In this document: piece by piece, positions 1 to 43,338 of the stretch
Layout: the number at the start of each line of letters is the position of its first letter
Position numbering within the stretch: the first letter of the stretch is position 1
Made by a program: the position numbers and the translations under genes
Source of the DNA: Archaeoglobaceae archaeon
GTDB lineage: Archaea > Halobacteriota > Archaeoglobi > Archaeoglobales > Archaeoglobaceae
Assembly (NCBI GenBank): GCA_046290005.1
Contig: JBKBUO010000002.1
Span: 1 to 43,338, forward strand
Direction: 5' to 3'
Length of the DNA stretch: 43,338 nucleotides
The notes under the pieces: model-generated
The model's input: the letters and a program-made list of their open reading frames with translations, nothing else
Told to the model about the DNA's origin: nothing
Database searches by the model: none

Positions 1-1
1 A

Positions 2-544
2 GACGCCTATATGCTTTATGCAATGGAAAAAGTTGATAACTTCGACAGAATGAAAGGTTTGAGGATATACAAGGAGTTGAGGGCAGAAAGAGACAAGTGG
101 GAGATTGAGGTAGTGATGGGAAAGTGGGGAGAAAGATACGTTGATCCCCAAGATATACGGGCTGACGAGGAGAACTTCATCCTATGCTTTTCCTACTATG
201 ACGTGAAGAATCTCTTGGATATAAAGCCGAGAGGAGGAGCTTATGTATATTCCTCGAGCGAAGCTTTCGAAGAAGAGCAGAAGTTCGATTTTCTAAGGCT
301 TAGCGAATGGTTAAAACTCTTCAATTTCTCAACACACGGGTTTAGAGTTGAAAATGGAAAGGTTTACTTTGAAAAAGGCTTTCACGCTTCTGGACACGTT
401 TCAAAGAGCGATATAGTCAAAATCGTCGAAGAAATCGAACCGGATCATATTATACCAGTGCACACAGAAAACGCTGATTGGTTTATCAGCAATTTTGAGA
501 ACACGGTTTCGATCAAATGCGGTGAAACGAGGGAACTTCAATGA
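2..544 (+). CDS. MBL-fold beta-CASP family ribonuclease, C-terminal part; the 5' end lies outside the window
   Basis: The frame is open from the window edge. The C-terminal GFHASGHVSKSD...PDHIIPVHTE matches the His motifs of beta-CASP (RNase J / aCPSF-like) nucleases. The stop overlaps the next start (ATGA at 541-544). Confidence 0.6.
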   Translation, partial: DAYMLYAMEKVDNFDRMKGLRIYKELRAERDKWEIEVVMGKWGERYVDPQDIRADEENFILCFSYYDVKNLLDIKPRGGAYVYSSSEAFEEEQKFDFLRLSEWLKLFNFSTHGFRVENGKVYFEKGFHASGHVSKSDIVKIVEEIEPDHIIPVHTENADWFISNFENTVSIKCGETRELQ

Positions 545-1029
545 GTGAGAAGAGAGCATACATAACGATCCTTGGGAGATCCCTCTGGGCTCTTTCCAAC
601 GTTTACTACGCAGTCTTGGTTAAAAAGTCGTTCTTCCCAGATGTCGTGCACATCTTTACCGAGGAAATCTTCTTAGAAAATTTGCCCAAGGCAGAAAAAA
701 TGATCAAAGCCCTCAGCGAGGAGTTTAACTTTGTTCCGGAAATTCAAACACACGTTTCTGAGGAGACAGAGTTCTTAAAAGCAGGGTTTGAGGTTAATGA
801 GCTTATAAAAAAGCTTAAATCCGAAGGCTACCGTATCGCTATCGACGTTACCCCGGGGAGAAAGGCGCTTGTTGTTGCACTTTTAATTCCAGCGATGAAG
901 CAAAAAATCGATCACATCTTCTACTTGGCGGTGAAGAGGCTTGAGGACAAGCCTTACATGATGATCCCGCTCCAAGTTCAGAAGCTAAAGGACTTCATCG
1001 AGGAGGCGGAGAAGTATGCAAAGAAATGA
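541..1029 (+). CDS. Small CARF-like Rossmann-fold protein, a putative ligand sensor
   Basis: 162 aa. The N-terminal strand YITILGRS and the IDVTPGRKAL motif resemble the ilxtlGtS and DxTxGxK signatures of CARF domains (Csx14 / Cas02710 type). It is overlap-coupled to both neighbouring genes. Confidence 0.4.
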   Translation: MSEKRAYITILGRSLWALSNVYYAVLVKKSFFPDVVHIFTEEIFLENLPKAEKMIKALSEEFNFVPEIQTHVSEETEFLKAGFEVNELIKKLKSEGYRIAIDVTPGRKALVVALLIPAMKQKIDHIFYLAVKRLEDKPYMMIPLQVQKLKDFIEEAEKYAKK

Positions 1030-2038
1030 AGCAGTGGTTAGCCCGGAAGAGATCCAGATACTTCTGAATCTGCTCGAAGAAGATATCAATGTGATATATC
1101 CACTTTACAAGCATTTCACGCTTTTCAACGCCAGGGCTGAGGACGAAGGCTATCGTATAAAAATTTTACAAGGATTGAAGGAATTTGAAGAACAGCAAAA
1201 CTATTTTTCTGAATTTGCGGACGAAATGCCGGGATACAGCGATTTCATCAGCACTTTACTGGCCTCTGGTGTTATGAAGTATGAGAATGTAGACGATTTT
1301 TTGCAACGCATCAAGGTCTATTCCGAGTTACGGAAAAGAGTTTTCTTCTGCCCGGACACGAACGTGGTTTACCACCGGTTTATCACAAACACTTTTTCTG
1401 ATCTTAGAAACGTTTTACTCCTTGAAATCGTGCGAAACGAGATAGAAAGCGTTCTAAATTTCAAATACAAGGAAAATGAAATAAATCTAATCAAGAAAAA
1501 GGCTAAGTATCAGAACTTTCTGCTAGATGAGTTTTCAAACAGGCGAATGAAGAGGTCGAGAATTGCAGTTCTTGCTCTAAATGAATACAGGATTCTTAGG
1601 TCCTATGGGCTGGAAATCGATGCGGTCGGAAGAGGAGGGAGCGATAAGGAGGAGAACGACTATATAATAGTTAAGACGCTCAGAGAGTTTGAGAAGGAGC
1701 GTTCAGCTTTACCAGTTCTACTCACCGCAGACAACCAGATGGCAGATCTTTGCAAAGCAGAGGAAATAGAGTTTTTCCACTTTAAAATTCCTCATGCTGT
1801 TCAAGCAGACTTCTGCACCCATAGATCGATGCTAAATTTAATCTACTCTCTGGCGTTGGTCTTTGGAGTCGTAAGGCTAAACAGCGTTTTGGTATTCGGA
1901 GAGTTTAAGGGAAAGAGTAGGGCGGAGGATTTGAAGCTAAGAATCTTAGACGAGAAACTCTGGGTCAAATTTGAGAAACATCTTATGATATGCAGAAAAT
2001 TGGTGGAAATCGGAAAAGAAGAAAAGAAGCGAGATTAG
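1016..2038 (+). CDS. PIN-domain nuclease with unknown N- and C-terminal extensions
   Basis: 340 aa. The four PIN acidic positions are recognisable: FFCPDTNVV, IVRNEIESV, ENDYIIV and LLTADNQMADLCKAEEI. It overlaps the upstream ORF by 14 nt. Confidence 0.6.
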   Translation: MQRNEAVVSPEEIQILLNLLEEDINVIYPLYKHFTLFNARAEDEGYRIKILQGLKEFEEQQNYFSEFADEMPGYSDFISTLLASGVMKYENVDDFLQRIKVYSELRKRVFFCPDTNVVYHRFITNTFSDLRNVLLLEIVRNEIESVLNFKYKENEINLIKKKAKYQNFLLDEFSNRRMKRSRIAVLALNEYRILRSYGLEIDAVGRGGSDKEENDYIIVKTLREFEKERSALPVLLTADNQMADLCKAEEIEFFHFKIPHAVQADFCTHRSMLNLIYSLALVFGVVRLNSVLVFGEFKGKSRAEDLKLRILDEKLWVKFEKHLMICRKLVEIGKEEKKRD

Positions 2039-2056
2039 TAGTGCTGAGGTGAGAAC

Positions 2057-2746
2057 TTGCGTGCGATAAAAGCGGTGATCTTCGACCTCGACAACACCCT
2101 CGTGGATTTCATGAGTGCGAAGATCAAGGCGTGTGAAGAAGTTTCGAGAATTGCGAACTGTGGTTCTACAGAAGAACTGCTCCAGTATTTTTTAAGAAAC
2201 AGATGCGCCTTCGAGAGTTTTCGCAGCATTGAGGAGTTTCTCAGGGAAAAAGGCGTTTTTAGTCCAGAGCTTTTTTCTAAGTGCTGCGAGACTTACGAAA
2301 AAGTCAAGATCGATAACCTTCAAATTTATTCAGGTGTGAAAGAAGTCTTGGGGAAGTTAAAGAGTATTGGTTTAAAGCTCGCAATCGTCACCGATGCGGA
2401 AAACGGAAAGGCAATCGCGAGATTGAGAAAGTTCGATCTCGAGAAGTTTTTTGATGCAATTGTTTCAGCGGACATGTGCGGCAAGACGAAACCAGAGCCA
2501 GATTCGATTCTTCTCGCGCTTAAGAAGCTTGGCGTCGAAGCAAAGGATGCGGTGATCGTGGGGGACAGCATTTATAGGGACATCTCAGCTGGTAAGAGAT
2601 TGGGGATGCTCACGATCTACGCGAGGTATGGTGATATGAATCCGCGCTCAAGCGGTGAAGCGGATTTCGTTGCAGAGAATCCGAGGGATATCTTGGAAAT
2701 CGTGGAGACGATCCTGTTTCGGGAAAGGGAAATGAGTGCGAATTAA
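2057..2746 (+). CDS. HAD-superfamily hydrolase, phosphoglycolate phosphatase-like
   Basis: HAD motif I VIFDLDNTLVDF, motif II LAIVTDA, and motifs III/IV K...VGDS..D. The start codon is TTG. Confidence 0.75.
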   Translation: MRAIKAVIFDLDNTLVDFMSAKIKACEEVSRIANCGSTEELLQYFLRNRCAFESFRSIEEFLREKGVFSPELFSKCCETYEKVKIDNLQIYSGVKEVLGKLKSIGLKLAIVTDAENGKAIARLRKFDLEKFFDAIVSADMCGKTKPEPDSILLALKKLGVEAKDAVIVGDSIYRDISAGKRLGMLTIYARYGDMNPRSSGEADFVAENPRDILEIVETILFREREMSAN

Positions 2747-2950
2747 CAACGGATCTTTGAAAAAAGGATACAACTTTACAACTTGATTCATTTTCCCAAA
2801 ATCTGTAATTTAAAGTCTTTTCGTCGGATAAAGCTTTTTTAAAATACTTATCGGAACTCTTTTTAATTTTAAAGTGTCTAATTCCCTCTCAAAGCCTATT
2901 TCGTATATCTTTCAACGAAAGCTCTCGGGTTGGAATAACTGGTTTGGAGA

Positions 2951-2966
2951 CGAAATCCTTAAATAC
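2951..2966 (+). promoter_or_regulatory. Putative BRE/TATA element for the tRNA gene
   Basis: A purine-rich cgaaa followed by TTAAATA, centred about 27 nt upstream of tRNA position 1. This is the typical archaeal spacing. Confidence 0.35.
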
Positions 2967-2988
2967 AATCTTTCTCAATCCTTTAAAA

Positions 2989-3063
2989 GGGTCCGTAGCT
3001 TAGACTGGTCAGAGCGCCCGGCTCATAACCGGGCGGTCGAGGGTTCAAATCCCTCCGGACCCA
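2989..3063 (+). tRNA. tRNA with CAU anticodon: elongator Met, or Ile2 if the anticodon is modified. CCA is not encoded.
   Basis: Cloverleaf folded by hand. Acceptor stem GGGTCCG/CGGACCC, anticodon stem CCCGG/CCGGG with loop CTCATAA, T arm GAGGG-TTCAAAT-CCCTC, discriminator A. The G1:C72 pair argues against an archaeal initiator. Confidence 0.9.
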
Positions 3064-3067
3064 AATT
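3030..3067. repeat. 38-bp direct repeat, copy 1 (tRNA 3' half plus 4 nt of flank); attL-like
   Basis: Identical 38-mer cgggcggtcgagggttcaaatccctccggacccaaatt occurs again at 3963-4000. Confidence 0.85.
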
Positions 3068-3446
3068 TTTGAAAAAGGCTTTTCTTTGCTTCTTTTTTCG
3101 AAAAATAAGGAATTAGGTTGTTTATCTTTCCCTATTTCGAAGGCTTTGTTCCCTCCTTCTTCGGCTTTGGGTATACGAGGAAATAGAACAACTTTCAGGG
3201 GTAGTAAACAATGCCAAGGTCGTTTATGCTTTACGTAATACTTTGTCGATGAGCTTACCCCATGGAATTTGTTTCTTTTACTTAACTTGGAATCGCAGAT
3301 TAAAAAGAGGCTCGAAATAACGAACTAAACAAAACGCAGTGGTTGGATCTACTAAGAAAATTTTATTTTTAAGCTTAACTTAATCGCTTAACATAACCAA
3401 TTGAATCATGGCGAGGAAGTCGAGAAAAAAGTAAAAAGAAGAGATA

Positions 3447-3845
3447 ATGAGTAGCCCTATGGAAAAAGTCAACAAAATTTTCGCATACGGGACTCTGGAA
3501 AGATTACTCCTATCCAATTCGATTGCCACCAGTGTAAGGTATGTTGGGAGGGGCAGAATTCAAGCAAAACTATACGATCTAGGAGAGTATCCCGGAGCTG
3601 TGGAGCATAGCGAGAGTTATGTTTGTGGTAGGGTGTATGAAGTCGAGAACATAGAGGAGATTTTACCGCAGCTCGACGAATATGAGGAATTCTACCCAGA
3701 CAAACCAGCGAGCAGTTTATTTATCAGGAAAGTTTTGAACGTTTTCATGGACAACGGAGAAGCAGTGAGAGCTTTCGTTTATCTCTACAATGGAAACGTA
3801 GAAGGAAAAAAAGTAATTCCCACTGGTGTTTGGGAAATGAGATAA
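3447..3845 (+). CDS. Gamma-glutamylcyclotransferase-like (AIG2/GGACT family) protein
   Basis: FAYGTL..., YDLGEYPGAV, GRVYEV and LDEYEEFY match the GGCT/AIG2-like fold motifs, including the catalytic Glu region. It is the only ORF inside the repeat-bracketed segment. Confidence 0.7.
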   Translation: MSSPMEKVNKIFAYGTLERLLLSNSIATSVRYVGRGRIQAKLYDLGEYPGAVEHSESYVCGRVYEVENIEEILPQLDEYEEFYPDKPASSLFIRKVLNVFMDNGEAVRAFVYLYNGNVEGKKVIPTGVWEMR

Positions 3846-3962
3846 AGAGGTCAACATTTAGTTGGTTGAGGTCTAAAGATTTTTATCTTTCTCCTGTTAA
3901 TCCTCGTTTGTCAACTTGATAAGCCTGTTAGAAGAAAAATTCGATCCCAAAACTTATAAAAG

Positions 3963-4000
3963 CGGGCGGTCGAGGGTTCAAATCCCTCCGGACCCAAATT
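3963..4000. repeat. 38-bp direct repeat, copy 2 (orphan tRNA 3' half); attR-like
   Basis: Exact copy of 3030-3067, with no upstream tRNA 5' half. Confidence 0.85.
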
Positions 4001-4004
4001 CTCA

Positions 4005-5333
4005 CTATCCTAAGAACTTGCGGAGCTTTCCCATAGCGATTATATTGGATTCGCTTCTCGGCATTCTCAACAACGCTAGATAAGCAGGATTTGGCTCAAC
4101 TTCTATGGCAAGATGATCTGCCATCTCTAACACGGATTTCACGAGTCCATCACCAAGGTATTTCCTCACGGTAACAGGATCGAAGTATTTCATATCGTAT
4201 TCAATCTCTTTCAAATATGCTGGAAGAATTTTCGAAACTTCATCAAGCTTATCTGATTTCGCTAACTCGACGATATAAGGCGCATCTAACAAAATAGGAG
4301 GGAGGCCTATAGAATACCAAGCAGCCGTATAGACTATTGCCCTAGGCACGCATACGGCTTGATCGTCATAAGAGAAAAGTCTTCCGTATTCTTTCCAGCT
4401 AATTCTATCTCGAGTACTGGGAATGAGTTTAGCCATTTCGATGACTTTCTCCACGTATTTGGAAACGATGGAGCGATATTTTGCTGAAGCTTCCATGATG
4501 ATCGATACTACGTCTTCCGAGATCTTCGAGCTCGTGTTACAGCATGCGTTCAATATCGTTTCCTTCGCTTTTCTATACTCTTCCAACGAGACATCGTATC
4601 TGATCGCCGATTGTATCGTCGCAGTATGGTAGCCTGCGTATTGCAAAACCTCGAGACGACACAATTCAGGACTGTTCAAACCGCCACGAAACGGTGGAGA
4701 ACCCATGCCGATTATGGGTCTTATCTTTAGTCCCAGCTCATCTTCCAACCTCTGAACTTTAGACAAGACATATGCTATCGCAAGCGCTGAAGCAAGATGG
4801 CCACGTTTCACTGCTGAATCTGATTTGCCGAAGAACACTCTTATGTCCTCTTCATTTTTGAACACCTGATCCAATATTTGTCTTGTCTTTAGCTGTACTA
4901 CTGCATCTTCTATAAGGGGTATGACCTCTATATCACCGACATCGACTTTTGTCTCTGATTTATAGATTTCGCACTTTCTCCTCAACATCCTTCTCACGAG
5001 AGCGATCGTCTCCACGTCTTCCACCATCGGCAAGATAACCCATCTCACAGCTTGTCTATCCATGTATTTTACCGAGAAATAATTGGCAACTATGGCAGCT
5101 TCTAACGATAACGCGACTCTATCGAATTCTTCAAGCTTTGGATTTGGCAATCTCACGGTTATATACATTTCTTCTCCGAGCGAGATACCTGATTTGAAAG
5201 CTTTTAAAACAATGTCCTTTGGCTGACTATAAGGCGTAGCCTTTCCTTCGTAGTCTATCATTACTTCATCGCATCCATATGCTGCGTAAGCCACGATTGC
5301 TTCATCTACTTCTTCTGCAGTCGTGATCCTCAC
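4005..5333 (-). CDS. ppcA: Archaeal-type phosphoenolpyruvate carboxylase, with the N-terminal motif out of frame (possible pseudogene)
   Basis: YGCDEVMIDYEGK, GMGSPPFRGG and the C-terminal ...LRKFLG are typical of archaeal PEPC. The longest frame begins at GTG 5333. The expected N-terminal TQHPD-like motif (MFTQHLDST) is encoded from ATG 5359 in another frame. Confidence 0.75.
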   Translation of the reverse strand: MRITTAEEVDEAIVAYAAYGCDEVMIDYEGKATPYSQPKDIVLKAFKSGISLGEEMYITVRLPNPKLEEFDRVALSLEAAIVANYFSVKYMDRQAVRWVILPMVEDVETIALVRRMLRRKCEIYKSETKVDVGDIEVIPLIEDAVVQLKTRQILDQVFKNEEDIRVFFGKSDSAVKRGHLASALAIAYVLSKVQRLEDELGLKIRPIIGMGSPPFRGGLNSPELCRLEVLQYAGYHTATIQSAIRYDVSLEEYRKAKETILNACCNTSSKISEDVVSIIMEASAKYRSIVSKYVEKVIEMAKLIPSTRDRISWKEYGRLFSYDDQAVCVPRAIVYTAAWYSIGLPPILLDAPYIVELAKSDKLDEVSKILPAYLKEIEYDMKYFDPVTVRKYLGDGLVKSVLEMADHLAIEVEPNPAYLALLRMPRSESNIIAMGKLRKFLG

Positions 5334-5363
5334 GTAGAATCTAGGTGTTGTGTGAACATGAGC

Positions 5364-5978
5364 TTAGGGACGTGCATATCGCTTCCATCTCAAGCGATTA
5401 TTAAAAGTTGCGCAAACTGAAAAATTGAGAGCTCTTATCGCCTTCATAAGGTCTCCTACTTTGAAGCTAAAAATAAAGGTAAAGAAAATATTAAAGATCG
5501 TTAAAAAAAGCAAGAAGAGAAAAGCTGAATCAGCGAAGAAAAGTGTGATAGCTGGCAAGAACATGGAAGACAAAGCACCTGAAGAGTAGAAGATAGCAAC
5601 CTTCTTCTTCGAAATTCTTTTCAAGCTCTCGGTCTTTATCTTCAACCCAAGGACGGGAACGAATTTAAATGGCTCGAAGATCGGGATTTTTAATTTTAAG
5701 ATAGCGGATTTTCCGATGTAATAGTAAAGGAACTCTATTCCGAAAAGCCTTCCGACGATGTAATGCGCTAAGCAATGTGTGAAATACCAGAGGAAAATCC
5801 AAGAAATTAAAAGCAAAAAGAATTTTCCGATAGAATGAAAGCTCAAAGAAAGTAGCAAGAAACAGATACCGAGCAAAGTTCCTAGAACTTCTATCAAGTT
5901 TCCTAGCCATAATGGTATCTTGATCCTTTGGGACGTCATGTCGTTTCTCACAAGTCTTTTTAAGACTCTCAATTGCAC
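5364..5978 (-). CDS. Integral membrane protein of unknown function
   Basis: 204 aa with several hydrophobic helices and an HCLAH (HxxxH) motif. Its stop lies 4 nt upstream of the out-of-frame PEPC ATG. I do not recognise a family. Confidence 0.5.
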   Translation of the reverse strand: MQLRVLKRLVRNDMTSQRIKIPLWLGNLIEVLGTLLGICFLLLSLSFHSIGKFFLLLISWIFLWYFTHCLAHYIVGRLFGIEFLYYYIGKSAILKLKIPIFEPFKFVPVLGLKIKTESLKRISKKKVAIFYSSGALSSMFLPAITLFFADSAFLFLLFLTIFNIFFTFIFSFKVGDLMKAIRALNFSVCATFNNRLRWKRYARP

Positions 5979-6003
5979 TTTTTAGAAATCATCATCCTTT
6001 TGA

Positions 6004-7326
6004 TTAGATAACACCCCTACTCTTGAGTTCTCTTAGTTTCTTTGCATCGAAACATAGAATTTTTGTGTATACGTAAGTGTTATCCGCTCCCGGCGGCTTA
6101 CAAACCCATTTTATTCTACCTGGTGTCTCGCTCATCCAACTAAAAGAAGACGTTTGGAGCAGAATCTTTCCGTAATAAGGATCTTCAATCCACCTCAAAA
6201 TTCCCCTCTCATACCAATTTTCAAGCTTAGAGCTTTCTTTTGGCGAGTAAACTATCCCCGTGACAACAGTTCCGGGAGTAGTTTTATCCATGCTGTATTC
6301 AGTGGCTTTTTTGACTATTTCTTCAGCAGTGTAATTCTTAGACCAGTGTTCTATTTCCTCTCTTAATTTAATTTGGTTTTCCAATTTCGTTCGATGCTGT
6401 GGTGTGGGGTATTTTTCAAACAAATCGGGTCTGTTCATCAAATTCGTCAACCCTCTCCAGTTTTCATCACTATACCCAGCTATGAATACACTTTTACCGT
6501 CTTTCGCTTTAACAACAGTGTATGCAAACACCGCGGGATCGTATGGACCAAATCTTGGAACAAGTCTTCCTGATTCGTGGTAATATTGCAAGTAGTAGTT
6601 ACAGTGTCTCAGCAAACATTCAGCTGGTGAAACGTCGATGTATTGTCCTTTACCTGATTGCATTCGATAAAAAAGAGCTAAAAGGATAGCATAAGCCCCC
6701 CAGGCTCCACCTGTATACCATGCCATCCAATTCCCTATCTTTAGGGGTATCTTGCATTCCTCAAGAATCGCTGGATCGAACTCTGCTTCACCAGTTACTG
6801 ACATTATACCTGAAATTGCTTGATCTATGAGATCGTAGTCGTAGACGTCTCTAATCGATTTTCCAAACTTCCCTGTTGAGGAAAATGACACATAAATCAG
6901 CTTTTGGTTTACATTGCTGAGGTTTTTATACCTCAAATCCTCTGGAGTTTCACTCGGTTTAAACGACTCTATAAATACATCTGACTTCGCAACGAGCATT
7001 TTGAGTATCTCTAATCCTTCATCACTCCTGTAATTTAGCGTGATATGATATTTATTTCTTCCTTCCACAATGTATGCTAAGCCTGTATCTTTTATCAGAA
7101 CCCCTTCCGGAGTCATTTTTCTTGCTATATCTCCTCCAGGTGGTTCAACTCTTATAACCTCGGCTCCTAATTCAGCTAAAATTGAAGAACAAAATATTGA
7201 AGCAAAATTTCCTGTAGAAACGTCTAGAACCCTAATTCCTTCCAGAGCCTCTGGTTTCTCGTAAATTTTCGACGGATCAGTTAGTTCTTTTGCCCAATCA
7301 AAGTAATCTTTTGACATACGACTCAC
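6004..7326 (-). CDS. Family III (CaiB/BaiF) CoA-transferase paralogue lacking the catalytic Asp
   Basis: GIRVLDVSTGNFASIFCSSILAELGAEVIRVEPPGGD at the N-terminus and GKGQYIDVS. By eye it aligns to the neighbouring paralogue with Trp (NWMAWYTGG) at the Asp position. Confidence 0.8.
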   Translation of the reverse strand: MSRMSKDYFDWAKELTDPSKIYEKPEALEGIRVLDVSTGNFASIFCSSILAELGAEVIRVEPPGGDIARKMTPEGVLIKDTGLAYIVEGRNKYHITLNYRSDEGLEILKMLVAKSDVFIESFKPSETPEDLRYKNLSNVNQKLIYVSFSSTGKFGKSIRDVYDYDLIDQAISGIMSVTGEAEFDPAILEECKIPLKIGNWMAWYTGGAWGAYAILLALFYRMQSGKGQYIDVSPAECLLRHCNYYLQYYHESGRLVPRFGPYDPAVFAYTVVKAKDGKSVFIAGYSDENWRGLTNLMNRPDLFEKYPTPQHRTKLENQIKLREEIEHWSKNYTAEEIVKKATEYSMDKTTPGTVVTGIVYSPKESSKLENWYERGILRWIEDPYYGKILLQTSSFSWMSETPGRIKWVCKPPGADNTYVYTKILCFDAKKLRELKSRGVI

Positions 7327-7329
7327 CTC

Positions 7330-8613
7330 CTAAAAGAACAGGCCACTTTTACCATCCCAATCGTCCGGGGGATTTGTGCCTTTTCTACCCCATTTTCCTA
7401 TTACACCCTCTTTTTCAAGTTCTCTGAGCTCTTCCATACTCATGCCAAGGATTTTTATGAAGACGAATTCGTTGTCGAATCCTAAGGGTCTTGCAACCCA
7501 TTTTATTCTACCTGGCGTTTCTGACATCTTAACGGTCTGCACTTCTGCCAACTCACCCCATATATGGTCTTCAAAGATCCATATCGTTCTTCTACTTCTC
7601 AAATGCTCGTTTTCATATAAATCTTTGAAGTTAAGTACTTTATTAGTTGCAAAGCCGTATTTTTCAGCGACTTCTTCTATTTCCTTTGTTGTTTTGGTTA
7701 TGCAGAAATCTCTCAGCTTTTTATCGACCTCCTCCATGATATGATGTCTTTTAAGTGGATCTATGTATTCCTTGTATTCCTTTTCTTCCATATCCAGAGC
7801 TCTACATAGGCCCTCGAACTCCTTTTCTCTGTAAGCCACTATTGCGATAAATCCGTCTGAACATCTGTAAAGTCCAGATGGTAATATGGCAATGTCGCGA
7901 TTTCCAGTTCGTTCTCTATTTTTCCCAGTAAGTCCTACATATATCCACGTCCAATCTGACCATCTAATTGCGGTCTCGTTTTGCGAGATATCTATGTACT
8001 GCCCTTTTCCAGTTTTTTTTCTATAAATAAGCGCTACCATCACAGCTATAGCTCCGGTTATCGATGCAGCGAAGTCTAAAAGCCAAGCACCAAATTTGAT
8101 GGGTTCTCTCTCAGGAAATCCTGTGACATACATCATACCACTTTCCGCTTGCGCAGTAGCATCGTAAGAGACTCTTAGGGCGTTTCTACCCCATTGTCCG
8201 AAGCCTGAAAGTGAAAGGTATATAATATCAGGTTTAATTTCCCTTATTTGCCTATACCCTATTCCCCATGAGTCCGTTGTGCCGGGTCTGAAATTTTCTA
8301 TAACTACATCGCATCTCTTGGCAAGCTTGTATATTAGTTCCTTTCCCTTTGGGTTTCTCAGATCGATCGCAACATGTAGCTTGTTGTGATTCTGCTCCTC
8401 GAAGCCAGGTGAAAGCGTTTTATAATAGAAGAACCACGGTGTCACATATCTCATCACGTCTCCCACGCCTGGTAATTCGACTTTTATAACTTCTGCACCG
8501 AATTCAGCCAGAAAATCGGAAGCAGCGGGTCCAAGGACAACGTTTGTCATGTCTAAGATGCGAATACCTTCGAGAACTTCTGGTTTTAAACCTATTTCAT
8601 CTACCGGGACCAT
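7330..8613 (-). CDS. Family III (CaiB/BaiF) CoA-transferase
   Basis: GIRILDMTNVVLGPAASDFLAEFGAEVIKVELPG, the candidate catalytic Asp in AWLLDFAASITGAIAVMVAL, and GKGQYIDIS. Confidence 0.85.
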   Translation of the reverse strand: MVPVDEIGLKPEVLEGIRILDMTNVVLGPAASDFLAEFGAEVIKVELPGVGDVMRYVTPWFFYYKTLSPGFEEQNHNKLHVAIDLRNPKGKELIYKLAKRCDVVIENFRPGTTDSWGIGYRQIREIKPDIIYLSLSGFGQWGRNALRVSYDATAQAESGMMYVTGFPEREPIKFGAWLLDFAASITGAIAVMVALIYRKKTGKGQYIDISQNETAIRWSDWTWIYVGLTGKNRERTGNRDIAILPSGLYRCSDGFIAIVAYREKEFEGLCRALDMEEKEYKEYIDPLKRHHIMEEVDKKLRDFCITKTTKEIEEVAEKYGFATNKVLNFKDLYENEHLRSRRTIWIFEDHIWGELAEVQTVKMSETPGRIKWVARPLGFDNEFVFIKILGMSMEELRELEKEGVIGKWGRKGTNPPDDWDGKSGLFF

Positions 8614-8639
8614 AAAACCACTCTAAAAATTAATTTTTA

Positions 8640-10112
8640 TTATACTTCCATCGCAGCTTTAATCTCTGGCTCAATATCCTCTTCAGAAGCGGTCTTTGTG
8701 AAGAAGGAAACTACTATCATTACCAATATTGAGAGTAAAAGAGCAATGCTGTAGCTTGGTATTCCGTAAGGCATTTTCCACCCTATTCCTCTCTCCAATA
8801 TCAAGAACGAGATATTCAATATGAGACCCGTCATAAGAGCAGCAATTGCGGCCTCTTTCGTAGCTCTTTTCCAGTTCAAACCTAAACCTATGATTGGGAC
8901 GAGTGCACAGGCAAAATAACCCCAGCCTAATGTTCCAAGTATCGCTACAAGGTAGCCCCCATAGTAACCAAAGATCAAAGCTACTATAGATAGCAAGATT
9001 GTTACTACTCTACCCCATCTAATTTGTGCCTCTCTTGTAAGCTCTCTACCAATAGCTTTTGTAAAATCTCTAACAATTGCTGCGACACCAATTGCGAGGA
9101 ACGCACTCGAAGTCGACATTATCGCAGCCAATAGGCCTGCATAGACAAATCCAGATAACGCCGATGGAAGCTTGGTTAAAAACGCCGGAGCCGCTTCATC
9201 AGCAATTTTCAAAGGTGCGAGTTGTCCAGTTACAACAAACCAAAGCGCAGTATATCCAACAAAGATCCAGAGCAAGCTTGAAAGCATGTAACTGCCACCA
9301 CTTATAACTCCTCCCCATTTTAAATCTTGGAACCTTCGAAGTGCTATGAATTTCGTAGCGAGATGTGGTTGCCCCAAGTTACCAATGACGAAAACGAAAT
9401 ACCATATGAAGGCTAACATCCAAGTTCCAGTTCCTAAGGGATCGACTTTCACCGGATCCTTTAAAGCTATTGGTTCAAAAAGCCCACCAGTTCCTCCTGT
9501 GATAACCAGTGCAGCTATCAAAACTCCAATAGCTGCTATTAACATTACAATTCCCTGCATAACATCCGTCAATATGCTTGCGACCATCCCTGCTATGGCA
9601 GTATAAGTCATTGTGATTCCAAACACAATTAGTATTGCAGCTTCGAGAGGTATCCCCAACAACCCTGCAACCACGTATCCACCAGCCAATACTTGTGTGC
9701 CCAAGTATGCAAAAACTCCGAGTACAAGGCTTATAGCTAGTAGTCCTCTTACAGCTTCACTCTTAAATCTCAGAGCAGCTATGTCAGGCAAAGTGGCGAC
9801 AGGTTTTACTTCTGTGATTAGTCTGATTCTTTTCCCTATTATCCACCACGAGAAACCAAAAGCAGCGGCTTGAGCGAGGGTAATCCAGAGGGAGGTTGCA
9901 CCCATAGCATAGACTAAACCAGGACCACCTACAAAGCCGAATCCGCTCATTATTGCAGCAAAACTTGCAACTCCCACTATAAGTGGTCCAAAAAGTTTAT
10001 GGGCTCCGTAGTATTCTTCTGCCACCTTAACGTATTTTTTAGCATATACTCCCACTGCAAATGTCACGATGAAATAGCAGATTACTATCGCAACAATCAC
10101 GGGATCGCTCAT
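8640..10112 (-). CDS. Sodium:solute symporter family (SSF) transporter
   Basis: 490 aa with about 13 hydrophobic segments and Gly-rich SSF-like helices. Its start overlaps the stop of the upstream small membrane ORF (ATGA). Confidence 0.75.
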   Translation of the reverse strand: MSDPVIVAIVICYFIVTFAVGVYAKKYVKVAEEYYGAHKLFGPLIVGVASFAAIMSGFGFVGGPGLVYAMGATSLWITLAQAAAFGFSWWIIGKRIRLITEVKPVATLPDIAALRFKSEAVRGLLAISLVLGVFAYLGTQVLAGGYVVAGLLGIPLEAAILIVFGITMTYTAIAGMVASILTDVMQGIVMLIAAIGVLIAALVITGGTGGLFEPIALKDPVKVDPLGTGTWMLAFIWYFVFVIGNLGQPHLATKFIALRRFQDLKWGGVISGGSYMLSSLLWIFVGYTALWFVVTGQLAPLKIADEAAPAFLTKLPSALSGFVYAGLLAAIMSTSSAFLAIGVAAIVRDFTKAIGRELTREAQIRWGRVVTILLSIVALIFGYYGGYLVAILGTLGWGYFACALVPIIGLGLNWKRATKEAAIAALMTGLILNISFLILERGIGWKMPYGIPSYSIALLLSILVMIVVSFFTKTASEEDIEPEIKAAMEV

Positions 10113-10537
10113 TCTTTTACACCCCCTTTTGCCTCCTCAATTTTCTTTTTAAACTCTTCAAAAGCGGGCTCTATCAGCTTTTTGAACAAAATTGCGTAGC
10201 TAACTGTAGTAGCAATGTAAATCAATAGCCACATCACCGGGAAGAGTACAAAGAAACCTGGATGCATTCCAGCAATCCAAAAGTCGGGTATCTTCTTGTA
10301 AAAGAGAGCCCAATAGTGGAATATCAGTGAGAGGCAAATCACCCATATTAAAAGAGACAAGACCCCGATTATAATTGCCTCTTTCCTCCTTGAGTTCGAT
10401 GCACCAAGTATTAGCCAAAGCGAAAGGTTTACAGCCATCAAATAGCCAAATATCTGCCAATAGTTCAGCAACGCTACTATCACTAGCAAGAAAGAAGTTA
10501 TTCCGATTCCGAATACGAGTCCTTCTCTAAATTTCAT
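10109..10537 (-). CDS. Small 4-TM membrane protein, a putative symporter accessory subunit
   Basis: 142 aa and hydrophobic. It is translationally coupled (ATGA) to the SSF gene. I do not recognise a family. Confidence 0.5.
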   Translation of the reverse strand: MKFREGLVFGIGITSFLLVIVALLNYWQIFGYLMAVNLSLWLILGASNSRRKEAIIIGVLSLLIWVICLSLIFHYWALFYKKIPDFWIAGMHPGFFVLFPVMWLLIYIATTVSYAILFKKLIEPAFEEFKKKIEEAKGGVKE

Positions 10538-10600
10538 GCTTAGTTCTTGAGTTTGCTAACCTTAAACTTTTGTACAACATGTTTACTTACATTAAAAAAT

Positions 10601-11305
10601 CTAATAAAAATTCATAGAAGTAGAAAGCTTCAAAACCTGGGGAAAGATCTTTTTCACCCCATTTCTCAATTTTCTCGAAACGTAACCCTTAGACAAGTTC
10701 AAATATGAAGATAGATCATCAAGTTTTACCTTCTTTGGGTCACAGAAATAGCCCAATTCAATTGCAAACTCCAAAATTTGTTTCTCGATCAGATCTAAGT
10801 TTTTGATAGAATTTATCAGCTCTACGATTAAAGAGATGTTGGATAAAACCAGGGAGAGATCTTCAGAACTTACGTAGTCTTTTCTCTTTATATAAAACTC
10901 GTGATTCTTATCTAACTCAGAAAGAGTATTTTCCAGAGATTCGTTGTCGTCGAATCCAATATGCCATATCTCTCTTCCCCTTCTGATAAAAAATGGTCCA
11001 ACTACGTATCCATTGTTCCTCTTTATTATATCCATTGCCTCTGTGAAGCGTATGGTCGTTTTGATCATTGCCCTACCTTTTTCCTTTTCTAAAACTTTTA
11101 AATCAATAAAATTTGGCTCCTCTTTAATTTCTCTCAGAGCTAAGTCGAGTTCTTCGGAATTTAACGCGTGAATGTATCCTCTATTTAGTAAGAGTTTGTC
11201 GGTAAAATCCCAAAAGGTCATATAGTATGTTACCTCCATCTTCTCCGAGCTTAATATGAACGGGCAATCTGGTTGGATCATGTCCAACACTACGATGTAG
11301 ACCAT
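10601..11305 (-). CDS. HTH_10 (bacterio-opsin-activator-type) transcriptional regulator
   Basis: The C-terminal EKQILEFAIELGYFCDPKKVKLDDLSSYLNLSKGYVSRKLRNGVKKI matches the HTH_10 helix-turn-helix. It is divergent from the ketone carboxylase operon. Confidence 0.7.
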   Translation of the reverse strand: MVYIVVLDMIQPDCPFILSSEKMEVTYYMTFWDFTDKLLLNRGYIHALNSEELDLALREIKEEPNFIDLKVLEKEKGRAMIKTTIRFTEAMDIIKRNNGYVVGPFFIRRGREIWHIGFDDNESLENTLSELDKNHEFYIKRKDYVSSEDLSLVLSNISLIVELINSIKNLDLIEKQILEFAIELGYFCDPKKVKLDDLSSYLNLSKGYVSRKLRNGVKKIFPQVLKLSTSMNFY

Positions 11306-11412
11306 AATTAATCAAAGAAAAAAGAATTTAAAAATATTTCGAGAAAAGCGATTTAGAGTTGTGCATAGTGTAAGAGTAGGGAAATCACGAGCGGGAATTT
11401 GAATAATTTTTA

Positions 11413-11493
11413 ATGAGCATTCATGAGCAAATTTCATTCATGAGCAAATTTAACCCTAAAATTAATTATATTGCTCATATTTAAAGTTTAATT
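11413..11493. promoter_or_regulatory. Divergent promoter/operator region with ATGAGCA / TGCTCAT boxes around a TATA box
   Basis: Perfect tandem 17-mers cattcatgagcaaattt at 11418-11434 and 11435-11451. An 8-bp inverted repeat, atgagcaa (11440-11447) and ttgctcat (11471-11478), brackets the AT-rich aaaattaattatat. The ATG is at 11494. Confidence 0.55.
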
Positions 11494-13839
11494 ATGGGAA
11501 TAGGCCCCGGGGGTAGAACCCTTTTAGAACTTTTAGAAGAATCAGAAAAGCTTTATCGAGACACTGGGTTTTACTGGGGTTTAGGGAAGTTAGAACTCTA
11601 CGAAAAAGACCCTTTACGATGGGAGCGTGAAAGGGCACAACTCAAAGCTATAATGGTTTTAGCTCGAGAAGCTGCAACGCGAATAGCGGCTTCACCCATA
11701 ACAAGAAGCATAGGTGAAACCTGTTGGGTTCTCTACACACCTGAAGGCGATTCCGTTGTCTTATCCACTGGAATTATTGTGCACGTTCATACGATGAGTG
11801 AAGAAATAAAGTGGATGATTAGAAGAGGATACGAGGAGAATCCTGGAATAATGGACGGGGACCACTTCATTGGCAACGATCCAGCTCTTGGCAACGTGCA
11901 CACAACAGATGTCCACACTCTAACTCCTGTGTTTTATAGAGGAACTTTGATAGGGTGGATAGGTTCAGTGACGCACCAGGTGGACATAGGAGCAAATACA
12001 CCTGGACATGACATCTGCACATCTACTTCAAGATTTGAAGACGGACTATACATAGAGTGCGAATTGGTGATGAGAGATGGAAAACTTTTCCCACATTACT
12101 ATGAAAGAAGCCGAAGAGGTGTGAGAACCCCACTGTACTTCGATCTCGACGAGAAAGCAAGATTCGCTGGTAATGAGATGGCTAAAAGAATGGTATTGCA
12201 ATTTGTAGAGAAGGTGGGACTCAATTACTATATTCAACTGATAAGGGAGATCATAGAGAAGTCGAGAAGAGATTATTTGGCAAGAACAAAAGAGCGTCTC
12301 GTTCCTGGAAGATATCGAACTTTTACACTATCAGAAACTCCTTTTGTTCTGGAAGCCTGGCAACCTCACGCAAGAGATGACTGGTTACATCCATTACCGA
12401 TGGAGATTACGATCACAAGAGAAGGTCGCTGGATAGTAGATATTGAGGGTTCTACGGGTACAGGTCCATGGCCATGGAACGGAGCCATTTCACCTTTCAT
12501 GGGCGGATTTTGGGTGGTAATGACACAGATAATCGGTTATTCTGAAACTATAAACGAAGGGTTTGTCAAAGTCATAGATTTTAGAATACCCGAAAAGAGT
12601 TGGGTTGGAAATCCAGATCCCTATTTGTCGAGAAACGTCCCTTGGTATTTTCTCATACCACAGATGCAAGCTCTGTATAGAACCGTCGCGATGGGTGCAT
12701 TTGCGAGAGGGATAGTGGAAGAGGGAGCAGCAGGCTATGGGATGACCGCAGATCCTGTGCAAGGTGGGGGTGTTACAACAGGCAAAACTGGGCATCCTCC
12801 TGGGATTTACTACCCTATATCAACGTTTGAAATCGCTGGACAAGGATTAGGGGCTAATGCTATTAGAGATGGACTCGACTACGGTTATGCGATGTGGAAT
12901 CCAGAGGGGGACATAGGTGACGTTGAAGAGTGGGAAAGGATACAGGTTGGCTTTATTTACCTTGCGAGAAAAGTCAGACCAAACTCCGCAGGGTATGGTG
13001 AGAGAAGAGGAGGGAGTGGTTACGCACACGTTGCAATTTTCTTTGGAAGCAGAGACAATATACTTCAGAATCTCAACATGGGAAAAGCTTTTACAAATAC
13101 AGGACTCCACGGAGGCTATCCAACCCCTACCGTCTATACTCTGCTATCAAGGGGTGTAAAATTCGATGAATTGATTAAACAAAAGCTCCCTTATCCTATT
13201 TCTGACGACCCAGATAATCCTGAGTTCGAGAAACTCCTTTCGGGATTCTGCAGAGGAATAGAAAGGTTAGACTATGGAACTCATTTCCCTAGAGTTCTTG
13301 AAGAACACGATATCTATTACTTTAAGCAAAATGGTGGTCCAGGCTATGGCGATCCGTTGGATAGACCATTAGAGCTCTGTGAAAAAGATTTGAATGATGG
13401 AATTTATACTTCTGAGATCATGGAAAAAGTTTATGGAGTAGTTGCAAAGTACGATGGGGATAAAGGTGTATGGATCGTTGACAAAGAAGCTTCAGAAAAG
13501 CTTAGAAAGGAGAAGATCGATGAGAGACTTGGAAAAGCAAAAAATTTTGATCACTTCTATAGAGATGAGCGTGAAAAGATCATACGCTCCGACTTCATAA
13601 GACCCGTTGCAAGGATGTATCAGGAGCAAAGGGAAATATCCTCAAGGTTTTGGAGAGATTTCTTGGAGTTTTGGCAATTGCCTGAAGATTACATTCCAGA
13701 GGCTGAGGAACTCGATGAGTATCGAGAAAGAGTCCTAAGAAAACACGAGGAATTGATCGAGCGCTATAGAGAGTTTTTAGAGAAAAAAGGCTACGATTTG
13801 TCCAAGATTAGACATATAACCTTGAGAGAGAGGTGGTAG
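11494..13839 (+). CDS. Acetone carboxylase alpha-subunit-like protein (hydantoinase B / oxoprolinase family)
   Basis: 781 aa, the size and family of AcxB. It sits in an operon with a hydantoinase A-type subunit and a diagnostic acetone carboxylase gamma subunit. Confidence 0.75.
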   Translation: MGIGPGGRTLLELLEESEKLYRDTGFYWGLGKLELYEKDPLRWERERAQLKAIMVLAREAATRIAASPITRSIGETCWVLYTPEGDSVVLSTGIIVHVHTMSEEIKWMIRRGYEENPGIMDGDHFIGNDPALGNVHTTDVHTLTPVFYRGTLIGWIGSVTHQVDIGANTPGHDICTSTSRFEDGLYIECELVMRDGKLFPHYYERSRRGVRTPLYFDLDEKARFAGNEMAKRMVLQFVEKVGLNYYIQLIREIIEKSRRDYLARTKERLVPGRYRTFTLSETPFVLEAWQPHARDDWLHPLPMEITITREGRWIVDIEGSTGTGPWPWNGAISPFMGGFWVVMTQIIGYSETINEGFVKVIDFRIPEKSWVGNPDPYLSRNVPWYFLIPQMQALYRTVAMGAFARGIVEEGAAGYGMTADPVQGGGVTTGKTGHPPGIYYPISTFEIAGQGLGANAIRDGLDYGYAMWNPEGDIGDVEEWERIQVGFIYLARKVRPNSAGYGERRGGSGYAHVAIFFGSRDNILQNLNMGKAFTNTGLHGGYPTPTVYTLLSRGVKFDELIKQKLPYPISDDPDNPEFEKLLSGFCRGIERLDYGTHFPRVLEEHDIYYFKQNGGPGYGDPLDRPLELCEKDLNDGIYTSEIMEKVYGVVAKYDGDKGVWIVDKEASEKLRKEKIDERLGKAKNFDHFYRDEREKIIRSDFIRPVARMYQEQREISSRFWRDFLEFWQLPEDYIPEAEELDEYRERVLRKHEELIERYREFLEKKGYDLSKIRHITLRERW

Positions 13840-16070
13840 AATTGAAACCTGAACCTGTTGTTTTAGGTATCGACACTGGAGGAACGATGACAGATACTGT
13901 GCTTGTCGCAGAGGATGGAAGTTTTGTAATTGGAAAGGCACAAACGACTCCAGCTAACGAAGCTGAAGGTATAATAAATTCTTTGAAAAATGCAGTCGAA
14001 AAATGGGGACTTGAACTTGAAGAAGTTCTACCAGCCCTTAGAACCGTGGTTTACACGGGGACAATAATGCTCAACAGAGTCTTGGAAAGAAGAGGGTTGC
14101 ATCCTCTTGGAATAATAACGACTGCCGGATTTGAAGACACACTGCGAATGGGTAGATCAAGACAAGCTTGGAATACGCTGAGCTATGAAGAAAGATTACA
14201 TGCGATCTCACACTTTTATCCTGAGCCATTGGTTCCCAGAAACATGATAATAGGAGTAAGAGAGAGGACTTTACTAACGGGTGTCGAAATCGCTCCTCTG
14301 TATGAAAGAGATGTTGAAGAGGCTACGAGAACGTTGATAAAAAGAGGAGCTAAAGCAATAATCGTGATGTTTTTAAATTCTTGGGCGAATCCATCTCATG
14401 AAACCCAAGCTGAGCAAATTATAAAGAGAGTCTCAGCAGAGATTGGAAAAGACATACCCGTTTTCCTATCACACAAAATAGCCCCGGTTCTCGGCGAGCT
14501 TAGAAGATTGAATGCTGTTGTAATACAAGTGTATGCTTCAGAAGCTTCAAGAGAACAGTTTGCGAAGATAGAGAGCTCCTTTAGAGAGAAAAATTGTAAA
14601 GCCCCACTTTATATTCTTACGAACTATGGCACAGTCGTGCCTCCGACTTTTGAAAGGCTCATTCATACCGTAACCTCTGGACCAACAGGAGGGGCTGTGG
14701 GTGTTAAGACCCTCGCAGAGCTTTACGGATTCGAATATGTAATAGGTACTGACGTCGGAGGGACGAGCTTTGACGTAACTGCAATAATTGCTAGACAGCC
14801 AATAATGGCGCCCTATACAGTTGTTGAGAGATTTGAGGCCTCTGTGCCCTCTATAAAGACTGAGTCAATTGGAGCTGGGACGGGATCTTTTGTCAGAGTC
14901 GATCCAGTTACAAAGGCGGTGAAGATTGGGCCCCAGAGTGCTGGATATAGGATTGGGGTTTGTTGGGAAGAAGGGGGGATTGAGACTGTTACAATAAACG
15001 ATGCCATGCTCGTTTTAGGTTACTTAAATCCAGATTACTTCCTTGGTGGAGAAATAAAACTAAACAAGAAAAAAGCGGAAAAGGAATTTGAGAGACAAAT
15101 AGCGGAACCACTCGGAATAGAGTTAATTTCAGCTGCTTGGAACTCTTATACACTAGTTTCGGAGCGCATGAAACTACATTTAGAATCGATTGTGAGGTCT
15201 CTTGGACTCTCGCCTGAGAACTTCCATATAGTCTCCTATGGAGGTGGAGGTCCGAGCACAGTTGTTGCTTATACTTCTGGTCTGAAGTTTGCGGGTGTGA
15301 TGATACCTGAAATCGCTCCAGCTTTTTCCGCATGGGGTGCAACTCTGCCAGACTTAGGGATAAGAGTTGAAAAATCGGTAGAAGCTTATGTACCTCCACT
15401 TCCTGGGGTTAAGCCAATGGGTATCGCTGAAACGATAATGAAAGGAGTTGCAGAGCTTTTAGGGATAAAAATAAGAGGATTGAAAGAGATTGAGGGTCTA
15501 AGGAATCTCCTAGTTCAAAATGCTGTAAACGTATTATCTTCTGCATGGAAAGAGCTCCGTGGTTACGTCAGCGATGAGCTTAAAAGTGTAAGGGAAGAGG
15601 GGAGGGTAGAGTGGAAAGCCTCAGTTAGAATGCTTTACGCTGGAATGTTGGACGATATAGAAATCGATTCACCTTCTCTCGAAGCTGCAGAAGAACTTAT
15701 TAAAGAGCTTTGTGAGAGATTCGATGATTTATTCGAGAGAGTTTACGCGACTTCGGCAAGAAGTAGAGAGTTTGGATACACGATAACACGTGCGGTGGTT
15801 ACGGGTTATTTGAGAATGCCAAAACCAAGGATAAAGGAAGAGGCAGAAGTCGGATTAAAACCTTCGGGAGATGCTTTCAAGGGAGAAAGAGAAATCTTCT
15901 GGGAAGGTAAGTGGCATAACGCATCTATTTATGAAATGGGTAAATTAAAGGCAGGGAACTTAATCGAGGGACCTGCGGTCATCGAAGCGCCCGCTTCAAC
16001 ATTTGTAATCCCTCCGACAAACAAGGCTAAGCTTGATAAAAGGAGAATTTTCTGGCTGGAGGTGAGATGA
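13833..16070 (+). CDS. Acetone carboxylase beta-subunit-like protein (hydantoinase A family, ATP-binding)
   Basis: N-terminal VLGIDTGGTMTDTVLV and internal GTDVGGTSFDV are ASKHA-type motifs of hydantoinase A. The GTG start overlaps the upstream stop. Confidence 0.75.
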   Translation: MVELKPEPVVLGIDTGGTMTDTVLVAEDGSFVIGKAQTTPANEAEGIINSLKNAVEKWGLELEEVLPALRTVVYTGTIMLNRVLERRGLHPLGIITTAGFEDTLRMGRSRQAWNTLSYEERLHAISHFYPEPLVPRNMIIGVRERTLLTGVEIAPLYERDVEEATRTLIKRGAKAIIVMFLNSWANPSHETQAEQIIKRVSAEIGKDIPVFLSHKIAPVLGELRRLNAVVIQVYASEASREQFAKIESSFREKNCKAPLYILTNYGTVVPPTFERLIHTVTSGPTGGAVGVKTLAELYGFEYVIGTDVGGTSFDVTAIIARQPIMAPYTVVERFEASVPSIKTESIGAGTGSFVRVDPVTKAVKIGPQSAGYRIGVCWEEGGIETVTINDAMLVLGYLNPDYFLGGEIKLNKKKAEKEFERQIAEPLGIELISAAWNSYTLVSERMKLHLESIVRSLGLSPENFHIVSYGGGGPSTVVAYTSGLKFAGVMIPEIAPAFSAWGATLPDLGIRVEKSVEAYVPPLPGVKPMGIAETIMKGVAELLGIKIRGLKEIEGLRNLLVQNAVNVLSSAWKELRGYVSDELKSVREEGRVEWKASVRMLYAGMLDDIEIDSPSLEAAEELIKELCERFDDLFERVYATSARSREFGYTITRAVVTGYLRMPKPRIKEEAEVGLKPSGDAFKGEREIFWEGKWHNASIYEMGKLKAGNLIEGPAVIEAPASTFVIPPTNKAKLDKRRIFWLEVR

Positions 16071-16630
16071 TGTCAGAAGCTCTTGAAGCGAAAATAAAAG
16101 AGCTTGAGAGATTGCTCGAAAACAAGGCTGGCGAGAAAGAAATCTTTGAAGTGATAGTGAGAGAAAAAGATCCCGAGCTCAGCTTTGATGCAATCATTGA
16201 ATACTTCCAAAGAAGAGTAAGCTGGAAAGAAAGAATACTGATGCCAATCTCCAAACATCTCTTTATAGTGTGCAAGGATGGTAAACCCATAATAAAGGCT
16301 TTTTGCGGTTATGAGTTTGGAGATTACAGAGTTAATTGGAAGATCTTTGCAAAAGTTTTTATTAGAAGAAAAAAGGAGGAAATGGAGGAGATTTATCCGC
16401 ACTTTATGCACGGAGACCCGGATTGGGTTGAAATAAGGGAATACATCTGCCCGGGTTGTGGAAAACTACTTTCAGTCGAAGCAGTCCCACCTGGCTTTCC
16501 TCCGATTTTCGAATTTCTACCCGACATTGTGACTTTTTACGAGGATTGGCTTGGAAAAGAGTTTCCTTGTTCAAAAGTTGAGTTTAGAGACTTGACAGCG
16601 GAGGAAATCAGAAGGAGAATTAAAGTTTGA
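16067..16630 (+). CDS. Acetone carboxylase gamma subunit
   Basis: The motifs NWKIFAKVFIRR, EEIYPHFM, EIREYICPGCGKLLSVEAVPPGFPPIFEFLPDIVTFYEDWLG match the AcxC pattern as I remember it (NWKL..V.VR, EEIYP, IREY.CP.CG.L..VEA, PDI..FY.EWLG). There is an ATGA overlap with the beta subunit. Confidence 0.8.
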   Translation: MMSEALEAKIKELERLLENKAGEKEIFEVIVREKDPELSFDAIIEYFQRRVSWKERILMPISKHLFIVCKDGKPIIKAFCGYEFGDYRVNWKIFAKVFIRRKKEEMEEIYPHFMHGDPDWVEIREYICPGCGKLLSVEAVPPGFPPIFEFLPDIVTFYEDWLGKEFPCSKVEFRDLTAEEIRRRIKV

Positions 16631-16646
16631 ATTTAATTAATTTTTT
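16631..16646 (+). terminator. Oligo-T tract after the carboxylase operon
   Basis: atttaattaaTTTTTT lies directly after the stop at 16628-16630. Archaeal termination typically uses oligo-T runs. Confidence 0.3.
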
Positions 16647-17326
16647 GCAAAGGTTGATGACACTTTGGTGCATATAAGTGGAACTTTGGACTCTCGTAAC
16701 CAAAGTATGGGAGCTTGGGGTAGAGAGATACTGTGATTTTTATAACTCAAGCTCCTCCTCCATGCCTTTATCACTTTCTCAATTTCGAGACTACCACTTT
16801 TCTCTATCGCCTCTTTTACTCTGTAAACCTCTGAAGAGTGGTGAACACTCATGTCTGAGCTCAATCCAAGCAAGGGCTTTGAGCTTCTTTACAACTTTTT
16901 TCATTTCACTGCTCACATGTGTGACGTCTACAGTGTCGTAGAGTATCGACAACACTCCGAATCTCCTACTGTCTGTCGGTTTGTAGAGAACACCTCAATG
17001 GTTAAGACCACCAAAAAAGCCATTGGAATGTCCCTCGCTCCAGATTCCAGCTCGTTGCTTTGTTAAAGTTATCTTCTCTGTATACCAGTTTGAGAGGGCA
17101 GAGATGTATTGTGCATCTTCTCGAAGCTTCTTCAAGCATTGGTAAGGAGCCTTTCTGACCAAAACGCGATTGTTGCAACATAAACTACTTCTAATCCAAA
17201 CTCCTCTTGACCAATCTCTCATCGGTTTTCTACCCCGATATCACCATATGGTGTTTTAAATTCGCAGATTTTTCTTGCACATTCAGTCCAAGCAGTATCT
17301 CCAAGTAGCAAAGCTACCTTTTTCAT
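16637..17326 (-). pseudogene. Fragmented minus-strand gene remnant of unknown family
   Basis: Protein-like pieces lie in three frames. These are MKKVALLLGDTAWTEC... from ATG 17326, ...IWSEGHSNGFFGGLNH ending at an in-frame TGA (16995-16997) with a further 71 open codons behind it, and a 78-aa tail ending at 16637. No intact ORF spans the region. Confidence 0.3.
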
Positions 17327-17540
17327 ACCTATTGCTTTGGCAATTTCGAAGTAGGTCTTTGGCACGTTGTAGTTAAGATCTGGAAAAATTTATGAAGTAG
17401 AACTTTATTTGTCGTAGTTCTGCATAACCTTCAGCTGGTGGCGAACTTGTGATCCACAACTTTTATAAAAACCTAACCCTTTTCGTTGCTTTGAGTTCGA
17501 GGGGATGCATACTGATATTTTGATTAAATCATACTCAAAA

Positions 17541-17602
17541 ATGTGCATTATCAACCTTAAATTTTTAATATGTGCTCATATAAATTGGTTATTGGTGATA
17601 TT
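17541..17602 (+). promoter_or_regulatory. Promoter cassette P2: TATA plus a TGCTCAT box
   Basis: ttaaatttttaatatgtgctcat at 17557-17579. An upstream related box atgtgcat at 17541-17548 lies 31 nt from the proximal box. GGTGA precedes ATG 17603. Confidence 0.5.
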
Positions 17603-19267
17603 ATGCAGTTTGTGATAAAAGAAGAGGGCGAGCTAAATGGATGGCCCACGTATGCTTGGGCTGTAAAAAGATTGCCGAAAGAATTGGCTAAAACTGAGAC
17701 TGTAAAGGAAGTGCTTGAAACTGCATCTGAAATTCGTGGGGATAGAACTTACGCAATATACTCAGATACAGGAGAAAGCATGAGCTATTATGAGTTGAAC
17801 AGAGATGCGAACAAGATAGCGAACTCTCTTATGGAGCTTGGAGTTCAAAAAGGAGATAGAGTGGCGCTCTATTTGAGAAATTCTCTCGATTATCTCCGAT
17901 GCATTTATGCATGTTCAAAGATTGGTGCAATTGAGGTGCCGGTTAATTGGTTCTACCGAGAGTTCGATGCAAAACATGTTATAAAGAACAGTGAGGCGAG
18001 CGTTTGCATCGTAGAGGAAGATTTACTTCCGATTGTTGAGACCATAAGAGGTGATTTGCCTAATCTAAAGCATATTGCGGTTCGCGGAGAGGCAAAGGAG
18101 TATCAAAAACTTGAAGACTTAAAGGGAAGTTCGAAAAATCCTGAGACAAAGATCACAGCAGAGGATCCGATGGCGATAATATACACTTCTGGAACAACTG
18201 GGCTACCTAAAGGCGCCATCTTGTCAAATAAATCATATGTGTTGTCAGCTAAAGCGATCGCTTTGTGGATGGTCGATGAAAATGCGAACGACTACACTGG
18301 GTTACCGCTCTTCCACATAAATGCTCAGATATACTCAAGCCTTGGGATGATGATCGCAGGCGGAGTTTTGACACTCAGGAGTCTGTTCTCTGCGTCGATG
18401 TTTTGGGAAGACATAACTCGCTATAAATGCACGCATTTTAACCTTCTCGGCTCGCTTGCGAACATCCTGTATTCCTTACCACCTTCAGAATACGAAAAAG
18501 ACAATCCAGCAAAATATGTCATAATTGGTGGTATGCCAATAGAAATCTGGAAGAAATTCGAAGAGAGGTTCGGAGTAGAGGTTCTCGAAGGCTATAGCAT
18601 GACTGAAGACCCACTTCCGTGTCTCAATCCACCCGGGAAATACAAAAAGATAGGAAGCTTTGGCGTTCCAGTTTTCCCAGACTTGGGACACGATGCAAAG
18701 ATCGTTGACGATGCTGGCAACGAAGTTCCGTTTGGCAGCGTTGGCGAACTTGTGAGGAAGAATCCAGCGCAGATGATTGGTTATTACAAAGCACCTGAAA
18801 AGACTGCTGAAGTTGTGAAAGATGGTTGGCTTTTTAGCGGTGACTTCGCTAAAATGGACAACGAAGGGTATCTGTATTTCGTTGATAGGAAGAAGTTCAT
18901 CGTCCGCCGTAGTGGAGAGAACATAGCAAGCTGGGAGATCGAAGCTGTGCTTAAGAGTCATCCAAAAGTCGCAGACGCAGCAGTGATTCCTGTCCCAGAT
19001 CTGATTAGGGGTGAGGAGATAAAGGCATTTGTTATGCCGAAGTATGGAGAAGAGCTGAAAGAAGAAGAGTTGATCGAGTTTATGGCTGGAAAGGTTGCTT
19101 ATTTCAAGGTTCCAAGATATATAGAGCTCGTTGATTTCTTCCCTTACACGCCAACTGGTAGAGTTAAGAAATGGGAGTTGAAAGAAAAAGAGAAAGAAAG
19201 GGCTGACCATGGCTGGGACAGAGACAAGATGATTCCAGATTGGAGAACAAGATACAAGGCGAGGTGA
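17603..19267 (+). CDS. AMP-forming acyl-CoA synthetase
   Basis: AMP-binding motif IIYTSGTTGLPKGA and C-terminal PRYIELVDFFPYTPTGRVKK. I prefer ATG 17603 (GGTGA RBS) over the track start at 17570, which lies inside the promoter box. Confidence 0.85.
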   Translation: MQFVIKEEGELNGWPTYAWAVKRLPKELAKTETVKEVLETASEIRGDRTYAIYSDTGESMSYYELNRDANKIANSLMELGVQKGDRVALYLRNSLDYLRCIYACSKIGAIEVPVNWFYREFDAKHVIKNSEASVCIVEEDLLPIVETIRGDLPNLKHIAVRGEAKEYQKLEDLKGSSKNPETKITAEDPMAIIYTSGTTGLPKGAILSNKSYVLSAKAIALWMVDENANDYTGLPLFHINAQIYSSLGMMIAGGVLTLRSLFSASMFWEDITRYKCTHFNLLGSLANILYSLPPSEYEKDNPAKYVIIGGMPIEIWKKFEERFGVEVLEGYSMTEDPLPCLNPPGKYKKIGSFGVPVFPDLGHDAKIVDDAGNEVPFGSVGELVRKNPAQMIGYYKAPEKTAEVVKDGWLFSGDFAKMDNEGYLYFVDRKKFIVRRSGENIASWEIEAVLKSHPKVADAAVIPVPDLIRGEEIKAFVMPKYGEELKEEELIEFMAGKVAYFKVPRYIELVDFFPYTPTGRVKKWELKEKEKERADHGWDRDKMIPDWRTRYKAR

Positions 19268-20343
19268 GTTATCTGCGTGTTGCAATCATAGGGATTGGAT
19301 TTTCAGAGTTCGGCATACTCAACGAACCCTTCTACAACACTTCGTTTTTGGCAGCAAGGGAAGCGATAGGAGATGCGTCCATAGAAAGGGGAGAAATAGA
19401 CAGCTTTGTCCTTGGAGGCTATGATAGTCTCGGCGTAGGGAGAACAATAGCGAACATGTATACAGCCCCGGCTGCAGGAGCTTATCTCAGACACGAGATC
19501 AGAGTAACCGATGATTCAGCATTTGCGCTTGCTTTAGCGTTTATGCGAGTAAAGAGTGGTTTGAGCGATATATGCATGGTCTTAGGATTTGGGAAAAGCT
19601 CTGAAACTCCAGTTGAGCTTGTTGAACTGCAGAGTCTTGATCCATTCTTTTCACGCCCTTTAAACTTGTCTCTTCAGATGAGCTTTGCAATGCAGAGCTT
19701 TTGTTATCGCAGGAAGTATGGAATTGATGATGAAAAGATTGCGGAATGCGTTGCTAAAGACACTGAGAACGGCTCTAAAAATCCAAGGGCTTTTTTAAGA
19801 AAAAAGATAAGCGTTGAGGACGTTTTGAACTCAAAAATGGCGGTTTATCCGTTGAGAGAACTCGAAATTGCCAAGTGGTGCGATGGAAGTGTGGCGTTGA
19901 TTTTAGCAAGCGAGACAATCGCAAAAAGGATTTGTGAGAGACCAGTTTGGATAAAAGGCGTTGGTTGGAGCAACTCTGGCTATTATTTCGATGAATTAGA
20001 TTCGCTTCCGGCAACGAAACTCTCTGCAGATATGGCTTTCAAGATGGCAGGAGTTGAAAGAAGAGAAGTTGAAGCGGTTGAAGCAATGGACCTCGTAAGT
20101 GATCACCAGCCAATGATTCTCGAAGCCTTAGGTTTTGCAGAAAAAGGAAAGGGTCTTGATGTGAATGTAGAAGTTAACAAATCAGGCGGTGCTATTTGCA
20201 CGAATGTCTACGGTTCCACTGGGCTCTTTCTCATTGCGAATCTCATTGAAAGGATAAGGAGCGGTGAAATCGGCATCGGCGTAGCGCAGGCTATGAGTGG
20301 TTACGCTGGGCAGAGGGCTTGTGTTTCCGTTTTTGGTGTGTAG
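19264..20343 (+). CDS. Thiolase-fold (SCP-x type) protein, subunit type A, without the canonical catalytic Cys/His
   Basis: RVAIIGIGFSEFG at the N-terminus, CDGSVALILASE, VNKSGGAICTNVYGSTG. The nucleophile loop reads RVTDDSAFALALAFMRVKSG, with no Cys. I propose the GTG start at 19264, which overlaps the upstream TGA. Confidence 0.75.
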   Translation: MSYLRVAIIGIGFSEFGILNEPFYNTSFLAAREAIGDASIERGEIDSFVLGGYDSLGVGRTIANMYTAPAAGAYLRHEIRVTDDSAFALALAFMRVKSGLSDICMVLGFGKSSETPVELVELQSLDPFFSRPLNLSLQMSFAMQSFCYRRKYGIDDEKIAECVAKDTENGSKNPRAFLRKKISVEDVLNSKMAVYPLRELEIAKWCDGSVALILASETIAKRICERPVWIKGVGWSNSGYYFDELDSLPATKLSADMAFKMAGVERREVEAVEAMDLVSDHQPMILEALGFAEKGKGLDVNVEVNKSGGAICTNVYGSTGLFLIANLIERIRSGEIGIGVAQAMSGYAGQRACVSVFGV

Positions 20344-20345
20344 AG

Positions 20346-21503
20346 ATGAAGAGAGTTGCGATTGTTGGTTGTGGGCAAACGGAGTTCAAAACCAAGCACA
20401 AGAAAACGCATCCCGAAATCGTATACGAAGCTGTAAAGAGAGCCCTTGACCATGCTGGACTCGACATAAAAGACATTGAAGCTGTTGTTTATGGCTGCAT
20501 GGATCCATTTGATGGAATTTATCGCCCTGAACTGTGGGATTCCACCGCTACTGGTATTTTCAAGCCGATGATGAAGATAAGCACAGGAGGGACCACAGGA
20601 CTAACGACTGCGCTCGCTGCTTACGAAACAGTAGCAAGCGGTCTTTTCGATGTTGTAATGGCTGTTTGCGTTCAACGTGTTGGCGAGTGCGCAGATGCGC
20701 AATCCGTGCTAAACACCGCAGTAGATCCAATATACGAACGTTTCTCAGGTGTCGGAGCAATTACAGCATCGGCGTTTCAGGCTACCGCTTATATGCATAA
20801 GTACAACGCTACCGAAGAAGATTTAGCCTATGTTAGCGTAAAAGATCACGAGAATGCTCTGAAAAATCCATATGCTCATATAAAAATGAGAGTAAGCATA
20901 GAAGATGTTTTGAAAAGTCCAGTTATATGCTCTCCGCTGAAGTTGCTCGAATGTTGTCCAAGAAGCGATGGCGCCGCTACTATTATTTTTGCAAGTGAAG
21001 AAGTTGCAAAAAAACTGAGAGATAATCCCGCATGGATTCTTGGAGAGACAACGATAAGCGACAGCTATTACTTGGGAGTTCGCCCAGACTTCAGCTTTTG
21101 GGATTCCCTAAGCATTGCGGGAAGAAGACTCTATAGAGCAGTTGGGATTGATAATTCAATGAAAGATTTTGATGTTGCAGAACTATATTCTGCTTTTACA
21201 ATTCAAGAAGTCTTAGAACTTGAAGCCCTCGGGTTTGCAAAAGAGGGACAGGGCAAGGATTTTGCTAAGGAAGGGATAACAGCTGTTGATGGCGAAATGC
21301 CAACGAATCCATCGGGAGGAGTTCTCTGCACAAACCCCATAGGAGCAAGCGGGCTTGTAAGACTAATAGAGGCTTCGCTTCAAGTCATGAGAGAGGCGAG
21401 CAACCAAGTCGAAAATGCTGAAGTTGCACTGGCTCATGCTTGGGGAGGGACCTTGCAGTTCCATACTCTTGTGGTCGTTTCTTCAAAAAAGAGGTTGAGG
21501 TGA
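20346..21503 (+). CDS. Thiolase-fold (SCP-x type) protein, subunit type B, without the canonical catalytic Cys/His
   Basis: MKRVAIVGCGQTEF, CCPRSDGAATIIFASEE, NPSGGVLCTNPIGASG. The nucleophile loop reads ISTGGTTGLTTALAAYETVASG, with Gly in place of Cys. Confidence 0.8.
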   Translation: MKRVAIVGCGQTEFKTKHKKTHPEIVYEAVKRALDHAGLDIKDIEAVVYGCMDPFDGIYRPELWDSTATGIFKPMMKISTGGTTGLTTALAAYETVASGLFDVVMAVCVQRVGECADAQSVLNTAVDPIYERFSGVGAITASAFQATAYMHKYNATEEDLAYVSVKDHENALKNPYAHIKMRVSIEDVLKSPVICSPLKLLECCPRSDGAATIIFASEEVAKKLRDNPAWILGETTISDSYYLGVRPDFSFWDSLSIAGRRLYRAVGIDNSMKDFDVAELYSAFTIQEVLELEALGFAKEGQGKDFAKEGITAVDGEMPTNPSGGVLCTNPIGASGLVRLIEASLQVMREASNQVENAEVALAHAWGGTLQFHTLVVVSSKKRLR

Positions 21504-21964
21504 GAAAAGTGAGCGATGTTATGGAGTTTGAGGTCTGGTGGAAGATTCCATTTAGGCATTACGCCGGAATACATGCTACAAAATTTTTTGAAGGATTAAA
21601 AAATAAAAAGATTCTCGGAGTAAAATGCCCTAAGTGTGAGAGGGTCCTTGTTCCGCCAAGGGCATTTTGCGAGCGATGCTTTGTTGAGACAAACGAATGG
21701 GTCGAGGTTAAGGATGAGGGAGTTGTGGTGACACTGAGCGTAACTTACATGAAATTCACAGGTCTTCCTGATCCGCCATACGCAGTTGGGATTGTGAAGT
21801 TAGATGGCGCTGATACCGGGATTCTCTGTTACCTTGGTGGGATAGACTTAAGCGATTGGAAAAAAGTGCATGAAGTCTTCAAACCTGGAACCAGAGTCAA
21901 AGCAGTCTGGAAAGATATTCCTGAGGGCAAGATAACGGATATTCTCTACTTTAAGGTGGTGTGA
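21500..21964 (+). CDS. DUF35 protein (zinc ribbon plus OB fold), a partner of thiolase-fold enzymes
   Basis: A CPKC...CERC rubredoxin-like ribbon followed by an OB-fold-like C-terminus. The start is ambiguous: GTG 21500 overlapping the stop, GTG 21509, or ATG 21521. Confidence 0.8.
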   Translation: MRKVSDVMEFEVWWKIPFRHYAGIHATKFFEGLKNKKILGVKCPKCERVLVPPRAFCERCFVETNEWVEVKDEGVVVTLSVTYMKFTGLPDPPYAVGIVKLDGADTGILCYLGGIDLSDWKKVHEVFKPGTRVKAVWKDIPEGKITDILYFKVV

Positions 21965-22407
21965 TGGAGGTTCTATATTTTGAGGAATTCGAAGTGGGAA
22001 GGGAATTCGAAACTGCTGGAAGAACGATTACAGAAGCGGACATAGTTAACTTTGCGGGTATTACTGGTGATTGGAATCAACTTCATACAGACGCTGAATT
22101 CGCAAAAAATACGATCTTTGGTCAGAGAATAGCACATGGAGCACTTGTATTTTCCATAATGACAGGACTACTTGTGAGACTTGGTTTCATCGAAAAAACG
22201 ATCATCGCATTTTATGGAATCGACAAACTGCGTTTCACGAACCCAGTTTTCATAGGTGACACAATAAAGGCGGTTGCCAAGGTTACTGAGAAAGAGGATA
22301 GGAGAGCATACGGAGTCGTTACTATTGAGTCAAGAGTCGTTAAACAAACTGGCGATGTTGTGCTCAAGTGCGTTTTAAAGGTGGCGGTTAAAAAGAAGGG
22401 TGAGTAG
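21964..22407 (+). CDS. MaoC-like (R)-specific enoyl-CoA hydratase (hot-dog fold)
   Basis: The hydratase 2 motif FAGITGDWNQLHTDAEFA. The start overlaps the DUF35 stop (TGATG). Confidence 0.85.
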   Translation: MEVLYFEEFEVGREFETAGRTITEADIVNFAGITGDWNQLHTDAEFAKNTIFGQRIAHGALVFSIMTGLLVRLGFIEKTIIAFYGIDKLRFTNPVFIGDTIKAVAKVTEKEDRRAYGVVTIESRVVKQTGDVVLKCVLKVAVKKKGE

Positions 22408-22408
22408 G

Positions 22409-23650
22409 ATGGAATTCGAGTTTACCGAGGAGCAAAAGATGATTGCAAACTCAGCGAAAGAGATCGCAGAGGACTTCCCGCCAGAGTATTGGAGAGAAAA
22501 GGATGCAAAAGGTGAGTTTGCGGAGGAGTTTTTCAAGGCAATTGCAAAGGCTGGATTTTTTGGAATCGTGATTCCAGAAGAATACGGTGGCTCCGGCTAT
22601 GGAGTCACCGAGCTTTTGATTGCGATGGAAGAATTGGCTGCGAATGGCTGTGGAGCAGGAGGAGTTTGGTATTTCGTTCTAACAGAGGTTTTTGGAGCAT
22701 TGCCCATAGTCAGATATGGGAGCGAAGCTCAGAAAGAGAAATACTTACCAAAGATAGCAAGAGGAGAGCTCGAGTTCTGTATGGCTCTCACTGAGCCAGA
22801 TGCGGGAACGAACACGTTGGCTATAAAAACGAGAGCTGTAAAAGACGGCGATGAGTGGGTGATCAACGGGAACAAGATATGGATAAGCGGTGTAGATAGG
22901 GCTAAGGGGATGCTACTCGTAACGAGGACGACACCTTTGGGAAGTGCACCGAGGAAAAGCCTAGGTTTAACACTTTTCCTCGTCGATCTACCGAGCAAGG
23001 CGGTTAAGATAAATCCGATTCCGAAACACGGTATAAACTTTTCTAAGAGCTGTGAAGTCAGCATAAGTGCTCTAAGGGTTAAAGATGATGCAATCCTTGG
23101 CGAGAAGGATCTTGGATGGTATCTGTTGCTCGACGTCCTAAACCCCGAGAGAATGTCTGCAGCAGCTGGAGCAATTGGAGGAGCAACTCTTGCAATAAGA
23201 AAGGCAGTAGAATATTCGAAGCAGAGAAAAGTCTTTGCGGATCCGATTGGTAGCTACCAAGGACTTCAGTTCCCAATTGCAGAAGCTTTCTCTGGACTAA
23301 AGTGCGCAGAGTTGATGATGTTTAAAGCTGCGTGGCTTTACGACAACAAGTTCAAAAGCGAGGACGTGAAAGATCCCAAGAAGAGGTTTGAACTTGCACC
23401 GATTTTCAAAGAAATAGGAGATTGCTCGAATCTTTCAAAAGTTGTTGCGGTGGAGAACGCAATCAAAGCGGTTTACTGGGCTATGCAAGTCTTTGGTGGC
23501 TATGGCTATGCAAAGGAATACGATGTGGAGAGATGGTGGCGGGAAGTGAACTTGCTCAGACTTGCTCCTGTGACACAGCAGATGGCTCTGAACTACATCG
23601 CTGAGCACATCCTCGGGATGCCGAGAAGTTACAGAACAGGCTATGAGTGA
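22409..23650 (+). CDS. Acyl-CoA dehydrogenase with the catalytic Glu apparently at the IVD/LCAD-type position
   Basis: N-terminal FEFTEEQKM, ALTEPDAGTN, and the C-terminal FGGYGYAKEYDVERWWRE. LDVLNPERMSAAAG carries a Glu before the conserved Arg. The usual YEGT Glu site reads RLAPVT. Confidence 0.85.
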   Translation: MEFEFTEEQKMIANSAKEIAEDFPPEYWREKDAKGEFAEEFFKAIAKAGFFGIVIPEEYGGSGYGVTELLIAMEELAANGCGAGGVWYFVLTEVFGALPIVRYGSEAQKEKYLPKIARGELEFCMALTEPDAGTNTLAIKTRAVKDGDEWVINGNKIWISGVDRAKGMLLVTRTTPLGSAPRKSLGLTLFLVDLPSKAVKINPIPKHGINFSKSCEVSISALRVKDDAILGEKDLGWYLLLDVLNPERMSAAAGAIGGATLAIRKAVEYSKQRKVFADPIGSYQGLQFPIAEAFSGLKCAELMMFKAAWLYDNKFKSEDVKDPKKRFELAPIFKEIGDCSNLSKVVAVENAIKAVYWAMQVFGGYGYAKEYDVERWWREVNLLRLAPVTQQMALNYIAEHILGMPRSYRTGYE

Positions 23651-25481
23651 AATCAAAAAAGTTGTAAAAGGGAAAGAGTTAGAAACAATGAAGAGAGAGA
23701 GCTTAAACGAGATGCTTTGGAGCACAGCAAAGGAGCATCCAGAAAAACCATGCGTGAGCTTTTACGATGATGGCAAACTGAAATCGATCAGCTATATAGA
23801 CTTCTGGAACCTTGTAGAAAGAATTTCAAAAGGTCTAATCGAGCTCGGTTTTAAAAAAGGCGATAGGGTGGCGATTTTGAGTTCTACGAGATACGAGTGG
23901 GAGCTTTTTGACTTCGCAGTAATGTGCACTGGAGCCATAGTTGTGCCGATCCATACTACTCTTAGCGGGGACATCGTTCGTTATATATTGAAAGACTCGG
24001 GATCGAAGCTAATAGTGGTTGAAAACAAGGAGCTTCGGGAAAAAATTGGGGATTACGAGATAGAAAAGATAGAGATCGAAGATAAAAGCTCAGTTGAAGA
24101 GTTGATGAAACTGGGGGAAGAAAGCGAAGTGGACTTCGAGAAGTTATGGAAATCTGTGAAACCCGAAGACATTTCGAGCATCGTTTACACCTCAGGAACA
24201 ACAGGGGAGCCTAAAGGAGCAATTCTCACCCATTGGAACTGGAGATTTAACGCGATGTCTGTTATGTCGATAATACCCTTTTACCCAGGTGAGCCCTATA
24301 TCTGCTATCTACCGCTTAGCCATGTTTTTCAAAGGCTGGTTTTTTATGCGGGAATTAGCAGGGGAGCAAATGCCGTCTTTACCCCTCCTGCAAGATTTTT
24401 AGATACACTGAGATCTGTCAAGCCAGTTGCCTTCGTTACCGTGCCCAGAATCCTCGAAAGAGTTAACAAGGGACTTTTGGAGAACGTTGAAAAGCAGAGT
24501 GAACTGAAGAAGAGGATCTTTTACTGGTCGAGAAAAGTTGCAATAGAGTGTGGTGAGAAAATAAGCAAAGGCGAAAGATTTGGACTTGGACTGAGGATAA
24601 GAAGATTTTTCGCGGACAAGCTCGTTTATAGCAAAATAAGAAATGCTCTTGGATTGCAAAACATTCGCTTCATTTGCTCTGCAGCCGCTGAACTGCGAAA
24701 AGATCTTGCTTACATGTTTAACGGTATGGGCATTCCTGTGATAGAAGGCTATGGGATGACAGAAACCGCAGCTCCAACGAATCTGAATCCATTGAAAAGG
24801 TTTAAACCCGGCACTGTTGGTCCACCGATACCTGGAATAATGGAAGCGATTGCAGAAGATGGGGAAATCCTTGTAAAAGGAGATAACGTCATGCTTGGCT
24901 ATTGGAACAAACCAGACGAAACTGCAAGGTGCTTCACAGAAGACGGTTGGTTCAAAACAGGCGACCTTGGCGATTTTGATAAGGATGGCTACCTGATCTT
25001 CCTTGGTAGAAAGAAACACATCATCGCGCTCGACACAGGTAAAAAGGTTTCGCCTTCACGCATAGAGGAACTGTTGCTCCAAAGCCCCTACGTAAACGAC
25101 GCCTTACTGGTTGGTGACGGGAGACCATACATCGTAGCACTTATTGTTCCTAATTTTGCACTTCTTCTCGATTTGATCGAAAAAATGGGAATTGGTTACG
25201 ATAAGAGCAAGATCGTGGTTTCGAAGAGCGTCTCTGGAGACATGGAGATAAATGAGATTCCCAAGGACATTTTAGATCATCCAAAGGTCGTGGAGTTCTA
25301 TTCGAAGGTCGTCGAAGAGTTGAACCAGAAACTATCGGAGGAGGAGAAGATTAGAAAGTTCAAACTGCTCAACAGGACGTTTACTATAGAGAGAAACGAG
25401 TTGACGCCCACGCTAAAGAAGAGAACGCACGTTATCGTTGATCGCTACAAAGATCTAATCGATTCTCTTTATTCACGATAG
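23643..25481 (+). CDS. Long-chain-type AMP-forming acyl-CoA ligase
   Basis: IVYTSGTTGEPKGA, GYGMTETA, FKTGDLG, and the C-terminal NELTPTLKKR typical of FAA1/FadD15-like ligases. The start could instead be ATG 23688. Confidence 0.85.
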   Translation: MSEIKKVVKGKELETMKRESLNEMLWSTAKEHPEKPCVSFYDDGKLKSISYIDFWNLVERISKGLIELGFKKGDRVAILSSTRYEWELFDFAVMCTGAIVVPIHTTLSGDIVRYILKDSGSKLIVVENKELREKIGDYEIEKIEIEDKSSVEELMKLGEESEVDFEKLWKSVKPEDISSIVYTSGTTGEPKGAILTHWNWRFNAMSVMSIIPFYPGEPYICYLPLSHVFQRLVFYAGISRGANAVFTPPARFLDTLRSVKPVAFVTVPRILERVNKGLLENVEKQSELKKRIFYWSRKVAIECGEKISKGERFGLGLRIRRFFADKLVYSKIRNALGLQNIRFICSAAAELRKDLAYMFNGMGIPVIEGYGMTETAAPTNLNPLKRFKPGTVGPPIPGIMEAIAEDGEILVKGDNVMLGYWNKPDETARCFTEDGWFKTGDLGDFDKDGYLIFLGRKKHIIALDTGKKVSPSRIEELLLQSPYVNDALLVGDGRPYIVALIVPNFALLLDLIEKMGIGYDKSKIVVSKSVSGDMEINEIPKDILDHPKVVEFYSKVVEELNQKLSEEEKIRKFKLLNRTFTIERNELTPTLKKRTHVIVDRYKDLIDSLYSR

Positions 25482-25492
25482 GTCTCCGAAAA

Positions 25493-25505
25493 TTTTTTAT
25501 TTGAT
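25493..25505 (+). terminator. Oligo-T tract after the ligase gene
   Basis: A T6 run 12 nt after the stop at 25479-25481. Confidence 0.3.
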
Positions 25506-25522
25506 TTTAAACATTTGTTTTA

Positions 25523-26080
25523 ATGGTTAAGCGGAGAATACAGACCACGATCAGCGATGAAGCCTACAAAATAATCGAAAGGCACAAGGAGAAGTATAGT
25601 GGCATGAATGCAGTTATCGAAGAAGCTTTAAGGCTTTTAGATAGAAAAGAAGATATTTTAAGCGAAGACGATCTTTTGCTCTTGAAGCTCATACGCGACC
25701 TAGACTTTACAGGTTGCGGAAGAACGCAGTATCTCTATTTAATCCTAGGGGATATAGACAAGGCTGTCAAGGAAAGTTTAATGGAAACAGCGGTCGAGTG
25801 GTTTTTGAAGAAACCTTTCGTGGAAATAAGTCTTGAAGAGTTTCTTGAGACTGTGAAAAGAGGTTGGACGATTTTAAATAGGGCAGATTACATAGAGATC
25901 ACAAGAGAAAAGGACTCGATAGTGTTTTTCTGTGAGCACACGATGCGAAGAAAAGAAGTGAGTGAATTTCTCGCGAACCATATCCTCTGGATATACGAGA
26001 AATACTATCGTAGCAAATGGGATTTTTCTCTGAGCGTAACAACTAACAGCTTCACAATCAAGTTCACAACAAAGCGTTGA
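25523..26080 (+). CDS. Putative ribbon-helix-helix DNA-binding protein with an unknown C-terminal domain
   Basis: The N-terminal KRRIQTTISDEAYKIIERHKEKYSGMNAVIEEALRLL has a beta-strand / helix / helix pattern like CopG/Arc/MetJ. The remainder has no family I recognise. Confidence 0.4.
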   Translation: MVKRRIQTTISDEAYKIIERHKEKYSGMNAVIEEALRLLDRKEDILSEDDLLLLKLIRDLDFTGCGRTQYLYLILGDIDKAVKESLMETAVEWFLKKPFVEISLEEFLETVKRGWTILNRADYIEITREKDSIVFFCEHTMRRKEVSEFLANHILWIYEKYYRSKWDFSLSVTTNSFTIKFTTKR

Positions 26081-26087
26081 GTATTCG

Positions 26088-26147
26088 TGCTCAAGCTCCG
26101 AGGTTAAATTTTAATATTTGCTCATTCTATTTATTTTCGGTGGTGAA
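26088..26147 (+). promoter_or_regulatory. Promoter cassette P3: TATA plus a TGCTCAT box
   Basis: ttaaattttaatatttgctcat at 26104-26125. A second box tgctcaa at 26088-26094 lies 31 nt upstream. GGTGGTGA precedes ATG 26148. Confidence 0.5.
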
Positions 26148-26594
26148 ATGGTAACGAGGTATGAGGGCATACCATTTGTTGCTCGGTTCCAATGGAGCGT
26201 TGGGGAGCTTTTTGACGAATTTCTCAGTGGTCTAAGGAATGCAAAGCTCATGGCTTCGAAATGCGGTTGTGGTTACACCGTATTGCCCCCGAGGATAAGA
26301 TGCCCAAAGTGCCATGCAAAGATTGGTAAGGAGAACTTGATTGAGCTCAGCGGAAAAGGAATAGTAGAGACTTACACAAAAGTTTTCTTCAAGTTCGATG
26401 GTAGCGGAAACGAAATCTGGCTTGATAAACCAGAGATATTAGCCATGGTCAGATTTGAAGGTGCGAATTCTGTTCTCGTCTTTCCTTACTTGGATGCCGA
26501 AATCTCTGAAGGACTTGAAGTGGAAATCGTATGGAGAGAGGAGAGGAGCGGTAGCGTTTCAGACATCTTGGGCGTTAGGAAGGTGAGAAGATGA
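26148..26594 (+). CDS. DUF35 protein (zinc ribbon plus OB fold)
   Basis: A CGCG...CPKC ribbon. I prefer ATG 26148 over the TTG at 26118, which lies inside the promoter box. Confidence 0.8.
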   Translation: MVTRYEGIPFVARFQWSVGELFDEFLSGLRNAKLMASKCGCGYTVLPPRIRCPKCHAKIGKENLIELSGKGIVETYTKVFFKFDGSGNEIWLDKPEILAMVRFEGANSVLVFPYLDAEISEGLEVEIVWREERSGSVSDILGVRKVRR

Positions 26595-27730
26595 GGGTTG
26601 CACTCGTAGGCTACTCGAGTTTACCCATGTCAAAAGACATGGAAATGACAAGAGAAGAGAGTGTATTTCTCTCCACAAAAATGGCTTTGAAGAGTTGCAA
26701 TCTCACGAGAAGTGAGATAGACACAGTTGTTAGTGCATCTTCGGATTTCTTCGACGGTAGAACAATATCGAGCTGTATGCTAATCGGCGCTTTGGGGGCG
26801 TATCTAAAGGACGAGAGCAAGAGCGAAGAAGATGGATTGATGGCAGTTATCTACGCAATGCAGAGAATTCTCTCAGGAACCCATCAAATCGCTCTCGTTA
26901 CAGCCCATACCCACAGCTCCATCTTTAATCCGCACCAAATCAGCCGTTACATGCTTGAGCCCCTCTGTGATAGACAAAACGAACTTCTCAACGACATCGT
27001 TCTTTCAGCGTTGCAGGCAAGAGCGTATATGCGCAAGTATGATGTGATCGAGGAAGACATCGCATACGTTGCATACAAGAATCTAAGAAATGCATCTAAA
27101 AATCCCGTTTCAGTTGTGAGAACACCAGATATTAGCATTGAAGAAATCTTAGCCTCGAAGGTATACGCAGAACCCATCAGGGAGCTTATGATCGCCCCTA
27201 ATTGTGACGGTGTCGCCTCCGTGGTCTTGGCATCGGAAAAAGTTGCATATGAGATAACAGACAACCCAATTTGGATCGAAGGTTTCGGTGTTTCTGTCGG
27301 CAACTACTTTAGAGACTGCGATTTGTCCAAGCTGGAATCTCTGCAAAGAGCTGCGAAGAGAGCTTACGAAATGGCTGAAATTTCTGATCCATACAACGAC
27401 ATCGACTTCGCCGAAGTTACGGAGAGATTTTCTCATCAGGAGTTGATGATATATGAGGCGATCGGGATTGCGAGGGAAGGAAAAGGAAGGAGTTTGCTGG
27501 ATAACGGTGTCACTTGGAGTGATGGGGATTTCCCAGTGAACACAAGCGGTGGTGCGTTAGGCGGAGATGCGATGTGCGCAACTGGACTTTATCGACTCGT
27601 TGAAGCTGTTAAGCAGATAAGGGGAGAAGCTGAAAATCAGATTTCTGGAGTTAAAAGAGCCTTAGTGCACTCGCAGTGGGGTCTTGTTGCTCAGAAAAAT
27701 GCCATTCTTATAGTAGGTGGTGAAGTATGA
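26591..27730 (+). CDS. Thiolase-fold protein, subunit type A-prime, without the canonical catalytic Cys/His
   Basis: MRVALVGYSS, CDGVASVVLASE, VNTSGGALGGDAMCATG. The nucleophile loop reads KSEEDGLMAVIYAMQRILSG. ATGA overlaps occur at both ends. Confidence 0.75.
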   Translation: MRVALVGYSSLPMSKDMEMTREESVFLSTKMALKSCNLTRSEIDTVVSASSDFFDGRTISSCMLIGALGAYLKDESKSEEDGLMAVIYAMQRILSGTHQIALVTAHTHSSIFNPHQISRYMLEPLCDRQNELLNDIVLSALQARAYMRKYDVIEEDIAYVAYKNLRNASKNPVSVVRTPDISIEEILASKVYAEPIRELMIAPNCDGVASVVLASEKVAYEITDNPIWIEGFGVSVGNYFRDCDLSKLESLQRAAKRAYEMAEISDPYNDIDFAEVTERFSHQELMIYEAIGIAREGKGRSLLDNGVTWSDGDFPVNTSGGALGGDAMCATGLYRLVEAVKQIRGEAENQISGVKRALVHSQWGLVAQKNAILIVGGEV

Positions 27731-28968
27731 GGAGGGTTGCAATAATTGGTTGTGGACAAACGAAGCATGGAAGGAGAACCGATGTCAATCAAGCTGAAAT
27801 GGTCAGTGAAGCGGTTTGGAATGCAATCGATGACGCTGGAATTGGGATCGACGATATCGAAGCTTTTGCAGTCGGAAACATGCAAGGATTTGGTGGAATA
27901 GCGCATCCGGATCTGATATTTTCTGAATACATCGGAGCGGTTGGCAAACCAATGCAAAGGGTTGCGACTGGTGGAACAGTTGGAGGTGCTGTGGCGCATC
28001 TTGGATACTACATGGTTGCTTCGGGTATGTATGACGTCGTTCTTGCAACCGCTTGGGAGAAGCACAGCGATAGCGCTGAACCCGGTGCAACGACTGGTTT
28101 GCTACACGTTGCGTTCGCAAATTTGAGCTACATGTTTAAGCTCGGAATGGACATGCGTTCTTTTGCGATCATGGGATTAGCGGGGGCTGCTGCGGGAATT
28201 TCTGCTTATCAAGCTGCGCAGTATTTGTTCCGCTCCGGTTGTAAAATAGACCATTATGACATGGTTGCCGCAAAGGCAAGAAGGAATGCTGCAAAGAACA
28301 AATACGCTCACTTGCGTTGGCCCAATTGCAAACCAGAAGATATTGCAAAAACTGAAATGCTAATTTGGCCAATGAGATTTGGTCACATATGTCCAGCGAG
28401 CGACGGTGCGTCGGCAGTGATCTTTGCAAGTGAAGATGTTGTTAAAAAACTTGGAATAAAAGAGGTTGCATGGATATTAAGCGTTGCAGCTTTTGCAGAT
28501 GAGGAGAACGACCAAGGGGAATCTTATCAGGGCACGGGTGTTCTTGATTACAGCGAGCAAATTGGTTGTGTTTTATCAGCAAAGAAGGCATACGAAAGGG
28601 CAGGAATAGAAAATCCAAGAAAAGAAGTAGACATGGCTGAAATCTACTCTGCATTTCCCCATCAAGAGCTGATGTTTAGTGAAAGGCTTGGGTTCTTTGA
28701 TGAAGGCACCGCCTGGAAAGCTCTCGAAGAAGGCGTGACTGAAATAGATGGTGACTTCCCAATTACGCCTTCTGGAGGTGTTCTCGCGACGAATGCAATT
28801 GGTAGCTCAGGGTTGCAGAGAGTCTTAGAATGCGCTTTGCAAATAATGAACAAAGCTGAGGAGCATCAAGTGCCAAAAGACGTTCGAATCGCAGTTGCCC
28901 ATGCATGGGGCGGGCAGACGCAGTTCAACACGGTAACGGTTCTTTCAGATAAACCGAAGAGGTGGTGA
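27727..28968 (+). CDS. Thiolase-fold protein, subunit type B-prime, without the canonical catalytic Cys/His
   Basis: MRRVAIIGCGQTKHG, CPASDGASAVIFASED, TPSGGVLATNAIGSSG. The nucleophile loop reads VATGGTVGGAVAHLGYYMVASG. Confidence 0.8.
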   Translation: MRRVAIIGCGQTKHGRRTDVNQAEMVSEAVWNAIDDAGIGIDDIEAFAVGNMQGFGGIAHPDLIFSEYIGAVGKPMQRVATGGTVGGAVAHLGYYMVASGMYDVVLATAWEKHSDSAEPGATTGLLHVAFANLSYMFKLGMDMRSFAIMGLAGAAAGISAYQAAQYLFRSGCKIDHYDMVAAKARRNAAKNKYAHLRWPNCKPEDIAKTEMLIWPMRFGHICPASDGASAVIFASEDVVKKLGIKEVAWILSVAAFADEENDQGESYQGTGVLDYSEQIGCVLSAKKAYERAGIENPRKEVDMAEIYSAFPHQELMFSERLGFFDEGTAWKALEEGVTEIDGDFPITPSGGVLATNAIGSSGLQRVLECALQIMNKAEEHQVPKDVRIAVAHAWGGQTQFNTVTVLSDKPKRW

Positions 28969-29474
28969 AAGTGATCAAGGAAAAATTTAAGGAGACGTCA
29001 AGAGTCTTTGGAGATTGGAACGTCGGAGCTTACAAATGGAAAGCTCCGAAAGGATATTTAGACGAATATGTCGCAATGCTGGGGAGGAAAAAGATACTTG
29101 GATCTCTTTGCAAGGGATGTGGAAGAGTTTACGTTCCGCCAAGAGAGTTCTGCGGTCGTTGCTTTGAAAAAATTGAAGAAAAGGTGATCGTAAGCAACTA
29201 TGGAAGGTTGCTTGCTTTTCTCGTCTCTCCACCTCTGCAAAAAGGAAAGATAATGATAGCTGGGATGGACGTTGTTGCAATGGGAATCTTAAAAGAAGGT
29301 GAAACGATAATCCTTGGTATAGTGCAGTTCGAGGGCTCATCTTCGAAAATGGTTATACCAGTTCTAAATACAAAGCCTGAGAACCTCCGTGTGGGAATGA
29401 GGGTAAAGGCGGTTTTTGCTGAAGAAACGAAGGGTCAGCTCTCGGATCTACTTGGGGTTGAGCCTGCAGATTAA
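28965..29474 (+). CDS. DUF35 protein (zinc ribbon plus OB fold)
   Basis: A CKGCGRVYVPPREFCGRC ribbon. The GTG start overlaps the upstream TGA (GTGA at 28965-28968). Confidence 0.8.
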   Translation: MKVIKEKFKETSRVFGDWNVGAYKWKAPKGYLDEYVAMLGRKKILGSLCKGCGRVYVPPREFCGRCFEKIEEKVIVSNYGRLLAFLVSPPLQKGKIMIAGMDVVAMGILKEGETIILGIVQFEGSSSKMVIPVLNTKPENLRVGMRVKAVFAEETKGQLSDLLGVEPAD

Positions 29475-29512
29475 ATTTATTTTTATATTAAAATTTTTAA
29501 ATTAAAAGCACA

Positions 29513-29565
29513 TTTGCTTATAATTGCTGATAAAATACATTATAATGCTCAAACAATATACTTTC
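29513..29565 (+). promoter_or_regulatory. Promoter cassette P4 with three TGCT-type boxes
   Basis: tgcttat at 29515-29521, tgctgat at 29525-29531 and tgctcaa at 29546-29552, spaced 10 and 21 nt apart, within AT-rich TATA-like sequence upstream of ATG 29566. Confidence 0.4.
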
Positions 29566-31179
29566 ATGAAGCTGAGGTATGAGTTGCTGATTAAAAAGGC
29601 ACTCTATTTTCCACTCTACAGCTACCCAGAGAAGGAGATAGTGTGGAGAGACGGAAAATACAGCTACAGAGTGTTCTACGATAGGTTACAGCGGTTTGCA
29701 AGTGGTTTGGAAGGCTTGGGGATCAAGGATGCAAAGATAGCCTTCTTTGACTGGAATACACATCATTACCTCGAGGGCATGTTCGCAATTCCCATGATGG
29801 GCTCAATTTTGCACTTTGTAAACATCCGCCTCTCTCCGCAGGAGATCGTATACACTGCTAACTACGTAAAAGACGATTATGTAATCTTTGGCAAAGACTT
29901 TCTCCCGCTGTTGGAGAGGATTGCTCCGCATATTCCAAGTGTGAAGGGCTGGATAGCGACTGAAGAAGTTGAAACTTTGCTTAAGCCACTCTACTACTAC
30001 GAGGACATAGTCAAAAGCGGATCCAAATACGAATTCCCAGAATTCGATGAGAACAAAACTGCATGTGTGTATTTCACATCTGGCACCACTGGATTACCAA
30101 AAGCGGTTCACTTCTCGCATCGTGGGATCATCTTGCAGTGTATAATCAACGGTCTCTCACTCTCGATAAATCACTCTCCTACAAGACTTTCAAGCGATGA
30201 CGTTGTCATGCACATCCCCCCGTTCTTCCACGGTATGGGTTGGACTTTCCCATATCTGGCGACTATGTTTGGAATGAAACAAGTTCTACCCGGGCGATAT
30301 GAGCCGAAGACGATGCTCGAGCTGATAAAGAGGGAGGAGGTAACTTTCGCTGCTGGTGTGCCCGTGTTTTTGAGGATGCTGATAGACTCGCCAGAAAGCA
30401 GGGACTACGCTGAGGTTCTGAGGGGTCTAAAATTTGTTTGCGATGGAGAACATCCGCCAAGGGTTCTGTTTGAGAGAGCGAAGCAGTTTGGAATTGAGAT
30501 GATCGAGGCTTTCGGAATGTCTGAAGGAGTTGGCTTCACATTCGCTGTTCTAAAAGACCACATGCTCGAATGGAGCTGGGAAAAACAACTCGAGTTCTTG
30601 AACAAAGCAGGCTTGCCAGCGCCACTCGTTGAAGTGAGAATATTGGACTTCGAGGGCAAAGAAGTGCCAAGAGACGGGAAAACGATGGGAGAAATACTGA
30701 TCCGAAGCCCCGGTCTAACTGAAGGATATTGGATGAACCCCGAGAAAACAAAGGAGTCATGGACTGAAGATGGTTGGTTCAAAACGGGTGATCTCGGAGT
30801 CTGGGATGAGGAAGGATACATAATGATCCTTGATAGAGCTAAAGACGTGATAAAGAGCGGTGGCGAATGGATAAGCTCTGTAAGACTTGAGGGGCTAATA
30901 CTTACGCACCCTGCAGTGAACGAGTGCGCAGTTATTGCGGCGAGAAGCGAGAGGTGGGGTGAACGTCCAGTTGCGGTAGTAACGCTAAAACCAGGTAAAA
31001 CAGCAAGTGAAGAGGAGATAAAAAGCTTTCTTGTTGAGAAATACGTTGAAACAGGAACGATTCCGAAGTGGTGGATTCCTGATAGGATATTCGTCGTGAA
31101 CGAGATCCCGAAGACGAGCGTAGGGAAGATAAACAAGAGGAGCATAAGAGAGGTATACAAAGACTTGGTTTTACAATGA
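29566..31179 (+). CDS. Medium/long-chain AMP-forming acyl-CoA ligase
   Basis: VYFTSGTTGLPKAV, WFKTGDLG, and PKTSVGKINKR at the C-terminus. The track start at 29524 (TTG) lies in the promoter. Confidence 0.85.
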   Translation: MKLRYELLIKKALYFPLYSYPEKEIVWRDGKYSYRVFYDRLQRFASGLEGLGIKDAKIAFFDWNTHHYLEGMFAIPMMGSILHFVNIRLSPQEIVYTANYVKDDYVIFGKDFLPLLERIAPHIPSVKGWIATEEVETLLKPLYYYEDIVKSGSKYEFPEFDENKTACVYFTSGTTGLPKAVHFSHRGIILQCIINGLSLSINHSPTRLSSDDVVMHIPPFFHGMGWTFPYLATMFGMKQVLPGRYEPKTMLELIKREEVTFAAGVPVFLRMLIDSPESRDYAEVLRGLKFVCDGEHPPRVLFERAKQFGIEMIEAFGMSEGVGFTFAVLKDHMLEWSWEKQLEFLNKAGLPAPLVEVRILDFEGKEVPRDGKTMGEILIRSPGLTEGYWMNPEKTKESWTEDGWFKTGDLGVWDEEGYIMILDRAKDVIKSGGEWISSVRLEGLILTHPAVNECAVIAARSERWGERPVAVVTLKPGKTASEEEIKSFLVEKYVETGTIPKWWIPDRIFVVNEIPKTSVGKINKRSIREVYKDLVLQ

Positions 31180-31241
31180 TCATTTTTAATATTTTTGCCT
31201 AAGATCAGAGGAAGATGAATCAAAAATTAAGGGGATTAAAA

Positions 31242-33164
31242 TCACTTTCCCGTCCAAGAGGGACGTCTTCTTTGCACAAAAGCCCTCATCCCCTCTGCAA
31301 AGTCCTCTGTTGGAATTAGCTCGGTAATCTCGTGTAATCCCTTTTCGACGACGAATTTGAAAACGTCTCTATAAGCCCTTGCAGTCTCCTTTATTGCCTT
31401 CGCAGAAAGTGGGGCGAGCCTTGTTATCTTGTTGACGAACTCGACTCCAGTTATCTCAAGCTGGTCTTTTGAAACGACTAAATCGACGATTCCAAGTGTC
31501 TTGGCTTCTTCTGCATCCATCTGATCCCCCGTGAGACAGTATCTCATCATCCTTCTTCCAATCACCGCAACACCGAGAGATGAAGCTATCGGCGGAATCG
31601 CCCCTATGAGACCTTCTGGCACTGAAAAAGTTGCCTCTTCACTTGCTATCACGATGTCGAAGGCTAAGTTGAGCTCCAATCCACCACCAAAGGCTATTCC
31701 GTTTACAAGGGAAATTATCGGTTTCTTGTAGTTTGCAATCGTATTCAACAATGGCATTGCGACGTCTACAAAGAAATTTTTTCCATCCAAAAAGCTCTTC
31801 CAAGAGCCCATGACCGCGATGTCGTCTCCAGCGCAGAAAGCTCTCCCTTTCCCAGTTATAACCACTGCCCTCACATCTGGGTCTTTCTCAGCCTGTATGA
31901 AAGCTTCGTTCAATCCTCTCCACATCTCTTCGTTGAGAGCATTCAGCTTTTCTGGACGGTTCATCGTGATCATCGCATAATTGTCTCTTTTCTCATAGAT
32001 CACAGGGCCAAATTCTCTCTTCTCGTATTTCCACTTGTAGAATCCCTCACCGGTTTTCTTTCCAAGCTTTCCTTCAGAGACCATACTCAAGAGCAAAGGA
32101 TCGACGTTTTTACCTTCGAGGATCTTCACCACGTTGTCTATGCCAAAATCATCTGCCATCTCGAGCAATCCCTTTGGATAAGCCATCCCAAAGACCATTG
32201 CCTTGTCTATGCCCTCTTTGCTTGCAACACCATTTCTGAGAAGCCAAGCTGCCTCGTTTATTCCGGAAGCCAACAGCTTTATAGGGTTTAGTTTATAGGC
32301 AGACCTCGGGGATATCTTTACCCTGCTGTAGAATCCTTCGTATTCGTAAAAGCCTTTCCCTGTTTTCATTCCCAATCTTTTCTCTTCAACCATCTTTTTT
32401 AGGATCTCCGGGACTTCTAAATCCATCCCCCTTTTCTTGAGCTCGTTTATGACGTTGTATAGGACATCAACCCCACTGAAATCTGCGACTTCAAAGATCC
32501 CCATTGGCATTCCGATCCTATACCTTACGACGGCATCGATCTCTTCCGCTTTGTGCTCTTCCAATAACCTTAGAGCTTCGCCGAAAACCCTGGCGTTTAT
32601 CCTGTTCACAACAAATCCCGGTACGTCTTTTTCAACAACGATGTAGTCCATCCCTATCGATTTTGCGAATTCAACTGTCTTTTTCAGTGTTTCTTCGCTT
32701 GTTTTTTCACCTTTTACAATTTCCACGAATTTTATTATAACTGGTGGATTGAAAAAGTGAAGACCAACGACTTTATCCGCCCTATTTGTGGCAGACGCTA
32801 TATCGGAGATCGGAATCGTTGACGTGTTCGTCGAGAGTATGACTTCTGGTCTGCAATTCTCATCAATCGTTTTGAAAACCTCCTTTTTAACCTCGGTTCT
32901 CTCAACAACGGCTTCGATTACAAAGTCTGCATTTTTTGACGCATCGACTAAATCTGTGGTTATTCTTATTCTTTGCAGGATATCTATTGCACTCCTCACT
33001 TCTCTTTTTTCTTCAAGCTTTTTAAGGCTCCAACCGATCTTCATCTTAGCAGATTCAAGCAGTTCTTCTGACACATCGACTAAATCCACGTTGTAGCCAG
33101 CGGTTGCGCAGACCGTTGCGATTCCGTGCCCCATCGTTCCCGCACCAACGACTAATACCCTCAT
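31242..33164 (-). CDS. Fused 3-hydroxyacyl-CoA dehydrogenase (N-terminal) / enoyl-CoA hydratase (C-terminal)
   Basis: N-terminal VLVVGAGTMGHGIA NAD-binding fold and a C-terminal crotonase region with GKGRAFCAGDDIA. The domain order is the reverse of bacterial FadB, as known for archaeal fusions. Confidence 0.9.
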   Translation of the reverse strand: MRVLVVGAGTMGHGIATVCATAGYNVDLVDVSEELLESAKMKIGWSLKKLEEKREVRSAIDILQRIRITTDLVDASKNADFVIEAVVERTEVKKEVFKTIDENCRPEVILSTNTSTIPISDIASATNRADKVVGLHFFNPPVIIKFVEIVKGEKTSEETLKKTVEFAKSIGMDYIVVEKDVPGFVVNRINARVFGEALRLLEEHKAEEIDAVVRYRIGMPMGIFEVADFSGVDVLYNVINELKKRGMDLEVPEILKKMVEEKRLGMKTGKGFYEYEGFYSRVKISPRSAYKLNPIKLLASGINEAAWLLRNGVASKEGIDKAMVFGMAYPKGLLEMADDFGIDNVVKILEGKNVDPLLLSMVSEGKLGKKTGEGFYKWKYEKREFGPVIYEKRDNYAMITMNRPEKLNALNEEMWRGLNEAFIQAEKDPDVRAVVITGKGRAFCAGDDIAVMGSWKSFLDGKNFFVDVAMPLLNTIANYKKPIISLVNGIAFGGGLELNLAFDIVIASEEATFSVPEGLIGAIPPIASSLGVAVIGRRMMRYCLTGDQMDAEEAKTLGIVDLVVSKDQLEITGVEFVNKITRLAPLSAKAIKETARAYRDVFKFVVEKGLHEITELIPTEDFAEGMRAFVQRRRPSWTGK

Positions 33165-33170
33165 TTTATA

Positions 33171-34868
33171 TCACCCAACTTGCTCTCTTTCTCCCCTCTT
33201 TATCTTTTCTATTTCTCTTTCTCTTAGAACCCTTCTCAAGAGTTTGCCCGAAGGTGTTCTCGGCAATGAGTCAACGAATTCGACTTCCCTTATCCTCTTA
33301 TACCCCGAAATCCTCTCTTTGACCCACTCTAAGATTTCTTTTTCGCTCACTTTCTTTGAGTATTCCGGTTTTAGAACGATGAACGCCTTCGGTATCTCTC
33401 CCGCTTCGGGATCGGGTTTGCCTATAACTGCAACGTCTTGGACAGCTTCGTGCCTCATGATGAGGGCTTCAAGCTCGAAGGGTGCTATGGTGTAGCCTTT
33501 GTACTTTATTACCTCCTTGATTCTGTCCTGAAATATCAGAAATCCCTCCTCGTCTATGTAGCCTATATCGCCTGTTCTAAAGAACTTTTTACCCGTCTTT
33601 TGGTCAATCCACCAAGCTTTGGCATCTTCTTCAGGTCTCTTCCAGTAACCCTTGAAAATGTTCGGTCCAGAAATCACGATTTCTCCGCTCTTGTTGATGT
33701 CTTCGATCTCCCTCCCAGTTTCGATGTCCACTATTTTTAACTCTACGTCTGGTAAAGGAATCCCTTGTCTCTCTGTCCTGTCAAGCCTTATTGGTGGATT
33801 GCTTGTGCACATTGGGCTTGCTTCAGTCATCCCCCAAACTTGGTTGTGGAGCAAATTGGGATTGTTGCACTTCTCTGCGGCAACTTTCTTCATTCTATCT
33901 ATCAGCGCTCTAGCCACAGGCCAAGCTCCAGTGGCGAAGCACTTGAGAAATCTCCAATCGTATCTCCTCGTTTCTTCGCCTTCAAGATAACTTATCAGCA
34001 ACGCATATGCAGGTGGCACAGCCCAAGAAATCGTTGCCTGATAATTCTCTATGTTCTCTGCAAGCAATTGTGGATTGAACATGCCCATTATTATGTATGT
34101 CCCACCCACACCAAGCAAGATGTTGAAGAAGCCAAACTCCGCCATGTGGAACATGGGCATACTCCCAACGTGGGTATCCATGTGGCTAATCCCAAAAGCG
34201 GTGGCTAATTGAATGGCGTTTGAAACCAAGTTGTAATGTGTGAGCATCACACCCTTTGGTGGTCCAGTGGTTCCACCAGTGTAGCAGATGGTCGCTATGT
34301 CATTCAAGGGATCTATGTCGATCGCCACGGGTTTTGCTTCTCCTTCCTCAACAAGCTTACCAAGTCTATAAGCACTCTCAACATCTCCGCCCACAACGAT
34401 GACTTTTTCAACTTGCACTTTGTCTTTAACGTTCTGGAAAACCTGGTAGAAATTGCTGTGAATCACGAGAGTTGAAACTTCTGCGTCGTTCAGAACGAAC
34501 TCGAGCTCATACTCCCTATACATCCAGTTGATTGGAACTTGGATCGCTCCAAGCTTCCAATTGGCATAGGTGACCACAACGTAATCGGGTGAGTTTGGAA
34601 GCATCACTCCGACTTTGCTACCTTCTGAAATCCCAAGCAGGTGAAAAGAATTTGCGAGTCTGTTCGTCAATTCACCCAGCATTTTGAAGGTAATGATGTC
34701 GGGCAAGTCATAGGGAAACCTTGGTTCAGCGTAGATGATGGCGATTTTATCACCATACTTCTTGACCGCGTTCTCCAAATATTCCCCGAGGGAGATCTTG
34801 GGGTAGTAAAGCGAGGGGAAGCCGATTCTATAGGAGAGCCTACTAATGTCTACCATATCGCATCCCAC
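33171..34868 (-). CDS. AMP-forming acyl-CoA synthetase
   Basis: ICYTGGTTGPPKGV, FFRTGDIG, PRTPSGKLLRR. The start is GTG 34868, or alternatively ATG 34856. Confidence 0.85.
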   Translation of the reverse strand: MGCDMVDISRLSYRIGFPSLYYPKISLGEYLENAVKKYGDKIAIIYAEPRFPYDLPDIITFKMLGELTNRLANSFHLLGISEGSKVGVMLPNSPDYVVVTYANWKLGAIQVPINWMYREYELEFVLNDAEVSTLVIHSNFYQVFQNVKDKVQVEKVIVVGGDVESAYRLGKLVEEGEAKPVAIDIDPLNDIATICYTGGTTGPPKGVMLTHYNLVSNAIQLATAFGISHMDTHVGSMPMFHMAEFGFFNILLGVGGTYIIMGMFNPQLLAENIENYQATISWAVPPAYALLISYLEGEETRRYDWRFLKCFATGAWPVARALIDRMKKVAAEKCNNPNLLHNQVWGMTEASPMCTSNPPIRLDRTERQGIPLPDVELKIVDIETGREIEDINKSGEIVISGPNIFKGYWKRPEEDAKAWWIDQKTGKKFFRTGDIGYIDEEGFLIFQDRIKEVIKYKGYTIAPFELEALIMRHEAVQDVAVIGKPDPEAGEIPKAFIVLKPEYSKKVSEKEILEWVKERISGYKRIREVEFVDSLPRTPSGKLLRRVLREREIEKIKRGEREQVG

Positions 34869-34891
34869 AGTTTTTTCATCTTCCTAATCTC

Positions 34892-36544
34892 CTACTTGGA
34901 GTAGTAATCCCTATAGATTTCCCTCAGAGCTCTCTTGCTAAACTTTCCAACGCTTGTCTTTGGTATTTCTTCGACAAAGAGGATCTCGTCTGGTATCTGC
35001 CACTTCGCGAATCTCTTCATAAGATGTTCCTTGATCTCCTCTTTTGTTATCTTCTCTCTGTATTCAGGCTTTGGCACCACAATCGCAAGCGGTCTCTCCT
35101 GCCATTTGGGATGGGGGACTCCAATGACGCAAGCTTCGAAAACCTTAGGATGCGCCATTATGTAGTTCTCGAGGTCAACGCTACTTATCCATTCTCCACC
35201 GCTTTTTATCAAGTCTTTGAATCGATCCACTATTTTTATATATCCATTTGGATCTATTGTCGCTGCATCTCCGCTTCTCCACCACTTTCCAGTTTTATCT
35301 TCTATGAACGACTCAAACGTTCTCGGATCCCTGTAGTATTCCTCAATTACCCACGGACCACGGATGCAAAGCTCTCCAACTGTTTTTCCATCCCAAGGGA
35401 GCTCTTTTCCATTTTCATCCACGAGCTTTACTTCAACGCCAAAAACCGGAACTCCTTGTTTTCTCCTAATTTCCCACTTTTCTTCCTCTCCAAGTTCCTC
35501 AAGCTCTGGTTTTAGGAAATTGTAGCAAACGAGTGGACTCGTCTCTGTTGCGCCGTAAGCGTGGATTATTTCGATTCCAAACTCCTTCAATCCCTTTATC
35601 ATCGCCAACGGCGGTTCAGTAGCCCCACTAAAGGCTCTCATGTTGAACTTGGGTTTTGGATCCATCCTCTGAAGGTAGTTTAGAAGTGGTATGAAGATCG
35701 CTGGAGCTCCACCGGTAACGGTAACGTTTTCTTTCAACATCAGATCAACTATTGGCTTTAAATCGTCGAGCATGAATCTACCCGGAAAGACGAGCTTCGC
35801 ACCCGCAATCGTCGCTGCGAAAAATCCGCCCCAGCCCTGAGCGTGGAACATGGGAACGATTTGTAAATAAACGTCCCTACTACTTACGTTTTGGGCAGTT
35901 AAGATCGCTAGGGTGTGTAAGTAAATCGCTCTATGGGAGTAGTAAACGCCCTTTGGTTTACCGGTGGTTCCTGAAGTGTAACAAGCGAGGCATGCGGATC
36001 TTTCATCGATCACTGGGAACTCGTATCTCTCGTCTTGCTCTTTGAGCAAATCTTCATAGTTGAACGTCTCGAAGAAAGTCTCAGGTGGCTTTCCATCGCT
36101 CATCACAACAAACTTCGCCTTTACAGCATCTAAAAGCGGTATGGCGAGCGGAAGTAGGGATTCATCGATGAAGATTATCTTCGCTCCGCTGTGCTTCGCT
36201 ACGTAAGCCATTTCCTCAGGATGAAGCCGTAGATTCATCTCAAGCAAAACCGCACCGATTCCCGGAATTGCAAAGTAGAGCTCGTAGAATCTATGCGTGT
36301 TCCAGCTCAAAACTCCTATTCTATCCCCAACTCTCAAACCCAAACTTTCAAGAGCGTTTGCAAGCTTTGAAACCCTTTTAAAAGCTTCAGCGTAGTTGTA
36401 TCTGAACATCGTCCCATCTAAACGCCTTGAGGCTATCTCTCTGCTCGAAAAGAACTTTGCAGCGTGCCTCAGCATTTCTATTAAGTTGAGCTGGTAGTCG
36501 TCCATCATAGTCGAGGGAAAACCTCTTACTATCATCTCTCTCAC
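34892..36544 (-). CDS. Medium-chain-type AMP-forming acyl-CoA synthetase
   Basis: STMMDDYQLNL at the N-terminus, ACYTSGTTGKPKGV, WWRSGDAA, PKTSVGKFSKR. Confidence 0.85.
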   Translation of the reverse strand: MREMIVRGFPSTMMDDYQLNLIEMLRHAAKFFSSREIASRRLDGTMFRYNYAEAFKRVSKLANALESLGLRVGDRIGVLSWNTHRFYELYFAIPGIGAVLLEMNLRLHPEEMAYVAKHSGAKIIFIDESLLPLAIPLLDAVKAKFVVMSDGKPPETFFETFNYEDLLKEQDERYEFPVIDERSACLACYTSGTTGKPKGVYYSHRAIYLHTLAILTAQNVSSRDVYLQIVPMFHAQGWGGFFAATIAGAKLVFPGRFMLDDLKPIVDLMLKENVTVTGGAPAIFIPLLNYLQRMDPKPKFNMRAFSGATEPPLAMIKGLKEFGIEIIHAYGATETSPLVCYNFLKPELEELGEEEKWEIRRKQGVPVFGVEVKLVDENGKELPWDGKTVGELCIRGPWVIEEYYRDPRTFESFIEDKTGKWWRSGDAATIDPNGYIKIVDRFKDLIKSGGEWISSVDLENYIMAHPKVFEACVIGVPHPKWQERPLAIVVPKPEYREKITKEEIKEHLMKRFAKWQIPDEILFVEEIPKTSVGKFSKRALREIYRDYYSK

Positions 36545-36645
36545 CGAAAAATCGTTGTAATTTTAATTTATAAATTTTCTGTTGTGCTCGAAGTAGATGG
36601 GAGTTTTCCTCGGAACTCTTTCTCCCGGGGCAAATTTCAACCGAT

Positions 36646-37641
36646 TTAGCGCCAAACTTTAAAGGTGTAGGAGCCGATGAACATCCCAAAAAGAAGCCCT
36701 ATGGCATGAGCTAGGATGTTTACTAAAATGGATCCAACGACAAAATTGCTTGGGAAAAGAAAGTAAACAAATCCAAAGTATACGAGCATTGTTAAAGCGA
36801 GGAATACTACTCTTAGCTTCTCCTCTCTAGTTTCTGAAAAGCCATCTTTTGCAACAAGACCAAGGATAACTGTGGCTACGATGAACATGGCTAAGGGGAT
36901 GTAGGTCGACAAATTTTGATGAAAGTCAGCGTATTGAAAAGCGATTAGCGATGCGGTTAGTAAATATAGAGATAACCAGAGCCAGCATCTTTTATTTGGG
37001 TTTAAAGGTCCAAGGCATACAACAGACGCTGGAAGAAGAAGTCCTACTAAGGCGGAAACAAATGCTGAAAGCCCGCAAGATTGCGTGGAGGCAAAGTAGC
37101 GCATTAAAAAAAGAAAAAGAATTAGATTGCTAATCAGAGGTAATAGTATGAGCATCGAGATTAAACTGCAGAATAGTTCTTTTTCCTTTCTACAACACCA
37201 GCAAATTGCGTAAAGGAGTGCTCCAACTACGTTGAAACCGAGTATGTTCCCCAGAAGATGCGTTTCGTTGCCATGGACGAAGTTGGATGTGTAGTATTTT
37301 GCTATGGAAGCCAGATCAAGATTTTGGTAACTTGCAGACAACAAAGGCTTGAGTTCGGGTATGAAGAAGATCGAAACGCAGGCGACGTTTACGATAAGGA
37401 AGTAAAGAAGTATGAGACGTGCAAAGTTCACAGATCTTGTGCATCTCTGAAATATAAGTTTTCTTCCACTGAGTGGAGTCTTCGATATGAAAGCGGAGAA
37501 AGGAATTTTGTAAGAAGGTTTGTAGCGTCTTCGGGACGACCGATAGAGGACTCCTTTGCGAAATGTGAAAAATGCGCGTTGGTCAAAAAACAACCAATTG
37601 CGGTTTGCGAGACATCTGGCGCACTTGTCTGTGAAAAACAC
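36646..37641 (-). CDS. Rhomboid-family intramembrane serine protease; start uncertain
   Basis: HGNETHLLGN (the HxxxxHxxxN motif), GLSAF in the GxSxG position, and AHAIGLLFG in the final helix. The Arg/Cys-rich first ~70 aa may not be translated; an internal GTG is an alternative start. Confidence 0.55.
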   Translation of the reverse strand: MFFTDKCARCLANRNWLFFDQRAFFTFRKGVLYRSSRRRYKPSYKIPFSAFISKTPLSGRKLIFQRCTRSVNFARLILLYFLIVNVACVSIFFIPELKPLLSASYQNLDLASIAKYYTSNFVHGNETHLLGNILGFNVVGALLYAICWCCRKEKELFCSLISMLILLPLISNLILFLFLMRYFASTQSCGLSAFVSALVGLLLPASVVCLGPLNPNKRCWLWLSLYLLTASLIAFQYADFHQNLSTYIPLAMFIVATVILGLVAKDGFSETREEKLRVVFLALTMLVYFGFVYFLFPSNFVVGSILVNILAHAIGLLFGMFIGSYTFKVWR

Positions 37642-37707
37642 GCAGTAAATGATAATACTTGGGTTATTTGGTAAGTGAATAAGGTTGGATTCAGGTCTAA
37701 GAATTTT

Positions 37708-38443
37708 TCACGAAGCAACGGTCGATTTGAAGATCTGATAGAAAGAAACGGCGGTCAACATTTGGAAGGCGAAACCTATGGCTATGGATAGCATCGCAAT
37801 CCCACCAAAGCTCAAAGTAGCGATTCCCAAGGCTATGGGCAAGTTTTTCATACCCGAGGAGTATGTGATTGCAATTTTTTCTCTCTGCAAAATCGCGTGC
37901 TTATATACGCAACTGAGAACATGGGGGAATAGAATACAAGTAGAAACGAGCAAGGGTGCAAGTATCTGTAAATTCTTCACGATTACAGGGACAGTTGTAT
38001 TTATAGCCATAAACATCAGGAGCATCGCAATCGTTGCTGAGATAGCCGGCATTGCTGGAACGTAATTCTTTATATCTCTTTCTTTCTGCAATTTCCCTCA
38101 ACGCAATTCCGCCGAGTAGAGGCGAGAGAACTGTGTATATGAAGGTTTTGAACATCTCAATGGAATCGATCGTTACAAAAAGTCCTGCGAAAGCGAGCAT
38201 GAGAAATGGTATTAGAAAAGGTGCTGAGATCATCGTAGCCACTTCGATTACGGAGACAATCGAAACGTCGCCTTCGAGTAATCCAGTCCAAACGAGCGCC
38301 ATGCCGGCGCATGGGACAACGCTAACCAAAATCAAGCCAACAGCGACGTCTGGATAATTTGAAAGGAGCAATAAAGCGATGATCCAGCAGATAGGTGGTG
38401 AGAAGAGGAAGTTCAGCAGCATCCCCAAAGATGTCATCTCCAA
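37708..38443 (-). pseudogene. ACR3/BASS-family transporter, frameshifted and N-terminally truncated
   Basis: Two overlapping ORFs (37901-38443 and 37708-38091) in different frames together give about 245 aa. VVPCAGMALVWTGLLEGD resembles the ACR3 CxAMVxVW..GD motif. The frames switch within gcagaaagaaagagatataaag, at about 38065-38095. Confidence 0.55.
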
Positions 38444-38495
38444 TCCTTAACAGCCATTCCGAGTCTTTGGAACGTTATCGTGAACCCCTAACTGT

Positions 38496-38929
38496 TCATT
38501 CTTCCATGATCGCTTTTATTATCAGTTCCTTAGCCTTCTCTACGTCTTCTTGCGAAATGTGTTTCTCAACACCCAAACCTTTTCCAATGTCGGTGTGCAG
38601 AGCCACTTTTTTATTCCAATGTCTCGAACAAGCACGATGCTTTTCGTTATTTTGAAGTCAGCATTTTCTACGGTTTTCTTAGCACGCTCGAAGGGATGGC
38701 TGTTCACGGTTATTATTTTCTTCGCAACTTTTGTTTTTCCAAACGCCGGCTTTACACCCAAGGGCACTGCAGCCAAACAGCCAATCGCCACTTTTTCCAA
38801 CCCGAGCTCCTTAACAACTTCTAAGCAAGCCAAGACGCTTGTTATACCTGTGTTTGAAAAACCACCAAAACACGAGAATATCACGTTTTCGTGTGTTTGC
38901 ATCCCTTCTCGCCATTCTCCTTCTGCCAT
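38496..38929 (-). pseudogene. DGC-domain (putative Zn-binding) protein, frameshifted at an A6 run and with degenerate Cys ligands
   Basis: VIFSCFGGFSNTG and IGCLAAV match the DGC family, but the eponymous DGCP..C segment reads NSHPFER. After the aaaaaa run (plus-strand T6 at 38607-38612) a protein-like tail VALHTDIGKGLGVEKHISQEDVEKAKELIIKAIMEE continues in another frame to a stop at 38496. Confidence 0.45.
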
Positions 38930-39039
38930 TTTCTCACCTACATAGCTTTTTTAACGCTCTTTATAAGCTTCGTTATTTTTACGACTTCTTTATCGATTAG
39001 TAGTTTATTTTTTAAACTAAAAAAGCAAAAAAGGAAAGT

Positions 39040-39786
39040 CTATCGGCTATCAAAAAGCAAGTCTTTTGCAAGCAACGCTGAACCTTTTGCAACAGCATAG
39101 TCGTCTTTTATCACCTTGAACTCTGGTTTAAAAACATCTGGAATAAGCTTAGAAATCTCCTCGGAGAGCACATTCTCTTTTAACCTTCCACCAATTCTAC
39201 CACCGAAGGTGACAATTTCAGGATTCAAAAGCATTATCGCCGTAGAAACTGCGACGCAAAAAAGCTTAAAACCCTTTGTTTCATATATGGAGTCGTTTTC
39301 GAGCATTTCTTTTATGTTTTTGATCGCCCAACCGCCGAAGTAGCACTCCAAATGCCCATAGCCACCGCACTTACACTTCTTTCTTCCCCCAACGTAAGAA
39401 TGTCCAAGTTCTCCAGCCAATCCATCGCCACGGTAGATCTTGCCATCGATAACGATTCCGGTGCCAATTCCTGTGCCAACTGTGAGAGATAAGACGTTCT
39501 TTTTCCCAGTGACCTTTGCGGAATAATAGGCAAAGCAGTTCGCATCGTTATCTACGATCTTGGGCTTTTTTGTTTCGACGTTCGGGATTCTCTCGAGATT
39601 CGGAGCTTTAACGAATTTTCCTTTTTTGAGCCAAACTGCAATTCCAACGCCAACTGCGTCGTATTCGAGGTCTATTTTGTTCAAATCGAAATCTTTTGTC
39701 TTGAAGCTTCCAAAAACTTCGAAGTTTCCATTCTCCAACAGAACAACATCTGTGTTCGTCCCACCTACGTCGACGCCGAGGATCAT
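39040..39786 (-). CDS. ROK-family sugar kinase
   Basis: ILGVDVGGTNTD, LTVGTGIGTGIVIDGKIYRGDGLAGELGH and the Zn motif CKCGGYGHLECY. Confidence 0.8.
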   Translation of the reverse strand: MILGVDVGGTNTDVVLLENGNFEVFGSFKTKDFDLNKIDLEYDAVGVGIAVWLKKGKFVKAPNLERIPNVETKKPKIVDNDANCFAYYSAKVTGKKNVLSLTVGTGIGTGIVIDGKIYRGDGLAGELGHSYVGGRKKCKCGGYGHLECYFGGWAIKNIKEMLENDSIYETKGFKLFCVAVSTAIMLLNPEIVTFGGRIGGRLKENVLSEEISKLIPDVFKPEFKVIKDDYAVAKGSALLAKDLLFDSR

Positions 39787-39897
39787 GTTGGAAGTCTTTT
39801 CCGAACTTAAAAACTAATTGGCATAAAACTACCTATTTTTTTAATACTAAGTAACACCAAAAGAAAGGTTTATCAATAGAGAGTCATCAAAGGCGTT

Positions 39898-40791
39898 ATG
39901 CACATCCCAGATGGATACTTGGATTTGACGATTGCAACAACGTTTTTCGTATTGACCATCGCAGTTCTAGGATACTCTTTGCTGAGGTTGAAAAAAGAGA
40001 AATTAACAGCTCTTTTCGGAATCGTTTCTGCTGCGATTTTCGCTGCGCAGATGCTCAACTGGCCAATTCCCGGCGGAACTTCAGCCCACTTCGTAGGGGG
40101 TAGCTTAGCGGGAATACTTCTTGGTCCATTCGCGGGTTGCGTTTCCATGGCAATAGTTGTTACGATCCAAACTCTTGTTTTCAACGACGGGGGAATAACA
40201 GCGTGGGGTGCAAACGTTTGGAACATGGCTATAGTTAACGTATTCGTTGGTTATTATGTTTACAAAGCTCTACAGAAGTTCAAAAAGACGTTCGCATCAT
40301 TCTTAGCGGGTTGGATTGGGGTAACGATTGCAGCGATCTTCGTTGGTATCGAAGTTGGACTATCTACAAGCTTTGCCTACGGCTTAGGCGTTACGGTTCC
40401 AGTTATGGGTATTTGGCATGCGATTCTTGGAATCGTTGAGGGAATAATAACCGCGGGAGTCGTTGGTTACATCGCAACTCGTCGCGCTGATCTGCTGGAG
40501 AAAAAAGAAGTAGGGAAGATCTCATATGCTGTAATAGGTCTGATGATATTGCTTTCGCCAATCTTTGCCTATCTCGCAGAAAAAGTCGACTACTCTGAAC
40601 CGCTGGAGAACGCAGCAGAAATCCTTGGACTCGAAGAGATAACGATAAACTCGGGAATATTTCCAGACTACACGATTCCCGGACTCGATCCATACATCGG
40701 GACGCTTTTGAGTGGTGCGATTGGTGTCTTAATCGTTTTTCTGCTTTCTTTCATAGTGAAGTATGCACGTTCTTCTCGAAAGAACGCTTAA
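39898..40791 (+). CDS. cbiM: ECF-type cobalt/nickel transporter substrate component CbiM/NikM with a C-terminal PDGLE-like extension
   Basis: The N-terminal MHIPDGYL metal-binding signature, multiple TM helices, and a C-terminal SEPLENAAEILGLEE segment plus one further TM helix. Confidence 0.8.
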   Translation: MHIPDGYLDLTIATTFFVLTIAVLGYSLLRLKKEKLTALFGIVSAAIFAAQMLNWPIPGGTSAHFVGGSLAGILLGPFAGCVSMAIVVTIQTLVFNDGGITAWGANVWNMAIVNVFVGYYVYKALQKFKKTFASFLAGWIGVTIAAIFVGIEVGLSTSFAYGLGVTVPVMGIWHAILGIVEGIITAGVVGYIATRRADLLEKKEVGKISYAVIGLMILLSPIFAYLAEKVDYSEPLENAAEILGLEEITINSGIFPDYTIPGLDPYIGTLLSGAIGVLIVFLLSFIVKYARSSRKNA

Positions 40792-41494
40792 AAACGCGTC
40801 ATCGTATTTCCAAAATTTTTTTGTTCACGAATATAAATCAGGAGGAGTTATATACGAAGTTGACGCACGAATAAAGTTCATCTCGACGATAATTTTTGTT
40901 TTGCTCGCCGTCTCGACTTTTGAACCGATCAAGCTATTTTTTTTACTTTTTTCTCTACTTGTAATTATAAAAATACTTGGTCTAAGTCTTAAAAGACTTT
41001 TGCAGAGGGTTTGGTTGTTTACGATTTTTTCTCTAATCGTCGTCTCGCCTTTCCTACTTTTTGATCCGAAGTATCCTCTTCTCTTCAGCCTTCGTGTTCT
41101 CATATCTCTGATCGCAGTCCAAATGCTTGTGATGAGCACGAACTTTTACGAGCTTTGCTCTGCGCTTCGATCTTTTCGAGTTCCAGAAACCTTCGTTCAT
41201 GCGCTTTGGATAGCTTATCGCTACGTGATACTCTTGTTCCAAGATATAGTCAACATACTGCTTGCGAGGGAGAGCAGGAGGGTTGCGAGAACGAGCCACA
41301 GAGAAATCTGGAGAAAGGGAGGAGAAGCGGTTGCCCTCTTCTTTCTTCGAAGTATTGAAAGATCGGAAAGACTACAGCTTGCCATAGTTTCCCGGGGAGA
41401 AAAGATAGTCACCCAAAAGACAAAGTTCGGAAGTCTTGAAATCTCTTATATAGCGATCACAGCATTCATACTTCTGTGGTGGATTTCGCTGTAG
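40763..41494 (+). CDS. cbiQ: ECF transporter transmembrane (T) component CbiQ
   Basis: VDARIKFIST..., a hydrophobic body, and ARESRRV in the conserved cytoplasmic loop. It sits between cbiM and the ATPase. The start is uncertain. Confidence 0.7.
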   Translation: MHVLLERTLKNASSYFQNFFVHEYKSGGVIYEVDARIKFISTIIFVLLAVSTFEPIKLFFLLFSLLVIIKILGLSLKRLLQRVWLFTIFSLIVVSPFLLFDPKYPLLFSLRVLISLIAVQMLVMSTNFYELCSALRSFRVPETFVHALWIAYRYVILLFQDIVNILLARESRRVARTSHREIWRKGGEAVALFFLRSIERSERLQLAIVSRGEKIVTQKTKFGSLEISYIAITAFILLWWISL

Positions 41495-42171
41495 TTGCAA
41501 GGGGCGTAAGCTATCGCTACCCCGACGGAAGCATAGGTGTCGAGAACGCCGATTTGATCATATCGAGGGGAGAAAGAGTTGCGATAGTTGGAGAGAATGG
41601 CAGTGGAAAGTCTACGCTGATCTTTCTTCTCTCAGGACTTTTGAAACCGAGCAAAGGAGAAGTCAAGATCTTGGGATTCCCGAACAAGGAGATCGAGGAG
41701 ATAAGGCGCAGAGTTGGTGTAGTTTTTCAGAATCCTGATGATTTCCTGTTCAACCCGACTGTCAGAGATGAGCTCCTCTACGTTCCAAGACAGCTGGAGA
41801 TGAGCAAGGAGGAGATGGAGAGAATTGTTCAGGAATTCTCCGAAATTTTTGGATTAAAGGACGTGCTTCACAAACCACCTTTTAGACTCAGTGGAGGAGA
41901 GAAAAAGAAAGTGGAGATTGCGAGCGTTCTCGTTTACAAGCCAGAGATTATTTTTCTTGACGAACCAACCGCAAACGTTGATGCTAAGACAAGAAGGATA
42001 ATCAAGGAGATCATAAAGGGCTACGATGGCACAGTAGTCGTGGCAACGCATGAGATCGACGTCGCAAAATTGTGCGAAAGAGTTTTAGTGATGAAAAAAG
42101 GTAAAATTATTGCGGATTCGAGTTTTACTTCGATCGACCAAGGGATTCTTTGGGAAGCGGGCGTCATTTAG
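41476..42171 (+). CDS. cbiO: ECF transporter ATPase component CbiO
   Basis: Walker A GENGSGKST, ABC signature LSGGEKKK, Walker B IIFLDEPT, H-loop ATHE. Confidence 0.85.
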   Translation: MVDFAVVARGVSYRYPDGSIGVENADLIISRGERVAIVGENGSGKSTLIFLLSGLLKPSKGEVKILGFPNKEIEEIRRRVGVVFQNPDDFLFNPTVRDELLYVPRQLEMSKEEMERIVQEFSEIFGLKDVLHKPPFRLSGGEKKKVEIASVLVYKPEIIFLDEPTANVDAKTRRIIKEIIKGYDGTVVVATHEIDVAKLCERVLVMKKGKIIADSSFTSIDQGILWEAGVI

Positions 42172-43129
42172 GAAAGTAACGTGTCATATCGTCGACCTCT
42201 TTTCTGAGCTCTCCCTTTAAGACTAAGTGCTCTAAATGAGCAATCGTTTCACCGACAGCAAACCATTTCTGTATCGTTGGCAAGTCTTCCCAGTTCTCGT
42301 AGACGAGATCCCAAGTGATTTGTTGTGCAACCTTCCATGCACTCGTGGAGCCTTTTTTAACTGCACTCAACGCTTCTTCAAGCCTTTTCTTGTGGTGTTC
42401 TTTCAGCTCATCGATCCTCTTCCTGTGACTACCATAGAAGTTCCTGTGTCCGGGAAGCGTTTTTCTCACCTCGAGCTCGTAAGCTTTTTCGAGACTCCGC
42501 AAGTAATCCCCGAGAGAATCCTCCATCGTTTCCCAGAACGTGATGTTAGGGGTTATATCGAATAGAATATGGTCTCCTGAGAATAGAATTTTTCTATCGG
42601 CGTCGTATAGGCAAATGTGTCCCGGTGTGTGTCCCGGAGTTGATATTACCCCCAAAGAAAAGTTTCCATAGTTCAAGGTCTCTCCATCTTCAAGAAAGAC
42701 GATCTCACCGCTGAATTCTGAAGTATACTTCACTGCAGGATGGATCTTTGTAACCTTTTTAGCTTCTTTTTCAGGAAAACCGTTTCTGATGTATATTTCT
42801 GCAAGTTCTTTCCAGTAATCTGGCTCGAGAACACTTTTTACAGCGATCTCTGCATCGATCTTACTCATAAAAAAGTTCTTCGCAATTTTTCCAGCGAGTC
42901 CAAGGTGGTCTGCGTGCAAATGCGTCGCCAAGACATCAACTTTTTTCGGCTCAATCCCGAGCTCTTCCAACCCTCTGCGAAGTTGCGAGTAACATTCTTC
43001 CATGTTGAAACCTGTATCGATGACGAGTGATCTTTTCCCTACGATCACGTAGGAGTTCAGAGATTTAAGTGGATTTCTCGGCAAGGGGACTTGAATTCTA
43101 TAAAGACCTTCTTCGATTTTTTCGATCAT
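42164..43129 (-). CDS. MBL-fold metallo-hydrolase
   Basis: The HLHADHLG (HxHxDH) motif, TPGHTPGH and SGDH. Its ATG overlaps the stop of the upstream MaoC-like gene (ATGA). Confidence 0.75.
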   Translation of the reverse strand: MIEKIEEGLYRIQVPLPRNPLKSLNSYVIVGKRSLVIDTGFNMEECYSQLRRGLEELGIEPKKVDVLATHLHADHLGLAGKIAKNFFMSKIDAEIAVKSVLEPDYWKELAEIYIRNGFPEKEAKKVTKIHPAVKYTSEFSGEIVFLEDGETLNYGNFSLGVISTPGHTPGHICLYDADRKILFSGDHILFDITPNITFWETMEDSLGDYLRSLEKAYELEVRKTLPGHRNFYGSHRKRIDELKEHHKKRLEEALSAVKKGSTSAWKVAQQITWDLVYENWEDLPTIQKWFAVGETIAHLEHLVLKGELRKEVDDMTRYFPK

Positions 43130-43338
43130 ACTCTCTTTTTTACAGCGGTTTTAAATGTTGCAACGAGCACAGTTTCGTTTCTTTGATTCAAGGCGGTGAT
43201 TTTAAAGGCAACGACTCCATAATCTCCCTTGTCTTCCTTTTCCTCGACTTCTAAAATCGCTTTTATCGTGTCTCCTATGAAAACTGGGTTTGTGAAGCGC
43301 AGTTTATCGATACCGTAGAAGGCTATTAGGCTGTCTTC
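43126..43338 (-). CDS. MaoC-like enoyl-CoA hydratase paralogue, C-terminal part; the 5' end lies outside the window
   Basis: The minus-strand translation LIAFYGIDKLRFTNPVFIGDTIKAILEVEEKEDKGDYGVV... is closely similar to residues of the MaoC protein at 21964-22407 (IIAFYGIDKLRFTNPVFIGDTIKAVAKVTEKEDRRAYGVV). Confidence 0.75.
   Translation of the reverse strand, partial: EDSLIAFYGIDKLRFTNPVFIGDTIKAILEVEEKEDKGDYGVVAFKITALNQRNETVLVATFKTAVKKRV

Follow-up and report, generated by a model that had tools for sequence, protein, structure and literature searches.

The core of a gene island at positions 5364–36544 of a 43,338-nucleotide stretch of Archaeoglobaceae DNA (the window) appears, on a narrow balance of the sequence evidence, to encode a biotin-independent acetone shunt. 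In this route, an isovaleryl-type acyl-CoA would be cleaved to acetone and acetyl-CoA, and the acetone would be carboxylated to acetoacetate. The original prediction of hydration, retro-aldol cleavage and ketone carboxylation was supported, the support coming from sequence analysis and comparative genomics; we inferred the reactions, the substrate and the direction of the shunt. If true, this suggests that a hot-spring archaeon degrades 3-methyl-branched acids without biotin in an undescribed way, and no publication describing such a shunt was found in the literature.

Gene calls from the open reading frames of the 43-kb window, with families assigned by Pfam and NCBIfam profiles, confirmed the reported gene content. 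Five AMP-forming acyl-CoA ligase genes, an ACAD, a MaoC hydratase, a crotonase and an HACD (the last two fused in one gene), a ketone carboxylase, a CoA-transferase pair and a symporter were all present. The two predicted Cys-less thiolase-fold/DUF35 modules were indeed Cys-less, but each pairs a smaller thiolase-fold gene (A) with a larger one (B), making four overall, with one DUF35 gene in module 1 and two in module 2. All four thiolase-fold proteins lack the nucleophile Cys, and the substantial ORFs of the window yielded no further thiolase domain, consistent with the claim that the island lacks a catalytic-Cys thiolase. Nor did they yield a biotin carboxylase or an HMG-CoA lyase domain, which speaks for the shunt. 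The route needs such a thiolase, and its absence from the island counts against the shunt.

By alignment, the carboxylase is a full-length homologue of the alpha-beta-gamma acetone carboxylase with all four Mn ligands kept. The alpha subunit (Hydantoinase_B, 781 aa; 11494..13839, plus strand) matched that of X. autotrophicus acetone carboxylase (5m45_A) over residues 2–740 with E = 2.4e-148, and the gamma subunit (187 aa; 16067..16630, plus; PF08882, E = 1.9e-36) matched 5m45_C with E = 1.1e-35. The beta gene (Hydantoinase_A, 745 aa; 13833..16070, plus; PF05378, PF01968, PF19278) begins just inside the 3' end of the alpha gene. The Mn ligands E89, H150, D153 and H175 correspond to E75, H136, D139 and H161 in the window and were invariant in 14 homologues. 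An archaeal HTH_10/HVO_2525_N transcription regulator (10601..11305, minus; PF04967, PF24279), whose position is kept in the closest relative, L094, is divergent from this operon. Between the carboxylase operon and the next one lie 940 bp without an ORF, which counts against the shunt.

Overlapping stop and start codons mark the operon at 17570–25481 and again the genes at 26118–29474. The former encodes acyl-CoA ligase 1 (17570..19267, plus; AMP-binding domain), thlA1 (19240..20343, plus; PF22691), thlB1 (20319..21503, plus), the module 1 DUF35 protein with Zn ribbon and OB fold (21440..21964, plus; PF12172, PF01796), a MaoC-type (R)-specific enoyl-CoA hydratase (21961..22407, plus; PF01575, E = 1.2e-35), whose gene overlaps that of DUF35 by 4 bp, the ACAD (22400..23650, plus) and, at the end of the tightly overlapping operon, ligase 2 (612 aa, FadD11-like; 23643..25481, plus; PF00501, PF23562; 326 bits on NF038343, below cut-off). 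An AF_0136-like protein, the probable regulator of module 2 (25523..26080, plus; PF27315/PF27313 on the identical L001 product), is encoded immediately 5' of module 2 at eight loci in Archaeoglobaceae. Module 2 itself comprises DUF35-like protein 2a (26118..26594, plus), which has a CxxC...CxxC Zn ribbon, a weak PF12172 match in its L002 orthologue and a place in nearly all 80 loci, thlA2 (26591..27730, plus), thlB2 (27727..28968, plus) and DUF35 protein 2b (28962..29474, plus; PF12172, E = 1.3e-8), which follows thlB2 in all lineages.

Alignment of the thiolase-fold proteins revealed that all four thiolase catalytic residues are replaced in the B subunits (Cys by Gly, HDCF by Y-x-[PAG]-F and GHP by TN[PA]). 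At the nucleophile position, where Pyrococcus thiolase 7yvy has AACASG, thlB1 has TGGTTG and thlB2 has TGGTVG; both have Y-S-A-F for HDCF and T-N for G-H. The full thlB1 signature is TGGTTG, YSAF, TNP and HAWGG, compared with AACASG, HDAF and GHP in 7yvy and HDCF in 6esq. The predicted TGGT[TV]G motif held, with T-G-G invariant over 111 B2-family proteins at identities down to 43%, and the Tyr and TN were likewise invariant in these members. The invariant residues of thlB2 are T81-G82-G83, Y307, F310, Q313, T355-N356, H392 and W394, and its AlphaFold model (pLDDT 87) adopts an SCP2/archaeal thiolase fold. The nucleophile position is Ser in A1 and Gly in A2, and neither retains any catalytic residue at the Cys, HDCF and GHP positions (DDSAFA, MDLV and TNV in thlA1; EDGLMA, TERF and GDA in thlA2). 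Of the A subunits, thlA1 is a probable non-catalytic partner; both B subunits, by their signatures, look like C–C-cleaving aldolases, and thlB1 is a candidate retro-aldolase.

The enzymes that would feed the cleavage step retain informative motifs. Read against the established hydratase-2 motif, GDWNQLH of MaoC retains the catalytic Asp and His; the MaoC gene is missing from the L089 and L101 clusters, which counts against the route. In the ACAD, a Glu directly precedes the helix-G Arg (LNPER), and Ala-Pro (LRLAPVTQ) replaces the MCAD-type Tyr-Glu (GEGT/YEGT). Judged by the published rule for the IVD-type base (PMC12369846), the catalytic base of the window ACAD is of IVD/LCAD type, which supports the predicted 3-methyl-branched substrate. 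In overall sequence, however, the window ACAD is no nearer to IVD than to other ACADs, and that of the Caldisphaera-type operons is not IVD-like, its Glu (LDEGR...EIGEGTN) being of MCAD/SCAD type; both points count against this substrate. The Dehalococcoidia ACADs adjoining module 2 are IVD-like (LDFER...IGGGTN).

Ligase 1 is PRK06187/PRK06155-like, below cut-off, and its position is held in sister loci L002, L009 and L102 by an acetoacetate-CoA ligase (AacS; NF002937, 866 bits vs. cut-off 639; TIGR01217, 690 vs. 521). Judged by these profiles, the clusters of carboxylase-linked relatives usually include a bona fide acetoacetate-CoA ligase, which supports the predicted acetone and acetoacetate intermediates, although the enzyme is missing from the window itself, a point against them. 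Ligases 3 (29524..31179, plus) and 5 (34892..36544, minus) scored 513.5 and 554.8 bits on NF004837 (cut-off 476). Ligase 3 shares 58–59% identity with the L092, L105 and L151 ligases, and the Caldisphaera-type operon opens with its orthologue. Ligase 4 (33171..34868, minus; PF00501, PF13193) adjoins the fused 3-hydroxyacyl-CoA dehydrogenase and crotonase of ordinary beta-oxidation (31242..33164, minus; PF02737, PF00725, PF00378), of which L007 holds an 88% identical copy.

At the other end of the island, the family-III CoA-transferase subunits a (6004..7326, minus; PF02515, E = 4.7e-81) and b (7330..8613, minus; PF02515, E = 5.4e-109) had succinyl-CoA:mesaconate and succinate-glutarate CoA-transferases as top NCBIfam matches, far under the cut-offs. 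The sodium:solute symporter (SSF; 8640..10112, minus; PF00474, E = 2.7e-48), a candidate substrate importer, received no specific NCBIfam assignment. The gene end of the symporter overlaps by 4 bp a 142-aa ORF (10109..10537, minus), possibly a symporter small subunit, which had no Pfam or NCBIfam match and has a 143-aa counterpart in L094. A 204-aa ORF at the island edge (5364..5978, minus), also without a Pfam or NCBIfam match, is of doubtful membership. Among the relatives, only L094 keeps CoA-transferase a beside Acx; the link of the CoA-transferases and symporter to the carboxylase is local only, and their involvement in the route is conjecture.

Comparative genomics linked the ketone carboxylase to thlA/thlB/DUF35 genes. 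Archaeoglobaceae and a Caldisphaera (Thermoproteota) MAG carry the set of ligase, MaoC, thlA/thlB/DUF35, ACAD and AcxABC genes, arranged in at least four different ways. Where alpha was at least 68% identical to that of the window, thlA/thlB/DUF35 and ACAD genes adjoined AcxABC in 15 of about 20 loci, and two further loci, interrupted by contig ends, were compatible. Among alphas at most 57% identical (Asgard, Firmicutes and others), thiolase-fold neighbours occurred in 3 of about 65 loci. The expected co-occurrence is confined to one carboxylase clade. In addition, thlB1 shares 51% identity with thlB from Acx operons of the Caldisphaera type, and the module 1 DUF35 protein is 52–55% identical to those of L089 and L092. 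This recurrence in other thermophilic archaea suggests an undescribed, biotin-independent breakdown of 3-methyl-branched acids such as isovalerate. However, over 70 loci in bacteria and archaea contain module 2 without a carboxylase within 10 kb, some among housekeeping genes, indicating that its function is not tied to the shunt; it may encode a paralogous lyase that acts on a different chain length or branch.

In the proposed shunt, 3-methyl-branched short acids, with leucine-derived isovalerate as prototype, would be activated to acyl-CoA by a ligase or CoA-transferase and dehydrogenated by the ACAD to 3-methyl-2-enoyl-CoA. Hydration by MaoC would give a tertiary 3-hydroxy-3-methylacyl-CoA, which no dehydrogenase could oxidise. 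The thlA/thlB/DUF35 complex would then release acetyl-CoA and a methyl ketone (acetone) by retro-aldol cleavage, with thlB catalytic, its invariant Tyr acting as base, and thlA and DUF35 as structural partners. The Mn carboxylase would convert acetone, ATP and bicarbonate into a 3-oxoacid (acetoacetate), to be re-activated by acetoacetate-CoA ligase in sister genomes and by ligase 1 or the CoA-transferase pair in the window, and an ordinary thiolase encoded elsewhere would split the 3-oxoacyl-CoA. The ATP cost would exceed that of the methylcrotonyl-CoA carboxylase route, as acetone carboxylase yields AMP and 2 Pi, which counts against the shunt. A long-chain isoprenoid version is conjecture.

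The retro-aldol step draws support from the lost thiolase residues of the B subunits, their aldolase-type Tyr and the placement of thlB2 in the Ltp3 subfamily. The catalytic-base Tyr lies in YDHF in the steroid aldolase Ltp2 and in YDCY in Sal, whose nucleophile position is also Gly (PMC12329534), and the invariant Tyr of the B subunits aligns with it. However, the second catalytic residue (Tyr344 in Ltp2, Cys304 in Sal) is replaced by Asn and Ala/Pro in the B proteins, so the Ltp2/Sal mechanism is not simply transferable. Ltp3 and Ltp4 were proposed, on genetics, as aldol-lyases for beta-branched (C24-branched) sterol side chains. The candidate aldol-lyase thlB2 scored 518.5 bits (cut-off 514) on NF006180, the subfamily holding actinobacterial Ltp3, and is 38% identical (E = 9e-73) to a Tsukamurella Ltp3-like protein, a synteny-defined orthologue with 734 bits on that profile. 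Within the window, the Tsukamurella Ltp4-like protein matched best to the Ltp4-like thlA2 (31.5%, 5e-39), which itself scored 166 bits on NF005924, well below the cut-off of 419, and DUF35-like 2a matched the double-DUF35 protein adjoining ltp4/ltp3 there (E = 5e-11). Moreover, the predicted feeding of the cleavage by ACAD and MaoC follows the same ACAD-MaoC-aldolase logic as the mycobacterial igr operon, and an igr-like cluster on a Rhodococcus plasmid has the order ACAD-ACAD-MaoC-MaoC-A-B-DUF35, with a B protein 41% identical to thlB1.

The island at 5364–36544 was read from six-frame open reading frames (ORFs) together with Pfam and NCBIfam models, and the gene list given for it in the original prediction proved correct. 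The two thiolase-fold/DUF35 modules that it had described were also present; as a refinement, each was found to hold two thiolase-fold genes, and module 2 two DUF35 genes. On the plus strand, three units were delineated: (i) the acetone-carboxylase-type alpha, beta and gamma genes (AcxABC, 11494–16630); (ii) ligase 1–thlA1–thlB1–DUF35–MaoC–ACAD–ligase 2 (17570–25481), with stop and start codons overlapping throughout; and (iii) an AF_0136-like regulator with DUF35–thlA2–thlB2–DUF35–ligase 3 (25523–31179). The minus strand carries an unknown 204-aa ORF, two family-III CoA-transferases, an SSF symporter with a small overlapping ORF and an HTH_10 regulator, as well as a fused HACD/crotonase gene and two further ligase genes. 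The GC content of the window is about 43%, and archaeal markers (an archaeal-type PEP carboxylase, the HTH_10 regulator and AF_0136 domains) agree with its origin in an uncultured archaeon of the Archaeoglobaceae. The thlB2 gene is 98% identical to a gene in the metagenome-assembled genome (MAG) DRTY-6_201912_bins_46; in the exact-product look-up, thlB2 (ATG start) was matched and thlB1 (TTG start) was not. An ORF-free gap of about 940 bp (16631–17569; 39.5% GC over the ~880 bp at 16650–17531) separates the carboxylase gamma gene from ligase 1. The corresponding gap is about 180 bp in the closest relatives (L094, L095 and L096), in which the extra stretch is absent. A decayed gene, a repeat or an RNA was rejected as the content of the gap, since no ORF, protein similarity, Rfam match or inverted repeats were found in it, and the ~880-bp stretch probably separates two transcription units in the window organism.

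In Archaeoglobaceae, the gene directly upstream of module 2 is always of the AF_0136 family (25523–26080 in the window; orthologues in L002, L007–L010, L012, L016 and L034). With an N-terminus resembling a ribbon-helix-helix DNA-binding domain, its product probably serves as a dedicated regulator. In the 86% identical relative L002/L003, an 831-aa called gene (13565–16060) joins IS605 OrfB/TnpB (Cas12f-like) and AMP-binding ligase domains and is adjoined by a Y1 transposase gene; a transposon seems to have inserted into, or become fused with, one of the ligase genes of the island there. In L094, the nearest relative of the window, the SSF symporter gene beside the CoA-transferase pair is split into 301-aa and 146-aa pieces (7179–8651), whereas this symporter gene is intact in the window. 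A sodium/bile-acid symporter family (SBF) gene of the window (37708–38443, minus strand) appears to be split into overlapping ORFs of 180 and 127 aa, possibly a frameshift or a pseudogene. A tRNA gene (2989–3063), an archaeal-type PEP carboxylase gene directly beside the island (4005–5333, minus strand) and a CbiM/CbiQ/CbiO cobalt (ECF) transporter (39898–42171) have no evident link to the island.

Module 1 comprises a smaller thiolase-fold subunit, A1 (thlA1, 19240–20343), a larger one, B1 (thlB1, 20319–21503), and DUF35_1 (21440–21964); module 2 comprises DUF35_2a (26118–26594), A2 (thlA2, 26591–27730), B2 (thlB2, 27727–28968) and DUF35_2b (28962–29474). N- and C-terminal thiolase domains (PF22691 and PF00108) are present, and the proteins were aligned to the Pyrococcus thiolase 7yvy, the Methanothermococcus thiolase 6esq and SCP2 thiolases. 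In the alignments to 7yvy and 6esq, the nucleophilic Cys was missing in all four proteins, its place being taken by Gly in B1, B2 and A2 and by Ser in A1, and neither the HDCF motif nor the His of GHP was found in any of them. In the B subunits, the canonical AACASG around the Cys reads TGGT[TV]G, with Gly at the nucleophile position, the acid/base motif HDCF or HDAF reads YSAF, and the His motif GHP reads TNP or TNA. The A subunits have residues unrelated to those of thiolases at all catalytic positions (acid/base and His motifs MDLV and TNV in A1, TERF and GDA in A2). No variation was seen, in 111 full-length B2 relatives with identities as low as 43%, at T-G-G (with the Gly at the nucleophile position), the Tyr (Y307), F310, Q313, T355-N356 or H392-x-W394.

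The AlphaFold model of B2 (pLDDT 87) showed the SCP2/archaeal thiolase fold, with a TM-score of 0.84 to 6esq, and was about equally similar to thiolases, BbsB, PhlC, Ltp2, Sal and TbSLP (TM-score 0.75–0.84). Because the model fits thiolases and aldolases about equally, the fold is not diagnostic of either, and the active-site residues alone discriminate between them. Ltp2 and Sal use a Tyr as catalytic base, that of YDHF and YDCY, respectively, a motif that replaces the thiolase XDCX; Sal has Gly at the nucleophile position and is incapable of thiolysis, and the second catalytic residue is Tyr344 in Ltp2 and Cys304 (of YDCY) in Sal (PMC12329534). The B subunits have Tyr at the first HDCF-equivalent position and no nucleophilic Cys (Y307 in B2, and the same in B1), and the DUF35 partner, MaoC hydratase and ACAD genes adjoin the thl genes with overlapping stop and start codons (19240–23650). 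By sequence, the B subunits share the aldolase Tyr and the Gly of Sal, and this residue pattern is taken as diagnostic. Y307 of B2 is predicted to be equivalent to Y294 of Ltp2 and Y302 of Sal by transitivity through the HDCF motif of SCP2 thiolases, a shared reference on which the equivalence rests because Ltp2 (6ok1) and Sal (9myr) were outside the top five alignments among the matches listed. The second aldolase catalytic residue is missing in the B subunits, which have Asn at the position of the GHP His and Ala, Pro or Gly at the Cys position. With no equivalent of Tyr344 or Cys304, they therefore represent a third active-site variant. A possible further non-thiolase member of the Cys-less group is ST0096 of Sulfolobus tokodaii (PDB 4yzo), a solved thiolase-like protein that ranked high among the matches of both the A and the B subunits: its nucleophilic Cys is missing (SGSGGS), but HD-x-x and GHP are retained.

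The CoA-transferase pair, ACAD, hydratase and thiolase-fold/DUF35 genes recall bbsEF, bbsG, bbsH and bbsAB, and BbsB (7pxp) is among the structural neighbours, which would fit a bbs-like β-oxidation of arylalkyl- or alkyl-succinates from anaerobic hydrocarbon side chains. This already disfavoured reading is at odds with the scores on the BbsB model (158 and 117 bits, cut-off 750) and the BbsA model (26.7 bits, cut-off 250), and with BbsB being a Cys thiolase. The window also has no BbsCD-type dehydrogenase genes or fumarate-adding enzyme, and the acetone carboxylase and the acetoacetate-CoA ligase (AacS) of related clusters would be left unexplained. It was rejected on the model scores and the missing Cys, and we regard it as extremely improbable. 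A PHA-type reading (haloarchaeal BktB) was rejected on the same two grounds.

By score, B2 is a member of the Ltp3 subfamily (518.5 bits on NF006180/PRK08313, cut-off 514; 734.3 bits for a Tsukamurella Ltp3-like protein) and B1, with 331.8 bits, is not. On the Ltp4 subfamily model (NF005924/PRK07937, cut-off 419), A2 and A1 both fall below the cut-off, at 166 and 140 bits, and a Tsukamurella Ltp4-like protein scores 593 bits. The Tsukamurella plasmid encodes, in this order, a double-DUF35 protein and thiolase-fold proteins of 359 and 390 aa, which we take to be the Rv3521–ltp4–ltp3 arrangement of M. tuberculosis; genes for a P450, a steroid 3-ketoacyl-CoA thiolase, a ligase and a crotonase are neighbours. 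Its large subunit shares 38% identity with B2 (E = 9e-73) and carries the matching signature (TAGSVG, YVPF, SNP and HAYGG), and the best match of its small subunit within the window is A2. In pathogenic mycobacteria, Ltp3 and Ltp4 are part of the cholesterol regulon, and steroid side-chain cleavage converts a tertiary β-hydroxyacyl-CoA to a ketone and an acyl-CoA. A Rhodococcus plasmid has the igr-type layout ACAD–ACAD–MaoC–MaoC–A-like–B–DUF35–CoA-transferase–SDR–ligase; its B shares 41% identity with B1, and its DUF35 shares 47% with DUF35_1. By this layout and homology, module 1 together with the MaoC and ACAD genes follows the same ACAD/hydratase/aldolase logic as steroid side-chain cleavage. 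Ltp3 and Ltp4 are needed for the degradation of C24-branched sterol side chains and are termed aldol-lyases, as Wilbrink (2012) is summarised in PMC6593523.

The carboxylase alpha subunit matched the acetone carboxylase of X. autotrophicus over its full length (5m45 chain A, E = 2.4e-148), as did the gamma subunit (5m45 chain C, E = 1.1e-35), and acetophenone carboxylase, hydantoinases and caprolactamase were far weaker matches. The composition is complete, with Hydantoinase_B (alpha), Hydantoinase_A (beta) and Acetone_carb_G (gamma). The Mn ligands of the acetone carboxylase alpha subunit, Glu89, His150, Asp153 and His175 (PMC5543143), are all kept in the window (E75, H136, D139 and H161) and are invariant among 14 homologues. 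The enzyme is 40–45% identical to enzymes known for acetone, and it is predicted to convert acetone to acetoacetate in an ATP-dependent reaction; an indirect pointer to this is the adjacent AacS, which scores above the equivalog cut-off in L002, L089, L092 and other loci. Acx-like alpha–beta–gamma sets with 45–50% identity also abound in Asgard archaea (Loki-, Thor-, Hod-, Hermod- and Freyarchaeia; L091, L108–L150 and others), where they have no thiolase-fold neighbours.

Among about 20 loci with an alpha subunit at least 68% identical to that of the window, 15 have thlA, thlB, DUF35 and ACAD genes beside AcxABC, and two more are compatible with this set but are ended by contig edges. Thiolase-fold neighbours were found in three of about 65 loci in which the alpha subunit is at most 57% identical (Asgard archaea, Firmicutes and others). 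The set occurs in at least four gene orders: ligase–MaoC–(regulator)–thlA–thlB–DUF35–ACAD–AacS–AcxABC in the Caldisphaera MAG L092 and in L103, L105 and L151; thlA–thlB–DUF35–ACAD–AcxABC–AacS in L089 and L101; AacS–A1–B1–DUF35–MaoC–ACAD–regulator–module 2, divergent from Acx, in L002, L009 and L102; and the window's own order in L094 + L007, L095 and L096. The Caldisphaera-type thlB is of the B1 type (51% identity; TGGTTG, YDAF, SNP and HAWGG). The ligase of the archaeal clusters is a true AacS (866 bits on NF002937, cut-off 639; 690 bits on TIGR01217, cut-off 521), with orthologues in L089 and L092 at 63–64% identity. That the same genes have stayed together despite repeated rearrangement, and in two archaeal phyla, speaks for their functional coupling and also points to acetone and acetoacetate as intermediates. 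The window itself has no AacS; ligase 1 stands in the AacS position, and the CoA-transferase pair may substitute for the enzyme.

If lipid and ketone catabolic operons had merely gathered in the island without a common pathway, the three separate plus-strand transcription units with the 940-bp gap would be expected. The CoA-transferase/symporter unit, which is common to the window and its nearest relative only, and the rarity of a carboxylase beside module 2 (best 80 of 351 relatives) would also fit. However, such a gathering is very unlikely, given that the gene set was kept through at least four rearrangements in two archaeal phyla and that the linkage is limited to one carboxylase clade.

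A profile scan with B2 across 185,579 species genomes revealed 351 relatives, the best 80 of which are all from MAGs of uncultured lineages (Archaeoglobaceae, Hadarchaeota, Thermoproteota, Jord- and Freyarchaeia, Methanolliviera, Dehalococcoidia, Deltaproteobacteria and Actinomycetota). Among these 80, the four-gene unit DUF35–A–B–DUF35 is retained nearly everywhere. A carboxylase lies within 10 kb in five of the 80 loci, only in Archaeoglobaceae and one Hadarchaeales MAG, and the carboxylase link was rejected as a general property of the B2 family. The neighbours of module 2 elsewhere include IVD-type ACADs (with an ACAD adjoining in 22 loci), ligases in 18, BKACE in 15 and class-I CoA-transferase pairs; for the neighbour clusters c20 and c42, identity as ETF subunits was rejected, as Pfam assigned them to class-I CoA-transferases. 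All of these neighbours handle 3-oxoacids, and module 2 probably encodes a paralogous lyase that differs in specificity. Biotin carboxylases were looked for beside module 2 in Dehalococcoidia, and none was found. The best model for BKACE was 3,5-dioxohexanoate:acetyl-CoA acetone transferase (358 bits, cut-off 430), an enzyme of anaerobic phloroglucinol degradation. BKACE adjoins the four-gene module, often with a PF04199 'cyclase' gene, in L014, L019, L026, L033, L039, L042, L044, L046, L054, L059 and L060 (Dehalococcoidia and others), and this adjacency hints at a link between an Ltp3/4-like lyase and a triacetate/3-oxoacid route. In L063–L086 (Actinomycetota) and L019, L020 and L026 (Dehalococcoidia), the genes around the module are housekeeping ones (DNA polymerase I, ribosomal protein S1, UvrB and YebC), an odd setting for a peripheral catabolic enzyme.

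Elsewhere, the neighbours of module 2 all produce or consume acetoacetate or another 3-oxoacid (BKACE in 15 loci, class-I CoA-transferase pairs, AacS and Acx), which would also be expected if acetone, 2-propanol or methyl ketones were assimilated. An external ketone would then be carboxylated and activated, the Cys-less complexes would act on acetoacetyl-CoA non-covalently, and ACAD and MaoC would represent a side reaction. Acx with AacS is the standard bacterial acetone module, as in the classical AacS–sigma-54 regulator–Acx cluster of Kyrpidia (L090), and cleavage of acetoacetyl-CoA is the expected next step. However, neither B nor A retains any of the four thiolase catalytic residues, and no thiolase is known to function without the Cys. 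Moreover, ACAD and MaoC would have no role although they are conserved in the cluster, and the compact operons of L089 and L092 contain no alcohol dehydrogenase or 3-hydroxyacyl-CoA dehydrogenase. Assimilation of an external ketone is therefore considered unlikely.

Compared with MCAD, isovaleryl-CoA dehydrogenase (IVD) carries its catalytic base about 120 residues further upstream, and the branch is accommodated by Gly-Ala where MCAD has Tyr-Glu (PMC12369846). The window ACAD has Glu immediately before the helix-G Arg (LNPER) and Ala-Pro in place of the MCAD-type Tyr-Glu (LRLAPVTQ); it thus combines the helix-G catalytic Glu with small residues at MCAD Tyr375-Glu376, as does IVD. The helix-G base is not exclusive to IVD, since LCAD shares the relocated base. 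In overall similarity, a generic Thermus ACAD was the best match (3.5e-53), 1ivh (IVD) ranked thirteenth (E = 3e-46), and no NCBIfam model was above its cut-off. The protein as a whole thus does not appear to be specifically an IVD, and the 'IVD-type' assignment of the original prediction holds at the level of active-site architecture only. The ACADs beside module 2 in Dehalococcoidia and Methanolliviera (L[DN]FER...IG[GV]GG[TS]N) are even more IVD-like than that of the window, and the ACAD of the Caldisphaera-type operon retains the MCAD-type Glu.

We propose, with moderate confidence, the following mechanism. A 3-methyl-branched acid would be activated to its CoA ester, dehydrogenated by the ACAD and hydrated by MaoC to a tertiary alcohol. 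The thlB subunit, with its Tyr as base and thlA and DUF35 as partners, would carry out retro-aldol cleavage to acetyl-CoA and acetone. The carboxylase would convert acetone to acetoacetate at a cost of ATP to AMP and 2 Pi, and acetoacetate would be re-activated and then split by a normal thiolase encoded elsewhere. As read from its genes, the 15-kb Caldisphaera operon is predicted to encode all six steps up to acetoacetyl-CoA. Pfam detected no additional thiolase, biotin carboxylase or HMG-CoA lyase domain in the substantial ORFs of the window; domains of biotin-dependent acyl-CoA carboxylases and HMG-CoA-type lyases were likewise absent from L089 and L092, and the carboxylase and lyase that mark the canonical Liu/Atu pathway are thus lacking in these clusters.

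A different substrate would assign the carboxylase a lesser role. If 3-methylglutaryl-CoA were converted via 3-methylglutaconyl-CoA to HMG-CoA, the lyase would free acetoacetate directly, and the carboxylase would only salvage acetone that arises, in a thermophile, from acetoacetate by thermal decarboxylation. A non-decarboxylating glutaryl-CoA dehydrogenase (GCDH) is among the best NCBIfam matches of the ACADs; the GCDH base is at the MCAD-type position, and the IVD/LCAD-type base of the window ACAD would conflict with that assignment. The family-III CoA-transferases resemble dicarboxylate transferases (mesaconate and glutarate), far under the cut-off, the Ltp3/Ltp4 substrate of the sterol pathway has reportedly been proposed to be carboxylated before cleavage, and the 3-oxoacid theme among the module 2 neighbours also fits. 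However, no enoyl-CoA carboxylase is present in any cluster (window, L089 and L092), such substrates are rare compared with isovalerate, and the tight, repeated operon linkage of a costly ATP-dependent carboxylase exceeds what salvage predicts. We assign little probability to this alternative.

In a long-chain version of the original prediction, isoprenoid acids (phytanate-like, archaeal-lipid-derived) or long β-branched chains would yield long methyl ketones, with the five ligases and two modules divided by chain length. The presence of two paralogous modules alongside an ordinary HACD/crotonase, the LCAD-type base and the action of the homologous proposed aldol-lyases Ltp3/Ltp4 on bulky sterol side chains are all compatible with it. 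The AacS of the sister clusters points instead to a C4 3-oxoacid, the carboxylase has its 40–45% identity to acetone enzymes, and the compact Caldisphaera-type operon contains one ligase and one module, which makes long-chain substrates quite unlikely.

For the acetone route, the wider claim is evenly balanced in our judgement: Archaeoglobaceae and Caldisphaera-like Thermoproteota would catabolise isovalerate/leucine, and possibly other 3-methyl-branched acids, with obligatory free acetone. A Cys-less heteromeric thiolase-fold/DUF35 lyase and a dedicated acetone-carboxylase clade would replace methylcrotonyl-CoA carboxylase and HMG-CoA lyase and, by extension, DUF35–A–B–DUF35 would be a general lyase of anaerobes for tertiary β-hydroxyacyl-CoAs. 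The enzyme families are already known. In the searchable literature, nothing was found on their combination into a carboxylase-after-cleavage bypass of methylcrotonyl-CoA carboxylase and HMG-CoA lyase, on their occurrence in archaea, on the heteromeric A/B architecture or on the third active-site variant. The known answers to the β-methyl block of β-oxidation are α-oxidation and biotin-dependent γ-carboxylation; the proposed route, if true, would be a third solution. It would also give thiolase-fold aldolases their first physiological role beyond steroid catabolism and their first in archaea, explain a distinct acetone-carboxylase clade in hot-spring archaea, which are unlikely to meet much external acetone, and provide a testable function for the large uncharacterised B2 family of 351 relatives. 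Run in reverse (acetone + acetyl-CoA to 3-hydroxyisovaleryl-CoA), the lyase would be of interest for C5 and isobutene bioproduction.

Among known systems, the igr operon of Mycobacterium/Thermomonospora consists of ChsE1–ChsE2 (ACAD), ChsH1–ChsH2 (MaoC hydratase and DUF35) and Ltp2 (thiolase-fold aldolase). The island shares with it the order of ACAD, MaoC hydratase and thiolase-fold/DUF35 functions, the predicted conversion of a tertiary β-hydroxyacyl-CoA to a ketone and an acyl-CoA, a non-Cys residue (Gly or other) at the nucleophile position, Tyr as the first residue of the HDCF equivalent and a Zn-ribbon/OB-fold partner. In contrast to igr, the thiolase-fold part consists of two different subunits, DUF35 is free rather than fused to the hydratase, the motif is Y-S/Q/D-A/P-F rather than YDHF, the host is an archaeon and the same locus encodes a carboxylase that would act on the ketone product. 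The system of Ltp3, Ltp4 and the Rv3521-type protein has the same four parts as module 2, namely two DUF35 domains and a small and a large thiolase-fold subunit. B2 is above the same NCBIfam cut-off as an Ltp3 orthologue, and the two have in common the lack of Cys, Y-x-P-F, [ST]-N-P, H-A-[WY]-G-G and an association with β-branched acyl chains, the aldol-lyase role of Ltp3/Ltp4 being a proposed one. The differences are the 38% identity, the position of A2 far under the Ltp4 cut-off and the two DUF35 domains, which are separate genes flanking the A–B pair rather than one double-DUF35 protein. Furthermore, carboxylation is thought to precede cleavage in the sterol route, whereas the ketone carboxylase of the window would follow it. 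Complexes of the 6esq type, the closest structural neighbours, also join two different thiolase-fold proteins through DUF35; they work with catalytic Cys residues and acyl-enzyme intermediates, whereas the four window proteins have no such catalytic Cys.

Bacterial AcxABC with AacS (Xanthobacter, Aromatoleum and Kyrpidia-type) resembles the window carboxylase in its alpha–beta–gamma composition, full-length similarity and four Mn ligands, and AacS adjoins Acx in most relatives of the window as well. In bacteria, Acx is clustered with a sigma-54 regulator and, in some cases, AacS, and the cluster supports growth on external acetone, whereas the archaeal clade sits inside an ACAD/hydratase/thiolase-fold operon. 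Finally, the leucine/isovalerate and Liu/Atu pathways (isovaleryl-CoA dehydrogenase, biotin-dependent methylcrotonyl- or geranyl-CoA carboxylase, hydratase and HMG-CoA-type lyase) face the same block of β-oxidation by a 3-methyl branch. The proposed route, the cluster for which has neither a biotin enzyme nor a TIM-barrel HMG-CoA lyase, would have the same net chemistry, with one CO2 fixed and acetoacetate and acetyl-CoA as products; unlike Liu/Atu, it would invert the order of carboxylation and cleavage, pass through free acetone and cost more ATP.

What the first reader, a model, noticed from the sequence alone, without database searches (positions are those of the whole stretch)
11494..16630. 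Acetone-carboxylase-type alpha/beta/gamma ATP-dependent ketone carboxylase in an archaeal acyl-CoA island
Seen in the sequence: a 781-aa hydantoinase-B-type ORF, a 745-aa hydantoinase-A-type ORF and a 187-aa ORF are joined by overlapping stops and starts.

The small ORF has the characteristic acetone carboxylase gamma pattern: NWK..A.V..R, EEIYP, IREYICPGCGKLLSVEA, PDIVTFYEDWLG. This separates ketone carboxylases from hydantoinases, oxoprolinases and caprolactamases, which lack this subunit.

The gene order is alpha-beta-gamma, whereas bacterial acx operons, as I remember them, are acxA(beta)-acxB(alpha)-acxC(gamma). The first Cys pair of the bacterial gamma Zn site appears reduced (AFCGYE).

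I am not aware of a biochemically characterised archaeal ketone carboxylase. The neighbours are CoA-transferases and acyl-CoA ligases, which could activate the 3-oxoacid product.
Basis: partly seen in the sequence, partly recalled or inferred. Interest (0 to 1): 0.65.

Follow-up and report, generated by a model that had tools for sequence, protein, structure and literature searches.

The report
Archaeal acetone-carboxylase-type ketone carboxylase operon
A hot-spring archaeon carries an intact three-gene enzyme of the acetone carboxylase family, which uses ATP to join CO2 to a small ketone, from a thermophile branch never studied biochemically; in related archaea its genes sit beside genes that probably break down methyl-branched fatty acids.

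Summary
Three translationally coupled ORFs encode a hydantoinase-B-type alpha, a hydantoinase-A-type beta and a PF08882 gamma subunit. Each matches solved Xanthobacter acetone carboxylase far better than acetophenone carboxylase, oxoprolinase or caprolactamase. All four Mn ligands of alpha are kept.

The alpha-beta-gamma gene order is real. It marks one well-supported clade: Archaeoglobi, Thermoproteota, Hadarchaeales and thermophilic Firmicutes. Asgard archaea, Dehalococcoidia and Xanthobacter keep beta-alpha-gamma.

The "reduced" first Cys of the gamma zinc site is also real, but it covaries perfectly with a new Cys nine residues upstream. Three sequences from the clade's deeper branch carry both. 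This suggests a ligand that moved, not a lost site.

In relatives from two archaeal phyla the operon adjoins an equivalog-level acetoacetate-CoA ligase. It also adjoins the same module found 1 kb downstream here: a cysteine-less thiolase-like pair, DUF35, MaoC hydratase and acyl-CoA dehydrogenase. A conserved promoter element (TGCTCAT) links these operons in the window.

Best reading: a genuine acetone or small-methyl-ketone carboxylase feeding acetoacetate. It may replace biotin-dependent methylcrotonyl-CoA carboxylase in branched-chain catabolism. Pipelines already name these genes, so the enzyme is a new member of a known kind; the pathway link is the interesting, untested part.

The parts
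11494..13839 (+). Alpha subunit (781 aa, hydantoinase-B type). It holds the predicted Mn/Fe carboxylation site: E75, H136, D139, H161.
   Evidence: PF02538, E 6e-73. 498 bits to acetone carboxylase alpha chains 5m45_A and 5svb_A, aligned over residues 2-740. 37% identity to XaAC, and all four metal ligands conserved.
13833..16070 (+). Beta subunit (745 aa, hydantoinase-A / ASKHA type). Predicted site of ATP binding and substrate phosphorylation.
   Evidence: Three Pfam domains: Hydant_A_N, Hydantoinase_A and Hydant_A_C. 577 bits to acetone carboxylase beta 5svb_B. The GIDTGGTMTD and DVGGTSFDV motifs align with the XaAC motifs.
16067..16630 (+). Gamma subunit (187 aa, zinc-ribbon / Yippee-like). 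Candidate Zn ligands are C69, C80, C128 and C131; A78 replaces the canonical first Cys.
   Evidence: PF08882, E 1.9e-36. 126 bits to 5m45_C. Covariation of C69 with A/S78 in 39 of 39 full-length sequences. A T-rich run follows the stop codon.
11413..11478 (.). Divergent promoter/operator region. It holds three ATGAGCA copies (11413, 11423, 11440), a TATA-like box, and TGCTCAT at 11472-11478, 16 nt before the alpha ATG.
   Evidence: Read directly from the sequence. TGCTCAT follows a TATA-like box at the same distance from the alpha start in six orthologous Archaeoglobaceae loci.
10601..11305 (-). Divergently transcribed HTH_10 / HVO_2525_N-type transcription regulator. It is the candidate binder of the TGCTCAT operator (inferred).
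   Evidence: PF04967 and PF24279. An orthologue sits in the same position in L007.
6004..10537 (-). Divergent operon: a small membrane protein (10109-10537), a sodium:solute symporter (8640-10112) and two family III CoA-transferases (7330-8613 and 6004-7326). These are candidates for substrate uptake and for CoA activation of the 3-oxoacid.
   Evidence: PF00474 and PF02515. The same four genes lie upstream of the carboxylase in L007. In a bacterial sister clade, CoA_transf_3 genes follow gamma directly.
17570..25481 (+). Module 1 operon: ligase Lig1, thiolase-like pair ThlA1/ThlB1 (no catalytic Cys or His), DUF35, MaoC hydratase, acyl-CoA dehydrogenase, ligase Lig2. Proposed source of the ketone or of acetoacetate.
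   Evidence: Pfam. ThlB1 has Thr where the nucleophilic Cys sits and Asn where the His sits when aligned with thiolase 7yvy_A. Orthologous modules lie next to the carboxylase genes in L006, L010, L012, L015, L087 and L089. The promoter carries TATA plus TGCTCAT at 17573.
25523..29474 (+). Module 2: an AF_0136-like gene, DUF35, a second thiolase-like pair and DUF35. It shares the promoter element (TGCTCAT at 26119).
   Evidence: Pfam. The same string follows module 1 in L087, and it lies directly upstream of the carboxylase in L008. Motif.

Best explanation
The three genes encode a functional (alpha-beta-gamma)2-type, biotin-independent, ATP-dependent ketone carboxylase of the acetone carboxylase family.

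**Mechanism, by homology with the Xanthobacter enzyme (inferred).**
- Beta binds ATP and phosphorylates both the enolised ketone and bicarbonate.
- The two intermediates travel through an internal channel to the Mn/Fe site in alpha (E75, H136, D139, H161).
- There they combine into a 3-oxoacid.
- Gamma is a structural zinc-ribbon clamp. Its first zinc ligand has moved from position 78 to Cys69.

**Substrate and product.** The most likely substrate is acetone, or a similarly small methyl ketone such as butanone, and the product is acetoacetate. Related archaea activate that product with an adjacent acetoacetate-CoA ligase. In this genome the activating enzyme is presumably Lig1 or the family III CoA-transferases.

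**Regulation.** The operon belongs to one regulon, marked by the TGCTCAT operator, together with two operons for cysteine-less thiolase-like/DUF35 lyases, a MaoC hydratase and an acyl-CoA dehydrogenase. The carboxylase therefore serves catabolism of beta-branched acyl-CoA, not a stand-alone solvent-degradation trait.

**Shown versus inferred.**
- Shown: family membership, intact catalytic residues, clade, synteny and the shared promoter motif.
- Inferred: substrate, ATP stoichiometry and the metabolic link.
For: - **Family.** Pfam and PDB matches for all three subunits are far stronger to acetone carboxylase than to any other family member.
- **Catalytic residues.** The Mn ligands are conserved in the window, and two of the four (H150, D153) are invariant across all 83 aligned homologues (E89 is Glu in 73 and Asp in 9; H175 is His in 80). 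The ASKHA phosphate-binding motifs are conserved.
- **Operon integrity.** The reading frames are intact and translationally coupled.
- **Acetoacetate-CoA ligase next door.** It scores 672-690 bits on TIGR01217 against a cut-off of 521. It lies beside the carboxylase genes in Saccharolobus caldissimus, in Caldisphaera (three loci), in a Thermoproteota MAG and in two Archaeoglobi loci, with a 45%-identical homologue in an Actinomycetota MAG. S. caldissimus and the actinobacterium have it without any thiolase-like module.
- **Regulator in a relative.** A Kyrpidia member of the same clade has a sigma-54 MimR_N-type activator upstream, as bacterial acetone operons do.
- **Module 1 synteny.** Module 1 lies next to the carboxylase in six loci from two phyla, in three different arrangements.
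- **L087.** This locus has the window's whole 17.5-29.5 kb gene string divergent from the carboxylase, with acetoacetate-CoA ligase in the position of Lig1.
- **Promoter.** TATA plus TGCTCAT is conserved at six orthologous promoters and recurs at the window's module 1 and module 2 promoters.
Against: - No member of this clade has been assayed. XaAC lies outside the 69-sequence clade that holds the window and shares only 37% identity with alpha.
- This window has no acetoacetate-CoA ligase within 43 kb. A medium/long-chain-type ligase sits in its place, which could mean a different 3-oxoacid.
- Three or four close relatives have the carboxylase operon with no relevant neighbour: L001, L009, L088.
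- Four module 1 loci chosen without regard to the carboxylase have none within 10 kb. The coupling is therefore facultative.
- The route is costly in ATP: AMP-forming carboxylation followed by AMP-forming ligation. That is a heavy cost for an anaerobe.
- There are no expression data.
Confidence: 0.7

Rival explanations
1. The enzyme carboxylates longer or isoprenoid methyl ketones rather than acetone. In this reading, 3-methyl-branched acyl-CoAs (for example phytanoyl-type chains from archaeal lipids) are dehydrogenated, hydrated and cleaved by the thiolase-like lyases. The products are acetyl-CoA and a long 2-alkanone. The carboxylase converts that ketone into a 3-oxoacid, and Lig1 activates it for further beta-oxidation.
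For: - In the window and in L007 the acetoacetate-CoA ligase position is held by a medium/long-chain-type ligase.
- The island has five such ligases, two lyase-like modules and a 3-hydroxyacyl-CoA dehydrogenase / enoyl-CoA hydratase fusion.
- From my own memory, not found in the library: Rontani and co-workers proposed anaerobic carboxylation of 6,10,14-trimethylpentadecan-2-one in denitrifying bacteria.
Against: - Alpha is 81% identical to the L087 enzyme, which is paired with acetoacetate-CoA ligase.
- All characterised family members take small ketones. The known mechanism passes intermediates along a roughly 40 Å internal channel (PMC5543143), which is hard to reconcile with C18 ketones.
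- Most relatives carry the acetoacetate-specific ligase.
Confidence: 0.15
2. The carboxylase is a genuine acetone carboxylase, but the acetone does not come from the neighbouring lyase module. It comes either from the environment or from spontaneous thermal decarboxylation of free acetoacetate. In this reading the enzyme merely converges with module 1 at the acetoacetate / acetoacetate-CoA ligase node, as a salvage or assimilation role.
For: - Acetoacetate-CoA ligase is embedded in module 1 operons that have no carboxylase nearby: A. neptunius L091 and L094. So the module itself seems to need acetoacetate activation.
- Stand-alone carboxylase operons exist (L001, L009, L088).
- The clade is rich in thermophiles, for which acetoacetate is unstable. 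This point rests on general chemistry and is an inference.
Against: - The adjacency recurs in two phyla, and the operator is shared. That argues for more than a loose convergence.
- ACAD, MaoC and a DUF35-bound cysteine-less thiolase-fold enzyme are, in steroid degraders, exactly the trio that releases a ketone (PMC12329534, PMC12502768).
Confidence: 0.25
3. The complex is not a carboxylase. It is instead an ATP-dependent hydrolase of the same superfamily (hydantoinase, 5-oxoprolinase or caprolactamase type) that happens to carry a gamma-like subunit.
For: - NCBI's pipeline names the alpha homologues only "hydantoinase B/oxoprolinase family protein".
- NCBIfam gave only sub-threshold hits, to the acetophenone carboxylase and caprolactamase models.
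Against: - Matches to solved oxoprolinase, hydantoinase and caprolactamase are ten-fold or more weaker than to acetone carboxylase.
- A full-length PF08882 gamma subunit is present.
- The acetone carboxylase metal site is intact.
- The neighbours are acyl-CoA enzymes, not genes of amino acid or lactam metabolism.
Confidence: 0.03

Closest known systems
Acetone carboxylase AcxABC of Xanthobacter autotrophicus Py2 (PDB 5SVB, 5SVC, 5M45), with the Aromatoleum aromaticum and Rhodobacter capsulatus enzymes
   Same: - Three subunits of the same Pfam families.
- End-to-end alignment of all three subunits.
- Mn/Fe ligands E89, H150, D153 and H175 conserved.
- ASKHA ATP-binding motifs conserved.
- Gamma zinc ribbon with three of the four Cys in place.
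- The product-activating enzyme lies beside the operon in relatives.
   Different: - Alpha shares only 37% identity.
- XaAC lies outside the clade that holds the window.
- The gene order is alpha-beta-gamma instead of beta-alpha-gamma.
- The first zinc ligand has moved (C69 in place of C78).
- The divergent regulator is HTH_10-type rather than sigma-54 AcxR.
- The host is a hot-spring archaeon.
- The operon is embedded in a branched acyl-CoA catabolic island.
Acetophenone carboxylase ApcABCDE of Aromatoleum aromaticum EbN1 (PDB 5L9W)
   Same: It belongs to the same superfamily and also has a small zinc-binding subunit related to gamma. It carries out ATP-dependent carboxylation of a methyl ketone.
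   Different: - Apc has two hydantoinase-A paralogues plus an extra epsilon subunit, and it hydrolyses two ATP to ADP (PMC5214803 abstract).
- The window has a single hydantoinase-A gene.
- The window scores much lower against Apc: 133 vs 498 bits for alpha and 28 vs 126 bits for gamma.
Steroid side-chain trio: ChsE1-ChsE2 (ACAD), ChsH1-ChsH2 or Shy (MaoC hydratase with DUF35), and Ltp2 or Sal (thiolase-fold aldolase)
   Same: The neighbouring module 1 has the same parts: an ACAD, a MaoC hydratase, a DUF35 protein and thiolase-fold proteins without the thiolase nucleophile. In steroid degraders this trio turns a beta-branched acyl-CoA into a ketone or aldehyde plus a short acyl-CoA (PMC12329534, PMC12502768).
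   Different: - Here there is a heteropair of thiolase-like proteins and a free-standing DUF35.
- No steroid genes are present.
- The catalytic residues of the archaeal pair were not established here.
- In archaea the module sits next to a ketone carboxylase and an acetoacetate-CoA ligase.
Canonical leucine/isovalerate (Liu) pathway: isovaleryl-CoA dehydrogenase, biotin-dependent 3-methylcrotonyl-CoA carboxylase, methylglutaconyl-CoA hydratase, HMG-CoA lyase
   Same: The proposed net conversion is the same: isovaleryl-CoA plus CO2 gives acetyl-CoA plus acetoacetate. The enzyme classes also match: dehydrogenase, hydratase, C-C lyase, ATP-dependent carboxylase, then acetoacetate activation.
   Different: No biotin enzyme lies in the cluster. 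Carboxylation would follow C-C cleavage rather than precede it, and free acetone would be an intermediate. All of this is inferred and none of it is shown.

Membership tests
Acetone carboxylase (AcxABC) family | Three subunits: hydantoinase-B-type alpha, hydantoinase-A-type beta, and a small gamma of Pfam PF08882 | tested here: met
   PF02538; PF05378 + PF01968 + PF19278; and PF08882 at 125 bits, full length.
Acetone carboxylase (AcxABC) family | Metal (Mn/Fe) ligands of alpha: Glu89, His150, Asp153, His175 (XaAC numbering, PMC5543143) | tested here: met
   the window has E75, H136, D139 and H161. Among 83 homologues, His150 and Asp153 are invariant, position 89 is Glu in 73 and Asp in 9, and position 175 is His in 80.
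Acetone carboxylase (AcxABC) family | Nucleotide-binding ASKHA motifs in beta | tested here: met
   alignment: GIDTGGTMTD aligns with GIDAGGTMTD, and DVGGTSFDV with DIGGTSFDV. The match covers 10-521 and 563-742 at 577 bits.
Acetone carboxylase (AcxABC) family | Four-Cys zinc site in gamma (Cys74, Cys76, Cys124, Cys127) | tested here: inconclusive
   - The Cys74 equivalent is Ala78; the other three Cys are kept.
- A clade-specific Cys69 covaries perfectly with the loss: 39 of 39 full-length sequences.
- Three sequences from the clade's deeper branch carry both Cys.
- The geometry could not be checked, because the tools give no model coordinates.
Acetone carboxylase (AcxABC) family | Closer to characterised acetone carboxylase than to acetophenone carboxylase, oxoprolinase, hydantoinase or caprolactamase | tested here: met
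   alpha scores 498 vs 133, 49 and 44 bits; beta 577 vs 347, 232 and 179; gamma 126 vs 28. In the tree, XaAC is sister to the 69-row clade that holds the window, and a CoA-transferase-linked clade lies further out.
Acetone carboxylase (AcxABC) family | Operon order acxA (beta) - acxB (alpha) - acxC (gamma) | tested here: not met
   The window and every locus of its 30-row clade for which I hold DNA read alpha-beta-gamma. Asgard, Dehalococcoidia and Myxococcota loci, and Xanthobacter, read beta-alpha-gamma. Gene order does not define function.
Acetone carboxylase (AcxABC) family | ATP (to AMP + 2 Pi) and bicarbonate-dependent carboxylation of acetone to acetoacetate | not testable with these tools
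   This needs an enzyme assay. Indirect support: an acetoacetate-CoA ligase above the equivalog cut-off lies next to the operon in the two relatives I scanned, and its 62-98%-identical orthologues lie next to it in five further loci.
Acetophenone carboxylase (Apc) type | Two hydantoinase-A paralogues (alpha, alpha') plus an epsilon subunit in the operon | tested here: not met
   The operon has one hydantoinase-A gene only. The NCBIfam Apc equivalogs score 27-363 bits against cut-offs of 250-1500.
Two-subunit hydantoinase / 5-oxoprolinase / caprolactamase (HyuAB, OplAB, CapAB) | An A+B enzyme without a gamma subunit, scoring above the family model cut-offs | tested here: not met
   A gamma subunit is present and translationally coupled. 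CapA and CapB score 331 and 57 bits against cut-offs of 1000.

The most novel reading that the evidence does not exclude
The carboxylase is the CO2-capturing step of an undescribed, biotin-independent archaeal route for beta-methyl-branched acyl-CoAs. The substrates would be isovaleryl-CoA from leucine and possibly isoprenoid acids from archaeal lipids.

**Proposed steps.**
1. ACAD and the MaoC hydratase make a tertiary 3-hydroxy-3-methylacyl-CoA.
2. The cysteine-less thiolase-like pair with DUF35 cleaves it by a retro-aldol reaction into acetyl-CoA plus acetone (or a methyl ketone).
3. The carboxylase re-fixes the volatile ketone to acetoacetate.
4. A ligase returns the acetoacetate to CoA metabolism.

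The acetone carboxylase would thus do the job of methylcrotonyl-CoA carboxylase, but after C-C cleavage instead of before it.
Probability: 0.3. Interest if true: 0.8.

Novelty: new member of a known kind. Interest (0 to 1): 0.5.

Why it matters
- **An unstudied branch of a rare enzyme type.** Acetone carboxylases are among the few biotin-free enzymes that form a C-C bond from bicarbonate. All studied examples are from mesophilic Proteobacteria. This locus belongs to a distinct, thermophile-rich clade that is widespread in archaea, has never been assayed, and could yield a heat-stable version.
- **Small evolutionary markers.** The clade-defining gene inversion and the moved zinc ligand are tidy markers of this branch.
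- **A concrete, testable pathway hypothesis.** The conserved pairing with an acetoacetate-CoA ligase and a steroid-aldolase-like module suggests that some archaea degrade leucine-type or isoprenoid-type branched chains through free acetone, without methylcrotonyl-CoA carboxylase. If true, it would fill a gap in archaeal branched-chain and lipid catabolism and would add a biological source and sink of acetone in hot springs.

Tried and rejected
**Tools unavailable or without data**
I could not test genome-wide co-occurrence of the carboxylase with methylcrotonyl-CoA carboxylase, HMG-CoA lyase or acetoacetate-CoA ligase. I also could not search the window's own genome for that ligase.
- Only DNA runs from a hot-spring metagenome hold the sequence, so there is no expression evidence.

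**Searches that came back empty or uninformative**
- NCBIfam gave only sub-threshold acetophenone carboxylase and caprolactamase hits for the three subunits.
- I looked for a decayed acetoacetate-CoA ligase in the 0.9 kb gap after gamma and across the whole window. tblastn found only distant matches to the ordinary ligases.
- I tested whether the module 1 ACAD is specifically isovaleryl-CoA-dehydrogenase-like. It is not: 161 bits to IVD against 184 to a generic Thermus ACAD.
- Literature searches found nothing linking acetone carboxylase with isovaleryl-CoA or leucine, and nothing on cleavage of 3-hydroxyisovaleryl-CoA to acetone. The isoprenoid-ketone carboxylation papers I remember are not in the library.

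**A test that weakened my idea**
- Four ThlA1 orthologue loci, chosen without regard to the carboxylase, have no carboxylase within 10 kb, though two contain acetoacetate-CoA ligase. I therefore dropped the idea that the coupling is obligate.
The absence of cultured Archaeoglobus species from its list is not evidence that they lack the enzyme.

**Not attempted**
- Structure prediction would not return coordinates, so it could not test the Cys69 relocation.

Full report
**Observation**

The window holds three same-strand ORFs at 11494-13839 (781 aa), 13833-16070 (745 aa, GTG start) and 16067-16630 (187 aa).
- Alpha and beta overlap by 7 nt (GTGGTAG). Beta and gamma overlap by 4 nt (ATGA). Purine-rich ribosome-binding-like stretches precede both starts, and a T-run follows the gamma stop.
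- Pfam assigns them to Hydantoinase_B; to Hydant_A_N, Hydantoinase_A and Hydant_A_C; and to Acetone_carb_G. The gamma match is PF08882 at E 1.9e-36, covering the full model.

**Family assignment**

Scores against all solved structures:

| Subunit | Xanthobacter acetone carboxylase (5SVB/5M45) | Acetophenone carboxylase | Others |
|---|---|---|---|
| alpha | 498 bits | 133 | under 50 (N-methylhydantoinase, hydantoinase) |
| beta | 577 bits | 347 | 232 (oxoprolinase) |
| gamma | 126 bits | 28 | none |

- NCBIfam holds no model that these proteins pass. Only the acetophenone carboxylase and caprolactamase equivalogs hit, far below their cut-offs.
- I rebuilt the XaAC alpha and gamma sequences from the printed alignments and checked that their numbering matches the structure paper (PMC5543143).
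- The four Mn ligands Glu89, His150, Asp153 and His175 correspond to window E75, H136, D139 and H161. Across 83 homologues, two of the four (His150, Asp153) are invariant; position 89 is Glu in 73 and Asp in 9, and position 175 is His in 80.
- The two ASKHA phosphate-binding motifs of beta are conserved.
- Window alpha is 37% identical to XaAC alpha.

**Distribution and phylogeny**

- The nearest relatives are Archaeoglobaceae MAGs from hot springs and subsurface fluids (72-87% gamma identity), followed by Caldisphaera, other Thermoproteota and Saccharolobus caldissimus (60-71%).
- Further out, at about 50%, come many Asgard archaea, Dehalococcoidia, Myxococcota and Acidimicrobiia.
- In a maximum-likelihood tree of 83 alpha subunits, the window sits in a 30-sequence clade with SH-aLRT support of 99. 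That clade contains Archaeoglobi, Thermoproteota, Hadarchaeales, thermophilic Firmicutes (Kyrpidia, Thermaerobacter, Sulfoacidibacillus) and a few Actinomycetota.
- Its sister clade, with support of 100, is Asgard plus Dehalococcoidia.
- XaAC branches outside both. A CoA-transferase-linked bacterial clade lies further out.
- Only one characterised enzyme could be included, and it sits on a long branch. Its exact placement is therefore tentative.

**Gene order**

- Every locus of the 30-sequence clade for which I hold DNA reads alpha-beta-gamma.
- Every Asgard, Dehalococcoidia, Myxococcota and Acidimicrobiia locus reads beta-alpha-gamma, as does Xanthobacter acxA-acxB-acxC.
The order marks a clade rather than a single genome.

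**Gamma zinc site**

- XaAC binds zinc through Cys74, Cys76, Cys124 and Cys127. In the window these positions are Ala78, Cys80, Cys128 and Cys131.
- Among 134 gamma sequences, all 39 full-length ones with Ala or Ser at position 78 have a Cys at position 69.
- Sequences that keep Cys78 have Ser, Ala, Gln, Glu and other residues at position 69.
- Three members of the clade's deeper branch (L017, L018, L020) have both Cys.
- This pattern suggests a ligand that moved through a five-Cys intermediate. I read the site as retained, but I could not check its geometry.

**Genomic context in the window**

- Upstream, on the opposite strand: an HTH_10 regulator, a small membrane protein, a sodium:solute symporter and two family III CoA-transferases.
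- Downstream, module 1: a ligase (Lig1), two thiolase-like proteins, DUF35, a MaoC hydratase, an acyl-CoA dehydrogenase and a second ligase.
- Then module 2: an AF_0136-like gene, DUF35, a second thiolase-like pair and DUF35.
- Then more ligases and a 3-hydroxyacyl-CoA dehydrogenase / enoyl-CoA hydratase fusion.
- ThlB1 has Thr and Asn where thiolases have the nucleophilic Cys and the catalytic His. This agrees with earlier notes on this genome.

**Context in relatives**

- A ligase lies beside the carboxylase genes in S. caldissimus (L003), Caldisphaera (L006, L012, L089), a Thermoproteota MAG (L015) and two Archaeoglobi loci (L010, L087). The L006 and L003 copies pass the NCBIfam equivalog cut-off for acetoacetate-CoA ligase: TIGR01217 at 672-690 bits against 521, and NF002937 at 826-856 against 639. 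The rest were identified as their 62-98%-identical orthologues by tblastn.
- A 45%-identical homologue lies beside them in an Actinomycetota MAG (L019).
- Module 1 orthologues (ThlA1-ThlB1-DUF35, ACAD, MaoC) adjoin the carboxylase in L006, L010, L012, L015, L087 and L089. They occur in three different arrangements. Module 2 adjoins it in L008.
- L087, from a 770 kb Archaeoglobaceae contig, carries this string, transcribed divergently from alpha-beta-gamma: acetoacetate-CoA ligase, ThlA1, ThlB1, DUF35, MaoC, ACAD, AF_0136-like, DUF35, ThlA2, ThlB2, DUF35.
  - This is the window's own gene string, with the acetoacetate ligase in place of Lig1 and without Lig2.
- A Kyrpidia locus has a sigma-54 MimR_N-type activator upstream.
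- Three close relatives (L001, L009, L088) have the carboxylase with no relevant neighbours.

**Reverse test**

I fetched four ThlA1 orthologue loci chosen without regard to the carboxylase. They include the cultured Archaeoglobus neptunius.
- None has the carboxylase within 10 kb.
- Two have acetoacetate-CoA ligase inside the module 1 operon.

The link is therefore recurrent but facultative, and acetoacetate activation belongs to the module as much as to the carboxylase.

**Regulation**

- A TATA-like box followed by TGCTCAT lies 16 nt upstream of the alpha start. Three inverted copies (ATGAGCA) lie further upstream.
- The same TATA-plus-TGCTCAT arrangement occurs at the heads of module 1 (17573) and module 2 (26119). 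These account for three of the four plus-strand occurrences in the window.
- The element sits at the same place in six orthologous Archaeoglobaceae carboxylase promoters and is absent from the Thermoproteota ones.
- This supports a common regulon. That the adjacent HTH_10 protein is the binder is an inference.

**Interpretation**

- The enzyme is a genuine member of the acetone carboxylase family, and it most likely turns acetone or another small methyl ketone into acetoacetate.
- In steroid degraders, an ACAD, a MaoC hydratase and a DUF35-bound thiolase-fold aldolase release a ketone or aldehyde plus a short acyl-CoA from a branched side chain (PMC12329534, PMC12502768).
- By analogy, module 1 could convert isovaleryl-CoA, via 3-hydroxyisovaleryl-CoA, into acetyl-CoA and acetone. 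The carboxylase and the ligase would then recover the acetone. That would be a biotin-free equivalent of the methylcrotonyl-CoA carboxylase / HMG-CoA lyase route.
- Alternatively, the module yields acetoacetate directly, and the carboxylase assimilates or salvages acetone at the same node.
- In this window the acetoacetate ligase is missing and a longer-chain-type ligase takes its place. This leaves room for a longer ketone.
- None of these metabolic steps is shown.

**Novelty**

- Pipelines already label homologues as acetone carboxylase subunits.
- I found no biochemical study of an archaeal member and no paper connecting the enzyme with branched-chain catabolism.
- A recent reconstruction of leucine catabolism in a thermophilic archaeon assumes the canonical biotin route (PMC12979851).

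I rate the enzyme a new member of a known kind. The pathway link is the part worth testing.

Noticed in passing
window 16650-17530: About 0.88 kb between gamma and Lig1 has no counterpart in the closest relative L007, where the same two genes are about 180 bp apart. It is not a decayed acetoacetate-CoA ligase.
   Followed up: partly
window 17570-17605: The listed ATG start of Lig1 (17570) lies inside the TATA/TGCTCAT promoter element. The real start is probably the next Met (MQFV..., about 17603).
   Followed up: no
L091 (Archaeoglobus neptunius) 2789-12687 and L094: In these Archaeoglobi, module 1 is arranged as ligase, acetoacetate-CoA ligase, MaoC, ACAD, ligase, ThlA1, ThlB1, DUF35, with no carboxylase within 10 kb. 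L094 also has an acetoacetate-decarboxylase-family (PF06314) gene about 10 kb downstream.
   Followed up: partly
L038, L044, L049, L069, L070, L081, L085: In a bacterial clade (Myxococcota, Dehalococcoidia, Desulfurellales), two or three family III CoA-transferase genes follow the gamma gene directly. This parallels the CoA-transferase pair upstream of the window operon.
   Followed up: no
L061, L075, L080 (Acidimicrobiia), about 16600-18400: A second gamma-like match lies inside a long ORF just after a thiolase-like gene, about 6 kb downstream of the first carboxylase operon. It may be a second system, a fusion, or an artefact of long ORFs in high-GC DNA.
   Followed up: no
L016: A 4.8 kb contig binned as 'Thermotogae bacterium' carries an alpha-beta-gamma operon that nests among the archaeal sequences. 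This is either mis-binning or a recent transfer.
   Followed up: no
L007 2608-4080: The orthologue of the sodium:solute symporter in the closest relative is split into three ORF pieces. It is either a pseudogene or contains assembly errors.
   Followed up: no
L003 (Saccharolobus caldissimus) 10723-13883: Directly downstream of gamma lie aconitase-like large and small subunits, an isocitrate-lyase / PEP-mutase family gene and an HbpS-like gene. This looks like a methylcitrate- or citramalate-type set.
   Followed up: no
window 4005-5333: An archaeal-type PEP carboxylase (PF14010) ends the minus-strand gene string that starts with the symporter and the CoA-transferases. Its relation to the island is unknown.
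   Followed up: no

Follow-up and report, generated by a model that had tools for sequence, protein, structure and literature searches.

Two adjoining thiolase-fold genes and a DUF35 gene in an Archaeoglobaceae archaeon appear, from their sequences, to encode a widely conserved, uncharacterised complex in which the thiolase catalytic residues have all been lost. We propose, with confidence that is evenly balanced, that the second thiolase-fold protein (subunit B) is the catalytic subunit of a retro-aldolase stapled together by the DUF35 protein, with the first (subunit A) as its degenerate partner and a substrate that is probably beta-branched. The three genes (the trio) lie in the window, the whole 43,338-nucleotide stretch of DNA analysed here, within a tightly coupled array of seven in the order ligase-A-B-DUF35-MaoC-ACAD-ligase:

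17570..19267, + strand, acyl-CoA synthetase (AMP-binding), first gene of the array (Pfam AMP-binding, 1.8e-74, and AMP-binding_C)
19264..20343, + strand, subunit A, thiolase-fold protein of 359 aa (NCBIfam, AlphaFold2, Foldseek, alignment)
20346..21503, + strand, subunit B, thiolase-fold protein of 385 aa (alignment, conservation, AlphaFold2, NCBIfam)
21500..21964, + strand, DUF35 protein, four-Cys zinc ribbon plus OB fold (Pfam zf-ChsH2, OB_ChsH2_C)
21961..22407, + strand, MaoC-type (R)-specific enoyl-CoA hydratase (Pfam MaoC_dehydratas, 1.2e-35)
22400..23650, + strand, acyl-CoA dehydrogenase, ACAD (Pfam Acyl-CoA_dh N, M and C domains)
23643..25481, + strand, second AMP-forming acyl-CoA ligase, final gene of the array (Pfam AMP-binding, 1e-69)

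The start codon of A (GTG, 19264-19266) overlaps the synthetase stop codon (TGA, 19265-19267), the A stop codon (TAG, 20341-20343) is followed by a 2-nt gap and the B start codon (ATG, 20346), and B meets the DUF35 gene at GTGA (21500-21503). These open reading frames and junctions (GTGA, 2-nt gap, GTGA) are exactly as the original prediction described them. The MaoC gene starts at GTG 21961 or ATG 21964, either of which overlaps the DUF35 stop codon; the ACAD gene starts at GTG 22400 or ATG 22409 and overlaps the second ligase gene by ATGAGTGA.

The DUF35 protein matched zf-ChsH2 (5.4e-10) and OB_ChsH2_C (7e-13), both above the Pfam cut-offs, and carries the zinc-ribbon motif C43-x2-C46...C57-x2-C60 (CPKC 43-46, CERC 57-60), which bears out its first reading as a four-Cys zinc-ribbon/OB protein. 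The Pfam matches likewise confirmed that MaoC hydratase and ACAD genes come after the trio. By eye, the MaoC protein reads G-D-W-N-Q-L-H, fitting the hydratase-2 Asp/His motif. In the ACAD the Glu base occupies the IVD/LCAD position (Glu in LNPER), while the MCAD-type Glu is replaced by Pro (in RLAPVT). No 3-hydroxyacyl-CoA dehydrogenase (HADH) or SDR gene was found within the operon. The presence of DUF35, MaoC hydratase and ACAD genes in an operon that lacks a 3-hydroxyacyl-CoA dehydrogenase follows the logic of an aldolytic route.

NCBIfam, AlphaFold2 and Foldseek all showed complete thiolase folds for A and B, as had been predicted. Full-length matches were obtained to an NCBIfam thiolase-domain family for B (best PRK08313, 331 bits, below the cut-off of 514) and to PRK06066 for A (182 bits, also below cut-off). 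The AlphaFold2 models reached a pLDDT of 88.8 and a pTM of 0.92 for B, and 89.2 and 0.91 for A. Foldseek TM-scores against the archaeal DUF35-dependent thiolases ranged from 0.83 to 0.92 for the two subunits (0.88-0.92 for B), and A scored 0.91 against 6et9.

A and B were aligned (MAFFT L-INS-i) with six solved thiolase-fold proteins (7yvy, 6esq, 7pxp, 6hsj, 4yzo, 4u4e). In B, the position of the nucleophilic Cys is taken by Gly82 (codon 20589-20591) and that of the GHP His by Asn330 (21333-21335), both as first read by eye, and Tyr281 (21186-21188) stands in Y-S-A-F where thiolases read HDCF. This HDCF/HDAF motif, the relevant second motif of the clade, had been passed over. The three positions in A are Ser85, Met275 (in M275-D-L-V) and Asn314; the Asn for His had been called correctly here too, while the proposed Thr/Asp at the Cys position gives way to Ser85, with D83-D84 just before it. 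The C-terminal CxG Cys is indeed missing, but this is not diagnostic, because it is also absent from those solved thiolases of the clade for which the loop could be aligned (QNIGGT in 7yvy, HVTGG in BbsB). This alignment placed no Cys/His/Cys triad in either A or B. The residues for the covalent mechanism are thus absent from both subunits, in agreement with the expectation that neither performs textbook Claisen thiolysis.

The substitutions in B are not due to chance. Gly82, Tyr281 and Phe284 were invariant among 31 family members and Asn330 was at least 90% conserved; across a survey of 85 archaeal and bacterial loci the signature was retained as Gly in 85/85, Tyr in 82/83 and Asn in 83/83. 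The catalytic loops are nearly unchanged although overall identity is 37-85%, which argues for a working pocket. Subunit A is not equivalent to B: as judged from the sequences, B is strongly constrained at its catalytic loops and A is variable there. The Cys-equivalent residue in the A family is G, A or S, with one V, and the family's invariant residues are mostly Gly, Pro and Ala plus the N-x-S-G-G loop, with none at the three catalytic positions. Orthologs of A also evolve at about twice the rate of those of B (mean phylogenetic distance 1.39 versus 0.88). Faster evolution together with variable catalytic loops suggests that A is probably a non-catalytic partner of B.

An A-type paralog adjoins B at every one of the 85 loci with the flank present, and in 76 the pair has a DUF35 gene beside it. 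Only 11/85 loci have a MaoC gene close to the trio and 34/85 an ACAD gene, and in some genomes the trio stands alone (for example L005). The order ligase-A-B-DUF35-MaoC-ACAD(-ligase) is conserved in Archaeoglobi: the ligase lies upstream of A in the relatives L006, L007, L010 and L014, the MaoC position is kept, and the second ligase gene recurs in the closest relative, L007. The order in L008 is ligase-ACAD-A-B-DUF35. In the phylogeny, A and B are sister clades (bootstrap 0.885), separate from the clade of Ltp2, Sal and 4u4e (100% bootstrap), and B is closer to archaeal thiolases than to Ltp2/Sal by both phmmer and phylogeny. The literature search found no archaeal example of such a Cys-less heteropair, in keeping with the earlier statement that none has been characterised in archaea.

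These results are consistent with a model in which A, B and DUF35 form one complex, a thiolase-type dimer with A and B replacing two identical protomers and the zinc-ribbon/OB protein presumably serving as clamp or scaffold for the pair. The ligase would form the CoA ester, the ACAD a 2-enoyl-CoA and the MaoC hydratase a 3-hydroxyacyl-CoA, with no dehydrogenase step. With Gly82 where the nucleophilic Cys should be, B would form no acyl-enzyme. Tyr281 would take the proton of the 3-hydroxyl instead, and cleavage between C2 and C3 would leave a carbonyl product together with an acetyl-CoA (or propionyl-CoA) enolate, which the retained loops of B (Asn330 at the GHP-His position, H-A-W-G-G) may stabilise before it is protonated. 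The role of A, a diverged and probably inactive paralog, would be to complete the dimer, and it may also influence the form of the acyl pocket. The Ltp3-Ltp4 analogy makes a substrate with a branch at C3 probable. Hydration of such a substrate would produce a tertiary alcohol, which is not open to oxidation, and a ketone would result from the cleavage step.

Further genes of interest lie on either side of the array:

11494..16630, + strand, acetone/acetophenone-carboxylase-family enzyme, about 2.6 kb upstream (Pfam)
25523..26080, + strand, AF_0136-family protein of 185 aa (phmmer, 242-277 bits)
26118..29474, + strand, second paralogous system, DUF35-A2-B2-DUF35 (Pfam, NCBIfam, motifs), comprising the next four
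26118-26594, + strand, first DUF35 of the second system (Pfam)
26591-27730, + strand, A2 (NCBIfam)
27727-28968, + strand, B2, with Gly83, Y307-S-A-F and Asn356 (NCBIfam, alignment)
28962-29474, + strand, final DUF35 of the second system (Pfam)

Genes of the second system are joined by ATGA overlaps (26591-26594, 27727-27730), and B2 reaches the PRK08313 cut-off (518.5 bits against 514). Between the two thiolase-like systems sits the AF_0136-family gene. Its product had no match in the Pfam and NCBIfam copies searched; by phmmer it matches the AF_0136_N/AF_0136_C proteins upstream of the operon in L002, L006 and L014, and it is possibly a regulator. The carboxylase-family enzyme consists of Hydantoinase_B (781 aa, 6e-73), Hydantoinase_A (745 aa, 9e-66) and gamma (187 aa, Acetone_carb_G 1.9e-36) subunits, and scores far under the named equivalog cut-offs (ApcC, 363 bits against 1500). 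Homologs lie on the same strand near or beside the trio in three other lineages (L034, L024, L055), while the linkage is missing in the closest relatives (L007, L006, L002). The enzyme may act in the same pathway as the trio.

The loss of all canonical catalytic residues from A and B would also suit a pseudoenzyme scaffold, whose task would be to bind acyl-CoA and to organise or regulate the MaoC hydratase and ACAD encoded next to it. Assemblies of this kind do act as scaffolds: in Sulfolobus acidocaldarius, a thiolase/DUF35 core recruits both a reductase and a MaoC dehydratase by physical contact. The carbon-carbon bond would then be cleaved elsewhere, for instance by a separate thiolase after the FadB-like (HADH/ECH) enzyme encoded in the window at 31242-33164, but the window encodes no canonical thiolase for that step. 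Moreover, the trio frequently occurs without MaoC or ACAD. Drift of the kind seen in A would be expected of a dead pocket, whereas the replacement residues of B lie exactly in the catalytic loops and hardly vary even between very distant lineages. We consider a scaffold rather unlikely.

Given the carboxylase, A and B might instead act on a 3-oxoacyl-CoA without a Cys: the carboxylase would make a 3-oxoacid from a ketone, the ligase would activate it, and A/B would cleave it by direct CoA attack with no acyl-enzyme, or decarboxylate it in the manner of TbSLP, a Cys-less relative that slowly decarboxylates malonyl-CoA. The order carboxylase, ligase, A-B-DUF35 in the window resembles that of acetophenone catabolism (carboxylase, CoA ligase, thiolase), and the same-strand hydantoinase-family genes in the three other lineages point the same way. 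We nevertheless regard this route as improbable: thiolysis is not known from any thiolase-fold enzyme that lacks the nucleophilic Cys, the His residues that serve decarboxylation and the enolate in the superfamily are also missing from A/B, the ACAD and MaoC genes would be superfluous, and the carboxylase is unlinked in the closest relatives.

Aldol reactions are reversible, and the archaeal thiolase/DUF35 complexes, to which B is most similar, condense in mevalonate and fatty-acid synthesis. The trio could thus join acetyl-CoA to an aldehyde or ketone, with MaoC dehydrating the 3-hydroxyacyl-CoA and the ACAD-family enzyme reducing the product, in a carbonyl-assimilation or chain-building route. 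However, two acid-activating AMP ligases and an ACAD-type rather than enoyl reductase-type gene indicate catabolism, as do the catabolic precedents of Ltp3-Ltp4 and Ltp2/Sal, making the synthetic direction quite improbable. Finally, while database names ('acetyl-CoA C-acetyltransferase', 'thiolase family protein') would make A and B ordinary 3-ketoacyl-CoA thiolases, with catalytic residues that a hand alignment had put in the wrong place, this is scarcely credible, as profile, pairwise and multiple alignments all give Gly/Ser, Tyr/Met and Asn at the three positions and the nearby alternative Cys (GGVLC-TN) is not conserved, with Ala in B2 and Ser in other members.

The retro-aldolase reading can be set against known thiolase-fold assemblies. 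The closest solved relatives are the archaeal DUF35-dependent thiolases (phmmer 1.5e-55 and 7.5e-42, TM up to 0.92), complexes whose assembly is mediated by DUF35. Unlike A/B, they are true Claisen thiolases in which the Cys, HD[CA]F and GHP motifs are intact, and their partner is HMG-CoA synthase or a reductase/dehydratase rather than a degenerate thiolase paralog. The archaeal HMGCS-thiolase-DUF35 operon shares the gene order of the trio: partner enzyme, thiolase-fold protein, DUF35. BbsAB (benzoylsuccinyl-CoA thiolase, 7pxp) and the PhlACB acyltransferase (5m3k) also combine multi-subunit thiolase-fold proteins with DUF35 from adjacent genes, and the PhlA-PhlC-PhlB operon (two thiolase-fold proteins, then DUF35) again has the trio's order. 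However, BbsB retains the Cys and both His residues that B lacks, PhlC retains its catalytic Cys, PhlA is a KAS III/HMGS-like protein, and neither system pairs two SCP2-type thiolase paralogs. The KS-CLF heterodimer of type II polyketide synthases, a catalytic subunit with a diverged paralog lacking the active-site Cys, offers an analogy only: it belongs to another superfamily branch, is ACP-dependent and keeps a Cys in its catalytic subunit, whereas A and B both lack it.

The steroid side-chain aldolases Ltp2-ChsH2(DUF35) (PDB 6ok1) and Sal-Shy(DUF35) (PDB 9myr) share with B the SCP2-thiolase fold, the loss of the nucleophilic Cys, a Tyr at the head of the HDCF-equivalent motif and a DUF35 partner, and they act after a MaoC hydratase, a gene also present in the archaeal operon. 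Tyr281 of B aligns with the HDCF His and hence with their catalytic-base Tyr (in YDHF of Ltp2 and YDCY of Sal), whose mutation to Phe abolishes activity. Sal, like B, has Gly at the Cys position, and an amide side chain occupies the GHP-His position in both (Gln352, Asn330). On the other hand, B lacks the second catalytic Tyr that Ltp2 has at that position and the catalytic Cys that Sal has in the third motif position, and reads Ser/Asn where Ltp2/Sal have Asp second in the motif. Ltp2/Sal are homodimers whose DUF35 is fused to the hydratase, while the archaeal DUF35 is free-standing and A/B would form a heteropair. B is therefore not of the Ltp2 type that had been put forward as precedent, lying outside the Ltp2/Sal/4u4e clade; as it is phylogenetically nearer to true thiolases, its Tyr may be convergent or serve another role.

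The Ltp3-Ltp4 heteropair of actinobacterial sterol catabolism is a nearer precedent than Ltp2. According to a review, it is a 'heteromeric aldol-lyase' that cleaves sterol side chains branched at C24 once these have been hydrated, a role based on genetics alone; an anaerobic thermophilic archaeon is unlikely to degrade phytosterols. Bacterial members of the A and B clades are encoded in DUF35-DUF35-A-B clusters, accompanied by ACAD pairs and a MaoC-DUF35 fusion, an arrangement that fits Rv3521-ltp4-ltp3, and the actinobacterial clusters are, judging by sequence, probably Ltp4/Ltp3. NCBIfam assigns their A-type protein to PRK07937 ('lipid-transfer protein', 549 bits) and their B-type protein to PRK08313 (674 bits), models against which the archaeal A and B score 140 and 331 bits. 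In archaea one DUF35 gene follows B, while in bacteria two precede A, and the motif M/C-D-L-T of archaeal A contrasts with H/Y-A-P-F in the bacterial A-type. Nevertheless, Ltp3-Ltp4 likewise comprises two adjoining, paralogous, Cys-less SCP2-type thiolase-fold genes beside DUF35. Its probable representatives fall in the A and B clades (bootstrap 0.75-0.885), and the Gly, Y-x-[AP]-F and [ST]-N-P-I that mark B are found in those of Ltp3 as well. ACADs and MaoC hydratases accompany the bacterial pairs, whose proposed action also follows hydration of a 2-enoyl-CoA.

The original prediction of two adjacent thiolase-fold genes, A and B, chained by stop/start junctions to a DUF35 gene (together, the trio) was borne out in its coordinates. 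The genes of the operon are arranged as follows.

19264-20343, + strand: A, 359 aa; GTG start, overlapping the TGA stop of the acyl-CoA synthetase gene upstream
20346-21503, + strand: B, 385 aa; its ATG lies two bases past the TAG of A
21500-21964, + strand: DUF35 protein, 154 aa; GTGA junction with B
from 21961 (GTG) or 21964 (ATG), + strand: MaoC, (R)-specific enoyl-CoA hydratase; its start overlaps the DUF35 stop
from 22400 (GTG) or 22409 (ATG) to 23650, + strand: acyl-CoA dehydrogenase (ACAD); its start falls around the MaoC stop
23643-23650, + strand: overlap of the ACAD gene with a second AMP ligase gene, reading ATGAGTGA

Stop/start coupling thus runs on past DUF35 and joins a seven-gene array (ligase-A-B-DUF35-MaoC-ACAD-ligase). 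The DUF35 and MaoC genes are free-standing and come directly after B, with overlapping stop and start codons. Taking DUF35 as a PF12172 zinc ribbon plus a PF01796 OB fold, both ChsH2-type domains scored above their Pfam gathering thresholds (39.3 versus 23.2 and 48.7 versus 27.1 bits), and four cysteines (C43, C46, C57 and C60) occupy the zinc-binding positions. The MaoC protein contains G-D-W-N-Q-L-H, read by eye as a hydratase-2-type motif, and no 3-hydroxyacyl-CoA dehydrogenase is encoded in the trio operon.

The order of genes is kept across Archaeoglobi, where an AF_0136-family protein precedes ligase-A-B-DUF35-MaoC-ACAD. In the window an AF_0136-type protein of 185 aa is encoded at 25523-26080 (+ strand). 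It matches the AF_0136_N/AF_0136_C-family proteins found just upstream of the trio operon at three other Archaeoglobi loci (L002, L006 and L014), it has no match in local copies of Pfam or NCBIfam, and its N-terminus resembles a ribbon-helix-helix by eye; it may regulate the trio operon. Upstream, a gap of ~940 bp (16631-17569) separates a carboxylase gamma subunit from the first ligase. Its only open reading frame encodes 87 aa rich in Ser and Leu (16678-16941), and the gap could hold the promoter or a regulatory region of the operon.

To compare active sites, the sequences of solved relatives were rebuilt from HMMER alignments and aligned by MAFFT L-INS-i with A, B, their paralogs in the window and family members. 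Neither subunit contains a Cys/His/Cys thiolase triad, in agreement with the original prediction. At the position of the nucleophilic Cys in the N-beta3/N-alpha3 loop, where 7yvy, 6esq, 7pxp and 6hsj read AAC[AS]SG, B carries the predicted Gly (Gly82); A carries Ser85 and not the Thr/Asp assigned by eye. The His of the GHP motif (oxyanion hole 1), present in true thiolases, is replaced by Asn330 in B and Asn314 in A. The absent C-terminal CxG Cys, offered as a further sign of lost thiolase activity, is uninformative: the true thiolases of this clade that are aligned as far as this loop (7yvy and BbsB) also lack it.

The H-D-[CA]-F motif contributes a His and, in SCP2-type thiolases, an acid/base Cys. 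It is the motif that matters here, although it had been left out of the original prediction. The motif reads HDCF in 6esq and 6hsj, HDAF in 7yvy and 7pxp, Y281-S-A-F in B and M275-D-L-V in A.

Three alternative interpretations were considered and rejected. One was that of an ordinary thiolase with a misplaced alignment. Another was that the conserved Cys of 'GGVLC-TN' acts as the nucleophile; this residue is Ala in B2, the paralog of B in a second system of the window, and Ser in other members. The third was that A is a diverged HMG-CoA synthase; A has no Pfam HMGS match and clusters with SCP2-type proteins.

The two subunits are conserved in different ways. A search with B returned 3739 relatives at E <= 1e-10, with 71-85% identity in Archaeoglobi (the nearest, at 85%, in Archaeoglobaceae MAGs) and 52-60% in Dehalococcoidia, Lokiarchaeia, Freyrarchaeum, Thermoplasmatota and others. 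For A the set of relatives that can be detected is much smaller and divergence is quicker, with 53-90% identity in Archaeoglobi and 30-40% elsewhere. Among 31 members of the B family, G82, Y281 and F284 never vary, and conservation of N330 is 90% or more. Among 25 members of the A family no residue is invariant at any of the three catalytic positions; those that do not vary are for the most part Gly, Pro and Ala, together with an N-x-S-G-G loop. Across the A family the Cys equivalent varies between Gly, Ala and Ser, with one Val. A-type subunits do keep an acidic residue or pair just before the Cys equivalent while the catalytic positions themselves drift. This reads [ST]-[DE]-D in the archaea and Chloroflexi and E-M-D in the bacterial type, and in A it is D83-D84 (window 19510-19515). 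Its role could be structural, or it could contribute to the subunit interface or to a second activity.

Sampling one genome per species gave 80 loci, or 85 with those fetched earlier, in which flanks of ±6 kb were examined and open reading frames labelled with phmmer and MAFFT. The B-type protein has Gly at the Cys position in 85/85 loci, the motif Tyr in 82/83 and Asn at the His position in 83/83; the substitutions originally noticed are real and not a product of chance. An A-type gene adjoins B in every locus with the flank present, the apparent exceptions being contig ends or fragmented genes. A DUF35 gene lies nearby in 76/85 loci, an AMP ligase in 42, an ACAD in 34, and MaoC and a family III CoA-transferase in 11 each. 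One Lokiarchaeia locus (L004, GCA_041862095.1, 8328-11167) has the order A-DUF35-B and is flanked by FAD-binding_4/CCG-domain oxidoreductases in place of the ligase, MaoC and ACAD genes; at a distance of 8 kb from this trio there is a canonical thiolase (ASACATG, HDCF, GHP) that has a DUF35 of its own.

AlphaFold2 models showed the thiolase alpha-beta-alpha-beta-alpha fold over both halves of A (pLDDT 89.2, pTM 0.91) and B (pLDDT 88.8, pTM 0.92). In Foldseek searches the best neighbours of both were DUF35-dependent archaeal thiolases (P. furiosus 7yvy, M. thermolithotrophicus 6esq/6et9 and S. tokodaii ST0096, 4yzo) at TM 0.83-0.92, with Ltp2 and Sal ranked below them. The phmmer E-values of B follow the same order (archaeal thiolase 1.5e-55, Ltp2 4.7e-34, Sal 1e-18). 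Both proteins match NCBIfam thiolase-domain families over their full length, every score falling below the curated cut-off. In a neighbour-joining tree of 48 sequences (Kimura distance, 200 bootstraps), B-type (0.835) and A-type (0.75) proteins formed sister clades (0.885), with mean within-clade distances of 0.88 and 1.39, respectively. Sal, 4u4e and Ltp2 formed a separate clade with support of 1.0 that excludes A and B. This topology indicates that an ancient duplication gave rise to the heteropair, that its two members have since been passed on together, and that the pair does not branch from within the Ltp2/Sal aldolases. Ltp2, which the original prediction had taken as its precedent, is displaced by the Ltp3-Ltp4 pair, which fits better.

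Ltp2 and Sal resemble the B locus in having a DUF35 partner and a preceding MaoC hydratase. The Sal paper identifies the first residue of the HDCF-equivalent motif as the catalytic-base Tyr in Ltp2 (YDHF) and Sal (YDCY), and reports that a Tyr-to-Phe change there abolishes Sal activity. Ltp2 (6ok1) and Sal (9myr) were aligned at residue level through a PDB query with the rebuilt 4u4e sequence. Relative to Y-D-[HC]-[FY], B-type proteins conserve the Tyr, while Asp becomes Ser/Asn and His/Cys becomes Ala/Pro. The GHP-His position is Tyr344 in Ltp2 (its second catalytic Tyr), Gln352 in Sal and Asn330 in B; at the motif position of Sal Cys304, B has Ala283. B therefore shares a Gly, a Tyr and an amide side chain with Sal, and lacks both known proton donors, Ltp2 Tyr344 and Sal Cys304.

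The nucleophilic Cys is missing as well from two relatives that are solved but uncharacterised. In ST0096 there is Ser in its place and the motif is H-D-M-A, but GHP is kept; 4u4e, from Sphaerobacter thermophilus, has Y-D-S-F, keeps T-H-P and clusters with Ltp2 and Sal. Both may be unrecognised non-thiolytic enzymes.

Further genes of the window are as follows.

11494-16630, + strand: acetone-carboxylase-family enzyme (Hydantoinase_B, Hydantoinase_A and gamma subunit), 2.6 kb upstream
26118-29474, + strand: second, paralogous Cys-less system, DUF35, A2, B2 and DUF35, joined by ATGA overlaps; A2 has 379 aa (Gly82, T-E-R-F, Asp326) and B2 413 aa (Gly83, Y307-S-A-F, Asn356)
17570-19267, 23643-25481 and 29524-31179, + strand, 33171-34868 and 34892-36544, - strand: five AMP-forming acyl-CoA ligases within ~19 kb
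31242-33164, - strand: FadB-like HADH-ECH fusion, dehydrogenase domain first

The ligase at 29524-31179 comes after the second system, and the two DUF35 genes flanking A2/B2 are reminiscent of a bacterial DUF35-DUF35-A-B layout. The window as a whole contains no gene for a canonical thiolase with the Cys.

A non-thiolytic function of the A/B pair is well founded. The original prediction of a heteromeric hydroxyacyl-CoA retro-aldolase is supported in part and is narrowed in one respect, as only B looks catalytic. The reading we favour, with middling confidence, is a model in which B catalyses retro-aldol cleavage, A is a degenerate second protomer and DUF35 acts as a clamp. The ligase would convert an acid to its CoA ester, ACAD would form the 2-enoyl-CoA and MaoC the (R)-3-hydroxyacyl-CoA. 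C2 and C3 would then be split in the B pocket of the inferred heteromer, with Tyr281 as the presumed base.

Several other readings were weighed. That A, B and DUF35 form a non-catalytic scaffold is unlikely. Rather less probable is a Cys-independent reaction of A/B on a 3-oxoacyl-CoA supplied by the carboxylase and a ligase, and we doubt still more that the same aldol chemistry runs in the synthetic direction. An ordinary thiolase activity is scarcely credible.

For retro-aldol cleavage by B, the clues to the substrate are weak. By analogy with Ltp3-Ltp4, a substrate branched at C3, passing through a tertiary alcohol to a ketone, would be expected, and the carboxylase and the ACAD are both consistent with it. 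Homologs of the carboxylase subunits adjoin or lie near the trio, on its strand, in Caldisphaera (L034, 7782-11806), a Thermoproteota MAG (L024, 1-1459) and a Thermoleophilaceae MAG (L055, 1211-5103). The Caldisphaera locus reads A-B-DUF35-ACAD-HydB-HydA, with 68.6% and 63% identity to the window subunits. The carboxylase link was not found in the loci of the closest Archaeoglobi relatives, and the window enzyme falls far short of the cut-off in each equivalog model that it hits (acetophenone carboxylase and caprolactamase). The operon ACAD (22400-23650, + strand) has its catalytic Glu at the isovaleryl-CoA/long-chain dehydrogenase position ('LNPER') and Pro at the medium-chain Glu376 site ('RLAPVT'). 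Among trio-linked ACADs, this arrangement is common to all Archaeoglobi orthologs, and most of those elsewhere lack the MCAD-type Glu.

These clues lend some support to the tentative and rather improbable scenario that A/B/DUF35 is a lyase for tertiary 3-hydroxy-3-alkylacyl-CoAs in an O2-independent bypass of the beta-methyl block in isoprenoid- or isovalerate-type acids. The bypass would comprise the trio proteins, ACAD, MaoC, the two ligases and the acetone-carboxylase-family enzyme. Dehydrogenation and then hydration would yield a tertiary alcohol, which a retro-aldol step would split into acetyl-CoA and a methyl ketone; the ketone would be carboxylated at the expense of ATP to a 3-oxoacid, to be re-activated by the second ligase. 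The scheme is compatible with the carboxylase genes near the trio, with the IVD/LCAD-type base in most trio-linked ACADs and with the action of Ltp3-Ltp4 on a beta-branched chain. A literature search for a carboxylase/retro-aldol/isoprenoid link returned nothing relevant. To our knowledge, the isoprenoid ketone degradation route has so far been known only from metabolite studies. If the scenario is true, it would provide genes for that route and suggest a means by which archaeal lipid chains are recycled by archaea living anaerobically and by Chloroflexi.

Short dicarboxylates (mesaconyl- or citramalyl-type CoA esters) and aryl-substituted acids are possible alternative substrates. In the 11 loci counted above, family III CoA-transferase genes turn up as pairs in the neighbourhood of the trio, which hints at dicarboxylates or substrates activated by CoA transfer. 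Two such adjacent genes lie in the window at 6004-8613 (- strand), with others at L002 (14542-17186) and at L039-L042; the best NCBIfam similarity of the window pair is to formyl-CoA and succinyl-CoA:mesaconate transferases, below cut-off.

A/B-type genes are spread over Archaeoglobi, Asgard archaea, Bathyarchaeia, Thermoproteota, Dehalococcoidia and Actinomycetota, and thousands of them carry the annotation "acetyl-CoA acetyltransferase" or "thiolase family protein". If these proteins are incapable of thiolysis, metabolic reconstructions are in error wherever they assign to them the final step of beta-oxidation or the opening step of the mevalonate pathway. Published studies of archaeal thiolase/DUF35 complexes concern enzymes that contain the Cys. 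As originally supposed, our literature searches found no characterised archaeal member of the Cys-less A/B type, nor, for any domain of life, a biochemical or structural study of the heteropair architecture. The heteropair represents an old conserved design in which a constrained, presumably catalytic paralog is joined by a partner that drifts and by a DUF35 clamp. A thermostable archaeal version would be a good target, which could reveal a third retro-aldol solution on the thiolase scaffold and show how anaerobes handle beta-branched acids.

The sole precedent for this design is Ltp3-Ltp4. Distant members with 37-42% identity to B are found in Actinomycetota, Pseudomonadota and Myxococcota in the order DUF35-DUF35-A-B. 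Their signatures are very uniform (B-type HTAGSVG / YVPF / SNPI; A-type EMD[GA]AWA / [HY]APF), and that of B (STGGTTG / YSAF / TNPI) fits the type Gly, Y-x-[AP]-F, [ST]-N-P-I shared with them. Actinobacterial neighbours include ACAD pairs as well as a ChsH2-like fusion of MaoC and DUF35. In NCBIfam the actinobacterial A-type protein scores 549 bits on PRK07937 "lipid-transfer protein" and the B-type 674 bits on PRK08313. The window pair falls below the curated cut-offs of these families (A 140 versus 419; B 331 versus 514), the best match of A being PRK06066 (182 bits), and B2 exceeds the PRK08313 cut-off (518.5 versus 514). Both A/B and A2/B2 comprise one gene of each clade, adjacent, paralogous and Cys-less.

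In M. tuberculosis the gene order is Rv3521 (conserved hypothetical), ltp4, ltp3. The secondary literature describes Ltp3-Ltp4 as aldol lyases, one review using the term "heteromeric aldol-lyase". According to this review, the pair cleaves C24-C25 in sterol side chains branched at C24, once these have been desaturated, carboxylated on the branch and hydrated; the assignment rests on knock-outs, and the primary reference is Wilbrink 2012. From the NCBIfam name, the 353-aa size, the Rv3521-ltp4-ltp3 order and the steroid-type neighbours, we infer that the bacterial DUF35-DUF35-A-B loci are probably the Ltp4/Ltp3 system. A homolog search with the actinobacterial A-type protein returned environmental sequences only, with no named Mycobacterium Ltp4 among them. 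We rate the archaeal heteropair as a variant of a known, biochemically uncharacterised system; the Ltp3-Ltp4 heteropair, and not Ltp2, is its nearer and proper precedent.

Follow-up and report, generated by a model that had tools for sequence, protein, structure and literature searches.

Within the window, by which we mean the whole 43,338-nucleotide stretch of Archaeoglobaceae DNA that was analysed, the module under study consists of four genes, Dp1, A', B' and Dp2. These and the neighbouring features discussed here all lie on the + strand:

11494-16630, + strand: three-subunit enzyme resembling acetone/acetophenone carboxylase (Hydantoinase_B, Hydantoinase_A, Acetone_carb_G)
19264-23650, + strand: first module, made up of the five genes that follow
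~19264-20343, + strand: module-1 A
20346-21503, + strand: module-1 B
~21500-21964, + strand: module-1 D1, its single DUF35 protein
21961-22407, + strand: module-1 MaoC hydratase
22400-23650, + strand: module-1 acyl-CoA dehydrogenase
25523-26080, + strand: 185-residue protein, conserved directly upstream of the module in Archaeoglobaceae
26104-26147, + strand: leader, intergenic, with a TATA-like box and a ribosome-binding motif before the Dp1 ATG
26148-26594, + strand: Dp1, DUF35 protein, 148 residues from the ATG at 26148 (reading frame also open from 26118)
26591-27730, + strand: A', thiolase-fold protein of 379 residues, A-type (Ltp4-like)
27727-28968, + strand: B', thiolase-fold protein of 413 residues, B-type (Ltp3-like, NCBIfam PRK08313)
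28965-29474, + strand: Dp2, DUF35 protein, approximately 167-170 residues (reading frame from 28962)
29475-29523, + strand: spacer 3' of Dp2, A/T-rich with T-runs, as read in the sequence
29524-31179, + strand: AMP-forming acyl-CoA ligase (Pfam AMP-binding; NCBIfam PRK06187, 513.5 bits, cutoff 476)

The order DUF35, A', B', DUF35 given in a preliminary description of this DNA, with 379 and 413 residues for A' and B', matches the open reading frames, and the three overlapping junctions were all read in the sequence, as ATGA at 26591-26594, ATGA at 27727-27730 and GTGA at 28965-28968. Dp2 has three candidate GTG start codons, at 28962, 28965 and 28971, which are all in-frame and equally possible. 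The leader holds an A/T-rich TATA-like box, TTAAATTTTAATATTT, at 26104-26119 and a ribosome-binding motif, GGTGGTGA, at 26139-26146, ahead of the Dp1 ATG; on this reading of the sequence it is a candidate promoter, and in the spacer 3' of Dp2 the transcription unit of the four genes probably ends and the promoter of the gene that follows probably lies.

Both A' and B' match the Pfam families Thiolase_C_1 and Thiolase_N, and their AF2 models adopt the thiolase fold, with TM scores of 0.83-0.90 against 6esq and 7yvy. The best PDB match of the A' model (pLDDT 76, pTM 0.84) is the thiolase 7yvy, with TM scores of 0.83/0.88, and that of the B' model (pLDDT 84, pTM 0.88) is 6esq_A, with 0.86/0.90. 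Neither subunit has the nucleophilic Cys of the N-C-A-[ST]-G loop of true thiolases, nor does any of 111 B' homologues carry a Cys in this loop, and the His/Cys of the HDCF-type motif and the His of the GHP motif are likewise absent from both. In B', phmmer and MAFFT alignments to solved thiolases set ATGGTVGG against EAACASGG and place Gly83 in the column of the nucleophilic Cys, the HDCF/HDAF motif reads YSAF, with Tyr307 in place of the HDCF His, and the position of the GHP His is taken by Asn356 (TNA). In A', HDCF is replaced by TERF, GHP by GDA and the columns of the Cys loop by EEDG. The B' motifs VATGGTVGG and TPSGGVLATNAIGSSG, noted on first inspection, were both found, and the A' loop KSEEDGLMAV aligned in MAFFT to the same columns as TDDSAF of module-1 A. 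An alignment artefact can be set aside, because phmmer and MAFFT agree on the loop and it is invariant across families. The term 'Cys-less' applies to the catalytic Cys but not to the proteins as a whole, as A' and B' each contain six other Cys residues.

The residues now found at these sites are themselves conserved. TGG[TS]xG occurs in 110 of the 111 B' homologues, which bears out the idea that TGGT[TV]G is a family signature, although the signature has to be widened to T[GA]G[ST]xG to take in Ltp3, whose loop is TAGSVG as against TGGTxG in the module. Across the B' family T81, G82, G83, Y307, F310, N356, H392 and W394 are invariant or at least 95% conserved, the motif His392-x-Trp-Gly-Gly is conserved too, and in A' homologues the acidic-loop motif E[ST]KxE[EG]DG (111 of 120 sequences) and E75, K77, E79, D81, G82, R21, E22 and R57, among others, are conserved. 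The alternative polar residues at the former catalytic sites are under strong purifying selection. Of the four genes, B' shows the strongest conservation, far above A', Dp1 and Dp2; at locus L008, for example, its identity is 85%, against 58% and 52% among the other module genes. Conservation of Thr81 and Thr/Ser84 in the loop might be taken to mean that the enzyme is still a thiolase or acyltransferase, using Thr84, Thr81, a residue of A' or a DUF35 cysteine as an alternative nucleophile, and the thiolase-like protein ST0096 (4yzo) does have a Ser at the Cys position. We consider this highly improbable, because the nucleophile position itself is a Gly, the His/Cys residues for nucleophile activation and enolate protonation are missing too, the DUF35 cysteines are zinc ligands, and we found no precedent for a thiolase with a Thr nucleophile.

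In order to place the subunits, a bootstrapped neighbour-joining tree of 47 sequences was built, with the Cys-bearing thiolases 7yvy, 6esq and BbsB (7pxp) and the SCP2-thiolase 6hsj as outgroups. The A-type proteins (A, A' and relatives) formed one clade in 188 of 200 bootstraps and the B-type proteins (B, B' and relatives) another in 179 of 200, so the preliminary description, which had named failure of A/A' and B/B' to form separate clades as grounds for its refutation, stands on this point; the two types together split from the true thiolases in 193 of 200. Its view of the two modules as paralogous subunit by subunit is borne out with one nuance: A and A' both belong to the A type, but neither is the nearest relative of the other, as a clade of just these two appears in only 69 of 200 bootstraps and A' scores higher in BLAST to B than to A. 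The actinobacterial Ltp4 family falls in the A clade and the Ltp3 family in the B clade, and there is a third paralogous pair in Dehalococcoidia, in agreement with the suggestion that the A/B heteropair is old and conserved.

The module was compared across 80 related loci/genomes, the count of four-gene units being limited to complete loci. A' and B' were adjacent and accompanied by two distinct DUF35 paralogues in every related locus with a covering contig, and the four-gene unit recurred in all complete loci. The module is a conserved unit and not a product of decay. A' and B' have correlated pairwise distances (r = 0.94). The hosts are Archaeoglobi, Hadarchaeota, Asgard archaea, Ca. Methanolliviera, Dehalococcoidia, Deltaproteobacteria and Actinomycetota. 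By homology, the module is a widespread and uncharacterised relative of Ltp3/Ltp4, the 'aldol-lyase' known from bacteria that degrade steroids.

Ltp3–Ltp4 (Rv3523–Rv3522) acts in actinobacterial degradation of C24-branched sterol side-chains, next to an Rv3521-type protein, and has been called a heteromeric aldol-lyase (PMC6678751; Wilbrink 2012, as cited in PMC6593523 and PMC10832528), a role based on genetics and pathway logic; we found no in vitro assay of any enzyme of the A-type or B-type clade in the literature. In Ltp3–Ltp4 as in the module, the pair is encoded by adjacent, non-identical SCP2-thiolase-fold genes, A-type then B-type, with two DUF35 units per pair and with AMP-ligase and hydratase genes as neighbours. 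B' matched PRK08313, the model that covers Ltp3, with 518.5 bits (cutoff 514); the Ltp3-like protein of Tsukamurella scores 734 with this model, and its Rhodococcus orthologue lies in the cholesterol cluster, where the genes are ordered Rv3520c–Rv3521–ltp4–ltp3 (PMC6429209). B' and Ltp3 share the signature T[GA]G[ST]xG, EIYxPF, [ST]NxIG and Hx[WY]GG, and the Ltp3-like proteins show TAGSVG, EIYVPF, SNPIG and HAYGG in 116-118 of 118 sequences. A' reached only 166 bits with PRK07937 (cutoff 419), yet the tree puts both A' and the Ltp4-like protein in the A-type clade. Among the differences, identity is only approximately 38% between B' and the Ltp3-like protein and approximately 31% between A' and the Ltp4-like protein, and the hosts of the module are anaerobic archaea and bacteria, which lack a steroid-catabolic cluster.

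Dp1 and Dp2 belong to separate orthologue groups, Dp1 scoring 215 with the Dp1-type profile against 70 with the Dp2-type, and Dp2 scoring 287 with its own type against 89. Dp1, a Zn-ribbon plus OB-fold protein, matched Pfam zf-ChsH2 with 23.5 bits and Dp2 with 34.9 (cutoff 23.2), while their OB_ChsH2_C scores of 17.5 and 21.4 bits lie below the cutoff of 27.1. The Zn-ribbon of Dp2 is a canonical CxxC...CxxC, and the first zinc knuckle of Dp1 is C-x-C, as it is in five other Archaeoglobaceae loci. A Dp2-type gene directly follows B' in 79 of the 80 loci, and the Dp1-type gene precedes A' in 44 loci and comes after Dp2 in 35. In Tsukamurella and Rhodococcus the order is tandem-DUF35, Ltp4-like, Ltp3-like, compared with Dp1-A'-B'-Dp2 in the window, so that what is there one fused tandem protein is here two separate genes flanking the pair. 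The difference between two DUF35 genes in this module and one in the first had been recorded as unexplained; the difference is real, but it can now probably be explained. Heteropairs commonly have two DUF35 units, and, because the Ltp4-Ltp3 pair is also preceded by a tandem-DUF35 protein, this is likely to be the ancestral state, with module 1 a reduced variant.

We infer that the four proteins form a DUF35–A'–B'–DUF35 hetero-complex of the Ltp3/Ltp4 type in which B' is the catalytic retro-aldolase, a reading to which we assign a probability of about 0.55. DUF35 proteins organise archaeal thiolase/HMG-CoA synthase and fatty-acid-synthase complexes (bioRxiv 10.1101/2024.07.05.601840; PMC12329534), and, with all the canonical catalytic residues gone from both subunits, the assembly might instead be a pseudoenzyme, serving without catalysis as a scaffold or adaptor that organises or channels substrates between its beta-oxidation neighbours, the hydratase, dehydrogenase and ligase. 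This seems to us quite improbable: Tyr307, Asn356, His392 and the TGG loop are near-invariant in archaea and bacteria, which would be unexpected for a scaffold, B-type proteins are also found with partners other than A', and genetic work (Wilbrink 2012, as cited in PMC6593523) found ltp3 and ltp4 individually essential for a particular catabolic step.

The retro-aldolase reading of B' draws on the Ltp2–ChsH2(DUF35) and Sal–Shy(DUF35) retro-aldolases (6ok1, 9myr), which share the SCP2-thiolase fold. The characterised thiolase-fold aldolases use as catalytic base a Tyr that stands where thiolases have the HDCF His, and they have a Gly instead of the Cys (PMC12329534). B' likewise has Gly83 at the Cys position and Tyr307 as the first residue of the motif (YSAF, compared with YDHF in Ltp2 and YDCY in Sal), and this Tyr, which A' lacks, is invariant in all the B-type sequences. 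The second catalytic residue of the aldolases is absent from B', Ltp2 Tyr344 corresponding to Asn356 (+49/+50) and Sal Cys304 to Ala309, as is the Asp of the YD motif (Ser308 in B'). Because B' is closer to true thiolases than to Ltp2 (E-values of 1e-35 and 5e-34 with 7yvy and 6esq, against 1e-11 with 6ok1, the fold also being nearer to true thiolases than to Ltp2 and Sal), its aldolase-like residues may be convergent. Ltp2 and Sal have an obligatory DUF35 partner in a DUF35–dimer–DUF35 layout (PMC12329534) and, unlike the module, are homodimers with a single type of DUF35.

In the retro-aldolase model, the core would be a pseudo-symmetric thiolase-fold heterodimer A'B' with its own DUF35 protein, Dp1 or Dp2, capping each face, a layout that mirrors the DUF35–Sal–Sal–DUF35 (PMC12329534) and ChsH2(DUF35)–Ltp2 assemblies. 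With Gly83 in place of the nucleophilic Cys, B' would form no acyl-enzyme; by analogy with Ltp2 and Sal, Tyr307 would act as general base on the beta-hydroxyl, and Asn356 and the TGG[TS]xG loop at the N-terminus of a helix would stabilise the thioester enolate or another anion. The predicted reaction is the retro-aldol cleavage of a 3-hydroxyacyl-CoA that a 3-hydroxyacyl-CoA dehydrogenase cannot oxidise, for instance one with a tertiary or hindered beta-carbon, to a ketone or aldehyde and acetyl- or propionyl-CoA. The module would then probably cut C–C bonds beyond normal fatty-acid breakdown. A' would be an obligatory non-identical partner that shapes the active site. It is, however, highly constrained itself, and the number of its invariant charged residues would also fit a catalytic role, either in place of B' or alongside it.

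Other known systems share features of the module. The archaeal thiolases of DUF35/HMG-CoA synthase complexes (6esq) include the best structural match of B', and also have a DUF35 partner gene, archaeal hosts and a role in acyl-CoA metabolism; unlike the module, they are homodimeric true Claisen enzymes that keep the Cys/His residues and have one DUF35 type, and such a complex is ruled out here by the absence of the Cys and of any HMG-CoA synthase gene in the window. PhlABC/MucABC acyltransferases (5m3k, 9vbo) also join two different thiolase-superfamily subunits through DUF35, but PhlA, the second subunit, is KAS-III/HMGS-like, PhlC uses Cys88 and there is one DUF35 type. An acyltransferase of this kind was rejected, as the partner A' is instead a paralogue of the SCP2-thiolase kind and neither subunit has the Cys. 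BbsAB benzoylsuccinyl-CoA thiolase (7pxp), from an anaerobic beta-oxidation-like pathway, also combines an SCP2-type thiolase-fold subunit with a DUF35 subunit; BbsB differs in keeping its catalytic Cys/His (QSACSAG, ELHDAF, GHP) and in its alpha2-beta2 assembly with a single thiolase type.

The genomic surroundings could supply the flanking steps of the proposed retro-aldol route, namely CoA ligases, an acyl-CoA dehydrogenase and a MaoC hydratase. Clear ligase orthologues, judged by identity, flank the module in Archaeoglobaceae loci, and BLAST matches to the ligase, which at E ≤ 1e-20 may be any AMP-binding homologue, occur in 16 related loci. Acyl-CoA dehydrogenase is present in approximately 20 related loci and MaoC hydratase genes lie directly 3' of the module in a Hadarchaeota locus (L049); many related loci have no nearby hydratase. 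No steroid-ring genes were seen in the window or the 80 related loci, which have instead acyl-CoA genes, the ketone-carboxylase-like enzyme or BKACE. At one related locus (L007) the same three carboxylase-like genes directly follow Dp2 and a CoA ligase on the same strand, and this enzyme could convert a ketone product to a beta-keto acid and so re-activate it.

Some of these neighbours also bear on another reading, in which the substrates would be beta-dicarbonyls or beta-keto acids, the C–C chemistry would differ and the TGG[TS]xG loop would be a carboxylate/enolate anion hole. Candidate reactions are decarboxylation of malonyl- or beta-ketoacyl-thioesters (compare TbSLP and the Cys-less KS-Q/CLF-type homologues) and retro-Claisen or hydrolytic cleavage of a 1,3-diketone. 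A BKACE gene is the conserved neighbour directly after the module in 15 Dehalococcoidia/Chloroflexi loci (closest NCBIfam model 3,5-dioxohexanoate:acetyl-CoA acetone transferase, 352.8 bits, below the cutoff of 430) and points to beta-keto-acid chemistry, in which an aldolase need not be involved; the linked carboxylase-like enzyme of the window and L007 is of a kind that makes beta-keto acids, an anion could plausibly be bound by a glycine-rich loop that sits at the N-terminus of a helix, and TbSLP, a Cys-less SCP2-thiolase-like protein, is a weak malonyl-CoA decarboxylase (PMC12329534). We nevertheless find this alternative rather unlikely, as aldol chemistry is favoured both by the homology to Ltp3 and by the invariant Tyr where the aldolases have their base, TbSLP was reread as a probable aldolase by the authors of PMC12329534 themselves, and the BKACE link is confined to one bacterial lineage.

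The 185-residue protein upstream of Dp1 gave no match in the searched Pfam copy or in the PDB. Orthologues lie upstream of Dp1 in seven loci and in Archaeoglobus neptunius, whose protein carries the precomputed Pfam assignments AF_0136_N/AF_0136_C.

Reading the open reading frames and their junctions directly from the sequence confirmed the gene order, sizes and overlaps given in the preliminary description of the module, in which two thiolase-fold subunits, A' and B', lie between two small DUF35 proteins, Dp1 and Dp2:

26118-26594 (+): Dp1, called as an ORF from TTG 26118, with the likely start at ATG 26148
26591-27730 (+): A', 379 aa
27727-28968 (+): B', 413 aa
28962, 28965 or 28971 (possible starts) to 29474 (+): Dp2

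The junctions are ATGA (26591-26594), ATGA (27727-27730) and GTGA (28965-28968), GGTGGTGA lies just 5' of the likely Dp1 start, a TATA-like A/T-rich stretch precedes Dp1 and a T-rich spacer follows Dp2. Judged from the junctions, the TATA-like stretch and the spacer, the four genes probably form one transcription unit. Dp1 and Dp2 were both recognized as DUF35 proteins by a zf-ChsH2 zinc ribbon above the Pfam cutoff, their OB_ChsH2_C matches falling below the cutoff of that model. A' and B' were assigned by Pfam to the SCP2-type thiolase fold, and their AlphaFold2 models (pLDDT 76 and pTM 0.84 for A'; pLDDT 84 and pTM 0.88 for B') resemble archaeal and SCP2 thiolases, with TM values of 0.83-0.90.

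Alignment of A' and B' with 7yvy (Pyrococcus), 6esq (Methanothermococcus), 6hsj (zebrafish SCP2-thiolase) and 7pxp (BbsB) located the three thiolase catalytic sites, which are compared below with those of A and B of module 1, the other such cluster in the window.

Residues found at the thiolase catalytic sites
Nucleophilic Cys loop (EAACASGG): B', ATGGTVGG (Gly83); A', EEDG inside KSEEDGLMAV; module 1 B, STGGTTG; module 1 A, TDDSAF
HD[CA]F motif: B', YSAF; A', TERF; module 1 B, LYSAF; module 1 A, MDLV
GHP His: B', TNA (Asn356); A', GDA; module 1 B, TNP; module 1 A, TNV

On this alignment, neither A' nor B' can be a thiolase; the term 'Cys-less', as applied to them, concerns the catalytic cysteines alone. 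The substitutions parallel those of module 1 subunit by subunit, as had been claimed, and the earlier observation is therefore correct throughout. An A' from Actinomycetota (L062, 6848-7990) retains an intact EVHDCF and lacks the nucleophilic Cys, which suggests that the A-type proteins descend from an HDCF-bearing SCP2-type thiolase.

Pairwise BLAST was ambiguous as to the relationship of A and A', with A' scoring higher to B, and a tree containing an outgroup was therefore required. In a bootstrapped neighbour-joining tree (simple distance correction, 47 sequences, 379 columns), the A-type and B-type proteins were jointly split from the Cys-bearing thiolases in 193/200 replicates, and the separation of A/A' from B/B' proposed earlier was recovered, with all A-type proteins forming one clade (188/200) and all B-type proteins another (179/200). 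The A-type clade comprises the A' orthologues, module 1 A, a truncated paralogue from a Rhodococcus plasmid and an actinobacterial PRK07937 protein; the B-type clade comprises the B' orthologues, B, paralogues from Dehalococcoidia and the Rhodococcus plasmid, and an actinobacterial PRK08313 protein. A and A' are both A-type yet are not sister groups within their clade, an exclusive A + A' clade appearing in only 69/200 replicates. Beside the A + B clade branches 4yzo (145/200), the 'thiolase-like protein' ST0096 of Sulfolobus tokodaii, which has Ser for the nucleophilic Cys (DNTSGSGG) and keeps HD and GHP.

The actinobacterial members of these clades connect the module to a known system. A tblastn search of plasmids with B' found a Tsukamurella locus (plasmid NZ_LR134446) encoding a 309-aa OB-fold protein with two OB_ChsH2_C domains, that is, a tandem DUF35 (3990-4919), a 359-aa PRK07937 'lipid-transfer protein' (593 bits) and a 390-aa PRK08313 protein (734 bits), the trio being flanked by an AMP-ligase, a crotonase and a nitronate-monooxygenase-family gene. 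The N-terminal half of the tandem DUF35 is without the zinc-ribbon cysteines. In Rhodococcus (L088), a PRK08313 orthologue of 79% identity lies inside the classic cholesterol cluster, in the order luciferase-like oxidoreductase, OB-fold protein, 353-aa thiolase-like protein and 391-aa thiolase-like protein, with a P450, a thiolase and a ChsH1/ChsH2/Ltp2-like set 3' of the pair. The same order, Rv3520c–Rv3521–ltp4–ltp3, is found in M. tuberculosis (PMC6429209), and because the two gene orders agree, PRK08313 can be equated with the Ltp3 family and PRK07937 with the Ltp4 family. The Rhodococcus gene at 7954-8925, in the position of Rv3521 5' of ltp4/ltp3, encodes a DUF35-family protein; Rv3521 itself is listed merely as a conserved hypothetical protein (PMC6429209). 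The name 'chsH3' was rejected for the Rv3521 protein, as chsH3 is Rv3538, and a 2026 mycobacterial interactome preprint held no Ltp/DUF35 content. According to PMC6678751 and to Wilbrink 2012 as cited in PMC6593523, PMC10832528 and PMC8708139, both ltp3 and ltp4 are individually indispensable for degradation of C24-branched sterol side-chains, and Ltp3–Ltp4 is described as a heteromeric aldol-lyase that cuts C24–C25 once the side-chain has been desaturated, carboxylated and hydrated.

The likeness to this pair is stronger for one subunit than for the other. B' passes the PRK08313 cutoff (518.5 versus 514) and shares the Ltp3 signature, made up of TAGSVG, EIYVPF, SNPIG and HAYGG in 116-118 of 118 Ltp3-like proteins, whereas A' is farther from Ltp4 (166 bits versus a cutoff of 419), yet clusters with it. 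We regard the module as a new variant, widespread in archaea and anaerobes, of the heteromeric thiolase-fold lyases of Ltp3/Ltp4 type, one that has two DUF35 partners, and infer its chemistry and substrate.

In the solved structures of the Sal–Shy(DUF35) and Ltp2–ChsH2(DUF35) aldolases, a dimer is flanked by two DUF35 domains (PMC12329534), and by analogy two non-identical thiolase-fold subunits would be expected to carry two non-identical DUF35 caps. Profile scoring placed the two DUF35 genes in distinct orthologous groups, the Dp2 type lying directly 3' of B' in 79 of 80 loci and the Dp1 type lying 5' of A' in 44 loci and after Dp2 in 35. The two-DUF35 arrangement takes three forms. The A'B' family has two conserved paralogues, the Ltp4/Ltp3 operon encodes both units as one fused protein, and Dehalococcoidia (L053, 162-3501; L029, 2350-5647) carry a third paralogous module, DUF35–A-type–B-type–DUF35, which lies directly 5' of the A'-B'-Dp2-Dp1 module and bears an EGDG loop and EVYDAF in its A-type protein and TTGGTTG and ELYIPA in its B-type protein. 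A role as double DUF35 cap for Ltp4/Ltp3 would also give the uncharacterized M. tuberculosis Rv3521 a structural rationale. A single DUF35 occurs in module 1 and in a Rhodococcus plasmid locus with a 304-aa A-like protein, and these appear to be reduced variants. The latter (R. qingshengii pLP1, 518-11336) resembles module 1 and runs ACAD–ACAD–MaoC_N–MaoC_C–A-like protein–392-aa B-type protein (HTGGATGG, EVYAPF)–single DUF35–CaiB CoA-transferase–SDR–CoA ligase. In the window and five other Archaeoglobaceae loci, Dp1 has C-x-C in place of C-x2-C as its first zinc knuckle, and 13 Dp2-type proteins have no recognizable zinc ribbon. Literature searches found no paper combining DUF35 with DUF849/BKACE, and nothing matching the module architecture under DUF35, 'thiolase-like' and heterodimer.

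Scanning a single genome of each species gave 80 loci, all from metagenome-assembled genomes, with archaeal hosts in Archaeoglobaceae, Hadarchaeota, Jord-/Freyarchaeota, Thermoproteota and Ca. Methanolliviera, and bacterial hosts in Dehalococcoidia/Chloroflexi, Deltaproteobacteria/Thermodesulfobacteriota and Actinomycetota (Geothermincolales, Solincola, Acidimicrobiales). Close homologues of B' occur at 58-86% identity across many metagenomes, none of them with a functional name; the best match (98%) is from an Archaeoglobaceae hot-spring bin, and the cultured Archaeoglobus neptunius has an A' homologue and the whole module in its genome, GCA_016757965.1. All loci uncut by a contig end keep A' and B' adjacent with two DUF35 genes, in the order Dp1–A'–B'–Dp2 in Archaea and Actinomycetota and A'–B'–Dp2–Dp1 in Dehalococcoidia and Deltaproteobacteria. 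Pairwise distances of A' and B' correlate (r = 0.94, 76 loci), which fits inheritance and transfer as a unit, and the NM1b genome of Ca. Methanolliviera hydrocarbonicum has two module copies, one of Dehalococcoidia/archaeal type and the other of Actinomycetota type for A' and B' alike, which indicates horizontal transfer of the entire module.

Both families are strongly constrained. TGG[TS]xG is present in 110 of 111 B' family sequences, in which E-x-Y-x-x-F, GGV-x-x-[TS]NAIG and H[GA]WGG are nearly invariant; E[ST]KxE[EG]DG is found in 111 and GRTIS in 115 of 120 A' family sequences, together with numerous further invariant charged residues. The most conserved of the four genes is B' (L008: Dp1 52%, A' 58%, B' 85%; L007: Dp1 68%, A' 75%, B' 91%, Dp2 77%). 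Such constraint, with synteny in 80 genomes, rules out a one-off decay of a thiolase and bears out the view that the heteropair is old and conserved; sequence, tree and synteny together support the heteropair interpretation as first put forward.

In Ltp2 (YDHF) and Sal (YDCY), the HDCF His has given way to a Tyr that acts as catalytic base, and the nucleophilic Cys to Gly (PMC12329534). The Gly and Tyr pair is invariant in the B-type proteins and absent from the A-type, and because of this pair and of the strong constraint on its gene we propose, by analogy, that B' may be the catalytic retro-aldolase subunit. A' would then be its obligatory partner, and the DUF35 proteins would shape and stabilize the substrate cleft. 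The proposal is weakened by differences from Ltp2 and Sal, whose second catalytic residue is not kept in B' (Asn356 and Ala309 instead) and whose motif Asp (YD) is missing, and by the conserved acidic loop of A', for which it offers no explanation. Membership of the Ltp2/Sal clade was ruled out, because true thiolases resemble A' and B' more closely, in both sequence and fold, than 6ok1 and 9myr do, as was a PhlABC-like or thiolase/HMGS-like complex, there being no KAS-III/HMGS partner and no Cys.

By domain annotation the window is an acyl-CoA catabolic island, which also encodes an acyl-CoA dehydrogenase, a MaoC hydratase and a fusion of 3-hydroxyacyl-CoA dehydrogenase with enoyl-CoA hydratase. 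Further features are:

6004-11305 (-): two family-III CoA-transferases, a sodium:solute symporter and an HTH_10/HVO_2525-type regulator, divergent from the carboxylase cluster
11494-16630 (+): acetone/acetophenone-carboxylase-like cluster of three subunits (Hydantoinase_B, Hydantoinase_A, Acetone_carb_G)
17570-19267 (+): AMP-forming acyl-CoA ligase
23643-25481 (+): AMP-forming acyl-CoA ligase
25523-26080 (+): 185-aa protein
29524-31179 (+): AMP-forming acyl-CoA ligase
33171-34868 (-): AMP-forming acyl-CoA ligase
34892-36544 (-): AMP-forming acyl-CoA ligase

Five CoA-ligase paralogues within 20 kb is unusually dense and suggests several different acid substrates or intermediates. The nearest NCBIfam models of the carboxylase cluster are acetophenone carboxylase subunits, with scores far under the cutoffs. 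In another Archaeoglobaceae genome (L007), the carboxylase genes (6401-11539) lie directly 3' of Dp2 and a CoA ligase on the same strand, and in a Hadarchaeota locus (L049) two MaoC genes lie directly 3' of Dp2. A BKACE gene (PF05853) directly follows A'-B'-Dp2-Dp1 in 15 Dehalococcoidia/Chloroflexi loci (for example L059, 10332-11270), its nearest NCBIfam model being 3,5-dioxohexanoate:acetyl-CoA acetone transferase (352.8 bits versus a cutoff of 430).

One scheme consistent with this context, although unproven, runs through dehydrogenation and hydration, cleavage, carboxylation and re-activation. An acyl-CoA dehydrogenase and then a MaoC hydratase would give a tertiary 3-hydroxyacyl-CoA that is not oxidizable, which the A'B'/DUF35 retro-aldolase would cleave to acetyl-CoA and a ketone; an ATP-dependent ketone carboxylase would convert the ketone to a beta-keto acid, and this could re-enter beta-oxidation via a CoA ligase in Archaeoglobaceae or BKACE in Dehalococcoidia. 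The module might thus carry out C–C cleavage in an as yet undescribed anaerobic pathway for beta-branched acyl-CoAs (we propose isoprenoid-derived or 3-alkyl acyl-CoAs, for example) in archaea and subsurface bacteria, an assignment to which we give about one chance in five. The carboxylase-like genes and BKACE are also compatible with a rival reading, a complex that acts directly on beta-dicarbonyl compounds. Were the cleavage route true, the same chemistry in reverse could build branched chains.

To our knowledge, thiolase-fold retro-aldolases have been described solely from bacteria that degrade steroid side-chains aerobically (Ltp2, Sal, Atf1), and we know of only genetic characterization for heteromeric Ltp3–Ltp4. 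The architecture of an Ltp4/Ltp3-type heteropair accompanied by two DUF35 units is ancient and widespread, ranging over Archaeoglobi, Hadarchaeota, Asgard archaea, Ca. Methanolliviera, Dehalococcoidia, Deltaproteobacteria and subsurface Actinomycetota. Routine annotation calls its genes 'acetyl-CoA C-acetyltransferase' or 'thiolase', and metabolic reconstructions of uncultured anaerobes have probably over-counted thiolases and missed an aldolase-type beta-oxidation bypass; the sequence signature obtained here tells the module proteins from real thiolases. A. neptunius offers a thermostable, culturable source for the first biochemistry and structure of the enzyme class.

The 185-aa protein is encoded directly 5' of Dp1 in seven Archaeoglobaceae loci and in A. 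neptunius. It had no match in the Pfam copy searched, NCBIfam or PDB, and literature searches with the A. fulgidus locus tags AF0133-AF0136 returned accession-number noise alone. The A. neptunius orthologue carries precomputed Pfam assignments to AF_0136_N/AF_0136_C, and the protein may regulate this module specifically or form its fifth subunit.
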